Below, in pieces: positions 1-64,000 of a stretch of 64,000 bases of DNA. The notes under the pieces are model-generated. The model searched no databases. It was not told the origin of the DNA and saw nothing but the letters and a program-made list of their open reading frames with translations. The DNA comes from Anthoceros angustus (taxonomy: Eukaryota > Plantae > Anthocerotophyta): NCBI GenBank assembly GCA_010909165.1, contig MU008155.1, positions 2,418,001 to 2,482,000 on the forward strand, given 5' to 3'. The position numbers and the translations under genes were made by a program. Numbering within the stretch: the stretch's first letter is position 1; each line of letters starts with the position of its first letter.

Positions 1-897
1 GTAAGGTGGTGTTTAGTTGCTAGCTTGCACACTAATAGCAAGTTCTTGGTCATTGCAGCACGTGGAGACGCCATTAATGGTGAGCGGCTCTCCATCTTCC
101 CTTCCCTTCCCTATACGATGGCTTCACGATAAGCTCACATGCATAGAATAAATATTATTTTGATAAATTAAAATAATGTACAGATATAAACTAATATTTA
201 CATAAATCATGAATATTACTATTTTCATTTAGATATTATAAACTTAATCAGATTGTACTATAATAAATACTAAAATACAATATAGTAACCCTTTACCTAT
301 TGAAAAACTTATTTAATAATCTATTAATAAATAAAATCTCAAACTCATCGAAATATGGGACATGGGGCATGGAACTCGTTTTTCTATTTGGGCTATATAT
401 GTATGTGAGCCCCACCATCTATATTCAAACATGATATATCCAATCTCATTGTATGATAAAGAATACTATGGGACATAGTGCATGAACCACATCGAGAGCG
501 TCTCAAGGGGTCCCTTGAGTGCCGGTGCAATGATTACCTCGAAAGTGATTGTAAGGTGGTGTTTAGTTGCTAGCTTGCACACTAATAGCAAGTTCTTGGT
601 CATTGCAGCACGTGGAGGCGCCATTAATGGTGAGCGCTCTTCCCTTCCCTTCCCTATACGATGGCTTCACGATAAGCTCACATGCATAGAATAAATATTA
701 TTTTGATAAATTAAAATAATGTACAGATATAAACTAATATTTACATAAATCATGAATATTACTATTTTCATTTAGATATTATAAACTTAATCAGATTGTA
801 CTATAATAAATACTAAAATACAATATAGTAACCCTTTACCTATTGAAAAACTTATTTAATAATCTATTAATAAATAAAATCTCAAACTCATCGAAAT

Positions 898-1119
898 ATG
901 GGACATGGGGCATGGAACTCGTTTTTCTATTTGGGCTATATATGTATGTGAGCCCCACCATCTATATTCAAACATGATATATCCAATCTCATTGTATGAT
1001 AAAGAATACTATGGGACATAGTGCATGAACCCATTTTTCCTATTTGGGCTATATATGTATGTGAGCCCCACTATATTCAAACATCATATATCCAATCTTG
1101 ATGTATGCTAAAGAATATC
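898..1119. repeat. ~113-bp direct dimer (ATGGGACAT...TTTGGGCTATATATGTATGTGAGCCCCA...AAAGAAT); three copies at ~28911-29246
   Basis: ATGGGACAT starts at ~898 and ~1011. Each monomer holds a GGGCT..AGCCC inverted repeat around TATATA. Confidence 0.9.
930..1070 (+). promoter_or_regulatory. Candidate promoter of ORF-A (two TGGGCT site-II-like motifs, each followed by TATATA)
   Basis: TTTGGGCTATATAT occurs twice, ~230-345 bp upstream of the ORF-A ATG. Motif match only. Confidence 0.3.
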
Positions 1120-1276
1120 ATTATCACCCATTCTTTTGAATTTTATTAGAATGTTTAGTTTTCTCATCGGTTCTCTCTTGAGGTTATCATTAGTTTGATC
1201 TTTGTAGAGTTACCTATCCATATTCCTTTGGGTTCTTTCTTTATTCTTATTTGCCTTTGGTCCTTTCTAGTCTATT

Positions 1277-2290
1277 ATGGCTAATGATGATGCTCCGTTA
1301 GCGTTGTACCTTACACATGGGTGGACAGATTCCTAGAATCGGATGCCCACATTGGTTTCTACATTGAAGACGCAAGGAAGCATGAGGATGAGGCTGGTGA
1401 TGCTCCTTCCTTACCTTGGAACTTCCAAGCTAAAGACCCTTCCGGACCGCTTTCTAAGTATACCTTGAAGCTGGTAGACGTGGTCGATTTGATCATGGAA
1501 GTCAAGCAAAGAAGACCTCAACCACAGCCTCCCACCATGGCTGATCTAGAAAGGATGATGACGACTGTGGTGGCGGAAGCACCACCATCCCTAAGGCGCA
1601 ACAAAATAGCGAGCAATGGGAGTGAGGCGTCGCCACATGGTGATGGAGGAGGTCCGGACACGAGGTATCACGGAGTGCATTGGCATTCTATTCACAAGTC
1701 GATAATGTGTATCCGATGGCACGCTACGTGACTCACCTTCCAAGAAGTTCCACGAGTTCATTTGGGCGATTCGAAAAGGACATAGATGCAGCGGATTAAG
1801 GACTTGGTGCAAATCAAGTTGTTTTATGTGGCTTCAAGCGTCGAATACGAGTGAAGCTCAACTTCAAAGATCCCGCATCCTTAGAGACATATCTACGATT
1901 ACGCAGACGGATTGGGTGGCCATCACAGTTGGCGGAAGTAATAGGGTTTGTGAGGATGGAAGTTCAACAAAGCGCAAATTCTTCTCCGTAGTGCATGCGG
2001 AGGCCTTCCACATGGTGTGTATATCGGAGAAGAAGAGATGAAACAACTGCAGATGTGCCAAAAGATGCTCGTAGGAGACCACATATGAGGCTTTCGTTTT
2101 GAGAAAGTCAAGGCCAAATAGGTACAGTCCAAGTTGTTGAGGTTGAGGGGCACACCATTCTAGCACCAAAACCTACAATTGTTGGTATAAAAAGAGGAAG
2201 CTGGAAAAGCATCGTAGTAAAGGCGATCATAATGGGGGTACACTCAAGGAGCTCAATCATCCCTCACAGATTATTTGGTTGAGCTTGAAT
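1277..2290 (+). CDS. ORF-A, unknown protein of ~330 aa when stitched across copies (frameshifted in this assembly)
   Basis: Starts with TATTATGGCT after a T-rich leader. Protein-like segments recur in all copies: MANDDAPLALYLTHGW, FLESDAHIGFYIEDARKHEDE, SLPWNFQAKDPSGPLSKYTLKLVDVVDLIMEVKQRRPQP, MVMEEVRTRGITECIGILFTSR, VKLNFKDPASLETYL, EVIGFVRMEVQQ, QVVEVEGHTILAPKPTIVGIK. Stop position uncertain. Confidence 0.45.
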
Positions 2291-2399
2291 CACGAAGTTC
2301 GATTGGGTAGCTACAACACATAGCTGAGAAGTGCTCTGGCTCTCAGGCTGCGAGGAAGAAATCCTTGGTTCATCCATCCATCCGGCTCCGAACCCACAA

Positions 2400-2800
2400 G
2401 AAAGTACTCTAGCGCCTTGAGCTCACAAGAAAGTATTTGAGCGCCTTCAAACTCACGGGACCAATACTTTAGTGCCTTCCAACTCACAGGATAATAGTCT
2501 AGCGCCTTCAAACTCACGGGACCCATACTCCTCTCTTCCAACTTACGAGGATAATACTCTAGCGCCTTCAAACTCATAGAAAAATATTCTAGTGCCTTCC
2601 AACTCAGGATAATACTCTAGCGCCTTCAAACTCACAGGACCCATACTCGCCTTCCAACTTACGAGGATAATACTCTAGCGCCTTCAAACTCATAGAAAAA
2701 TATTCTAGTGCCTTCCAACTCACAGGATAATACTCTAGCGCCTTCAAACTCACGGAAAAATATATTTGGCTCCTTCTTAGATCCATTGTTAAATACTCTA
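2400..2800. repeat. 30-bp minisatellite (consensus GGATAATACTCTAGCGCCTTCAAACTCACA), expanded in this copy
   Basis: Tandem diverged monomers in fixed order. Other blocks at ~4272, 9368, 13598, 22606, 26520, 30545, 35540, 37286, 38895, 44401, 49155, 53058 and 58875. The - strand reads as 10-aa repeats LKALEYYPVS. Confidence 0.95.
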
Positions 2801-2919
2801 ACGCCTTGGACTCACACTAGGGAGTTCAACACGTCATGGCTCACTCACCGGGAGGTCACTATGTGAGAAACTTTGCCGAGCAATTGGAGCAACATAAGTC
2901 GCCAAGGGAGTGGATCGGC

Positions 2920-3170
2920 GCATTGGGAGAGGGAAAAGGGCATGAGGATCGGGAGAGAGAAGGGAAGGAAAGAGGTAGGTATGTAGAGAAGATATGGGTG
3001 AAAAAGGATAACATGAGAAAACAATATAAATATGGAAGATGAAGAGAAGGGAAAATGGGAAAATGGGAAGGGAGAAACAAAAGAAATGAGAGGATATGGA
3101 GAAATAGTAAAGAATCTTCCTCTTGAGCGAGGAATGTTTTATTGAAAGGCAAAAAAAAATGGTATATATA
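2920..3170. other. Purine-rich (GA) tract ending in A-run plus TGGTATATATA (representative)
   Basis: Strong strand asymmetry. On the - strand it reads TATATATA followed by a CT-rich stretch. Confidence 0.8.
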
Positions 3171-3198
3171 CGGCCGAGTGAGTTGTAAGCATCATCGA

Positions 3199-4030
3199 GC
3201 TTGAGAATGCCGAAACTTACTCAACTATATCAAATGCTATTAAACATTGTTTCGTCTTACCTTGCAACGTGCCTAAACCTCACTTTGATCAGCCTAAGAC
3301 CCCCATCTCCACAACACTCCCCTCGCGATCCGGTTCTTCGTTCTCGCGCCATGGCGTCCATCGGGCATGCTTCTCTGCAATGTTCTCGGCATCCTCTCGA
3401 CCATCCGGTGGCTTCTCAAGCTCGCGACTCACCCGATCTCAATGAGCCAAAAATTGAAAGCCTCGAGCAAGGGAGTAGCCAGCAGATCCGAAAAGAGCGC
3501 GGGTGTTCCAGCAAGAGCGCAGCTTGCGGTCGGCCGCAAGATGCATGGCGGGCGTAAGTATAGAAAGGTTTAGAATTGCGAACTCCAACCTTTGCCTCCG
3601 GATGACGGTGAGAAGAGCTTATGAAGAGTGGTGATCAAGGTGTCTTGGCGAGTCAACGTCTTCCCCTCAAGGTTGGGGAGCTCGAGCTCCATCACCCGGA
3701 TAAGCTTCCTTGCTCGTAGTCCTATACCTCTTACATGCTTCTCGTGGAGTACCTTGGTGTGCCTTGGTGAGCAGGTCGATTTATCGCCCTTGATGTCGAC
3801 ATCTTGGCCAAGCTCGCTTATGAGCAACCACATGGGATGAAATGGTGTTGTATCTCCACATGTTTGGTCCTTGTGTGCGAGGGGTTGGGTTGTAGGTCAT
3901 GGCAATTGCATCTTGATGGTCGCATAGTAGTTTGGTTGGTTGATCCTGCTCCTCACGGATGTCGCTCAGAATTGTCGAATCAAGGAATCTCCTTTTGCCG
4001 CTAGGGAAGTTCTTTGCATACTCCGGTGGA
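3199..4030 (-). mobile_element. Copia remnant in unit (LTR plus partial RNase H), truncated by a junction back into ORF-A
   Basis: PTKLLCDHQDAIAMTYNP RNase H motif; PPT CTTCCCCTCAA at ~3660. Confidence 0.85.
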
Positions 4031-4940
4031 GGGGCACACCATTCTAGCACCAAAACCTACAATTGTTGGTATAAAAAGAGGAAAATGGAAAAGCATACGG
4101 CGATCATAATGGGGTCAGATGATACCAAGGAGCTCAATCATCCCTCACAGTTATTTGGTTGAGCTTGCTTCAGTTCGATTGGGTGGCTACACCGCATAGC
4201 CGGTGAAGTGCTCGCTCTCGGACGCAGGAAGAAATCCTTGGTTCATCCATCCATCCGGCTCCGAACCCACAAGAAAGTACTCTAGCGCCTTGAGCTCACA
4301 AGAAAGTATTTGAGCGCCTTCAAACTCACGGACCAATACTTTAGTGCCTTCCAACTCACAGGATAATAGTCTAGCGCCTTCAAACTCACAGGACCCATAC
4401 TCTCGCCTTCCAACTTACGAGGATAATACTCTAGCGCCTTCAAACTCATAGAAAAATATTCTAGTGCCTTCCAACTCACAGGATAATACTCTAGCGCCTT
4501 CAAACTCACGGAAAAATATATTTGGCTCCTTCTTAGATCCATTGTTAAATACTCGCCCGGACTCACACTAGGGAGTTCAACACGTCATGGCTCACTCACC
4601 GGGAGGTCACTATGTGAGAAACTTTGCCGAGCAATTGGAGCAACATAAGTCGGGAGTGTGGATCGGCGCATTGGGAGAGGGAAAAGGGCATGAGGATCGG
4701 GAGAGAGAAGGGAAGGAAAGAGAGAGGTATGTAGAGAAGATATGGGTGAAAAAGGATAACATGAGAAAACAATATAAATATGGAAGATGAAGAAGGGAAA
4801 ATGGGAAAATGGGAAGGGAGAAACAAAAGAAATGAGAGGATATGGAGAAATAGTAAATCTTCCTCTTGAGCGAGGAATGTTTTATTGAAAGGCAAAAAAA
4901 AATGGTATATATACACGGCCGAGTGAGTTATAGCTATCGA

Positions 4941-5397
4941 TGTTGAGAATGCCGAAACTTACTCAACTATATCAAATGCTATTAAACATTGTTTCGTCTT
5001 ACCTTCGCGTGCCTAAACCTCACTTTGATCAGCCGTCTAAGACCCCCATCTCCACAACACTCCCCTGTTCGATCCGGTTCTTCGTTCTACGCCGCCATGA
5101 CGTCCATCGTGCATGCTTCTCTGCAATTTCCTCGGCATCCTCTCGACCATCCGGTGGCTTCTCAAGCTCGCGACTCACCCGATCTCAATGAGCCAAAAAT
5201 TGAAAGCCTCGAGCAAGGGAGTAGCCAGCAGATCCGAAAAGAGCGCGGATGTTCCGCAAGAGCTTGCGGTCGGCCGCAAGATGCATGGCGGGCGTAAGTA
5301 TAGAAAGGTTTAGAATTGCGAACTCCAACCTTTGCCTCCGGATGACGGTGAGAAGAGCTTATGAAGAGTGGTGATCAAGGTGTCTTGGCGGTCAACG
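4941..5397 (-). mobile_element. Putative 3' LTR (~457 bp) of the unit-embedded Copia (representative)
   Basis: Bounded by TGTTGA (4941) and TCAACG (5392-5397), and directly adjacent to a PPT-like TTGAGGGGAAG on the - strand that follows the RNase H C-terminus. Confidence 0.6.
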
Positions 5398-5398
5398 T

Positions 5399-5409
5399 CT
5401 TCCCCTCAA
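5399..5409 (-). other. Polypurine tract of the unit-embedded Copia
   Basis: The - strand reads TTGAGGGGAAG-A-CGTTGA, close to the common Copia TTGAGGGGGAG-TGTTGA junction. Confidence 0.6.
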
Positions 5410-5444
5410 GGTTCCGGGGAGCTCGAGCTCCATCACCCGGATAA

Positions 5445-6354
5445 GCTTCCTTGCTCAGTCCTATACCTCTTACATGCTTCTCGTGGAGTACCTTGGGTAC
5501 TGCCTTGGTGAGCGTGTCGATTTGTTATCGCCAGATGTCGACATCGTAGGCGCTGCTGAGCAACCACCGTGGGATGAAATGGTGTTGTATCTCCACATGT
5601 TTGGTCCTTGTGTGGTTGGGTTGTAGGTCATTGCATCTTGATGGTCGCATAGTAGTTTGGTTGGTTGATCCGCTCCTCCGGATGTCGCCAGAATTGTCGA
5701 ATCCAAGGAATCTCCTTTTGCCGCTAGGGAAGTTGCATACTCCGCCGGTGGAGGCATAGCAAGCAATTGCATCCCTGTGAGACTAACCCGTTGTTGAGGA
5801 TCATGCGGTAGCTGCGGTAGACTTGCGTGCATCCGGATCTCCCGATGCATTTGAGTAGGAGGTTAACTAGTACAAGCTTCTGGAAGTGGTGTTTTGTATA
5901 CAAGTCCAAGGGATTTGCAGCCCTTCAAGTAGCGGAGGATGCGCTTGACGCTAGTCCAGGGCTCTCCCATGGTTGGAGAGGTATCTTGATGCAATATTCA
6001 CGACTGTGACATGTCCGCTGGTCCACATTGCCAAATAGAGTAGGCTAGCCATACAGCCTCGGTAGGGCACTTGGGACATCTCATGAGCTTCTTACGGGTT
6101 GTGGGGCGATCCATGGATAGCTTCTCGGAAGCAATAGGAGTGGAGACGGGCTTGGCATCGCTCGGCTTCAATCTCTCCAAGACAGTCGGCCAGTGTCGCG
6201 GATGAACAAGGCGCTGCAGAGGGTGTGCATGAACGCACATCGAGAGCGCATCAAGGGGTCCCTTGAGTGCGACGGTGCAATGATTACCTACGAAAGTGAT
6301 TGTAAGGTGGTGTTTAGTTGCTAGCTTGCACACTAATAGCAAGTTCTTGGTCAT
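5445..6354 (-). pseudogene. Ty1/Copia pol 3' fragment (C-terminal RT plus RNase H)
   Basis: Motifs across copies: ERLKxSDAKPVSTP, EEAHEMSQVP, VNIASRYLSNHG, VKRILRYLKG..LGLVY, GDPDARKST, SSTEAEY, LLCDHQDAI, RTKHVEIQHHFI, LTKA.KVLHEKHVRGIGL. Confidence 0.9.
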
Positions 6355-7025
6355 TGCAGGCGCGTGGAGAACGCCATTAATGGTGAGCTCTCCATCTTCC
6401 CTTCCCTTCCCTATGATGGCTTCACGATAAGCTCACATGCATAGAATAAATATTATTTTGATAAATTAAAATAATGTATGATATAAACTAATATTTACAT
6501 AAATCATGAATATTACTATTTTCATTTAGATATTATAAACTTAATCAGATTGTACTATAATAAATACTAAAATACAATATAGTAACCCTTTACCTATTGA
6601 AAACTTATTTAATAATCTATTAATAAATAAAATCTCAAACTCATCGAAATATGGGACATGGGGCATGGAACTCGTTTTTCTATTTGGGCTATATATGTAT
6701 GTGAGCCCCACCATCTATATTCAAACATGATATATCCAATCTCATTGTATGATAAAGAATACTATGGGACATAGTGCATGGAACCCATTTTTCCTATTTG
6801 GGCTATATATGTATGTGAGCACTATATTCAAACATCATATATCCAATCTTGATGTATGCTAAAGAATATCATTATCACCCATTCTTTTGAATTTTATTAG
6901 AATGTTTAGTTTTCTCGCCGGTTCTCTCTTGAGGTTATCATTAGTTTGATCTTTGTAGTTACCTATCCATATTCCTTTGGGTTCTTTCTTTATTCTTATT
7001 TGCCTTTGGTCCTTTCTAGTCTATT

Positions 7026-7980
7026 ATGGCTAATGATGATGCTCCGTTAGCGTTGTACCTTACACATGGGTGGAATGATTCCTAGAATCGGATGCCCACA
7101 TTGGTTTCTACATTGAAGACGCAAGGAAGCATGAGGATGAGGTGGTGACGCTCCTTCCTTACCTTGGAACTTCCAAGCTAAAGACCCTTCCGACCGCTTT
7201 CTAAGTATACCTTGAAGTTGGTAGGCGTGGTCGATTTGATCATGGAAGTCAAGCAAAGAAGACCTCAACCACCTCCCACCATGGTGATCTAGAAAGGATG
7301 ATGGCGATCGTGGTGGCGGGCACACCATCCCTAAGGCGCAACAAAATAGCGAGCATTGGGAGTGAAGACGTCGACTGCGGGCATGGTGATGGAGGAGGTC
7401 CGGACCACGAGGTATCACGGAGTGCATTGGCATTCTATTCACAAGTCGTATAATGTGTATCGATGGCACGCTACGTCAACTCACCAACTCGTGAAGAAGT
7501 TCCACCAGTTCATTTGGGGCGGTTGAAAGGACATAGATGCGGCCATTCGGGACTTGGTGCAAATCAAGTTGTTTTATGTGGCTTCAAGCGTCGAATCGAG
7601 TGAAGCTCAACTTCAAAGATCCCGCATCCTTAGAGACATATCTCGATTACGTGGATTGGGTGGCCATCACAGTTGGAAGTAATAGGGTTTGTGAGGATGG
7701 AAGTTCAACAAAAGCGCAAATTCTTCTCCGTAGTGCATGCGGAGGCCTTCCACATGGTGTGTATATCGGAGAAGAAGAGATGAAACAACTGCAGATGTGC
7801 CAAAAGATGCTCGTAGGAGACCACATATGAGGCTTTCGTTTTGAGAGCAGTCAAGGCCAAATAGGTGCAGTCCAGAAGTTGTTGAGGTTGAGGGGCACAC
7901 CATTCTAGCACCAAAACCTACAATTGTTGGTATAAAAAGAGGAAGTGGAAAAGCATCAATAGTAAAGCGATCATAATGTA
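7026..7980 (+). CDS. ORF-A copy (3' end joined back to spacer)
   Basis: Same sequence as 1277-2290. Confidence 0.4.
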
Positions 7981-8266
7981 AATGTATGATAAAGAATACT
8001 ATGGGACATAGTGCATGGAACCCATTTTTCCTATTTGGGCTATATATGTATGTGAGCCCCACTATATTCAAACATCATATATCCAATCTTGATGTATGCT
8101 AAAGAATATCATTATCACCCATTCTTTTGAATTTTATTAGAATGTTTAGTTTTCTCATCGGTTCTCTCTTGAGGTTATCATTAGTTTGATGTCAGAGAGT
8201 TACCTATCCATATTCCTTTGGGTTCTTTCTTTATTCTTATTTGCCTTTGGTCCTTTCTAGTCTATT

Positions 8267-9262
8267 ATGGCTAATGATGATGCTCCGTTAGCGTTGTACC
8301 TTACACATGGGTGGATGATTCCTAGAATCGGATGCCCACATTGGTTTCTACATTGAAGACGCAAGGAAGCATGAGGATGAGGTGGTGACGCTCCTTCCTT
8401 ACCTTGGAACTTCCAAGCTAAAGACCCTTCCGGACCGCTTTCTAAGTATACCTTGAAGTTGGTAGACGTGGTCGATTTGATCATGGAAGTCAAGCAAAGA
8501 AGACCTCAACCATGCCCTCCCACCATGGTGATCTAGAAAGGATGATGACGATCGTGGTGGAAGCACCACCATCCCTAAGGCGCAACAAAATAAATTGGGA
8601 GTGAAGACGTCTTTAATGTGCATGGTGATGGAGGAGGTCCAACGAGGTATCACGAGTGCATTGGCATTCTATTCACAAGTCGTATAATGTGTATCGATGG
8701 CACGCCACGTCGACTCACTCGGCAAGAAGTTCCACCAGTTCATTTGGGGCGTCAAAAGGACATAGATGCGATTCTGGGACTTGGTGCAAATCAAGTTGTT
8801 TTATGTGGCTTCAAGCGAATACGAGTGAAGCTCAACTTCAAAGATCCGCATCCTTAGAGACATATCTACAGGCTCGCAACATCGGATTGGGTGGCCATCA
8901 CAGTTGGCGAAGTAATAGGGTTTGTGAGGATGGAAGTTCAACAAAAGCGCAAATTCTTCTCCGTAGTGCATGCGGAGGCCTTCCACATGGTGTGTATATC
9001 GGAGAAGAAGAGATGAAACAACTGCAGATGTGCCAAAAGATGCTCGTAGGGAGACCACATATGAGGCTTTCGTTTTGAGAACAAGGCCAAATAGGTAGGT
9101 CCAAGTTGTTGAGGTTGAGGGGCACACCATTCTAGCACCAAAACCTACAATTGTTGGTATAAAAAGAGGAAGTGGAAAAGCATACGACCAAAGGCGATCA
9201 TAATGGGGTCAGATGATACCAAGGAGCTCAATCATCCCTCACAGTTATTTGGTTGAGCTTGA
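8267..9262 (+). CDS. ORF-A copy
   Basis: Same sequence as 1277-2290. Confidence 0.4.
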
Positions 9263-10042
9263 GCTTCACCGAAGTTCCAGTTGGGTAGCTACCCATAGCG
9301 AAGTGCCGCTCGCTCAGGCTGCAGAAGAAATCCTTGGTTCATCCATCCATCCGGCTCCGAACCCACAAGAAAGTACTCTAGCGCCTTGAGCTCACAAGAA
9401 AGTATTTGAGCGCCTTCAAACTCACAGGACCAATACTTTAGTGCCTTCCAACTCAGGATAATAGTCTAGCGCCTTCAAACTCAGGACCCATACTCTCGCC
9501 TTCCAACTTACGAGGATAATACTCTAAGCGCCTTCAAACTCATAGAAAAATATTCTAGTGCCTTCCAACTCACGGATAATACTCTAGCGCCTTCAAACTC
9601 CACGGAAAAATATATTTGGCTCTTCTTAGATCCATTGTTAAATACTCTAACGCCGGACTCACACTAGGGAGTTCAACACGTCATGGCTCACTCACAGGGG
9701 AGGTCACTATGTGAGAAACTTTGCCGAGCAATTGGAGCAACATAAGTCGCCAAGGGTGTGGATCGCATTGGGAGAGGGAAAAGGGCATGAGGATCGGAGA
9801 GAGAAGGGAAGGAAAGAGAGAGGTATGTAGAGAAGATATGGGTGAAAAAGGATAACATGAGAAAACAATATAAATATGGAAGATGAAGAGAAGGGGAAAA
9901 TGGGAAAATGGGAAGGAGAAACAAAAGAAATGAGAGGATATGGAGAAATAGTAAAGAATCTTCCTCTTGAGCGAGGAATGTTTTATTGAAAGGCAAAAAA
10001 ATGGTATATATACACGGCCGAGTGAGTTGTAATCATCATCGA

Positions 10043-11860
10043 GCTTGAGAATGCCGAAACTTACTCAACTATATCAAATGCTATTAAACATTGTTTTACG
10101 TCTTACCTTCCCATGGCGTGCCTAAACCTCACTTTGATCACCTCTAAGACCCCCATCTCCACAACACTCCCCTCGTTCGATCCGAGTTCTTCGTTCTCGC
10201 CGCCATGACGTCCATCGGGCATGCTTCTCTGCTGTTCCTCGGCATCCTCTCGACCATCCGGTGGCTTCTCAAGCTCGCGACTCACGATCTCACTATGAGC
10301 CAAAAATTGAAAGCCTCGAGCAAGTGGAGTAGCGAGCCGAGATCCAGTTCGCATAAGGCCTTGCGGTCGGCCGCAGATGCATGGCGGGCGTAAGTATAGA
10401 AAGGTTTAGAATTTGAACTCCAACCTTTGCCTCCGGATGGCGGTGAGAAGAGCTTATGAAGAGTGGTGATCAAGGTGTAAGTCAGCGTCTTCCCTCAAGG
10501 TTCGCCGAGGGAGCTCGAGCTCCATCACCCGGATAAGCTTCCTTGCTCGGTGTCCTATACCTCTTACATGCTTCTCGTGGAGTACCTTGACCGTGCCTTG
10601 GTGGCGGTCGATTTGTTATCGCCAGATGTCGACATCACCAAGCTTATGAGCAACCAACACATGGGATGAAATGGTGTTGTATCTCCACATGTTTGGTCCT
10701 TGTGTGCGGGTTGGGTTGTAGGTCATAGCAATTGCATCTTGATGGTCGCATAGTAGTTTGGTTGGTTGATCCTGCTCCTCACGGATGTCGCTCGAGAATT
10801 GTCGAATCCAAGGAATCTCCTTTTGCCGCTAGGGAAGTTCTTGCATACTCCGCCGGTGGAGGACGGGCCATGCAAGCAATTGCATCCCTGTGAGACTAAC
10901 CCGTTGTTGAGGATCATGCGATGCTGCGGTAGACTTGCGTGCATCCGGATCTCACCGATCTGCATTTGAGTAGGAGGTTAACTAGTACAAGCTTGCTGGA
11001 AGTGGTGTTTTGTATACAAGTCCAAGGGATTTGCAGCCCTTCAAGTAGCGGAGGATGCGCTGACGCTAGTCCGATGGGCTCTCCCATGGTTGGAGAGGTA
11101 TCTTGATGCAATATTCACGACTGTGACATGTCCGCCCGGTCCACATTGCCAAATAGAGTAGGCTAGCAGCCCGGCCTCTGAGGGGCACTTGGGACATCTC
11201 ATGAGCTTCTTACGAGTTGTGGGGTCATGGCGGATAGCTTCTCCGGAAGCAATAGGAGTGACGGGCTTGGCATCGCTCGGCTTCAATCTCTCCGGCGCGG
11301 TGTCACAGCGGATGAACAAAAGCTGCCGGGGTATGCATGAGCGCACATCGAGAGGCGTCCAAGGGGCACCCTTCAAGTAGCGGAGGATGCGCTGACGCTA
11401 GTCCAAAGGGCTCTCCCATGGTTGGAGAGGTATCTTGATGCAATATTCACACTGTGACATGTCCGGCCCGGTCCACATTGCCAACAGTAGGCTAGCCGCC
11501 CACGGCCTCGGCCAGAGGGCACTTGGGACATCTCATGAGCTTCTTCCGAGGGCGCCATCGGCGGATAGCTTCTCCGGAAGCAATAGGAGTGGAGACTTGG
11601 CATCGCTCGGCTTCAATCTCCGGAAGTGTCGACGGTTGTCCCGACGGATGAACAGGCGCCGCGAATGCATGAACGCACATCGAGAGCGCATCAAGGGGTC
11701 CCTTGAGTGCCGACGGTGCAATGATTACCTACGAAAGTGATTGTAAGGTGGTGTTTAGTTGCTAGCTTGCACACTAATAGCAAGTTCTTGGTCATTGCAG
11801 CACGTGGAGAACGCCATTAATGGTGAGCAGCTCTCCATCTTCCCTTCCCTTCCCTATACG
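10043..11860 (-). mobile_element. Copia RT-RH-LTR remnant with internal ~330-bp duplication
   Basis: Same motifs as 5445-6354; segment ~11035-11365 is repeated. Confidence 0.85.
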
Positions 11861-12476
11861 ATGGCTTCACGATAAGCTCACATGCATAGAATAAATATTA
11901 TTTTGATAAATTAAAATAATGTTGGATATAAACTAATATTTACATAAATCATGAATATTACTATTTTCATTTAGATATTATAAACTTAATCAGATTGTAC
12001 TATAATAAATACTAAAATACAATATAGTAACCCTTTACCTATTGAAAAACTTATTTAATAATCTATTAATAAATAAAATCTCAAACTCATCGAAATATGG
12101 GACATGGGGCATGGAACTCGTTTTTCTATTTGGGCTATATATGTATGAGCCCCACCATCTATATTCAAACATGATATATCCAATCTCATTGTATGATAAA
12201 GAATACTATGGGACATAGTGCATGGAACCCATTTTTCCTATTTGGGCTATATATGTATGTGAGCCCCACTATATTCAAACATCATATATCCAATCTTGAT
12301 GTATGCTAAAGAATATCATTATCACCCATTCTTTTGAATTTTATTAGAATGTTTAGTTTTCTCATCGGTTCTCTCTTGAGAGGTTATCATTAGTTTGATC
12401 TTTGTAGAGTTACCTATCCATATTCCTTTGGGTTCTTTCTTTATTCTTATTTGCCTTTGGTCCTTTCTAGTCTATT

Positions 12477-13492
12477 ATGGCTAATGATGATGCTCCGTTA
12501 GCGTTGTACCTTACACATGGGTGGATGATTCCTAGAATCGGATGCCCACATTGGTTTCTACATTGAAGACGCAAGGAAGCATGAGGATGAGGGTGGCGCT
12601 CCTTCTTACCTTGGAACTTCCAAGCTAAAGACCCTTCCGGACCGCTTTCTAAGTATACCTTGAAGTTGGTAGACGTGGTCGATTTGATCATGGAAGTCAA
12701 GCAAAGAAGACCTCAACCACGACCTCCCACCATGGTGATCTAGAAAGGATGATGGCAGTGGCGGAAGCACCACCATCCCTAAGGCGCAACAAAATAGCGC
12801 GAGCAATTTGGGAGTGAAGGCGTCGACTTTGCATGGTGATGGAGGAGGTCCGGACACGAGGTATCACGAGTGCATTGGCATTCTATTCACAAGTCGTATA
12901 ATGTGTATCGATGGCACGCTACGTGCCGACTCACACTCATTGAAGAAGTTCCACCAGTTCATTTGGGGCGGTTCGAAAGGACATAGATGCAGCGATTCGG
13001 GACTTGGTGCAAATCAAGTTGTTTTTATGTGGCTTCAAGCGTCGAATACGAGTGAAGCTCAACTTCAAAGATCCCGCATCCTTAGAGACATATCTCAGTT
13101 ACCTTGGCCGGATTGGGTGGCCATCACAGTTGGCGGGAAGTAATAGGGTTTGTGAGGATGGAAGTTCAACAAAGCGCAAATTCTTCTCCCGTAGTGCATG
13201 CGGAGGCCTTCCACATGGTGTGTATATCGAGAAGAAGAGATGAAACAACTGCGAGATGTGCCAAAAGATGCTCGTGGGGAGACCACATATGAGGCTTTCG
13301 TTTTGAGAGATCAAGGCCAAATAGATGCGGTCCGGCAAGTTGTTGAGGTTGAGGGGCACACCATTCTAGCACCAAAACCTACAATTGTTGGTATAAAAAG
13401 GAAGGAAAAACGACCGTAGTAAAGCGATCATAATGGGGCATATGATACCAAGGAGCTCAATCATCCCTCACAGTTATTTGGTTGAGCTTGAG
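12477..13492 (+). CDS. ORF-A copy
   Basis: Same sequence as 1277-2290. Confidence 0.4.
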
Positions 13493-14269
13493 GCTTCACG
13501 GTTCAGTTGGGTAGCTACACTGCATAGCGGTGAGAAGTGCCGCTCGCTCTCGAGCTGCAGGAAGAAATCCTTGGTTCATCCATCCACTCCGAACCCACAA
13601 GAAAGTACTCTAGCGCCTTGAGCTCACAAGAAAGTATTTGGCGCCTTCAAACTCAGGACCAATACTTTAGTGCCTTCCAACTCACAGGATAATAGTCTAG
13701 CCTTCAAACTCACAGGACCCATACTCTCGCCTTCCAACTTGGGATAATACTCTAAGCGCCTTCAAACTCATAGAAAAATATTCTAGTGCCTTCCAACTCA
13801 CGGATAATACTCTAAGCGCCTTCAAACTCACGAGAAAAATATATTTGGCTCCTTCTTAGATCCATTGTTAAATACTCTAAGCGCGGACTCACACTAGGGA
13901 GTTCAACACGTCATGGCTCACTCACCTGGGAGGTCACTATGTGAGAAACTTTGCCGAGCAATTGGAGCAACATAAGTCGCCAAGGGTGTGGATCGGCGCA
14001 TTGGGAGAGGGAAAAGGGCATGAGGATCGGGAGGCGAGGAAGGAAGAAGAGGTATGTAGAGAAGATATGGGTGAAAAAGGATAACATGAGAAAACAATAT
14101 AAATATGGAAGATGAAGAGAAGGGAAAATGGGAAAATGGGAAGGAGAAACAAAAGAAATGAGAGGATATGGAGAAATAGTAAAGAATCTTCCTCTTGAGC
14201 GAGGAATGTTTTATTGAAAGGCAAAAAAAATGGTATATATACGGCCGAGTGAGTTGTAATCATCGAGGC

Positions 14270-15750
14270 GGTTGAGAATGCCGAAACTTACTCAACTATA
14301 TCAAATGCTATTAAACATTGTTTTACGCCTTACCGCGAAACGTGCCCTAAACCTCACTTTGATCGATGATCTAAGACCCCCATCTCCACAACACTCCCCT
14401 CGTTCGTCAAGTTCTTGTTCGCCATGACGTCCATCGGGCATGCTTCTCTGCATTTCCTCATCCTCTCGACCATCCGGTGGCTTCTCAAGCTCGCGACTCA
14501 CCCGATCTCACTATGAGCCAAAAATTGAAAGCCTCGAGCAAGCTGGAGTAGCGGGCCATGATCAAAAAGGCCGCGTGTTCCGAACACGCAAGAGCCGCCT
14601 TGGTCCCCATAAGATGCATGGCGGTAAGTATAGAAAGGTTTAGAATTGCGAACTCCAACCTTTGCCTCGGATGGCGGTGAGAAGAGCTTATGAAGAGTGG
14701 TGATCAAGGTGTCTTGGCAAGTCAGCGTCTTCCCTCAAGGTTCGCCGAGGAGCTCGAGCTCCATCACCCATAAGCTTCCTTGCTCGAGTCCTATACCTCT
14801 TACATGCTTCTCGTGGAGTACCTTGCATGCCTTGGTGAGCGGTCGATTTGTTATCGCCGATATCGACATCTGTGGTACGCAAGCTTATGAGCAACCACAC
14901 ATGGGATGAAATGGTGTTGTATCTCCACATGTTTGGTCCTTGTGTGAGGAGTTGGGTTGTAGGTCATGGCAATTGCATCTTGATGGTCGCATAGTAGTTT
15001 GGTTGGTTGATCCTGCTCCTCCGGATGTCGCTCGAGGTGTCGAATCAAGGAATCTCCTTTTGCCGCTAGAAGTTCTGCATACTCGCCGGTGGAGGCGGGC
15101 TGATCTGTAATTGCATCCCGGAGACTAACCGTTGTTGAGGATCATGCGATGGTACGGTGACTTGCGTGCATCCGGATCTCACCTTGATGCATTTGAGTAG
15201 GAGGTTAACTAGTACAAGCTTCTTGGAAGTGGTGTTTTGTATACAAGTCCAAGGGATTTGCAGCCTTCAAGTAGCGGAGGATGCGCTTGACGCTAGTCCG
15301 ATGGGCTCTCCCATGGTTGGAGAGGTATCTTGATGCAATATTCACATGTGACATGTCGGCTGTCCACATTGCCAAATAGGTAGGCTAATATGCAGCCTCG
15401 TATAGGGCACTTGGGACATCTCATGAGCTTACGGGTTGTGGGGCGGTCCTTGACGGATAGCTTCTCGCCGGAAGCAATAGGAGTGGAGCGGGCTTGGCAT
15501 CGCTCGGCTTCAATCTCTCCGGTGTGCGGTGTCACACAGCGGATGAACAAGGCGTTGCAGGTGTGCATGGGCGCACATCGAGAGCGCATCAAGGGGTCCC
15601 TTGAGTGCCGACGGTGCAATGATTACCTCTGAAGTGATTGTAAGGTGGTGTTTAGTTGCTAGCTTGCACACTAATAGCAAGTTCTTGGTCATTCGAGCGT
15701 GGAACGCCATTAATGGTGAGCAGCTCTCCATCTTCCCTTCCCTTCCCTAT
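14270..15750 (-). mobile_element. Copia RT-RH-LTR remnant
   Basis: HTRTKHVEIQHHFI in ORF 14851..15048. Confidence 0.85.
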
Positions 15751-16766
15751 CGGTGGCTTCGATAAGCTCACATGCATAGAATAAATATTATTTTGATAAA
15801 TTAAAATAACGAGATATAAACTAATATTTACATAAATCATGAATATTACTATTTTCATTTAGATATTATAAACTTAATCAGATTGTACTATAATAAATAC
15901 TAAAATACAATATAGTAACCCTTTACCTATTGAAAAACTTATTTAATAATCTATTAATAAATAAAATCTCAAACTCATGAAATATGGGACATGGGGCATG
16001 GAACTCGTTTTTCTATTTGGGCTATATGTATGAGCCCCACCATCTATATTCAAACATGATATATCCAATCTCATTGTATGATAAAGAATACTATGGGACA
16101 TAGTGCATGGAACCCATTTTTCCTATTTGGGCTATATGTATATGAGCCCCACTATATTCAAACATCATATATCCAATCTTGATGTATGCTAAAGAATATC
16201 ATTATCACCCATTCTTTTGAATTTTATTAGAATGTTTAGTTTTCTCATCGGTTCTCTCTTCAGTGGTTATCATTAGTTTGATGTTGTAGAGTTACCTATC
16301 CATATTCCTTTGGGTTCTTTCTTTATTCTTATTTGCCTTTGGTCCTTTCTAGTCTATTATGGCTAATGATGATGCTCCGTTAGCGTTGTACCTTACACAT
16401 GGGTGGAGTTCCTAGAATCGGATGCCCACATTGGTTTCTACATTGAAGGCAGGAAGCATGAGGATGAGGTGGTGACGCTCCTTCCTTACCTTGGAACTTC
16501 CAAGCTAAAGACCCTTCCGGACCGCTTTCTAAGTATACCTTGAAATGGTATGGTTGTGGTGAAGTCCAAGAAGACTCGGTCACTCACTATGCCACACTTA
16601 TCCCCACCCGTCGTTGGGTTTCGTCCATGAGACTTGTGTGAAAGTTCGAGGCCTTGTGTCAATCGCTACACACACAACTCTCGGCCTTCTCAGCAAGCAA
16701 AGGCGCCACTACTCTCCCTCTCACAGCAGTGCAGCCTTTGCCCGAATCGCCAATCCTCGACCACAA

Positions 16767-16957
16767 CGACACAAAACAATTGCAGGTTGCCTCGTGACAA
16801 GGAGCCTACCACGGGCGCCTGTGGACCCCGGTTCACACCGCGATTTCGTCCCTACTTAAGACCAAACTTGACCTAGCGACACAACACAATTCACAGTCCA
16901 TCGGAAGAGCCTACCACGGCGAGGACCCCAGTTCACACCTTGATTCGTCCCTACTTC
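16767..16957. repeat. Two ~110-bp direct repeats (GAGCCTACCACGG...GGACCCC.GTTCACACC...TTCGTCCCTACTT)
   Basis: Copies at ~16767-16858 and ~16877-16957; partial third copy GATTCGTCCCT at ~16998. Confidence 0.85.
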
Positions 16958-17142
16958 TAAGACTCTTCTCCACTCGGGGGCTCGTTTACTTAGTTGGGAT
17001 TCGTCCCTTAGGCTGCACTGTGGCCTTCCACTAACACCTACACCTCTAATCCTCTCATCTTCTCATCTCCTCATCCTCTTCCTCCTAGTCTAACCTCGAT
17101 TCGGGCTTCTTGGTTTACTCGCCCTTACGGCTGGCGCACAGG

Positions 17143-20100
17143 TCAGCCTCCACCCCAAGTTCTTCCTTGGGCGGTTGCTATGAGTTTGACCCAGAGAGCC
17201 TCGAGAGTCTTTCCATGAAGTCTACCCTCAAGCGAGTTCTGGGCATTTGCCACACACCCAAAGCAAAGCAATTTCCAACCATTCACAAGGAGCAACTCGT
17301 TTAGGCACTTGCGAGCAAGTCCTCCACCAAGCACTCCGACCACATGACTTCCTGCAGTGTATTTGGCTCGACACGAAATTCCTCTGTAATGGGGACTCAT
17401 TTCAAGACATGATACTTTACTTTGTGAAATCCTCCTCCTCAGGCCTTTACATACAACTCACTTGCTTCCTTGATTGGGTAGCCAATTTTGCACGAAGGGC
17501 ATAATGCACAAAACCTTCTTACTACCCATTCTATGTACCACTTTCTTGTGGTACTCCTCCTCTGGGACCTTTTTCCTTCCAAGTCCTCTATTCGTTGAGC
17601 AAGCCCTTCCCTCTCTTGCATCTTTCTCGCTCCACAGTTCTTGGTTTTGAATTTCCATCGGGCGCTTCTCTTCCAAACTAGGGCTCTTCTCAACTCTTCC
17701 TTCATGTCCGGATCTGGATGGCTTGCGTAGCCATCACTGTTCTTGGCGTCCATTTCTTTGGACGCTACCTTCTCCTTCCAAGCCTCTGTTTTGCCCTTGC
17801 TCTTGCTCTAATTGGGCAAAATGCTCCTCATATACATCTCCATGAGTCTCGTTGGGTGGTTGCTCGGATGGCTCTTTCTTGGTTTTGAGCCAACCTCCCT
17901 CAAGACCTTCTCCGCTGATCCATAAGGTGTGGAGCTTCTCCTGACCTTTTTCCAGCTTGGCTGCCTTTTCGTCGGACTCCATGGCCTCCAATTGCCATTT
18001 GGTCCCTGCCTTCCTCCCGGCCATGTCTTGAGATTTCACTTCTTCTTGACATGCCCACAAGGAAGCGGCTGTTTCTCTAGCCTTTTTCAAATCCACACGG
18101 CTGAGTGCTTCACAAGCACCCAGCAATTCTCCTAGGGGTCCTAATTCCACCCCTTCTTTCTTCTTGCTGGAAATCTCCAGCTCTCCTGCACCTCTCGGGC
18201 CATCGGCGTGGCCGGCCCTTCCGTCGCTCCATCCGCCTCCCACCACGCGGAAGATGGTGGCCTCGGCCGCTCATGGCGCTCTCGCGTTCTTCTCCTTCCC
18301 TTCCACCTTGGTGGCTGTTTTGCTGGCGTGGGGTGCCTGCCTACCTGGTGGGCTGCTCGTGGTAGTCGCCTACCTACCATGGTAGGGCGCCTATGATGGT
18401 GCCCACCCCTTGGGTGGCGCCCTCGGGGTAGTCAGCCGGGTGCCTCTCGTAGGCACAAAGGAGATGGTGGGGACTCCCCACTCTCGGGGTTGTCACCCCT
18501 CATGGTCCTTCTCTCATAGACCACCATCCGGCCTTCTTGGCGCTTCTTGCTCTTCTTCCCTTGCTTGCTCACAGAAAGGATTCCCACTCGGCAACTTTGT
18601 TGCCTCGAACCTTCTCCTCTTGCCTCTAGCATTTTTGTGGAGTCGACCTCCCACCGTCTTCGCAATGCAAAGGCAAAGGCCTTTCCAACCTCGGTGGAGA
18701 TGGATGACCTCAAAGGGATGCCATGCATCTTCAAGCTCCTTGCTTGTGAGAGTCCCTCGGTTTCCCATAAATGCACCAAATAGGTGCTAAGATAGCAGGC
18801 CTTGGTCCTTCCTCATCCACAATTTGGCTTGAGGAGCTTCTCTCGATGGTGTATACGCTTCATACATGATAGTCCCCAATCGGCTTGGCTCCCATGGAAA
18901 TCTTCCACAAAAATTGGAGGAAGTTGGTCTTTGAAATAAGAGGTCGTTGGTAATTTACCAACCCAGCACAATCTTTGCGAAGAGCCTCCACTTGACTCCT
19001 TGATGCTCTCGGTCTTCCGGCCATTCTTGGCGTGGGCCTTCACTCCTCCATCCATCATGTCAAGGAACTCCTGCGGGATGTCGGAGGCTGTCCTCTTCCC
19101 CCATTCAACCTTTCGAGAGAGAGCAATTCGGAGCTTTCTTCCTCCGGTCTTCCACACTGTCGAATACTTCTCACGGTCCAGCGGATCGTTCTAGCATTCC
19201 TTGAGGTGGCTTCCGATTGATGGAGGTTGATGTAACACTCCTCAATCAATTCCAAATTGGTGTAGGCCCATTGGCGGCCATACACCCATCCTAGTTGGAT
19301 GTTCTCCTCCTCGCTTCGAAAATCAACCAAATCTCGGGGTTGAGCTGCCCAAAGCAAGTGAATTGGGGCATCACAAGTTCACCTCCCACAGCGGCCTTCT
19401 TTCTTCCTTTTCCTCGAGGAGAGCAATTCGGAGCTTTCTTCCTCCGGTCTTCCATACATCGAATACTTCTCACGGTCCAGCAGGGGATCGTTCTAGCATT
19501 CCTTCGGTGGCCTTGGTGATTGATGGAGGTTGATGTAACACTCCTCAATCAATTCCAAATTGGTGTAGGCCCATTGGCGGCCATACACCCATCCTGTTGG
19601 ATGTTCTCCTCCTCTTGCTGAAAATCAACCAAATCTCGGGGTTGAGCTGACAAAGCAAGTGAATTGGGGCATCACAAGTTCACCTCCCACAGCGGGCGAC
19701 CTCTTCTTTCTTTCCTTTCCTCTCGCGAGGAGGCCCTTGCAGGCGGCTCCTTTCCTTGCCTTTTCGAGGAGAGCAATTCGGAGCTTTCTTCCTCCGGTCT
19801 TCCATACATCGAATACTTCTCACGGTCCAGCAGGGGATCGTTCTAGCATTCCTTCGGTGGCCTTGGTGATTGATGGAGGTTGATGTAACACTCCTCAATC
19901 AATTCCAAATTGGTGTAGGCCCATTGGCGGCCATACACCCATCCTGTTGGATGTTCTCCTCCTCTTGCTGAAAATCAACCAAATCTCGGGGTTGAGCTGA
20001 CAAAGCAAGTGAATTGGGGCATCACAAGTTCACCTCCCACAGCGGGCGACCTCTTCTTTCTTTCCTTTCCTCTCGCGAGGAGGCCCTTGCAGGCGGCTCC

Positions 20101-21280
20101 TTTCCTTGCCTTTCGAGGAGAGCAATTCGGAGCTTTCTTCCTCCGGTCTTCCATACATCGAATACTTCTCACGGTCCAGCAGGGGATCGTTCTAGCATTC
20201 CTTCGGTGGCCTTGGTGATTGATGGAGGTTGATGTAACACTCCTCAATCAATTCCAAATTGGTGTAGGCCCATTGGCGGCCATACACCCATCCTGTTGGA
20301 TGTTCTCCTCCTCTTGCTGAAAATCAACCAAATCTCGGGGTTGAGCTGACAAAGCAAGTGAATTGGGGCATCACAAGTTCACCTCCCACAGCGGGCGACC
20401 TCTTCTTTCTTTCCTTTCCTCTCGCGAGGAGGCCCTTGCAGGCGGCTCCTTTCCTTGCCTTTTCCCATGGCACCTTCCTTCGCTTCAGCGAAGTTACTCT
20501 CCAATTAAATTTCACTTTTCCAACACTCCTTCTTGTCACTAAACTTCTCAGGCCAATCCGGGGCCTTCTTCCTCCGGCTCCCCGGCTCTTGATTCTTCCA
20601 CGGTCTCAACAAAAGCGCAAATTCTTCTCCTCTTGCCTCTAGCATTCCTTCCTTCCTCATCCACAATTTGGCTTGAGGAGCTTCTCCTTTCCTTCCTTCG
20701 CACCGCTCTTCCTCTTGGGTGTAGATGGCGGCGGCGGCTCGCGATGGCGATCTCCTTCTCTCTTCCTTTTCCTCTCGCGAGGAGGCCCTTGCCAGTGGCT
20801 CCTTTCCTTGCCTTTGCATGGCACCTTCCTTACTTCAGCAAGGATTACTTTTTCTCAATTTGTGCTCAAGCCCTCAACACTCCTTCTTGTCATGGGACAC
20901 ACGAGGCACAAACGTAGCCACATTGAGCCACGGCGATTTCCTTCCTTGATTTCTCTGGGCAGGCGCCGCGTGGTGTGATCCTTTCCTTCTCCTTTCCTTC
21001 TCCTTTCCTTCTCCTCTTGCCTCTAGCATTCCTTCCTTCTCCTTCTCCTCTTCCCCCATTCAACCTTTCGAGGAGAGCCCTTGCAGGCGGCTCCTTTCCT
21101 TCTCCTTCTCCTCTTCCTTCTCCTCTTCCTTCTCCTTTCCTCTCGTGTAGTCGCGGCGGCATGGCGGCTCTTTCCTCTTCCTTCTCCTTGTGGTTCGCTC
21201 CGGCTCCGGTCTGAAGTTAGTTCGAAGGAAGTTGGCGGCGCCCAGCGCACTTTGCCCTCCTTTTGCCACGGCGTTCCCAA
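17143..21280 (-). pseudogene. Frameshifted retroelement accessory-type ORF (K/E-rich N-terminus, W-rich middle domain, coiled-coil C-terminus)
   Basis: Consecutive - strand ORFs: GWVYGRQWAYTNLELIEECYINL, PQEFLDMMDGG, DWGLSCMKRI, YLVHLWE, and E/K/L-rich heptad segments at 17439-18246. Confidence 0.5.
19118..20460. repeat. ~349-bp near-identical tandem repeat (3-4 copies) inside the insert
   Basis: GAATTGGGGCATCACAAGTT at ~19360, 19661, 20011 and 20360. Confidence 0.95.
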
Positions 21281-23279
21281 CCCTAGATTGGATTCATCAT
21301 TCCAAAATCCTAATACCTTTTCCTATCATGACCTAATTAACCTTCTAATTATTTATTCCTATTGGTGAGCATATAGTGGATATCCCCTTATTCTAATTTC
21401 CTTTTAGAGATTCGTCGGTCTACCATGATACTACCGATGTCACTTCCTTTCGACCTACGGCGTAGTGTGGCCCTACGGTGATGCCTGACCTAACCTTTGG
21501 TGCCCTCCGCCTCATGCGGGTCGTTTCGAGTTCTTCTTCACAGGATATCCTCTTCATCTTCCTAACAATATCCTACAACTCCGACTTCAAGATTCTCGAA
21601 AATTTCTTGGCATGCTCCTCTTCAATCGTTCTAGCCAAAAAAAATCAAACTTGTTAGTCTTGAGCTTTTGAAGTATGGTTGCTGTTGCGTAGTGGTCGAT
21701 TTGATCATGGAAGTCAAGCAAAGAAGACCTCAACCACCTCCCACCATGGTGATCTAGAAAGGATGATGACGGTGGTGGGAAGCACCACCATCCCTAAGGC
21801 GCAACAAAATGCGAGCAATGGGAGTGAAGGCGTCGGCTTTGTGCATGGTGATGGAGGAGGTCCGGACACGAGGTATCACGAGTGCATTGGCATTCTATTC
21901 ACAAGTCGATAATGTATCCGATGGCTACGACTCACTGACTCACGAAGTTCCACCAGTTCATTTGGGGGCGATTCGAAAAGGACATAGATGCATGTTGGAC
22001 TTGGTGCAAATCAAGTTGTTTTATGTGGCTTCAAGCGTCGAATACGAGTGAAGCTCAACTTCAAAGATCCCGCATCCTTAGAGACATATCTACATTACTC
22101 GAACGATCGGATTGGGTGGCCATCACAGTTGGCGGGAAGTAATAGGGTTTGTGAGGATGGAAGTTCAACAAAAGCGCAAATTCTTCTCCCGTAGTGCATG
22201 CGAGGCCTTCCACATGGTGTGTATATCGGAGAAGAAGAGATGAAACAACTGCAGATGTGCCAAAAGATGCTCGAGGAGACCACATATGAGGCTTTCGTTT
22301 TGAAACGATCAAGGCCAAATAGATGCAGTCCGACAAGTTGTTGAGGTTGAGGGGCACACCATTCTAGCACCAAAACCTACAATTGTTGGTATAAAAAGAG
22401 GAAGCTGGAAAAGCATACGTAAAGGCGATCATAATGGGGTCAGATGATACCAAGGAGCTCAATCATCCCTCACAGTTATTTGGTTGAGCTTGAACTTCAA
22501 AGTTCGATTGGTGGCTACCGCATAGCCGGCCGAGAAGTGCAGCTACGCTCTCGAAGGCGCATGGAAGAAATCCTTGGTTCATCCATCCATCCAAACGAAC
22601 CCACAAGAAAGTACTCTAGCGCCTTGAGCTCACAAGAAAGTATTTGAGCGCCTTCAAACTCACGGGACCAATACTTTAGTGCCTTCCAACTCAGGATAAT
22701 AGTCTAGCGCCTTCAAACTCACAGGACCCATACTCTCGCCTTCCAACTTACGAGGATAATACTCCGCCTTCAAACTCATAGAAAATATTCTAGTGCCTTC
22801 CAACTCACAGGATAATACTCTAGCCTTCAAACTCACGGAAAAATATATTTGGCCCTTCTTAGATCCATTGTTAAATACTCTAACGCCCGGACTCACACTA
22901 GGGAGTTCAACACGTCATGGCTCACTCACCGGGAGGTCACTATGTGAGAAACTTTGCGAGCAATTGGAGCAACATAAGTCGCCAAGGAGTGTGGATCGGG
23001 CATTGGGAGAGGGAAAAGGGCATGAGGATCGGGAGAGAAGGGAAGGAAAGAGAGAGGTATGTAGAGAAGATATGGGTGAAAAAGGATAACATGAGAAACA
23101 ATATAAATATGGAAGATGAAGAGAAGGGGAAAATGGGAAAATGGGAAGGGAGAAACAAAAGAAATGAGAGGATATGGAGAAATAGTAAAGAATCTTCCTC
23201 TTGAGCGAGGAATGTTTTATTGAAAGGCAAAAAAAAATGGTATATATACACGGCCGAGTGAGTTGTAATCACATCGTGC

Positions 23280-24775
23280 GATTGAGAATGCGAAACTTAC
23301 TCAACTATATCAAATGCTATTAAACATTGTTTCGTCACCTTGTGAAGCGTGCCTAAACCTCACTTTGATCGACGTCTAAGACCCCCATCTCCACAACACT
23401 CCCCTCGTTCTTGATCCGGTTCTTCGTTCTACGCCGCCATGACGTCCATCGGGCATGCTTCTCGCTGTTCCTCTCGGCATCCTCTCGACCATCCGGTGGC
23501 TTCTCAAGCTCGCGACTCACGATCTCGGCTATGAGCCAAAAATTGAAAGCCTCGAGCATTTGGAGTAGCCAGCATGATCCGAAAAGAGCGCGCCGATGTT
23601 GAACACAAGAGCCGCGGTCGGCCCAAGATGCATGGCGTAAGTATAGAAAGGTTTAGAATTGCGAACTCCAACCTTTGCCTCCGGATGACGGTGAGAAGAG
23701 CTTATGAAGAGTGGTGATCAAGGTGTCTTTGGCGAAGTCAACGCCTTCCCTCAAGGTTCGCCGAGGGGCTGAGCTCCATCACCCGGATAAGCTTCCTTGC
23801 TCGAGTCCTATACCTCTTACATGCTTCTCGTGGAGTACCTTGGGTGCCTTGGTGAGCGGTCGATTTATTGCCCTTGATGTCGACATCAGACGCCTAAGCT
23901 CGCTTATGAGCAACCACCGTGGGATGAAATGGTGTTGTATCTCCACATGTTTGGTCCTTGTGTGCGGTTGGGTTGTAGGTCATGGCAATTGCATCTTGAT
24001 GGTCGCATAGTAGTTTGGTTGGTTGATCCGCCTCCTCGGATGTCGCTCGGAATTGTCGAATCCAAGGAATCTCCTTTTGCCGCTAGGGAAGTTCTTTGCA
24101 TACTCCGCTTGGTGGAGACGGTCACATGCAACAATTGCATCCCGGAGACTAACCCGTTGTTGAGGATCATGCAGAGCTGGGTAGACTTGCGTGCATCCGG
24201 ATCTCCCGATGCATTTGAGTAGGAGGTTAACTAGTACAAGCTTGAAGTGGTGTTTTTGTATACAAGTCCAAGGGATTTGCAGCCCTTCAAGTAGCGGAGG
24301 ATGCGCTTGACGCTAGTCCGATGGGCTCTCCCATGGTTGGAGAGGTATCTTGATGCAATATTCACACTGTGACATGTCCGCGGTCCACATTGCCAAATAG
24401 AGTAGGCTAGCCGCCAGCCTCAGAGGGCACTTGGGACATCTCATGAGCTTCTTCCGAGTTGTGGGGCGGTCCATCGGCGGATAGCTTCTCGCCGGAAGCA
24501 ATAGGAGTGGAGACGGGCTTGGCATCGCTCAGCTTCAATCTCTCGGCAGTCGACAGCGTGTCAGCGGATGAACAGGCGGGTGTGCATGAACTGCACATCG
24601 AGAGCGTATCGAAGGGGTCCCTTGAGTGCCAGACGGTGCAATGATTACCTACGAAAGTGATTGTAAGGTGGTGTTTAGTTGCTAGCTTGCACACTAATAG
24701 CAAGTTCTTGGTCATTGCAGCACGTGGAGAACGCCATTAATGGTGAGCAGCTCTCCATCTTCCCTTCCTTCCCTA
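23280..24775 (-). mobile_element. Copia RT-RH-LTR remnant
   Basis: ERLKLSDAKPVSTPIASGEKLS...EEAHEMSQVP. Confidence 0.85.
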
Positions 24776-25395
24776 TACGATGGCTTCACGATAAGCTCAC
24801 ATGCATAGAATAAATATTATTTTGATAAATTAAAATAATGCAGATATAAACTAATATTTACATAAATCATGAATATTACTATTTTCATTTAGATATTATA
24901 AAGTTAATCAGATTGTACTATAATAAATACTAAAATACAATATAGTAACCCTTTACCTATTGAAAACTTATTTAATAATCTATTAATAAATAAAATCTCA
25001 AACTCATCGAAATATGGGACATGGGGCATGGAACTCGTTTTTCTATTTGGGCTATATATGTATGTGAGCCCCACCATCTATATTCAAACATGATATATCC
25101 AATCTCATTGTATGATAAAGAATACTATGGGACATAGTGCATGGAACCCATTTTTCCTATTTGGGCTATATATGTATGTGAGCCCCACTATATTCAAACA
25201 TCATATATCCAATCTTGATGTATGCTAAAGAATATCATTATCACCCATTCTTTTGAATTTTATTAGAATGTTTAGTTTTCTCATCGGTTCTCTCTTGAGA
25301 GGTTATCATTAGTTTGATCTTTGTAGAGTTACCTATCCATATTCCTTTGGGTTCTTTCTTTATTCTTATTTGCCTTTGGTCCTTTCTAGTCTATT

Positions 25396-26406
25396 ATGGC
25401 TAATGATGATGCTCCCGTTAGCGTTGTACCTTACACATGGGTGGATGATTCCTAGAATCGGATGCCCACATTGGTTTCTACATTGAAGACGCAAGGAAGC
25501 ATGAGGATGAGGTGGTGACGCTCCTTCCTTACCTTGGAACTTCCAAGCTAAAGACCCTTCCGGACCGCTTTCTAAGTATACCTTGAAGTTGGTAGACGTG
25601 GTCGATTTGATCATGGAAGTCAAGCAAAGAAGACCTCAACCACGGCCTCCCACCATGGGCGATCTAGAAAGGATGATGACGTAATGGTGGGCACCACCAT
25701 CCCTAAGGCGCAACAAAATAGCGAACAATGGGAGTGAGGCGTCGGCTTTAGCATGGTGATGGAGGAGGTCCAGACACGAGGTATCACGGAGTGCATTGGC
25801 ATTCTATTCACAAGTCGTATAATGTGTGTCGATGGCACGCTACGTGCCGACTCACCTTCGTGAAGTTCCACCAGTTCATTTGGGGCGATTCGAAAGGACA
25901 TAGCCGTGATTCGGGACTTGGTGCAAATCAAGTTGTTTTATGTGGCTTCAAGCGTCGAATACGAGTGAAGCTCAACTTCAAAGATCCCGCATCCTTAGAG
26001 ACATATCTACAGGCGGCCGGATTGGGTGGCCATCACAGTTGGCGAGAAGTAATAGGGTTTGTGAGGATGGAAGTTCAACAAAGCGCAAATTCTTCTCCCG
26101 TAGTGCATCGGAGGCCTTCCACATGGTGTGTATATCGAGAAGAAGAGATGAAACAAGCTGCAGATGTGCCAAAAGATGCTCGTAGGAGACCACATATGAG
26201 GCTTTCGTTTTGAGAAAGTCAAGGCCAAATAGATGCAGTCCGACAAGTTGTTGAGGTTGAGGGGCACACCATTCTAGCACCAAAACCTACAATTGTTGGT
26301 ATAAAAAGAGGAAGCTGGAAAAACATACTGACCGTAGGCGATCATAATGGGTATGATGATACCAAGGAGCTCAATCATCCCTCACAGATTATTTGGTTGA
26401 GCTTGA
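25396..26406 (+). CDS. ORF-A copy
   Basis: Same sequence as 1277-2290. Confidence 0.4.
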
Positions 26407-27193
26407 GCTTCACAAAGTTCCGCTTGGGTAGCTACCTTTGCATAGCCTGAGAAGTGCCGCCTGCTCTCGAGCTGCAGGAAGAAATCCTTGGTTCATCCAT
26501 CCATCCGCTCGAACCCACAAGAAAGTACTCTCTAGCGCCTTCACAAGAAAGTATTTGGCGCCTTCAAACTCAGGACCAATACTTTAGTGCCTTCCAACTC
26601 ACAGGATAATAGTCTAGCGCCTTCAAACTCAGACCCATACTCTACCCTTCCAACTTACGAGGATAATACTCTAGCGCCTTCAAACTCATAGAAAAATATT
26701 CTAGTGCCTTCCAACTCACAGGATAATACTCTAGCGCCTTCAAACTCAGAAAAATATATTTGGCTCCTTCTTAGATCCATTGTTAAATACTCTAACGCCT
26801 TGACTCACACTAGGGAGTTCAACACGCCATGGCTCACTCACACCGGGAGGTCACTATGTGAGAAACTTTGCGAATCAATTGGAGCAACATAAGTCGCCAA
26901 GGGAGTGTGGATCGCGATGGGAGAGGGAAAAGGGCATGAGGATCGGGAGGAGAAGGGAAGGAAAGAGAGAGGTATGTAGAGAAGATATGGGTGAAAAAAG
27001 GATAACATGAGAAAACAATATAAATATGGAAGATGAAGAGAAGGGAAAATGGGAAAATGGGAAGGAGAAAACAAAAGAAATGAGAGGATATGGAGAAATA
27101 GTAAAGAATCTTCCTCTTGAGCGAGGAATGTTTTATTGAAAGGCAAAAAAAAATGGTATATATACACGGCCGAGTGAGTTGTAACATCGGAGA

Positions 27194-28670
27194 TTTGAGA
27201 ATGCCGAAACTTACTCAACTATATCAAATGCTATTAAACATTGTTTTACGCCTTACCTTCGCGAACGTGCCTAAACCTCACTTTGATCGCCCTAAGACCC
27301 CCATCTCACAACACTCCCCTCGTTCGATCCGGTTCTTCGTTCTACGCCGCCATGACGCCCATCGTGCATGCTTCTGCTTCTCGGCATCCTCTCGACCATC
27401 GGTGGCTTCTCAAGCTCGCGACTCACGATCTCGTATGAGCCAAAAATTGAAAGCCTCGAGCAAGTGGGTAGCCAGCATGAGATCCGAAAAAGGCGGCAGA
27501 TGTTCCGAACACGCAAGAGCCGCTTGCCGCAAGATGCATGGCGGGCGTAAGTATAGAAAGGTTTAGAATTGCGAACTCCAACCTTGCCTCCGGATGACGG
27601 TGAGAAGAGCTTATGAAGAGTGGTGATCAAGGTGTCTGGCAGTCAACGCCTTCCCTCAAGGTTCGCCGAGGAGCCTCGAGCTCCATCACCCGGATAAGCT
27701 TCCTTGCTCGGTCCCTATACCTCTTACATGCTTCTCGTGGAGTACCTTGGGTGCCTTGGTGAGCAGTCGATTTGTTATCATGATATCGACATCATGGTGC
27801 CCAAGCTCGCTATGAGCAACCACACGTGGGATGAAATGGTGTTGTATCTCCACATGTTTGGTCCTTGTGTGGTTGGGTTGTAGGTCATGGCAATTGCATC
27901 GATGGTCGCATAGTAGTTTGGTTGGTTGATCCTGCTCCTCCGGATGTCGTGAATTATCGAATCCAAGGAATCTCCTTTTGCCGCTAGGGAAGTTCTGCAT
28001 ACTCCGCCGGTGGAGGCGGGCACACAGTCAAGCAATTGCATCCCGGAGACTAACCGTTGTTGAGGATCATGGGTCTGCGTAGACTTGCGTGCATCCGGAT
28101 CTCCCGATGCATTTGAGTAGGAGGTTAACTAGTACAAGCTTCTTTGGAAGTGGTGTTTTGTATACAAGTCCAAGGATTTGCAGCCCTTCAAGTAGCGGAG
28201 GATGCGCTGACGCTAGTCCAAAGGGCTCTCCCATGGTTGGAGAGGTATCTTGATGCAATATTCACACTGTGACATGTCCGGCCCGGTCCACATTGCCAAA
28301 TAGAGTAGGCTAGCCGCCCGGCCTCGGCGTAGGGCACCAGGACATCTCATGAGCTTCTTCCGAGTTGTGGGGGTCATCGGATAGCTTCTCATGGGAAGCA
28401 ATAGGAGTGGAGACGGGCTTGGCATCGCTCGCTTCAATCTCTCCGGCAGTCGTGTGGTGTCACAGCGGATGAACAAGAGCGGAGAATTGTGCATGAGGCA
28501 CATCGAGGCGTCAAGGGGTCCCTTGAGTGCCGACGGTGCAATGATTACCTCGAAAGTGATTGTAAGGTGGTGTTTAGTTGCTAGCTTGCACACTAATAGC
28601 AAGTTCTTGGTCATTGCACGTGGAAGCATACATTAATGGTGAGCGCTCTCCATCTTCCTTCCCTTCCCTA
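27194..28670 (-). mobile_element. Copia RT-RH-LTR remnant
   Basis: RTKHVEIQHHFI...LLTKAPKVLHEKHVRGIG. Confidence 0.85.
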
Positions 28671-29405
28671 TACGATGGCTTCACGATAAGCTCACATGCA
28701 TAGAATAAATATTATTTTGATAAATTAAAATAATGTACAGATATAAACTAATATTTACATAAATCATGAATATTACTATTTTCATTTAGATATTATAAAC
28801 TTAATCAGATTGTACTATAATAAATACTAAAATACAATATAGTAACCCTTTACCTATTGAAAAACTTATTTAATAATCTATTAATAAATAAAATCTCAAA
28901 CTCATCGAAATATGGGACATGGGGCATGGAACTCGTTTTTCTATTTGGGCTATATATGTATGTGAGCCCCACCATCTATATTCAAACATGATATATCCAA
29001 TCTCATTGTATGATAAAGAATACTATGGGACATAGTGCATGGAACCCATTTTTCCTATTTGGGCTATATATGTATGAGCCCCACCATCTATATTCAAACA
29101 TGATATATCCAATCTCATTGTATGATAAAGAATACTATGGGACATAGTGCATGGAACCCATTTTTCCTATTTGGGCTATATATGTATGTGAGCCCCACTA
29201 TATTCAAACATCATATATCCAATCTTGATGTATGCTAAAGAATATCATTATCACCCATTCTTTTGAATTTTATTAGAATGTTTAGTTTTCTCATCGGTTC
29301 TCTCTTGAGAGGTTATCATTAGTTTGATCTTTGTAGAGTTACCTATCCATATTCCTTTGGGTTCTTTCTTTATTCTTATTTGCCTTTGGTCCTTTCTAGT
29401 CTATT

Positions 29406-30426
29406 ATGGCTAATGATGATGCTCCGTTAGCGTTGTACCTTACACATGGGTGGATGATTCCTAGAATCGGATGCCCACATTGGTTTCTACATTGAAGGCA
29501 TAGGAAGCATGAGGATGAGGTGGTGGCGCTCCTTCCTTACCTTGGAACTTCCAAGCTAAAGACCCTTCCGGACCGCTTTCTAAGTATACCTTGAAGTTGG
29601 TAGGCGTGGTCGATTTGATCATGGAAGTCAAGCAAAGAAGACCTCAACCACCTCCCACCATGGTGATCTAGAAAGGATGATGACGATCGGTGGCGAAGCA
29701 CCACCATCCCTAAGGCGCAACAAAATAGCGCGAGCAATTTGGGAGTGAAGACGTCGGCTTTAACAGCATGGTGATGGAGGAGGTCCGGACACGAGGTATC
29801 ACGGAGTGCATTGGCATTCTATTCACAAGTCGTATAATGTAATGTGTCGATGGCACGCTACGTGCCGACTCACCACTCATTGAAGAAGTTCCACGGGTTC
29901 ATTTGGGGCGATTCGAAAAGGACATAGATGCGGATTAAGGACTTGGTGCAAATCAAGTTGTTTTATGTGGCTTCAAGCGTCGGTGGCTGAAGCTCAACTT
30001 CAAAGATCCCGCATCCTTAGAGACATATCTGATTACTGCACCGGATTGGGTGGCCATCACAGTTGGCGGAAGTAATAGGGTTTGTGAGGATGGAAGTTCA
30101 ACAAAGCGCAAATTCTTCTCCGTAGTGCATGCGGAGGCCTTCCACATGGTGTGTATATCGGAGAAGAAGAGATGAAACAAGCTGCGGATGTGCCAAAAGA
30201 TGCTCGAGGAGACCACATATGAGGCTTTCGTTTTGAGCAGTCAAGGCCAAATAGGTGCAGTCCGGCCAAGTTGTTGAGGTTGAGGGGCACACCATTCTAG
30301 CACCAAAACCTACAATTGTTGGTATAAAAGAGGAAGCTGGAAAAGCATACGACCAGTAAAGCGATCATAATAATGTATGATACCAAGGAGCTCAATCATC
30401 CCTCACAGTTATTTGGTTGAGCTTGA
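29406..30426 (+). CDS. ORF-A copy
   Basis: Same sequence as 1277-2290. Confidence 0.4.
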
Positions 30427-31221
30427 GGCTTCACCGGTTCCAGTTGGGTAGCTACTGCTTGCATAGCCGGTGAGAAGTGCCGCTGCTCTCGAGGCTGCAG
30501 GAAGAAATCCTTGGTTCATCCATCCATCCGGCTCCGAACCCACAAGAAAGTACTCTAGCGCCTTGAGCTCACAAGAAAGTATTTGAGCGCCTTCAAACTC
30601 ACAGGACCAATACTTTAGTGCCTTCCAACTCACAGGATAATAGTCTAGCGCCTTCAAACTCACAGGACCCATACTCTCGCCTTCCAACTTACGAGGATAA
30701 TACTCTAGCGCCTTCAAACTCATAGAAAAATATTCTAGTGCCTTCCAACTCACGGGATAATACTCTAGCGCCTTCAAACTCAGAAAAATATATTTGGCTC
30801 CTTCTTAGATCCATTGTTAAATACTCTAACGCCTTGGACTCACACTAGGGAGTTCAACACGTCATGGCTCACTCTGCTGGGAGGTCACTATGTGAGAAAC
30901 TTTGCCGAGCAATTGGAGCAACATAAGTCGCCAAGGGAGTGTGGATCGCATTGGGAGAGGGAAAAGGGCATGAGGATCGGAGAGAAGGGAAGGAAGAGAG
31001 AGGTATGTAGAGAAGATATGGGTGAAAAAGGATAACATGAGAAAACAATATAAATATGGAAGATGAAGAGAAGGGGAAAATGGGAAAATGGGAAGGAGAA
31101 ACAAAAGAAATGAGAGGATATGGAGAAATAGTAAAGAATCTTCCTCTTGAGCGAGGAATGTTTTATTGAAAGGCAAAAAAAATGGTATATATACACGCCG
31201 AGTGAGTTGTAATCATCGTGC

Positions 31222-32680
31222 GCTTGAGAATGCCGAAACTTACTCAACTATATCAAATGCTATTAAACATTGTTTTACGCCTTACCTTCGCGAAACGTGC
31301 CCTAAACCTCACTTTGATCAAATGTCAAGACCCCCATCTCCACAACACTCCCCCGTTCGATCCGGTTCTTCGTTCTCACGCCGCCATGACGTCCATCGGG
31401 CATGCTTCTCTGCTCCTCGCATCCTCTCGACCATCCGGTGGCTTCTCAAGCTCGCGACTCACCGATCTCAAGCCAAAAATTGAAAGCCTCGAGCAAGCCG
31501 GAGTAGCCAGCACGGATCCGAAGAAAGGCGGTGTTGGCAGGCACTTATCAACCGCAAGATGCCGCGGGCGTAAGTATAGAAAGGTTTAGAATTGCGAACT
31601 CCAACCTTTGCCTCCGGATGGTGAGAAGAGCTTATGAAGAGTGGTGATCAAGGTGTCTGGCAGTCAACGTCTTCCCTCAAGGTTCGGGAGCTCGAGCTCC
31701 ATCACCCGGATAAGCTTGCTCGGTAGTCCTATACCTCTTACATGCTTCTCGTGAGTACCTTGGGTGTGCCTTGGTGGCAGTGCGATTTGTTATCGCCGAT
31801 GTCGACATCTTGGCTGCCCAAGCTCGCTATGAGCAACCACCGTGGGATGAAATGGTGTTGTATCTCCACATGTTTGGTCCTTGTGTGCGGGGTTGGGTTG
31901 TAGGTCATGGCAATTGCATCGATGGTCGATAGTAGTTTGGTTGGTTGATCCGCCTCCTCGGATGTCGCTCAAATTGTCGAATCAAGGAATCTCCTTTTGC
32001 CGCTAGGGAAGTTCTGCGCCCTCGCCCGGTGGAGGGCAGTGCCTGAGCAATTGCATCCCTGTGAGACTAACCGTTGTTGAGGATCATGCAGTGGTGTAGA
32101 CTTGCGTGCATCCGGATCTCCCTGGTCTGCATTTGAGTAGGAGGTTAACTAGTACAAGCTTCGAAGTGGTGTTTTGTATACAAGTCCAAGGGATTTGCAG
32201 CCCTTCAAGTAGCGGAGGATGCGCTGACGCTAGTCCGATGGGCTCTCCCATGGTTGGAGAGGTATCTTGATGCAATATTCACAGTGACATATCCGGCCCG
32301 TCCACATTGCCAAATAGAGGTAGAAGCCTACATTGTAGGGCACTTGGGACATCTCATGAGCTTCTTACGGGTTGTGGGGCGGGTCATGCGGATAGCTTCT
32401 CGGAAGCAATAGGAGTGGAGGCAGGCTTGGCATCGCTTCAATCTCTCCAGGTCGACGCAGTTGTCCCCGACGGATGAACAAGCGTATGGCATGCATGAAG
32501 CTGCACGCGAGGCATCAAGGGGTCCCTTGAGTGCGACGGTGCAATGATTACCCTCAGAAAGTGATTGTAAGGTGGTGTTTAGTTGCTAGCTTGCACACTA
32601 ATAGCAAGTTCTTGGTCATTGCGGGCACGTGGAGAACGCCATTAATGGTGAGCGCTCTCCATCTTCCCTTCCCTTCCCTA
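31222..32680 (-). mobile_element. Copia RT-RH-LTR remnant
   Basis: Same sequence as other units. Confidence 0.85.
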
Positions 32681-33300
32681 TCGATGGCTTCACGATAAGC
32701 TCACATGCATAGAATAAATATTATTTTGATAAATTAAAATAATGTACGGATATAAACTAATATTTACATAAATCATGAATATTACTATTTTCATTTAGAT
32801 ATTATAAACTTAATCAGATTGTACTATAATAAATACTAAAATACAATATAGTAACCCTTTACCTATTGAAAAACTTATTTAATAATCTATTAATAAATAA
32901 AATCTCAAACTCATCGAAATATGGGACATGGGGCATGGAACTCGTTTTTCTATTTGGGCTATATATGTATGTGAGCCCCACCATCTATATTCAAACATGA
33001 TATATCCAATCTCATTGTATGATAAAGAATACTATGGGACATAGTGCATGGAACCCATTTTTCCTATTTGGGCTATATATGTATGAGCCCCACTATATTC
33101 AAACATCATATATCCAATCTTGATGTATGCTAAAGAATATCATTATCACCCATTCTTTTGAATTTTATTAGAATGTTTAGTTTTCTCTTTGGTTCTCTCT
33201 TGAGAGGTTATCATTAGTTTGATCTTTGTAGAGTTACCTATCCATATTCCTTTGGGTTCTTTCTTTATTCTTATTTGCCTTTGGTCCTTTCTAGTCTATT

Positions 33301-35425
33301 ATGGCTAATGATGATGCTCCTGTTAGCGTTGTACCTTACACATGGGTGGAATGATTCCTAGAATCGGATGCCCACATTGGTTTCTACATTGAAGACGCAA
33401 GGAAGCATGAGGATGAGGTGGTGACGCTCCTTCCTTACCTTGGAACTTCCAAGCTAAAGACCCTTCCGGACCGCTTTCTAAGTATACCTTGAAGTTGGTA
33501 GACGTGGTCGATTTGATCATGGAAGTCAAGCAAAGAAGACCTCAACCATGCCTCCCACCATGGCCGATCTAGAAAGGATGATGACCGGTAGGAGTGGGCA
33601 CCACCATCCCTAAGGCGCAACAAAATAGCGAGCAATTTGGGAGTGAAGCCGCTTTAGCCAGATGGTGATGGAGGAGGTCCGGACACGAGGTATCACGGAG
33701 TGCATTGGCATTCTATTCACAAGTCGTATAATGTGTATCGATGGCACGCCATGCGAAATCTGGCCAAGAAGTTCCACCAGTTCATTTGGGGCGATTCGAA
33801 AGGACATAGATGCGATTCGGGACTTGGTGCAAATCAAGTTGTTTTATGTGGCTTCAAGCGTCGAATACGAGTGAAGCTCAACTTCAAAGATCCCGTGATC
33901 CTTAGAGACATATCTACGGTGCAATCTGGATTGGGTGGCCACTACGATTGGCAAGGAAGCATGAGGATGAGGTGGTGACGCTCCTTCCTTACCTTGGAAC
34001 TTCCAAGCTAAAGACCCTTCCGGACCGCTTTCTAAGTATACCTTGAAGTTGGTAGACGTGGTCGATTTGATCATGGAAGTCAAGCAAAGAAGACCTCAAC
34101 CACGCCTCCCACCATGGTGATCTAGAAAGGATGATGGCGGTGTGGTGGAAGCACCACCATCCCTAAGGCGCAACAAAATAGCGAATACCGGGAGTGAAGG
34201 CGCCTTTAACATGGTGATGGAGGAGGTCCGGACACGAGGTATCACGGAGTGCATTGGCATTCTATTCACAAGTCGTGTGTGTGTCGATGGCACGCCACGT
34301 GCCGACTCACGCTCAGAAGAAGTTCCACCAGTTCATTTGGGGCGATTCGAAAGGACATAGATGCGCGATTCGGGACTTGGTGCAAATCAAGTTGTTTTAT
34401 GTGGCTTCAAGCGTCGAATACGAGTGAAGCTCAACTTCAAAGATCCCGTGATCCTTAGAGACATATCTACGGTGCAATCTGGATTGGGTGGCCACTACGA
34501 TTGGCAAGGAAGCATGAGGATGAGGTCGGTGACGCTCCTTCCTTACCTTGGAACTTCCAAGCTAAAGACCCTTCCGGACCGCTTTCTAAGTATACCTTGA
34601 AGTTGGTAGACGTGGTCGATTTGATCATGGAAGTCAAGCAAAGAAGACCTCAACCACGCCTCCCACCATGGTGATCTAGAAAGGATGATGGCGGTGTGGT
34701 GGAAGCACCACCATCCCTAAGGCGCAACAAAATAGCGAGCAATTTGGGAGTGAAGGCGCCTTTAACATGGTGATGGAGGAGGTCCGGACACGAGGTATCA
34801 CGGAGTGCATTGGCATTCTATTCACAAGTCGTATAATGTGTGTCGATGGCACGCGTGCGACTCACGCTCAGAAGAAGTTCCACCAGTTCATTTGGGCGAT
34901 TCGAAAGGACATAGATGCGCGATTCGGGACTTGGTGCAAATCAAGTTGTTTTATGTGGCTTCAAGCGTCGAATACGAGTGAAGCTCAACTTCAAAGATCC
35001 CGCATCCTTAGAGACATATCTACAGTGCACGCTCGGATTGGGTGGCCATCACAGTTGGCGGAAGTAATAGGGTTTGTGAGGATGGAAGTTCAACAAGCGC
35101 AAATTCTTCTCCCGTAGTGCATGCGAGGCCTTCCACATGGTGTGTATATCGAGAAGAAGAGATGAAACAACCGCAGATGTGCCAAAAGATGCTCGTAGGG
35201 AGACCACATATGAGGCTTTCGTTTTTGAGAACAGTCAAGGCCAAATAGGTACGGTCCAGCAAGTTGTTGAGGTTGAGGGGGCACACCATTCTAGCACCAA
35301 AACCTACAATTGTTGGTATAAAAAAGAGGAAGCTGGAAAAGCATACGACCATAAGGCGATCATAATGGGGCTGTATGATACCAAGGAGCTCAATCATCCC
35401 CTCACAGATTATTTGGTTGAGCTTC
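33301..35425 (+). pseudogene. ORF-A copy with ~550-bp internal triplication
   Basis: Identical junction GGTGGCCACTACGATTGGCAAGGAAGC at ~33935 and ~34488. Confidence 0.6.
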
Positions 35426-36431
35426 AGGCTTCACCGAAGTTCCATTGAGTCAAGCTACACGCATAGCCGAGAAGTGCCGCTCTGCTCTCCGGCTGCAGAA
35501 GAAATCCTTGGTTCATCCATCCATCCGACAAGAACCCACAAGAAAGTACTCTAGCGCCTTGAGCTCACAAGAAAGTATTTGGCCTTCAAACTCACGCAGG
35601 ACCAATACTTTAGTGCTGCCTTCCAACTCACGGGATAATAGTCTAGCGCCTTCAAACTCAGGACCCATACTCTCGCCTTCCAACTTACGAGGATAATACT
35701 CTAGCCTTCAAACTCATAGAAAAATATTCTAGTGCCTTCCAACTCACAGGATAATACTCGCCTTCAAACTCACAGACCCATACTCGCCTTCCAACTTACG
35801 AGGATAATACTCTAGCGCCTTCAAACTCATAGAAAAATATTCTAGTGCCTTCCAACTCACGGATAATACTCTAGCGCCTTCAAACTCACGAGAAAAATAT
35901 ATTTGGCTCCTTCTTAGATCCATTGTTAAATACTCTAACGCCTTGGACTCACACTAGGAGTTCAACACGTCATGGCTCACTCACACTGGGAGGTCACTAT
36001 GTGAGAAACTTTGCGAGCAATTGGAGCAACATAAGTCGCCAAGGGAGTGTGGATCGCGCATTGGGAGAGGGAAAAGGGCATGAGGATCGGAGGCGGAAGG
36101 GAAGGAAAGAGAGAGGTATGTAGAGAAGATATGGGTGAAAAAGGATAACATGAGAAAACAATATAAATATGGAAGATGAAGAGAAGGGAAAATGGGAAAA
36201 TGGGAAGGGAGAAACAAAAGAAATGAGAGGATATGGAGAAATAGTAAAGAATCTTCCTCTTGAGCGAGGAATGTTTTATTGAAAGGCAAAAAAAATGGTA
36301 TATATACGGCCGAGTGAGTTGTAACTGTCATCGAGCGAGTTGAATGCCGAAACTTACTCAACTATATCAAATGCTATTAAACATTGTTTTACGTCTTACC
36401 TTCGCAAACGTGCCTAAACCTCACTTTGATC

Positions 36432-37176
36432 GGTGATCTAGAAAGGATGATGGCGACGTGTGGCGGAAGCACCACCATCCCTAAGGCGCAACAAAATAGC
36501 GAAACGGGAGTGAAGACGTCGGCTTTAACAGGCATGGTGATGGAGGAGGTCCGGACACGGTATCACGGAGTGCATTGGCATTCTATTCACATTATAATGT
36601 GTCGATGGCACGCTACGTGCCGACTCACTCGCTGAAGAAGTTCCACCAGTTCATTTGGGCGATTCGAAAGGACATAGATGCGATTCGGGACTTGGTGCAA
36701 ATCAAGTTGTTTTATGTGGCTTCAAGCGTCGAATACGAGTGAAGCTCAACTTCAAAGATCCCGCATCCTTAGAGACATATCTACTGATTACACTCGGATT
36801 GGGTGGCCATCACAGTTGGCGGAAGTAATAGGGTTTGTGAGGATGGAAGTTCAACAAAGCGCAAATTCTTCTCCGTAGTGCATGCGGAGGCCTTCCACAT
36901 GGTGTGTATATCGAGAAGAAGAGATGAAACAACTGCAGATGTGCCAAAAGATGCTCGTGGGGAGACCACATATGAGGCTTTCGTTTTGAGAACAACAAGG
37001 CCAAATAGGTGCAGTCCAGCAAGTTGTTGAGGTTGAGGGGCACCATTCTAGCACCAAAACCTACAATTGTTGGTATAAAAAAGGCTGGAAAAGCATACGA
37101 CCGTAAGGCGATCATAATGGGGTCAGATGATACCAAGGAGCTCAATCATCCCTCACAGTTATTTGGTTGAGCTTGA
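36432..37176 (+). pseudogene. 5'-truncated ORF-A copy
   Basis: Begins at GTGATCTAGAAAGG, fused to an LTR start. Confidence 0.5.
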
Positions 37177-37969
37177 GGCTTCACCGAAGTTCCAGCTTGG
37201 GTAGCACATAGCCGGTGAGAAGTGCCGCTCGGCTCTCGAGCATGAAGAAATCCTTGGTTCATCCATCCATCCGCTCCGAACCCACAAGAAAGTACTCTAG
37301 CGCCTTGAGCTCACAAGAAAGTATTTGAGCGCCTTCAAACTCACGGACCAATACTTTAGTGCCTTCCAACTCACAGGATAATAGTCTAGCGCCTTCAAAC
37401 TCACAGGACCCATACTCTCGCCTTCCAACTTACGAGGATAATACTCTAGCGCCTTCAAACTCATAGAAAAATATTCTAGTGCCTTCCAACTCAGGATAAT
37501 ACTCTAGCGCCTTCAAACTCACGAGAAAAATATATTTGGCTCCTTCTTAGATCCATTGTTAAATACTCCGCCTTGGACTCACACTAGGAGTTCAACACGT
37601 CATGGCTCACTCACCTGGGAGGTCACTATGTGAGAAACTTTGCCGAGCAATTGGAGCAACATAAGTCGCCAAGGGAGTGTGGATCGGCGCATTGGGAGAG
37701 GGAAAAGGGCATGAGGATCGGGAGAGAGAAGGGAAGGAAAGAGAGAGGTATGTAGAGAAGATATGGGTGAAAAAGGATAACATGAGAAAACAATATAAAT
37801 ATGGAAGATGAAGAGAAGGGAAAATGGGAAAATGGGAAGGGAGAAACAAAAGAAATGAGAGGATATGGAGAAATAGTAAAGAATCTTCCTCTTGAGCGAG
37901 GAATGTTTTATTGAAAGGCAAAAAAAATGGTATATATACGGCCGAGTGAGTTGTAACTGTCATCGAGCG

Positions 37970-38893
37970 AGTTGAATGCCGAAACTTACTCAACTATATC
38001 AAATGCTATTAAACATTGTTTTACGTCTTACCTTCGCAACGTGCCCTAAACCTCACTTTGATCGGTGATCTAAGACCCCCATCTCCACAACACTCCCTCG
38101 TCGATCCGTTCTTCGTTCTCGCCGCCATGACGTCCATCGTGCATGCTTCTCTGCGTTCCTCGGCATCCTCTCGACCATCTGGTGGCTTCTCAAGCTCGCG
38201 ACTCACCCGATCTCATATGAGCCAAAAATTGAAAGCCTCGAGCAAGCCGGGAGTAGCCAGCAGATCCGAAAAGAGCGCCAATGTTCAACACGCAAGAGCC
38301 GCTTGCGGTCCAAGATGCATGGCGTAAGTATAGAAAGGTTTAGAATTGCGAACTCCAACCTTTGCCTCCTGGATGACGGTGAGAAGAGCTTATGAAGAGT
38401 GGTGATCAAGGTGTGTCAAGGCGGTCAACGCCTTCCCTCAAGGTTCGCCGAGCTCGAGCTCCATCACCCGATAAGCTTCCTTGCTCGAGTCCTATACCTC
38501 TTACATGCTTCTCGTGGAGTACCTTGGATCAGCCTTGGTGAGCGTGTCGATTTGTTATCGCCAAGACGACATACATGGTCCCTTGAGCTAAACATGAGCA
38601 ACCACCGTGGGATGAAATGGTGTTGTATCTCCACATGTTTGGTCCTTGTGTGCGTGTTGGGTTGTAGGTCATGGCAATTGCATCGATGGTCGCATAGTAG
38701 TTTGGTTGGTTGATCCCGCCTCCCACGGATGTCGCCAGAATTGTCGAATCCAAGGAATCTCCTTTTGCCGCTAGGGAAGTTCTGCATACTCCGCCGGTGG
38801 AGGCACACGATCGCAAGCAATTGCATCCCTGTGAGACTAACCGTTGTTGAGGATCATGCAAGAGTGCGGTAGACTTGCGTGCATCCGATCACC
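37970..38893 (-). mobile_element. Copia LTR plus RNase H remnant (truncated)
   Basis: RTKHVEIQHHFI; joins the minisatellite at ~38895. Confidence 0.8.
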
Positions 38894-39539
38894 GTATTTG
38901 AGCGCCTTCAAACTCACGGACCAATACTTTAGTGCCTTCCAACTCAGGTGGATAATAGTCTAGCGCCTTCAAACTCACAGGACCCATACTCGCCTTCCAA
39001 CTTACGAGGATAATACTCTAGCGCCTTCAAACTCATAGAAAAATATTCTAGTGCCTTCCAACTCAGGATAATACTCTAGCGCCTTCAAACTCACGAGAAA
39101 AATATATTTGGCTCCTTCTTAGATCCATTGTTAAATACTCTAACGCCTTCTGACTCACACTAGGGAGTTCAACACGTCATGGCTCACTCACACTGGGAGG
39201 TCACTATGTGAGAAACTTTGCCGAGCAATTGGAGCAACATAAGTCGCCAAGGGAGTGTGGATCGCGCATTGGGAGAGGGAAAAGGGCATGAGGATCGGGA
39301 GAGAAGGGAAGGAAAGAGAGGTATGTAGAGAAGATATGGGTGAAAAAGGATAACATGAGAAAACAATATAAATATGGAAGATGAAGAGAAGGGAAAATGG
39401 GAAAATGGGAAGGAGAAACAAAAGAAATGAGAGGATATGGAGAAATAGTAAAGAATCTTCCTCTTGAGCGAGGAATGTTTTATTGAAAGGCAAAAAAAAT
39501 GGTATATATACACGGCCGAGTGAGTTGTAATCATCATCG

Positions 39540-42500
39540 CTTGAGAATGCCGAAACTTACTCAACTATATCAAATGCTATTAAACATTGTTTTACGTCTT
39601 ACCTTCGCAAACGTGCCCTAAACCTCACTTTGATCACCGTCTAAGACCCCCATCTCCACAACACTCCCTCGTCGATCCGGTTCTTCGTTCTACGCCGCCA
39701 TGACGTCCATCGTGCATGCTTCTCTCGCATGTCTCATCCTCGACCATCTGGTGGCTTCTCAAGCTCGCGACTCACCCGATCTCGAGCCAAAAATTGAAAG
39801 CCTCGAGCAGTAGCCAGCAGATCCGAAAAGAGCGCCAATGTTCAACACGCAAGAGCCGCTCCGGCCATAAGATGCATGGCGGTGGTATAGAAAGGTTTAG
39901 AATTGCGAACTCCAACCTTTGCCTCCTGGATGACGGTGAGAAGAGCTTATGAAGAGTGGTGATCAAGGTGTGGCGTGGTCAACGCCTTCCCTCAAGGTTC
40001 GCCGAGGAGCTCGAGCTCCATCACCCGGATAAGCTTCCTTGCTCGAGTCCTATACCTCTTACATGCTTCTCGTGGAGTACCTTGACCGTGCCTTGGTGAG
40101 CGTGTCGATTTGTTATCGCCAAGATCGACATCAGTGCCCAAGCTCGCTTATGAGCAACCACCGTGGGATGAAATGGTGTTGTATCTCCACATGTTTGGTC
40201 CTTGTGTGTGGTTGGGTTGTAGGTCATGGCAATTGCATCGATGGTCGCATAGTAGTTTGGTTGGTTGATCCCGCCTCCGGATGTCGCTCGAATTGTCGAA
40301 TCCAAGGAATCTCCTTTTGCCGCTAGGGAAGTTCTGCATACTCCGCCTTGGAGGACAGTACACAAGCAATTGCATCCCTGTGAGACTAACCCGTTGTTGA
40401 GGATCATGCAAGAAGCGGTAGACTTGCGTGCATCCGGATCTCCGCCATGCATTTGAGTAGGAGGTTAACTAGTACAAGCTTCGGAAGTGGTGTTTTGTAT
40501 ACAAGTCCAAGGGATTTGCAGCCCTTCAAGTAGCGGAGGATGCGCTTGACGCTAGTCCAAGGGATTTGGCATCTTCAAGTAGCGGAGGATGCGCTGACGC
40601 TAGTCCAAAGGCTCTCCCATGGTTGGAGAGGTATCTTGATGCAATATTCACACTGTGACATGTCCGGCCCGGTCCACATTGCCAAATAGAGTAGGCTATA
40701 CGGCCTACATTGTGAGGGCACTGGGACATCTCATGAGCTTCTTCCGTTGTGGGGCGGTCATCGTGGATAGCTTCTCGGGAAGCAATAGGAGTGGAGCGGG
40801 CTTGGCATCGCCACTTCAATCTCTCCACTCGGCCCTGTCACACGGATGAACAAGGCGCCGGAGAATTGCATGAACGCACATCGAGAGCGTCAAGGGGTCC
40901 TTGAGTGCCGACGGTGCAATGATTACCTACGAAAGTGATTGTAAGGTGGTGTTTAGTTGCTAGCTTGCACACTAATAGCAAGTTCTTGGTCATTGCGGCA
41001 CGTGGAGAACGCCATTAATGGTGAGCTCTCCATCTTCCCTTCCTTCCCTTCCCATGTCATGGCTTCACGATAAGCTCACATGCATAGAATAAATATTATT
41101 TTGATAAATTAAAAAATGGTATATATACACGAGTGAGTTGTAATCTCATCGTGCTTGAGAATGCCGAAACTTACTCAACTATATCAAATGCTATTAAACA
41201 TTGTTTTACGTCTTACCTTGGCGTGCCTAAACCTCACTTTGATCACCGTCTAAGACCCCCATCTCCACAACACTCCCCTCGTTCGATCCGGTTCTTCGTT
41301 CTACGCCGCCATGGCGTCCATCGGGCATGCTTCTCTGCGGTGTTCCTCAAGATCCTCTCGACCATCCGGTGGCTTCTCAAGCTCGCGACTCACCCGATCT
41401 CATATGAGCCAAAAATTGAAAGCCTCGAGCAAGGAGTAGCAGCACAGATCCGAAAAGAGCGCCAATGTTCAACACGCAAGAGCCGCTTGAAGATGCATGG
41501 CGGGCGTAAGTATAGAAAGGTTTAGAATTGCGAACTCCAACCTTTGCCTCCTGGATGACGGTGAGAAGAGCTTATGAAGAGTGGTGATCAAGGTGTCTTG
41601 GCAGTCAACGCCTTCCCTCAAGGTTCGCCGAGCTCGAGCTCCATCACCCGGATAAGCTTCCTTGCTCGAGTCCTATACCTCTTACATGCTTCTCGTGGAG
41701 TACCTTGTGCCTTGGTGAGCGTGTCCGATTTATATCGATGTCGACATCAGTAGCTGCCCAAGCTCGCTTATGAGCAACCACCGTGGGATGAAATGGTGTT
41801 GTATCTCCACATGTTTGGTCCTTGTGTGCGGGGTTGGGTTGTAGGTCATGGCAATTGCATCTTGATGGTCGATAGTAGTTTGGTTGGTTGATCCCGCCTC
41901 CGGATGTCGCTCGAATTGTCGAATCCAAGGAATCTCCTTTTGCCGCTAGGGAAGTTCTGCATACTCCGCCGGTGGAGGCACACGATCGCAAGCAATTGCA
42001 TCCCTGTGAGACTAACCCGTTGTTGAGGATCATGCAAGAGTGCGGTAGACTTGCGTGCATCCGGATCTCCCGCACCGCATTTGAGTAGGAGGTTAACTAG
42101 TACAAGCTTCGGAAGTGGTGTTTTGTATACAAGTCCAAGGGATTTGCAGCCCTTCAAGTAGCGGAGGATGCGCTTGACGCTAGTCCAAGGGATTTGGCAT
42201 CTTCAAGTAGCGGAGGATGCGCTTGACGCTAGTCCAAAGGCTCTCCCATGGTTGGAGAGGTATCTTGATGCAATATTCACACTGTGACATGTCCGGCCCG
42301 GTCCACATTGCCAAATAGAGTAGGCTATACGGCCTACATTGTGAGGGCACTGGGACATCTCATGAGCTTCTTCCGTTGTGGGGCGGTCATCGTGGATAGC
42401 TTCTCGGGAAGCAATAGGAGTGGAGCGGGCTTGGCATCGCCACTTCAATCTCTCCACTCGGCCCTGTCACACGGATGAACAAGGCGCCGGAGAATTGCAT

Positions 42501-42690
42501 GAACGCACATCGAGAGCGTCAAGGGGTCCTTGAGTGCCGACGGTGCAATGATTACCTACGAAAGTGATTGTAAGGTGGTGTTTAGTTGCTAGCTTGCACA
42601 CTAATAGCAAGTTCTTGGTCATTGCGGCACGTGGAGAACGCCATTAATGGTGAGCTCTCCATCTTCCCTTCCTTCCCTTCCCATGTCATG
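39540..42690 (-). mobile_element. Two adjacent Copia RT-RH-LTR remnants (~39540-41060 and ~41152-42690)
   Basis: Same motifs; ORF-A and the minisatellite are missing between them. Confidence 0.85.
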
Positions 42691-43291
42691 GCTTCACGAT
42701 AAGCTCACATGCATAGAATAAATATTATTTTGATAAATTAAAATAATGCAGATATAAACTAATATTTACATAAATCATGAATATTACTATTTTCATTTAG
42801 ATATTATAAAGTTAATCAGATTGTACTATAATAAATACTAAAATACAATATAGTAACCCTTTACCTATTGAAAACTTATTTAATAATCTATTAATAAATA
42901 AAATCTCAAACTCATCGAAATATGGGACATGGGGCATGGAACTCGTTTTTCTATTTGGGCTATATATGTATGAGCCCCACCATCTATATTCAAACATGAT
43001 ATATCCAATCTCATTGTATGATAAAGAATACTATGGGACATAGTGCATGGAACCCATTTTTCCTATTTGGGCTATATGTATGTGAGCCCCACTATATTCA
43101 AACATCATATATCCAATCTTGATGTATGCTAAAGAATATCATTATCACCCATTCTTTTGAATTTTATTAGAATGTTTAGTTTTCTCATGGTTCTCTCTCT
43201 TAGGTTATCATTAGTTTGATGTAGAGTTACCTATCCATATTATTGGGTTCTTTCTTTATTCTTATTTGCCTTTGGTCCTTTCTAGTCTATT

Positions 43292-44301
43292 ATGGCTAAT
43301 GATGATGCTCCCGTTAGCGTTGTACCTTACACATGGGTGGCAGTTCCTAGAATCGGATGCCCACATTGGTTTCTACATTGAAGACGCAAGGAAGCATGAG
43401 GATGAGGTCAGTGACGCTCCTTCCTTACCTTGGAACTTCCAAGCTAAAGACCCTTAGGACCGCTTTCTAAGTATACCTTGAAGTTGGTAGACGTGGTCGA
43501 TTTGATCATGGAAGTCAAGCAAAGAAGACCTCAACCACGCCTCCCACCATGGTGTCTAGAAAGGATGATGACGTAGGTCGTGGAAGCACCACCATCCCTA
43601 AGGCGCAACAAAATAGCGCGAGCGGTGGGGAGACGTCGACTTTGCGGGCATGGTGATGGAGGAGGTCCGGACCAGGTATCACGGAGTGCATTGGCATTCT
43701 ATTCACAAGTCGATAATGTGTATCCGATGGCACGCCACGTGCCGACTCACGGCTCAAGAAGTTCCACCAGTTCATTTGGGGCGATTCGAAAGGACATAGA
43801 TGCAGATTGGGACTTGGTGCAAATCAAGTTGTTTTATGTGGCTTCAAGCGTCGAATAAAGTGAAGCTCAACTTCAAAGATCCCGCATCCTTAGAGACATA
43901 TCTACGATTACCAGGATTGGTGGCCATCACAGTTGGCGAGGAAGTAATAGGGTTTGTGAGGATGGAAGTTCAACAAAGCGCAAATTCTTCTCCCGTAGTG
44001 CATGCGGAGGCCTTCCACATGGTGTGTATATCGAGAAGAAGAGATGAAACAAGCTGCAGATGTGCCAAAAGATGCTCGTAGGGAGACCACATATGAGGCT
44101 TTCGTTTTGAGCAGTCAAGGCCAAATAGACGGTCCGGCAAGTTGTTGAGGTTGAGGGGCACACCATTCTAGCACCAAAACCTACAATTGTTGGTATAAAA
44201 AGAGGAAGCTGGAAAAGCATACCATAGTAAAGGCGATCATAATGGGGTCAGATGATACCAAGGAGCTCAATCATCCCTCACAGTTATTTGGTTGAGCTTG
44301 A
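43292..44301 (+). CDS. ORF-A copy
   Basis: Same sequence as 1277-2290. Confidence 0.4.
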
Positions 44302-45076
44302 GCTTCAAGTTCGATTGAGTGGCTACCTGCATAGCCGAGAAGTGCCGCTCGCTCTCGCAGGAAGAAATCCTTGGTTCATCCATCCATCCGCTCAACCCAC
44401 AAGAAAGTACTCTAGCGCCTTCGAGCTCACAAGAAAGTATTTGAGCGCCTTCAAACTCACGGACCAATACTTTAGTGCCTTCCAACTCACGGGATAATAG
44501 TCTAGCGCCTTCAAACTCAGGACCCATACTCTCGCCTTCCAACTTACGAGGATACTCTAGCGCCTTCAAACTCATAGAAAAATATTCTAGTGCCTTCCAA
44601 CTCACGAGGATAATACTCTAGCGCCTTCAAACTCACGTAAAAATATATTTGGCTCCTTCTTAGATCCATTGTTAAATACTCTAGCTCGGACTCACACTAG
44701 GGAGTTCAACACGCCATGGCTCACTCACCTGGGAGGTCACTATGTGAGAAACTTTGCCGAAGCAATTGGAGCAACATAAGTCGCCAAGGAGTGTGGATCG
44801 GCGCATTGGGAGAGGAAAGGGCATGAGGATCGGGAGAGAAGGGAAGGAAAGAGAGAGGTATGTAGAGAAGATATGGGTGAAAAAGGATAACATGAGAAAA
44901 CAATATAAATATGGAAGATGAAGAGAAGGGAAAATGGGAAAATGGGAAGGGAGAAACAAAAGAAATGAGAGGATATGGAGAAATAGTAAAGAATCTTCCT
45001 CTTGAGCGAGGAATGTTTTATTGAAAGGCAAAAAAAATGGTATATATACACGGCCGAGTGAGTTATGTATCGTCAG

Positions 45077-46570
45077 CTTGAGAATGCCGAAACTTACTCA
45101 ACTATATCAAATGCTATTAAACATTGTTTTACGCCTTACCTTGTACGTGCCTAAACCTCACTTTGATCGACGTCTAAGACCCCCATCTCCACAACACTCC
45201 CCTCGTTCTTGATCCGTTCTTCGTTCTCGCCGCCATGACGTCCATCGCATGCTTCTGTACATGCCTCAAGATCCTCTCGACCATCCGGTGGCTTCTCAAG
45301 CTCGCGACTCACGATCTCGGCTATGAGCCAAAAATTGAAAGCCTCGAGCAAGCTGGAGTAGCCGAGGCATAGATCAAAAGACCAAGGTTCAACACGCAAG
45401 AGCCGCTTCAGTGCAAGATGCATGGCGTAAGTATAGAAAGGTTTAGAATTGCGAACTCCAACCTTTGCCTCCGGATGACGGTGAGAAGAGCTTATGAAGA
45501 GTGGTGATCAAGGTGTGCTGGCAGAAGTCAACGTCTTCCCCTCAAGGTTCGTCGAGGGAGCTCAGAGCTCCATCACCCAGATAAGCTTCCTTGCTCAGTA
45601 GTCCTATACCTCTTACATGCTTCTCGTGGAGTACCTTGGACTGTGCCTTGGTGGCCAGTGCGATTTGTTATCGCCAGATCGACATCAGTACGCCCAAGCT
45701 CGCTTATGAGCAACCACATGTGGATGAAATGGTGTTGTATCTCCACATGTTTGGTCCTTGTGTGCGTGGTTGGGTTGTAGGTCATGGCAATTGCATGCTG
45801 ATGGTCGCATAGTAGTTTGGTTGGTTGATCCTGCTCCTCCTGGATGTCGCTCAAGAATTGTCGAATCCAAGGAATCTCCTTTTGCCGCTAGGGAAGTTGC
45901 TGCATACTCCGCTTCGGTGGAGGACCTGATCAAGCAATTGCATCCCGGAGACTAACCCGTTGTTGAGGATCATGCGATGGCTGCGGTGAACTTGCGTGCA
46001 TCCGGATCTCCCGATGCATTTGAGTAGGAGGTTAACTAGTACAAGCTTCTTGGAAGTGGTGTTTTTGTATACAAGTCCAAGGGATTTGCAGCCCTTCAAG
46101 TAGCGGAGGATGCGCTTGACGCTAGTCCGATGGGCTCTCCCATGGTTGGAGAGGTATCTTGATGCAATATTCACACTGTGACATGTCCGGCTGGTCCACA
46201 TTGCCAAATAGAGTAGGCTAGCGAGCTCAGAGGGCACTTGGGACATCTCATGAGCTTCTTCGGAGTTGTGGGTCATCGGATAGCTTCTCGCGAAGCAATA
46301 GGAGTGGAGACGGGCTTGGCATCGCTCGGCTTCAATCTCTCATTGTGACGCTTGTCCCCCGGATGAACAAGGCGGCGGAGAATTGTGCATGAACGCACAT
46401 CGAGAGCGTCAAGGGGTCCCTTGAGTGCGACGGTGCAATGATTACCTCGAAAGTGATTGTAAGGTGGTGTTTAGTTGCTAGCTTGCACACTAATAGCAAG
46501 TTCTTGGTCATTGCAGCACGTGGAGAACGCCATTAATGGTGAGCAGCTCCATCTTCCCTTCCCTTCCCTA
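45077..46570 (-). mobile_element. Copia RT-RH-LTR remnant (clearest motifs)
   Basis: SSTEAEY, VKRILRYLKGCKSLGLVY, LLCDHQHAIAMTYNP..HTRTKHVEIQHHFI. Confidence 0.9.
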
Positions 46571-47191
46571 TACGATGGCTTCACGATAAGCTCACATGCA
46601 TAGAATAAATATTATTTTGATAAATTAAAATAATGTACAGATATAAACTAATATTTACATAAATCATGAATATTACTATTTTCATTTAGATATTATAAAC
46701 TTAATCAGATTGTACTATAATAAATACTAAAATACAATATAGTAACCCTTTACCTATTGAAAAACTTATTTAATAATCTATTAATAAATAAAATCTCAAA
46801 CTCATCGAAATATGGGACATGGGGCATGGAACTCGTTTTTCTATTTGGGCTATATATGTATATGAGCCCCACCATCTATATTCAAACATGATATATCCAA
46901 TCTCATTGTATGATAAAGAATACTATGGGACATAGTGCATGGAACCCATTTTTCCTATTTGGGCTATATATATGTATGAGCCCCACTATATTCAAACATC
47001 ATATATCCAATCTTGATGTATGCTAAAGAATATCATTATCACCCATTCTTTTGAATTTTATTAGAATGTTTAGTTTTCTCATGGTTCTCTCTTGAGAGGT
47101 TATCATTAGTTTGATCTTTGTGGGTTACCTATCCATATTCCTTTGGGTTCTTTCTTTATTCTTATTTGCCTTTGGTCCTTTCTAGTCTATT

Positions 47192-49044
47192 ATGGCTAAT
47201 GATGATGCTCCGTTAGCGTTGTACCTTACACATGGGTGGATGATTCCTAGAATCGGATGCCCACATTGGTTTCTACATTGAAGGCGCAAGGAAGCATGAG
47301 GATGATGAGGTGGTGACTCCTTCCTTACCTTGGAACTTCCAAGCTAAAGACCCTTCCGGACCGCTTTCTAAGTATACCTTGAAGTTGGTAGACGTGGTCG
47401 ATTTGATCATGGAAGTCAAGCAAAGAAGACCTCAACCACGACCTCCCACCATGGGCGATCTAGAAAGGATGATAGCGGTGTGGTGGCCGGAGCACCATCC
47501 CTAAGGCGCAACAAAATGGCCGAGCAGTGGGAGTGAAGGCGGCCTTGCACATGTAGTGATGGAGGAGGTCCGGACACGAGGTATCACGGAGTGCATTGGC
47601 ATTCTATTCACAAGTCGTATAATGTGTCGATGGCGCATACGTGCCCGACTCAACTTCGGTGAAGAAGTTCCACCAGTTCATTTGGGGCGATTCGAAAGGA
47701 CATAGATGCGGCCGGATTCACGGGACTTGGTTCAAGTTGTTTTATGTGGCTTCAAGCCGAATACGAGTGAAGCTCAACTTCAAAGATCTGCATCCTTAGA
47801 GACATATCTAGGTGCACCGCAGCGACGGATTGGGTGGCCATCAGTTGGCGAGGAAGTAATAGGGTTTGTGAGGATGGAAGTTCAACAAAGCGCAAATTCT
47901 TCTCCCGTAGTGCATGCGGAGGCCTTCCACATGGTGTGTATATCGAGAAGAAGAGATGAAACAAGCTGCGGATGTGCCAAAAGATGCTCGTAGGAGACCA
48001 CATATGAGGCTTTCGTTTTGAGAAACGGTCAAGGCCAAATAAATGGTCAAGTTGTTGAGGTTGAGGGGCACACCATTCTAGCACCAAAACCTACAATTGT
48101 TGGTATAAAAAGAGGAAGGAAGCATCGTAGTAAAGGCGATCATAATGGGGTCAGATGATACCAAGGAGCTCAATCATCCCTCACAGATTATTTGGTTGAG
48201 CTTGGCTTCATAAAGTTCGATTGGGTAGCTGCTACATAGCCTTGAAGTTGGTAGGCGATTTGATCATGGAAGTCAAGCAAAGAAGACCTCAACCACACCT
48301 CCCACCATGGTGATCTAGAAAGGATGATGGCGATGGTGTGGAAGCACCACCATCCCTAAGGCGCAACAAAATAGCGAATACGGGAGTGAAGACGTCGGCT
48401 TTATGCATGGTGATGGAGGAGGTCCGGACACGGTATCACGGAGTGCATTGGCATTCTATTCACAAGTCGTATAATGTGTATCGATGGCACTACGTGACTC
48501 ACGGCTGAAGAAGTTCCACCAGTTCATTTGGCGATTCGAAAGGACATAGATGCGGCCGGATTAGGACTTGGTGCAAATCAAGTTGTTTTATGTGGCTTCA
48601 AGCGTCGAATACGAGTGAAGCTCAACTTCAAAGATCCCGCATCCTTAGAGACATATCTCTGATTACTGCAGCCCGGATTGGGTGGCCATCACAGTTGGCG
48701 AAGTAATAGGGTTTGTGAGGATGGAAGTTCAACAAAGCGCAAATTCTTCTCCCGTAGTGCATGAGGCCTTCCACATGGTGTGTATATCGGAGAAGAAGAG
48801 ATGAAACAAGCTGCGGATGTGCCAAAAGATGCTCGTAGGAGACCACATATGAGGCTTTTGAGAGCAAGGCCAAATAGATGCAGTCCGACAAGTTGTTGAG
48901 GTTGAGGGGCACACCATTCTAGCACCAAAACCTACAATTGTTGGTATAAAAAATTTGGAAAAAGCCGTAGTAAAGGCGATCATAATGGGGTCAGATGATA
49001 CCAAGGAGCTCAATCATCCCTCACAGTTATTTGGTTGAGCTTGA
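47192..49044 (+). CDS. ORF-A copy (47192-48203) followed by a 5'-truncated repeat (~48240-49044)
   Basis: Same sequence as 1277-2290. Confidence 0.4.
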
Positions 49045-49825
49045 GGCTTCACCGAAGTTCCGATTGGGCTGGCTACAGCATAGGGTGAGAAGTGCCTCTG
49101 GCTCTCTGCAGGAAGAAATCCTTGGTTCATCCATCCATCCGGCTCCGAACCCACCGAAGTACTCTAGCGCCTTGAGCTCACAAGAAAGTATTTGGCGCCT
49201 TCAAACTCAGGACCAATACTTTAGTGCCTTCAACTCACGGGATAGTCTAGCGCCTTCAAACTCACGGGACCCATACTCTCGCCTTCCAACTTACGGATAA
49301 TACTCTAGCGCCTTCAAACTCATAGAAAAATATTCTAGTGCCTTCCAACTCAGGATAATACTCTAGCGCCTTCAAACTCACGGAAAAATATATTTGGCTC
49401 CTTCTTAGATCCATTGTTAAATACTCTAACGCCTTCGGACTCACACTAGGGAGTTCAACACGTCATAGCTCACTCACCTTTGGGAGGTCACTATGCGAAA
49501 CTTTGCCGAGCAATTGGAGCAACATAAGTCGCCAAGGGGTGTGGATCGGGCGCATTGGGAGAGGGAAAAGGGCATGAGGATCGGGAGGCAGAAGGGAAGG
49601 AAGAGGTATGTAGAGAAGATATGGGTGAAAAAGGATAACATGAGAAAACAATATAAATATGGAAGATGAAGAGAAGGGAAAATGGGAAAATGGGAAGGAG
49701 AAACAAAAGAAATGAGAGGATATGGAGAAATAGTAAAGAATCTTCCTCTTGAGCGAGGAATGTTTTATTGAAAGGCAAAAAAAAATGGTATATATACACG
49801 GCCGAGTGAGTTGTAATCATCGAGG

Positions 49826-51336
49826 CGTTGATCACAAGAAACTTACTCAACTATATCAAATGCTATTAAACATTGTTTTACGTCTTACCTTGGCGTGCCT
49901 AAACCTCACTTTGATCAGCCCGTCTAAGACCCCCATCTCCACAACACTCCCCTCGTTCTTGATCCGAGTTCTTCGTTCTCGCTCGCCATGGCGTCCATCG
50001 GGCATGCTTCTGCGGTGTTCCTCGGCATCCTCTCGACCATCCGGTGGCTTCTCAAGCTCGCGACTCACACGATCTCGGCTATGAGCCAAAAATTGAAAGC
50101 CTCGAGCAATGGGTAGCCGAGCCTGAGATCCGAAAAGAGCGCAGCCTGTTCAACACGCAAGAGCCGCGATCGGCCATAAGATGCATGGCGGGCGTAAGTA
50201 TAGAAAGGTTTAGAATTGCGAACTCCAACCTTTGCCTCCGGATGGCGGTGAGAAGAGCTTATGAAGAGTGGTGATCAAGGTGTCTTGGCGATCAACGTCT
50301 TCCCTCAAGGTTCGCGAGCTCGAGCTCCATCACCCGGATAAGCTTCCTTGCTCAGTTGATCCTGTACCTCTTACATGCTTCTAGGAGTACCTTGGTGTGC
50401 CTTGGTGAGCGGGTCGATTTATTATCGCGATGTCGACATCATGTAGGCGCGAGGCTAGCTTATGAGCAACCACGTGGGATGAAATGGTGTTGTATCTCCA
50501 CATGTTTGGTCCTTGTGTGCGGGGTTGGGTTGTAGGTCATGGCAATTGCATCTTGATGGTCGCATAGTAGTTTGGTTGGTTGATCCTGCTCCTCCGGATG
50601 TCGCTCGGGGAATTGTCGAATCCAAGGAATCTCCTTTTGCCGCTAGGGAAGTTCTTTGCATACTCCGCCGGTGGAGGACAGGCTACGATCAACAATTGCA
50701 TCCCGGAGACTAACCCGTTGTTGAGGATCATGCGGTAAAAGGCTGCAGTAGACTTGCGTGCATCCGGATCCTCACTTGATGCATTTGAGTAGGAGGTTAA
50801 CTAGTACAAGCTTCTTTGGAAGTGGTGTTTTGTATACAAGTCCAAGGGTTTGCAGCCCTTCAAGTAGCGGAGGATGCGCTTGACGCTAGTCCATGGGCTC
50901 TCCCATGGTTGGAGAGGTATCTTGATGCAATATTCACACTGTGACATGCGGCACGGTCACATTGCCAAATAGAGTAGGCTAGCCATGCAGCCTCAGAACT
51001 TGGGACATCTCATGAGCTTCTTACAGGTTGTGGGGCGGTCATCGGCGGATAGCTTCTCGAAGCAATAGGGAGAGGCAGGCTTGGCATCGCTCGCTTCAAT
51101 CTCTCAAGTCGGCCGGTGTCCCCGAGCGGATGAACAAGCGCCAGGTATGCATGAGCGCACATCGAGAGCGTCTGAAGGGTCCCTTGAGTGCCGACGGTGC
51201 AATGATTACCTACGAAAGTGATTGTAAGGTGGTGTTTAGTTGCTAGCTTGCACACTAATAGCAAGTTCTTGGTCATTCAGGTACGTGGAGGCATCGATTA
51301 ATGGTGAGCGGCTCTCCATCTTCCTTCCCTTCCCTA
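49826..51336 (-). mobile_element. Copia RT-RH-LTR remnant
   Basis: Same sequence as other units. Confidence 0.85.
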
Positions 51337-51954
51337 TCGATGGCTTCACGATAAGCTCACATGCATAGAATAAATATTATTTTGATAAATTAAAATAATG
51401 TACAGATATAAACTAATATTTACATAAATCATGAATATTACTATTTTCATTTAGATATTATAAACTTAATCAGATTGTACTATAATAAATACTAAAATAC
51501 AATATAGTAACCCTTTACCTATTGAAAAACTTATTTAATAATCTATTAATAAATAAAATCTCAAACTCATCGAAATATGGGACATGGGGCATGGAACTCG
51601 TTTTTCTATTTGGGCTATATATGTATGAGCCCCACCATCTATATTCAAACATGATATATCCAATCTCATTGTATGATAAAGAATACTATGGGACATAGTG
51701 CATGGAACCCATTTTTCCTATTTGGGCTATATATGTATATGAGCTATTTATATTCAAACATCATATATCCAATCTTGATGTATGCTAAAGAATATCATTA
51801 TCACCCATTCTTTTGAATTTTATTAGAATGTTTAGTTTTCTCATCGGTTCTCTCTTGAGGTTATCATTAGTTTGATCTTGTGTAGAGTTACCTATCCATA
51901 TTCCTTTGGGTTCTTTCTTTATTCTTATTTGCCTTTGGTCCTTTCTAGTCTATT

Positions 51955-52954
51955 ATGGCTAATGATGATGCTCCGTTAGCGTTGTACCTTACACATGGGT
52001 GGAATGATTCCTAGAATCGGATGCCCACATTGGTTTCTACATTGAAGGCCTTGAGGCATGAGGATGAGGGGTGGCGCTCCTTCCTTACCTTGGAACTTCC
52101 AAGCTAAAGACCCTTCGGACCGCTTTCTAAGTATACCTTGAAGTTGGTAGGCGTGGTCGATTTGATCATGGAAGTCAAGCAAAGAAGACCTCAACCACCT
52201 CCCACCATGGTGATCTAGAAAGGATGATGGCAGTAATAGTGGCGGGCACCACCATCCCTAAGGCGCAACAAAATAGCGCGCAGTGGGAGTGAAGACGTCG
52301 ACTTAACGGGCATGGTGATGGAGGAGGTCCGGACACGGTATCACAGTGCATTGGCATTCTATTCACAAGTCGTATAATGTGTATCCGATGGCACGCTACA
52401 TTAAGCTCGCTCAAGAAGTTCCACCAGTTCATTTGGGCGATTCGAAAGGACATAGATGCAGATTCGGGACTTGGTGCAAATCAAGTTGTTTTATGTGGCT
52501 TCAAGCGTCGAATACGAGTGAAGCTCAACTTCAAAGATCCCGCATCCTTAGAGACATATCTACGATTACACTGCGTAGGATTGGGTGGCCATCACAGTTG
52601 AAGTAATAGGGTTTGTGAGGATGGAAGTTCAACAAAGCGCAAATTCTTCTCCGTAGTGCATGCGAGGCCTTCCACATGGTGTGTATATCGGAGAAGAAGA
52701 GATGAAACAAGCTGCGGATGTGCCAAAAGATGCTCGTGGGAGACCACATATGAGGCTTTCGTTTTGAGAAACGTTGAGGCCAATAGATGCACGGTCAATA
52801 GTTGTTGAGGTTGAGGGGCACACCATTCTAGCACCAAAACCTACAATTGTTGGTATAAAAGAAATTTGGAAAAACATCACGGTAGTAAAGCGATCATAAT
52901 GAACATGTGATGCCGAGCTCAATCATCCCCTCACAGTTATTTGGTTGAGCTTGA
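51955..52954 (+). CDS. ORF-A copy
   Basis: Same sequence as 1277-2290. Confidence 0.4.
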
Positions 52955-53746
52955 GCTTCAAGGTTCATTGGGTGGCTGCATAAGCGAGAAGTGCAGCACG
53001 GCTCTCGAGCTGCGGAAGAAATCCTTGGTTCATCCATCCATCCACTCCGAACCCACAAGAAAGTACTCTAGCGCCTTGAGCTCACAAGAAAGTATTTGAG
53101 CGCCTTCAAACTCACGGGACCAATACTTTAGTGCCTTCCAACTCACGGGATAATAGTCTAGCGCCTTCAAACTCACAGGACCCATACTCTCGCCTTCCAA
53201 CTTACGAGGATAATACTCTAGCGCCTTCAAACTCATAGAAAAATATTCTAGTGCCTTCCAACTCACGGATAATACTCTAGCGCCTTCAAACTCACGAGAA
53301 AAATATATTTGGCTCCTTCTTAGATCCATTGTTAAATACTCCTGCTTCTTGGACTCACACTAGGGAGTTCAACACGTCATGGCTCACTCACACCGGGGAG
53401 GTCACTATGTGAGAAACTTTGCGAGCAATTGGAGCAACATAAGTCGCCAAGGGAGTGTGGATCGGCGCATTGGGAGAGGGAAAAGGGCATGAGGATCGGG
53501 AGACAGAAGGGAAGGAAAGAGAGGTATGTAGAGAAGATATGGGTGAAAAAGGATAACATGAGAAAACAATATAAATATGGAAGATGAAGAGAAGGGAAAA
53601 TGGGAAAATGGGAAGGAGAAACAAAAGAAATGAGAGGATATGGAGAAATAGTAAAGAATCTTCCTCTTGAGCGAGGAATGTTTTATTGAAACCAAAAAAA
53701 AATGGTATATATACACGGCCGAGTGAGTTATGGAATCATCGAGGCG

Positions 53747-55255
53747 AGTTAGAATCAAACTTACTCAACTATATCAAATGCTATTAAACATTGTTTTACG
53801 TCTTACCTTCATGACGTGCCTAAACCTCACTTTGATCGACCATCTAAGACCCCCATCTCCACAACACTCCCCTCGTTCGATCCGTTCTTCGTTCTCGCTA
53901 CATGGCGTCCATCGGGCATGCTTCTGCAGGCATTCCTCGGCATCCTCTCGACCATCTGGTGGCTTCTCAAGCTCGCGACTCACGATCTCGCTATGAGCCA
54001 AAAATTGAAAGCCTCGAGCAAGCTGGAGTAGCCGGGCCTGAGATCCAGGCGCACCCGGTGTTAGACACATGGAAGAGCCGCTTGCGGTCGGCGCAGATGC
54101 ATGGCGGGCGTAAGTATAGAAAGGTTTAGAATTGCGAACTCCAACCTTTGCCTCCTGGATGGCGGTGAGAAGAGCTTATGAAGAGTGGTGATCAAGGTGT
54201 GTGGCGAGGTCAACGCCTTCCCTCAAGGTTCGCCGAGGGAGCTCGAGCTCCATCACCCGGATAAGCTTCCTTGCTCGAGTCCTATACCTCTTACATGCTT
54301 CTCGTGGAGTACCTTGACATGCCTTGGTGCGAGGTCCGATTTGTTATCGCCAATGATCGACATCATGGGCTGCTAAACGCTATGAGCAACCACCGTGGGA
54401 TGAAATGGTGTTGTATCTCCACATGTTTGGTCCTTGTGTGCGGGGTTGGGTTGTAGGTCATGGCAATTGCATCTTGATGGTCGCATAGTAGTTTGGTTGG
54501 TTGATCCGCCTCCTCGGATGTCGCCGAGAATTGTCGAATCCAAGGAATCTCCTTTTGCCGCTAGGGAAGTTGCTGGCATCCGCCGGTGGAGGCGGGCACC
54601 TGCAAGCAATTGCATCCCTGTGAGACTAACCGTTGTTGAGGATCATGCAAGAAGTCATGCGGTAGACTTACATCATCCGGATCTCCCCGATGCATTTGAG
54701 TAGGAGGTTAACTAGTACAAGCTTGTCGGAAGTGGTGTTTTTGTATACAAGTCCAAGGGATTTGCAGCCCTTCAAGTAGCGGAGGATGCGCTGACGCTAG
54801 TCCAAAGGGCTCTCCCATGGTTGGAGAGGTATCTTGATGCAATATTCACACTGTGACATATGTCCGCCCGTCCACATTGCCAAATAGAGTAGGCTAGCCT
54901 ACTCCAGAGGGCACTTGGGACATCTCATGAGCTTCTTCCGAGTTGTGGGGCGTCATCGCGGATAGCTTCTCGGAAGCAATAGGAGTGGAGGCGGCTTGGC
55001 ATCGCTCGGCTTCAATCTCTCCAGTCGACGGTCGGCGGTGTCCCCGACGGATGAACAGAAGCCGTGTATGCATGAACCGCACATCGAGAGCGTCATCAAG
55101 GGGTCCCTTGAGTGCGACGGTGCAATGATTACCTACGAAAGTGATTGTAAGGTGGTGTTTAGTTGCTAGCTTGCACACTAATAGCAAGTTCTTGGTCATT
55201 GCACGTGAGAACGCCATTAATGGTGAGCGCTCTCCATCTTCCCTTCCCTTCCCTA
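53747..55255 (-). mobile_element. Copia RT-RH-LTR remnant
   Basis: Same sequence as other units. Confidence 0.85.
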
Positions 55256-55871
55256 TACGATGGCTTCACGATAAGCTCACATGCATAGAATAAATATTAT
55301 TTTGATAAATTAAAATAATGTAGATATAAACTAATATTTACATAAATCATGAATATTACTATTTTCATTTAGATATTATAAAGTTAATCAGATTGTACTA
55401 TAATAAATACTAAAATACAATATAGTAACCCTTTACCTATTGAAAAACTTATTTAATAATCTATTAATAAATAAAATCTCAAACTCATCGAAATATGGGA
55501 CATGGGGCATGGAACTCGTTTTTCTATTTGGGCTATATATGTATGAGCCCCACCATCTATATTCAAACATGATATATCCAATCTCATTGTATGATAAAGA
55601 ATACTATGGGACATAGTGCATGGAACCCATTTTCCTATTTGGGCTATATATGTATGTGAGCCCCACTATATTCAAACATCATATATCCAATCTTGATGTA
55701 TGCTAAAGAATATCATTATCACCCATTCTTTTGAATTTTATTAGAATGTTTAGTTTTCTCATGGTTCTCTCTTGAGAGGTTATCATTAGTTTGATCTGTC
55801 AGAGTTACCTATCCATATTCCTTTGGGTTCTTTCTTTATTCTTATTTGCCTTTGGTCCTTTCTAGTCTATT

Positions 55872-57160
55872 ATGGCTAATGATGATGCTCCGTTAGCGTT
55901 GTACCTTACACATGGGTGGATGATTCCTAGAATCGGATGCCACATTGGTTTCTACATTGAAGACGCAAGGAAGCATGAGGATGAGGTCAGGTGGCGCCCT
56001 TCCTTACCTTGGAACTTCCAAGCTAAAGACCCTTCCGGACCGCTTTCTAAGTATACCTTGAAGTTGGTAGACGTGGTCGATTTGATCATGGAAGTCAAGC
56101 AAAGAAGACCTCAACCACCTCCCACCATGGTCGATCTAGAAAGGATGATGACGTATGTAGGTGGAAGCACCACCATCCCTAAGGCGCAACAAAATAGCGC
56201 GAGCACCGGGAGTGAAGACGCGCTTTACAGCATGGTGATGGAGGAGGTCCGGACACGAGGTATCACGAGTGCATTGGCATTCTATTCACAAGTCGTATAA
56301 TGTGTATCGATGGCACGCTACGTGCCGACTCGCTCGTGAAGAAGTTCCACCAGTTCATTTGGGGCGATTCGAAAGGACATAGATGTCCCAGTTCGACTTG
56401 GTGCAAATCAAGTTGTTTTATGTGGCTTCAAGCGTGAATACGAGTGAAGCTCAACTTCAAAGATCCTCGCATCCTTAGAGACATATCTACAGGTGCTGCC
56501 GGATTGGGTGGCCATCACAGATTGGCGGAAGTAATAGGGTTTGTGAGGATGGAAGTTCAACAAAGCGCAAATTCTTCTCCTGTGCGTGCATCCGGATCTC
56601 CGCCCGATGCATTTGAGTAGGAGGTTAACTAGTACAAGCTTCTTTGGAAGTGGTGTTTTTGTATACAAGTCCAAGGGATTTGCAGCCCTTCAAGTAGCGG
56701 AGGATGCGCAGCTAGTCCGATGGGCTCTCCCATGGTTGGAGAGGTATCTTGATGCAATATTCACACTGTGACATGGCCCGGTCCACATTGCCAAATAGAG
56801 TAGGCTAGACGGCCTCAGAGGGGCACTTGGGACATCTCATGAGCTTCTTCCGGGTTGTGGGGCGTCATCGGCGGATAGCTTCTCGGAAGCAATAGGAGTG
56901 GAGACGGCTTGGCATCGCTCGGCTTCAATCTCCAGTCGGCCGCAGTGTCCACAGCGGATGAACAGGCGCCCGGGTGCATGGCGCACATCGAGGCGTCAAG
57001 GGGTCCCTTGAGTGCCAGACGTTGCAATGATTACCTACAGTGATTGTAAGGTGGTGTTTAGTTGCTAGCTTGCACACTAATAGCAAGTTCTTGGTCATTG
57101 CAGCACGTGAGAACGCCATTAATGGTGAGCGCTCTCCATCTTCCCTTCCCTTCCCTATCG
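55872..57160. other. Deleted unit: 5' part of ORF-A (55872-~56588) fused directly to the Copia RT part
   Basis: Junction TTCTCCTGTGCGTGCATCCGGATC; ~2 kb of the unit is missing. Confidence 0.8.
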
Positions 57161-57781
57161 ATGGCTTCACGATAAGCTCACATGCATAGAATAAATATTA
57201 TTTTGATAAATTAAAATAATGTACAGATATAAACTAATATTTACATAAATCATGAATATTACTATTTTCATTTAGATATTATAATAAACTTAATCAGATT
57301 GTACTATAATAAATACTAAAATACAATATAGTAACCCTTTACCTATTGAAAAACTTATTTAATAATCTATTAATAAATAAAATCTCAAACTCATCGAAAT
57401 ATGGGACATGGGGCATGGAACTCGTTTTTCTATTTGGGCTATATATGTATGTGAGCCCCACCATCTATATTCAAACATGATATATCCAATCTCATTGTAT
57501 GATAAAGAATACTATGGGACATAGTGCATGGAACCCATTTTCCTATTTGGGCTATATATATGTATGTGAGCCCCACTATATTCAAACATCATATATCCAA
57601 TCTTGATGTATGCTAAAGAATATCATTATCACCCATTCTTTTGAATTTTATTAGAATGTTTAGTTTTCTCATGGTTCTCTCTTGAGGAGGTTATCATTAG
57701 TTTGATCTGTAGAGTTACCTATCCATATTCCTTTGGGTTCTTTCTTTATTCTTATTTGCCTTTGGTCCTTTCTAGTCTATT

Positions 57782-58773
57782 ATGGCTAATGATGATGCTC
57801 CGTTAGCGTTGTACCTTACACATGGGTGGGATTCTAGAATCGGATGCCACATTGGTTTCTACATTGAAGACGCAAGGAAGCATGAGGATGAGGTGGTGAC
57901 GCTCCTTCCTTACCTTGGAACTTCCAAGCTAAAGACCCTTCCGGACCGCTTTCTAAGTATACCTTGAAGTTGGTAGACGTGGTCGATTTGATCATGGAAG
58001 TCAAGCAAAGAAGACCAACCTCCCACCATGGTCGATCTAGAAAGGATGATGACGTATGTAGGTGGAAGCACCACCATCCCTAAGGCGCAACAAAATAGCG
58101 CGAGCACCGGGAGTGAAGACGCGCTTTACAGCATGGTGATGGAGGAGGTCCGTATACGAGGTATCACGAGTGCATTGGCATTCTATTCACAAGTCGTATA
58201 ATGTGTATCGATGGCACGCTACGTCCGACTCCATCGTGAAGAAGTTCCACCAGTTCATTTGGGGCGATTCGAAAGGACATAGATGTCCCAGTTCGACTTG
58301 GTGCAAATCTTGTTTTATGTGGCTTCAAGCGTGAATACGAGTGAAGCTCAACTTCAAGATCCTCGCATCCTTAGAGACATATCTACAGGTGCTGCCGGAT
58401 TGGGTGGCCATCACAGATTGGCGGAAGTAATAGGGTTTGTGAGGATGGAAGTTCAACAAAGCGCAAATTCTTCTCCTGTGCGTGCATGGAGGCCTTCCAC
58501 ATGGTGTGTGTATCAGAAGAAGAGATGAAACAACCGCAGATGTGCCAAAAGATGCTCGTAGGAGACCACATATGAGGCTTCGTTTTGAGAACACTAGGCC
58601 AATAGGTACGGTCCAAAGAAGTTGTTGAGGTTGAGGGGCACCATTCTAGCACCAAAACCTACAATTGTTGGTATAAAAAGAGGAAGCCGAAAAATACGAC
58701 CGTAGAAGCGATCATAATGAAATGGGATGATACCAAGGAGCTCAATCATCCCTCACAGTTATTTGGTTGAGCT
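57782..58773 (+). CDS. ORF-A copy
   Basis: Same sequence as 1277-2290. Confidence 0.4.
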
Positions 58774-59890
58774 GTGCTCACCAAGTTCCAGTTGGAGTCA
58801 GCCTGCATAGCCGGTGAGTGCCTCGGCTGGCGGAAGAAATCCTTGGTTCATCCATCCATCCGGCTCCGAACCCACAAGAAAGTACTCTAGCGCCTTGAGC
58901 TCACAAGAAAGTATTTGCGCCTTCAAACTCACGGACCAATACTAGTGCCTTCCAACTCACAGGATAATAGTCTAGCGCCTTCAAACTCACAGGACCCATA
59001 CTCTCTTCCAACTACGAGGATAATACTCTAGCCTTCAAACTCATAGAAAAATATTCTAGTGCCTTCCAACCTGCTGTGATAATACTCTACGCCTTCAAAC
59101 TGTAAAAATATATTTGGCCTTCTTAGATCCATTGTTAAATACTCTAACGCCTTGACTCACACTAGGAGTTCAACACGCCATGGCTCACTCACCTCGGGAG
59201 GTCACTATGTGAGAAACTTTGCCTAATTGAGCAACATAAGTCGCCAAGGGAGTGTGGATCGCGCATTGGGAGAGGGAAAAGGCATGAGGATCGAGAGGGA
59301 GAGAAGGAAGAGAGAGGTATGTAGAGAAGATATGGGTGAAAAAAGGATAACATGAGAAAACAATATAAATATGAAGAAGAGAAGGGGAAAATGGGAAAAT
59401 GGGAAGGAGAAACAAAAGAAATGAGAGGATATGGAGAAATAGTAAAGAATCTTCCTCTTGGAGGAATGTTTTATTGAAAGGCAAAAAAAATGGTATATAC
59501 ACGCCGAGTGAGTTGTAATCGTTCATCGAGCGCTGAGAATGTCAAACTTACTCAACTATATCAAATGCTATTAAACATTGTTTTACGCCTTACCTTCATG
59601 AACGTGCCCTAAACCTCACTTTGATCACCAGCCTAAGACCCCCATCTCCACAACACTCCCCTCGTTCGATCCGAAGTTCTTCGTTCTACGCCATGATGGC
59701 GCCCATCGGGCATGCTTCTGCTGTTCCTCGGCATCCTCTCGACCATCCGGTGGCTTCTCAAGCTCGCGACTCACCGATCTCACTATGAGCCAAAAATTGA
59801 AAGCCTCGAGCAATGGAGTAGCCAGCATGATCCGAAAAGAGCGCAGCCTGTTCAACACGCAAGAGCCGCAGCCGCAAGATGCATGGCGGA

Positions 59891-60144
59891 TGAAATAGGT
59901 CTAGATTAGGGCACTATTCATTAGGGCCTCATAAATTAAACATTATTCTACCTAGGGTTATTTAGGTAGTTAGTAGTTATATTAGTTATATTAGTTACAA
60001 CAACTTACGGTTGCAACTACTTATGGTTGCAACCATTTATGGTTGTAACCACCCAACTACCCAGCCTATTTAAAGGCTTGTACTTTACTCATTAATTACT
60101 TACATTGTTTCTTCTTCTTCTAATCTAAGAGCTACAGATTCTCA
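59891..60144 (+). mobile_element. 5' LTR (~254 bp)
   Basis: Starts TGAAAT exactly where array homology stops and ends ATTCTCA just before the PBS. CTATTTAAA TATA-like box at ~60066. Confidence 0.85.
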
Positions 60145-60147
60145 TCA

Positions 60148-60159
60148 TGGTATCAGAGC
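60148..60159 (+). other. Primer-binding site, tRNA-iMet
   Basis: TGGTATCAGAGC. Confidence 0.95.
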
Positions 60160-60917
60160 ATCGTTGCTCTCTTGCGTATGCTTATGTTTCTTATATATGA
60201 GGAGATTATTTACAAGGCACTCTTAAATCTAGCATTCGTCTAGATGGAGTGCTATTGTTCTACATTCTCTATTTCACCAATTCTTCATCTCTTCCTTTAA
60301 CATGCTTATATGTTTCAATCTTCTATAATTTCTCCATGGACTTCAATTCTATTAGAAGGAGAAAGCGAAGGTTAAAAGGAAAGAGAATCTCATTAGGCAA
60401 CAAGCTATTGAGAGTGAAATAGAACAAATCTCTTCATCTATAGCAAATTTCATTGCATCAATTTTATTTCCAAAACCGGATCAAGGGAAGCTTATCAAGT
60501 TATCAAGATGTCATTTACTTGAATACTTCAGCCCTATTCATATTAAAGCTTTGGAATTGGCCCTTAACCATATTCCAAATTTAATAATTGGATTAAGTTC
60601 TTCCCCTCTGTTTTGACAAATAAAAATAGAATTCAAACTCCATCTCTTCATGATTTTTATAATCAATTTTCATCTCTTAAAATTCGTCTCTAATCTTCAA
60701 ACTGAATTATTTGATTTGAAATCAAAATTTTCTTTGCTTCGAGTTTAATACTAATCAAGGATTAGAGAGTATGTCATCATCTCCAAACGTAGCGATGGAT
60801 GAATTCTATATGTGCAATAAAATTGAGCATAAGCCTTACATATGACTTTGTCCTTTAAGGACGATTAGCTATGGCGGAGTGATTGAAGAAGAATTTGAAG
60901 CTACCCAAAACTCGCCT

Positions 60918-63900
60918 ATGGGTAATGATAATGTCCATCCTCCCACACATTATCATTTTGGTGATGGTTTCAAAGAGAAAGATAGATTCAACGGAAAGAT
61001 TATGATATTTGGGCATTACGTGCGAGGAGCATTGAGACAAAGAGCATTATGGGGTATTGTTGATGGATCCATAACGAGACCGAGGTCCGATGATGAACGA
61101 GAACTTGATTTCTGGACGCCTTGAGGATGAGAAGGCACAAGATTTATTAATAAGTGGACTCTCTCAACAAATGGTCAGGCATGTTGCACACGCAAAAACA
61201 TCTCATGAAATGTGGTCTCACCTTACTCAATTATATTCATCACAAGATGTAATGAGCATTGTGGCAGCTTCTCGTAACTTTCGTAATTTATTTATGAAAG
61301 AATCCGATACTATCGAACATCATATTAATGCTTTTAGACAAGCACGTTCCCAAGTTGAATCTGCAACTGGTGTACCTATATCCGAGATGGAAGCTTTACG
61401 TCACCTTCTATCTTCATTGCCTCCCTCCTATCGTCCATTCATCACTACTCAAACGCAGTTATTCGCAATTCACGGAGAACCTGCAGATGATGGCACAAAG
61501 GTTTGACATAAGTGTTTACAGGATCGAGCACTTCTCCGAGGAGGAGGCAAGTAGGCGCCATTCTCACTCCAGCCTAATAAACAACAAGTAATGTACTTGC
61601 AGAGGGTAGAGGAAGAGGGACGAGGCGAGGCCGAGGTTACTCTTCGCCTCCATATTCTTCGCCAAGTCGAACATTGGAGAAAGCTCTTCATCGACACCTT
61701 CAAAGGGTAAGAAGAAGAGCGGCATATATGCAATTGGTGTAGGATCCCTAACCATATGGAAAAGGATTGTCACAAAGAAGAATGGTGAACCTCGAGGAGG
61801 CTTCACATGGAGTTAATGTAGCATCTAAAAAGCAAACTTCATCAACTCCAACGATTGCTCCATGTTTGGCATCATCCAAGCCTGCTAATACCTCCGGTAT
61901 TTAGGCGGTGGAGCAACATCACATATATGTTACAACAAAAGTTATTTTCAATCATACTCACCAACCACGGGCACCAAGTCGTCCTCTTGGGAGATGATCA
62001 CAACTTATCGAAGTCGGTTACATTGTCGACATGTGATTCGGACAAGTCCTTCACCTCCACCAAGTACTCCATGTTCCATTAATGTGCAAGAATTTATTAT
62101 CGTTGCAAGTATTTGTCAAACCCATTCCATGCGGTGACCCTTTTACAGATAGTTGCTTTCTCTCTCATGTAGGTGATAGCAATCATATTATTTGTAGTGG
62201 TACTTTAGAAGATGGCCTTTATAGATTGTCATCCTAGTAGGAGGTCAACAATCGCTTATGTCACCGCTTCTTCTCCCAAAGTCCCCTCCATCAATGTTAT
62301 GGCATTGTCGCCTTGGTCACCCAAATAGTCAAAAACTCACCCGGATGTCTAAGGAAACTTTTAAAACCCATGTCTTGCAAATGTTGGGCATTTATCCTGT
62401 GCGAAACTTGTGTCCTCACAAAGCGTCACCAAGAGCCTTTTAAAACAAATCTCCACAAAGGGCAAAGAAACCTTTAGAGATAGTGCATACGGACATCATG
62501 GACCTCTATCTACATCTTCCTTTAGTGGAAGTAGGTATTTTTGACTTTTATAGATGATTTTTCCCGTTTGTCTCCTCCTATGTCTTGCAACACAAGTCCG
62601 ATGCTTTTCAATTTTTCAAAGATTATATGAAATGGAGAGACTTACATTATCGAAAACATTACGTTCGACAATGGAGGTGAATTTACATCTAATCGATTTG
62701 AGGAGTTTTGTCGAGCAAGGTATTGCTCAACAACTCACTTGTCTATACTCCTCAACAAAATGGGATAGCGAAAATAAAAATCTGCGTTTACAAGAGATAA
62801 CAGTTGCTTATTAACACAGCAAGTTGCCTAAGGTTTATTAATGAGGCCCTTCTTACAACCTATCTTATCAATCGCTTACCTACATCGGTACCATGACGCC
62901 TTATGAAGCGTTATTGGCAAGAAACCGTCCATTGATCATCTTCAGTATTTTTGGATCACCGCATATGTTTTCATTCCTAAAGCATTACGTAAGAAGTTGG
63001 ATCCCAAGGCAGCCAAGTATCTTTTCATAGGATATATCAAGGCATTAAAGGGTATAAGTTATATAACCCTTCAACAAGACAACTTCTTTATGCTCGGAGT
63101 GTTACATTCCATGAGTCTTACCTCTTTTCTCCAACAGTGGGAGTTGAAGTCGTTGACTCACGATGATGCTAATGATTTTCTACATTTGATGATCCTAATC
63201 CCTTCCTTTCCTTGTCCCTACTCCTCGTGTTCCTTCTGACCCCATGCTGCAGGAGGAGGAGGAGCCTCTTCCACCTTCATCCGATCCCCTTGAGGCCATT
63301 TCAAGATGCTATACCTCCTGTTCAAGATGATAATGATCGGTTGGAAGGCGATGATCAAGAAATGGATCCCTTAGAACAAGAAGATGAACCGGTTCTGTGG
63401 AAGACACACACACCAAGGTACAACCTTAGATCACGTCCACTCATCTCGGCCCTGCTGTTGGAAAGAACCCCTTTGGGATACCTTGCTATTTTTCCCGATT
63501 CTAATTCTCACGAGTCCCTTTATAATCAAGCTGTATGTACAGAGACTTAGAAGAGCCTCTTACCCTAAAACAAGCCTTCTCTTCTCCTCCAAACATCTAT
63601 GGAAGGAAGTCAGATTCGAGTATAATTCCCTCATTAGTAATTCTACATGGGAATTAGTTGAACCTCCTAAGGGTAGAAAAATAGTAACCAGCAAATGGGT
63701 ATTTAAGATAAAGAGAAAAGGAGATGGATCCGTGGAAAGGTATAAAGCACGTCTAGTTGCTAGAGGTTTTACCCAAATCCACGGACTAGACTATATACCT
63801 TGGGCCACTTATGCTCCTAGCCAAGTTTGCACTCTTAGCATGATCTTCGCTATATGTGCCCGACGATCTTGAACTTCATATGATGGATGTGAAGACAGAT

Positions 63901-64000
63901 ATTTGTATGGGCGCTTGAAAGAAGAAATATACATGAAGCAACGAGGGTTATGAAGTAAAAGGCAAGGAGCATTTAGTATGTAAATTGATCAAGGGTCTAT
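60918..64000 (+). pseudogene. Copia gag-pol polyprotein (frameshifted in this assembly)
   Basis: gag: RFNGK..ALWGIVDG and KTSHEMWSHL. Zinc knuckle CNWCRIPNHMEKDC (61729-61770). Protease-like GATSHIC. LWHCRLGHP. Integrase: PLEIVHTD, FIDDFSR, NGGEF, PQQNG. KLDPKA. RT: TWELVEPP..KWVFKIK..YKARLVARGFTQ. Confidence 0.93.

What the first reader, a model, noticed from the sequence alone, without database searches (positions are those of the whole stretch)
1..59890. 3.9-kb composite macrosatellite that amplifies an unknown ORF together with a captured Copia 3' end
Seen: at least 13 head-to-tail copies of [AT spacer | ORF-A | 30-bp minisatellite | GA tract | inverted Copia LTR-PPT-RH-RT]. The Copia part lacks gag, PR, INT and an intact YVDD, so it cannot have retrotransposed in this form. 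The unit therefore appears to have been amplified at the DNA level (unequal crossover or rolling circle). Inference: this could be a gene-bearing macrosatellite (analogous in layout to D4Z4/DUX4) or a young retrotransposon-derived centromeric or sex-chromosome satellite. Two further retroelements have inserted into it.
Basis: partly seen in the sequence, partly recalled or inferred. Interest (0 to 1): 0.8.

Follow-up and report, generated by a model that had tools for sequence, protein, structure and literature searches.

The report
Decayed Copia-derived 3.9-kb tandem repeat
A land-plant (bryophyte-like) chromosome carries a long head-to-tail array of a 3.9-kb unit built from a dead piece of a Copia jumping gene plus non-coding DNA; this is a known kind of repeat, and the "unknown gene" said to be inside it does not hold up.

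Summary
The tandem array is real. Positions 1-59890 hold about 14 unit-equivalents of a ~3.9-kb unit, all in one orientation. Only 6 units are canonical; the rest are out-of-register partial units. A 5.1-kb unclassified insert (16551-21691) interrupts the array. A separate Copia element (59891 to the window end) has inserted into the unit's LTR.

The Copia part (minus strand) is confirmed and refined. It runs protease/pre-integrase beta-barrel fragment, then RT C-terminus, RNase H, stop, polypurine tract, LTR with a TATA box. No tRNA-Met primer-binding site was found.

"ORF-A" is not supported as a gene:
- No copy is intact.
- Stop codons in all six frames match shuffled sequence.
- A majority consensus does not restore an ORF.
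- Pfam, word search, Atlas and a 1.84-billion-protein HMMER search gave no real relative.

Copies differ by 5-8% plus many indels, so the array is not young.

Best reading (0.6): a compound long-monomer satellite derived from a retrotransposon and amplified at the DNA level, comparable to Sobo of Solanum. Main rival (0.25): it began as a shared-LTR tandem of a defective Copia.

The scan has noted other Copia-derived tandem arrays and an LTR chain elsewhere in this genome (s1-300236, s1-253414, s1-305923).

Two things remain unexplained: the nearly invariant AT-rich spacer, and strand-asymmetric transitions.

The parts
1..16550 (+). Left block of the tandem array. It starts mid-unit at the window edge and includes out-of-register junctions at about 492, 4049, 7991 and 11373.
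   Evidence: blastn of the window against reference unit 25013-28910
16551..21691 (.). 5141-bp unclassified insert inside one unit (unit position about 582/586). It holds a 350-bp x3 tandem at 99-100% identity (19414-20464). It has no LTR, TIR or TE protein domain. The flanks carry a diverged TTGAAGT.TGGT-like duplication of about 10-11 bp.
21692..59890 (+). Right block of the tandem array. It ends where a separate Copia LTR has inserted into the unit's LTR (unit position about 2530).
25013..28910 (+). Reference canonical unit (3898 bp). The other uninterrupted canonical units are 12096-15982, 29024-32919, 42921-46810 and 51576-55493. One more is split by the insert (15983-16550 + 21692-25012).
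25013..25234 (.). Pair of ~110-bp subrepeats at the unit start (three copies at 28911-29244). This is part of the nearly invariant AT-rich segment.
   Evidence: TRF; a 26-mer from it occurs 13 times against 0 expected; divergence 0.7%
25385..26520 (+). 'ORF-A' stretch (unit about 372-1500). There is no intact ORF, the stop density equals shuffles in all six frames, and no homologues were found.
26520..26810 (.). 30-bp minisatellite (6-12 copies per unit, variable in number)
   Evidence: TRF
26900..27645 (-). LTR-like segment of the Copia fragment. Read on the minus strand it starts TGACT at 27645, has TATATATA at 27164-27157 followed by an AATAAA-like signal, and then a CT-rich tract (GA tract on the + strand, about 26930-27110). 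The 3' end is not defined, and no tRNA-Met PBS follows it.
   Evidence: sequence reading; PBS scan
27649..27657 (-). Polypurine tract GAGGGAAGG, 3 nt upstream of the LTR start
   Evidence: sequence reading, conserved in 5 units
27689..28450 (-). Decayed Copia pol 3' part: RT C-terminus (AKPVSTP-type motif) and RNase H (KRILRYLKG and TKHVEIQHHF motifs), ending at the pol stop codon. RNase H comes last, which is the Copia domain order.
   Evidence: translations; Atlas nearest clusters are 'RxLR effector 161-like' and an RVT_2-bearing cluster, scores 0.90-0.92; stop codons depleted on the minus strand only
28451..28690 (-). Fragment of the Copia protease/pre-integrase beta-barrel (VLHAP.MTKNLL..CKL type), joined directly to the RT C-terminus. 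Integrase and the RT core are deleted.
   Evidence: Pfam PF22936 Pol_BBD E=0.005, below its cut-off, on the copy at 6001-6432; translations
28691..28910 (.). AT-rich spacer (16% G+C), nearly invariant among copies
59891..64000 (+). Separate Copia element inserted into the array: LTR 59891-60147 (TG...CA), exact tRNA-Met PBS 60148-60159, gag 61075-61503, pre-integrase 62258-62443, SH3-like 62907-63236, RVT_2 start 63375-63869. It runs off the window, and its coding pieces lie in separate frames.

Best explanation
The array is a compound, long-monomer satellite ('macrosatellite') derived in part from a retrotransposon.

Proposed history:
1. A Copia element lost its integrase and RT core by internal deletion, and lost everything 5' of the protease beta-barrel. 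This piece lay next to about 2.3 kb of non-coding DNA: an AT-rich stretch with 110-bp subrepeats, the so-called ORF-A stretch, and a 30-bp minisatellite.
2. This 3.9-kb segment was duplicated head to tail and then expanded at the DNA level. The route could have been unequal sister-chromatid exchange or replication template switching, possibly with rolling-circle copies.
3. Afterwards the copies decayed. They picked up point changes concentrated at CG/CHG sites, many small indels, out-of-register junctions and later insertions.

The unit carries no functional gene.

Shown: the array, its anatomy, the lack of coding signal in ORF-A, the lack of a tRNA-Met PBS, and the degree of decay. Inferred: the order of events and the amplification mechanism.
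For: - Array and unit structure.
- Copia-derived pieces lie collinear with a Copia polyprotein on the minus strand and end in stop-PPT-LTR. Stop codons are depleted on the minus strand only in that part.
- No tRNA-Met-type PBS lies at a conserved place in the unit, while the neighbouring ordinary Copia has an exact one.
- The unit lacks gag, catalytic protease, integrase and the RT core.
- Thirteen out-of-register junctions, all in the same orientation, have 4-25 bp overlaps or 1-9 bp fillers. This shows DNA-level rearrangement inside the array.
- ORF-A is non-coding by every test. Indel lengths show no 3n excess.
- Published precedent: compound monomers made of part of an LTR retrotransposon plus a genomic tandem repeat, such as Sobo at 4.7 kb (PMC8091179, citing Tek et al. 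2005), and retrotransposon-derived tandem repeats (PMC3648361, PMC7004042).
Against: - The LTR's 3' boundary could not be fixed, so a degenerate or non-Met PBS cannot be excluded.
- Each unit has exactly one LTR with its PPT on the correct side. That is also the layout of a shared-LTR tandem retrotransposon.
- The same genome is reported by this scan to hold other shared-LTR Copia arrays.
- Neither end of the array is visible in the window.
- Described long-monomer satellites are usually far more homogeneous (up to 99%) than this array (92-95%).
- The amplification mechanism itself is not observable from one assembly.
Confidence: 0.6

Rival explanations
1. The array began as a tandem LTR retrotransposon, that is, alternating LTR and internal regions with one shared LTR per junction. 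The element would be a non-autonomous, internally deleted Copia whose 5' internal part (PBS, leader, gag) has been replaced or has decayed beyond recognition. It would have formed at or after a single insertion, by LTR-LTR illegitimate recombination or read-through or multimeric cDNA. Later it was enlarged and scrambled by DNA-level events.
For: - There is one LTR-like segment per unit, with the PPT correctly placed upstream of it.
- The Copia pieces are collinear, and the beta-barrel-to-RT-C-terminus fusion looks like a deletion derivative rather than a random 3' fragment.
- The 2.3 kb between the LTR and the beta-barrel is of the order of a leader plus gag plus protease N-terminus.
- Tandem LTR-RT structures are reported as common in plants (PMC11899658), and long TRIM arrays are known (PMC7215508).
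- Scan notes report shared-LTR Copia arrays and a nine-LTR chain elsewhere in this genome. These notes are unchecked.
Against: - No tRNA-Met PBS occurs anywhere at a conserved unit position; the best candidates have 3 mismatches, no more than chance.
- There is no TG...CA pair with terminal inverted repeats.
- The stretch that should be gag gives no gag or zinc-knuckle hit on the minus strand, no tblastx match to the neighbouring Copia, and no stop-codon depletion.
- The array ends and any target-site duplication are not visible.
Confidence: 0.25
2. A gene-bearing macrosatellite. On this view ORF-A is a real, multicopy orphan protein gene (D4Z4/DUX4-like layout) whose frame is hidden by sequencing noise.
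For: - Open pieces of up to 146-153 aa recur in several copies, and one begins with ATG downstream of an AT-rich, TATA-containing stretch.
- The first 400 bp of the stretch are better conserved than the rest.
Against: - No copy is intact.
- Summed stop counts over the three + frames equal dinucleotide shuffles, both for the whole stretch and for its first 430 bp.
- The majority consensus of 19 segments gives at most 131 aa.
- Indels are shared between copies and show no 3n excess.
- A perfect 350-bp tandem in the same contig argues against heavy sequencing noise.
- There is no Pfam family, no word-search hit, and an Atlas recognition score of 1569, in the range typical of shuffled or reversed sequences.
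- The exhaustive HMMER search returned only a translated satellite, which is a spurious hit.
Confidence: 0.04
3. An assembly artefact. On this view a much shorter locus has been over-expanded or mis-joined by a long-read assembler.
For: Many out-of-register junctions and a high ratio of indels to substitutions (about 0.45) could come from mis-assembly of noisy reads.
Against: - Copies differ at hundreds of sites, and many variants are shared by 2-3 copies. They are therefore distinct sequences, not one copy repeated.
- Two unrelated insertions have clean boundaries.
- Scan notes place more of the array at least 24.5 kb upstream.
Confidence: 0.05

Closest known systems
Sobo satellite of Solanum bulbocastanum (4.7-kb compound monomer; Tek et al. 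2005, as described in PMC8091179)
   Same: [quoted passage not shown]
   Different: Sobo monomers are highly homogeneous (up to 99%) and recently amplified. Here copies are 92-95% identical, rearranged and interrupted. The retroelement part here is Copia coding sequence plus PPT plus LTR, not LTR only. The host is a bryophyte-like plant.
Tandem LTR-retrotransposon structures with shared internal LTRs (Morales-Diaz et al. 2025, PMC11899658); Cassandra TRIM arrays (PMC7215508)
   Same: One LTR per repeat unit alternating with an 'internal' region, with the PPT next to the LTR. The elements forming such arrays can be defective or non-autonomous (the Cassandra TRIMs lack gag and pol; PMC7215508).
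   Different: No PBS was found, the LTR termini are not definable, the flanking target-site duplication is not visible, and most of the 'internal' region is not recognisably retroelement-derived.
CRM1TR / CRM4TR of maize (Sharma et al. 2013, PMC3648361) and Ogre-derived satellites (Vondrak et al. 2019, PMC7004042)
   Same: Tandem repeats born from LTR/UTR parts of retrotransposons, expanded by recombination or gene conversion, with later retrotransposon insertions.
   Different: Those monomers are 0.1-1.4 kb and derive wholly from one Ty3/gypsy element. This one is 3.9 kb, is based on Copia, and has more than half of the unit of unknown origin.
D4Z4/DUX4-type gene-bearing macrosatellite (comparison recalled from general knowledge)
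   Same: Unit size of a few kb in a head-to-tail array.
   Different: The defining intact ORF per unit is absent here.

Membership tests
Long-monomer compound satellite partly derived from an LTR retrotransposon (Sobo-like) | Many head-to-tail copies of one kilobase-scale monomer | tested here: met
   About 14 unit-equivalents, all in one orientation
Long-monomer compound satellite partly derived from an LTR retrotransposon (Sobo-like) | The monomer joins a retrotransposon fragment to unrelated or tandem-repeat DNA | tested here: met
   Copia beta-barrel fragment, RT C-terminus, RNase H, PPT and LTR, plus a 30-bp minisatellite, 110-bp subrepeats and 1.1 kb of unassigned DNA
Long-monomer compound satellite partly derived from an LTR retrotransposon (Sobo-like) | High homogeneity of monomers (up to about 99%) | tested here: not met
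   92-95% identity plus more than 100 indels per pair. Only the AT-rich spacer is about 99% identical.
Long-monomer compound satellite partly derived from an LTR retrotransposon (Sobo-like) | Genome-wide abundance or a cytological block | not testable with these tools
   Needs the whole genome, read depth or FISH
Tandem LTR retrotransposon (shared-LTR array) | Alternating LTR and internal region, one LTR per junction | tested here: inconclusive
   One LTR-like segment per unit, with a TATA box and a PPT upstream, but its 3' end cannot be placed
Tandem LTR retrotransposon (shared-LTR array) | The internal region starts with a PBS next to the LTR and ends with a PPT | tested here: not met
   The PPT is present. 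No tRNA-Met PBS was found within 3 mismatches at a conserved position beyond chance level. Other tRNA primers were not testable.
Tandem LTR retrotransposon (shared-LTR array) | The array starts and ends with LTRs and is flanked by one target-site duplication | not testable with these tools
   The left end lies outside the window. The right edge at 59890 is created by another Copia's insertion.
Gene-bearing macrosatellite (D4Z4/DUX4-like) | An intact protein-coding ORF in the repeat unit | tested here: not met
   Longest open piece is 153 aa; stop density equals shuffles; the consensus does not restore an ORF
Gene-bearing macrosatellite (D4Z4/DUX4-like) | The encoded protein belongs to a recognisable family or has homologues | tested here: not met
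   Pfam, word search, Atlas and a 1.84-billion-protein HMMER search were all negative or spurious
Autonomous Ty1/Copia element | gag, protease, integrase, RT and RNase H between two LTRs, with PBS and PPT | tested here: not met
   The unit has only a beta-barrel fragment, the RT C-terminus, RNase H, a PPT and one LTR. The neighbouring element at 59891-64000 does meet the 5' half of this definition.
Centromeric or sex-chromosome satellite | CENH3 association, or sex-linked or centromeric location | not testable with these tools
   No positional or chromatin data are available
Helitron-generated tandem array | 5' TC and 3' hairpin plus CTRR termini at the unit junction | tested here: inconclusive
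   None seen on reading the AT-rich junction region. No formal Helitron scan was available.

The most novel reading that the evidence does not exclude
The ~0.7-kb AT-rich spacer with its 110-bp subrepeats may be the selected or actively homogenised core of the repeat. It stays about 99% identical across copies while the rest of the unit decays five to eight times faster. It could be a binding platform for centromeric or other chromatin proteins, or a replication origin. On that reading the array would be a functional chromosome structure. This genome would then repeatedly build such structures from defective Copia elements; the scan has noted several independent Copia-derived arrays in it.
Probability: 0.1. 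Interest if true: 0.6.

Novelty: new member of a known kind. Interest (0 to 1): 0.3.

Why it matters
Satellites born from transposons are one way that new heterochromatin, and sometimes new centromeres, arise. Examples with kilobase-long compound monomers are few, and those retrieved here all come from seed plants. A Copia-based example in a bryophyte-like genome, next to other Copia-derived arrays, adds a data point on how often such repeats form and by what route. It also serves as a caution: an apparent 'amplified orphan gene' inside such a unit can be an illusion made of chance open stretches. The uneven decay within the unit (nearly invariant AT-rich spacer, CG/CHG-centred hot spots, strand-biased transitions) could be used to study methylation-linked mutation in plant heterochromatin.

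Tried and rejected
ORF-A as a gene
- Pfam on 15 + strand and minus-strand pieces: nothing.
- Word-index protein search on two pieces: nothing.
- Atlas: recognition 1569, no usable hit.
- Exhaustive HMMER search of the N-terminal piece: one hit, P0001. This is itself a translated tandem repeat matched 11 times by a 21-residue stretch, so I rejected it as spurious.
- An AP2-like resemblance I saw by eye (YHGV..., EEAGKAYD...NHP) was rejected. Pfam AP2 does not hit even at E<=10, the two halves lie about 600 bp apart, and the second half is read in a minority frame.
- The deaminase-like HAE...C..C of scan note s1-306023 is seen in only one of three open frames, with no family support.

ORF-A stretch as reversed Copia gag
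- A CCHC-like string on the minus strand does not fit the canonical spacing.
- No gag or zinc-knuckle Pfam hit and no tblastx match to the neighbouring Copia.

Primer-binding site
- The tRNA-Met pattern with up to 3 mismatches gives fewer hits than chance, and none is convincing inside the unit.
- Other candidate TGG... strings could not be matched to any tRNA; the window holds no tRNA gene.

Other searches
- RNA families: none in the window.
- Related DNA elsewhere: two conserved 26-27-mers have no match in metagenome contigs. A unit ORF is not on record in the assembly collection. The RNase H piece gave no word-search hit and no solved-structure hit.

Ideas dropped
- Excess of duplications over deletions among junctions: dropped, because in a circularly permuted unit a backward jump is equivalent to a deletion that crosses a unit boundary.
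- Sequencing noise as the cause of copy differences: weakened by the 99-100% identical 350-bp tandem in the same contig and by variants shared among copies.
- Higher-order repeat structure: none. Copy relationships are star-like, with only two adjacent pairs slightly closer, and divergence does not correlate with distance.


Full report
**Observation**

Tandem Repeats Finder and a self-comparison show that the window is dominated by one repeat. I mapped the whole window onto a reference unit (25013-28910, 3898 bp). Positions 1-16550 and 21692-59890 consist entirely of this unit in + orientation, about 54.7 kb or 14 unit-equivalents.

Five units are complete and uninterrupted: 12096, 25013, 29024, 42921 and 51576. 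A sixth is complete but split by a 5141-bp insert (16551-21691). The other pieces are partial units joined out of register at 13 junctions. These junctions show 4-25 bp of overlap or 1-9 bp of filler. One small junction (unit 3213 to 3155) occurs twice.

The array starts mid-unit at the window edge. Scan notes place more of it at least 24.5 kb upstream. There a separate Copia element begins: LTR 59891-60147 with TG...CA ends, and an exact tRNA-Met primer-binding site at 60148. Its gag, pre-integrase, SH3-like and RVT_2 domains are confirmed by Pfam. That element has landed inside the unit's own LTR, so the true end of the array is not visible.

**Anatomy of the unit**

Read on the + strand, the unit has this order:
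- two (once three) 110-bp subrepeats;
- the stretch called ORF-A;
- a 30-bp minisatellite of variable copy number;
- a GA-rich tract;
- the Copia-derived part in reverse orientation;
- a 220-bp spacer of 16% G+C.

On the minus strand the Copia part reads in the order of a Copia polyprotein. It starts with a short piece of the beta-barrel that lies between protease and integrase (VLHAP.MTKNLL type). Pfam Pol_BBD hits it at E=0.005, below the family cut-off. This piece is joined directly to the RT C-terminus (AKPVSTP type). RNase H follows, with the characteristic KRILRYLKG and TKH.EI..HF motifs. Then come the pol stop codon, a polypurine tract (GAGGGAAGG, 27657-27649) and an LTR-like segment that starts TGACT and has a TATA box and an AATAAA-like signal.

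RNase H as the last domain before the PPT is the Copia order. Two tool results support the assignment. The protein-language-model search places the RT/RH piece nearest to clusters labelled 'RxLR effector 161-like' and to a cluster in which 12% of members carry RVT_2. From my own knowledge, 'RxLR effector 161-like' is a common automatic label for Copia RT/RH fragments. Stop codons are also depleted on the minus strand of this part only. Pfam has no model for this region and gave nothing. The word-index and PDB searches were blank as well.

The fragment is an internally deleted Copia (integrase and RT core removed), not a plain 3' end.

**ORF-A**

This is the part of the finding that fails.
- No copy has an intact frame. 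The longest open pieces are 144-153 aa, and different copies are open in different frames.
- Summed over the three + frames, which tolerates frameshifts, the number of stop codons equals that of dinucleotide-preserving shuffles. This holds for the whole 1.1-kb stretch (48-56 observed, 53-56 expected) and for its best-conserved first 430 bp. The minus strand behaves the same way.
- A majority consensus over 19 segments, built only inside a script, gives at most 131 aa.
- Indels are often shared by two or three copies and show no excess of multiples of three.
- Nothing was found by Pfam or by the word-index search.
- The Atlas recognition score of 1569 is in the range typical of shuffled or reversed sequences.
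- The exhaustive HMMER search of 1.84 billion representatives returned one protein. That protein is itself a translated tandem repeat, hit eleven times by a 21-residue stretch. I regard the hit as spurious.

The open stretches are what chance gives in a repeat present in about 15 related copies.

**Age and decay**

Canonical units differ pairwise by 5-8% in substitutions, with 104-130 gap openings. Copy relationships are star-like. Only two adjacent pairs are slightly closer, and there is no higher-order periodicity.

The differences are very unevenly spread.
- The AT-rich spacer plus subrepeats (unit 3600-3898 and 1-400) differ from the majority by 0.7-1.1%. ORF-A, LTR and RH/RT differ by 4.6-5.8%.
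- Within those parts, the differences sit in small hypervariable patches between invariant runs of 50-100 bp.
- Seventy-three per cent of all differences lie within 3 bp of a CG or CHG, although such positions cover only 37% of the unit.
- Divergence at A/T sites also follows local G+C content.

This is not simply poor consensus quality. A 350-bp x3 tandem with 53% G+C, inside the 5.1-kb insert on the same contig, is 99-100% identical, and many variants are shared between copies.

Transitions are also strand-biased. There are 143 biallelic sites with purine-purine changes on the + strand against 67 with pyrimidine-pyrimidine changes, where composition predicts about 1.07:1.

I can offer only inference for these patterns. 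Methylation-linked mutation of heterochromatic repeat DNA may account for the hot spots. Transcription from the LTR along the minus strand may account for the strand bias. The near-invariance of the spacer is unexplained. Whatever the cause, the array is not young.

**Mechanism**

Two routes could give one LTR per unit.

A dead Copia fragment and its neighbouring DNA were duplicated and expanded at the DNA level. In its favour:
- The unit lacks every function needed for retrotransposition.
- No tRNA-Met PBS is present at any conserved unit position, although the neighbouring Copia has a perfect one.
- No TG...CA termini or terminal inverted repeats can be placed.
- The 2.3 kb that would have to be leader plus gag shows no gag signal on either strand.
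- The many microhomology junctions show that DNA-level rearrangement has been active in the array.
- Compound monomers of this kind are documented. [quoted passage not shown] Retrotransposon-derived tandem repeats such as CRM1TR and CRM4TR are another example (PMC3648361).

The second route is a tandem LTR retrotransposon with shared LTRs, reported as common in plants (PMC11899658). In its favour:
- The PPT is correctly placed.
- The Copia pieces are collinear.
- The internal deletion looks like that of a non-autonomous derivative.
- Scan notes, which I could not check, describe other shared-LTR Copia arrays and a nine-LTR chain in this genome.

The two routes are not exclusive, because an array could start the second way and grow the first way. 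I give 0.6 to the compound-satellite reading and 0.25 to a tandem LTR-retrotransposon origin. Small weights go to a real ORF-A gene (0.04) and to an assembly artefact (0.05).

**Comparison and novelty**

The array works like, and is best filed with, retrotransposon-derived long-monomer satellites. It departs from described members in four ways: a Copia coding-plus-LTR component, low homogeneity, heavy rearrangement, and a bryophyte-like host. It fails the defining test of a gene-bearing macrosatellite. It does not meet the PBS criterion of a tandem LTR retrotransposon, and the end criteria for that family are untestable here. Centromeric or sex-chromosome association cannot be judged.

I could not compare the unit with a plant repeat library, so I cannot exclude that the assembly's authors have already described it. 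The paper searches found no such description. I rate it a new member of a known kind, of modest interest. The more interesting residue is the uneven, strand-biased decay and the invariant spacer.

**Other points**

- The 5.1-kb insert has no LTRs, terminal inverted repeats or transposon domains. Its flanks carry a diverged duplication of about 10-11 bp. Its class is open, so 'two further retroelements' is only half verified.
- Nothing suggests a human or animal origin for the contig.
- No consensus of the Copia-derived part was built.
- The ORF-A consensus stayed inside a script and was not printed or sent to any tool.

Noticed in passing
window 16551-21691: A 5141-bp G+C-rich insert (about 50-53% G+C, strongly negative GC skew) sits inside one unit. 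It has no LTR, TIR or TE protein domain. It holds a 350-bp tandem in 3 copies at 99-100% identity (19414-20464), with a fourth, 93% identical copy just upstream. Its flanks show a diverged duplication of about 10-11 bp. Its class is unknown.
   Followed up: partly
window 59891-64000: A separate Copia element with a 257-bp LTR (TG...CA), an exact tRNA-Met PBS, and gag, pre-integrase, SH3-like and RVT_2 domains. Its coding pieces lie in separate frames, so it too is probably decayed. It has inserted into the LTR of the last visible array unit and runs off the window.
   Followed up: partly
array units, e.g. 25013-28910 (unit positions 3600-3898 and 1-400 against the rest): The AT-rich spacer and 110-bp subrepeats are about 99% identical among copies, while the rest of the unit differs five to eight times more. 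Differences cluster in small patches next to CG/CHG sites.
   Followed up: partly
six canonical units (12096, 15983+21692, 25013, 29024, 42921, 51576): Transitions are strand-asymmetric: 143 purine-purine sites against 67 pyrimidine-pyrimidine sites on the + strand, although composition is nearly balanced. The cause is unknown.
   Followed up: partly
window junctions near 492, 4049, 7991, 11373, 33941, 34494, 36432, 38890, 40563, 41118, 42191, 48230, 56596: Out-of-register joins between partial units, all in the same orientation, with 4-25 bp overlaps or 1-9 bp fillers. The 1020-to-479 join occurs twice in a row, and the 3213-to-3155 join occurs twice, 1.6 kb apart.
   Followed up: partly
protein P0001: The only database 'relative' of ORF-A is a 631-aa predicted protein that is itself a translated ~57-aa tandem repeat. 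This shows how satellite translations in protein databases can produce inflated E-values.
   Followed up: yes
same genome, other windows (scan notes s1-300236, s1-253414, s1-305923): The scan has noted other Copia-derived tandem arrays with one shared LTR per junction, and a nine-LTR chain 5.7 kb upstream of this window. The genome seems prone to building arrays from defective LTR elements.
   Followed up: no
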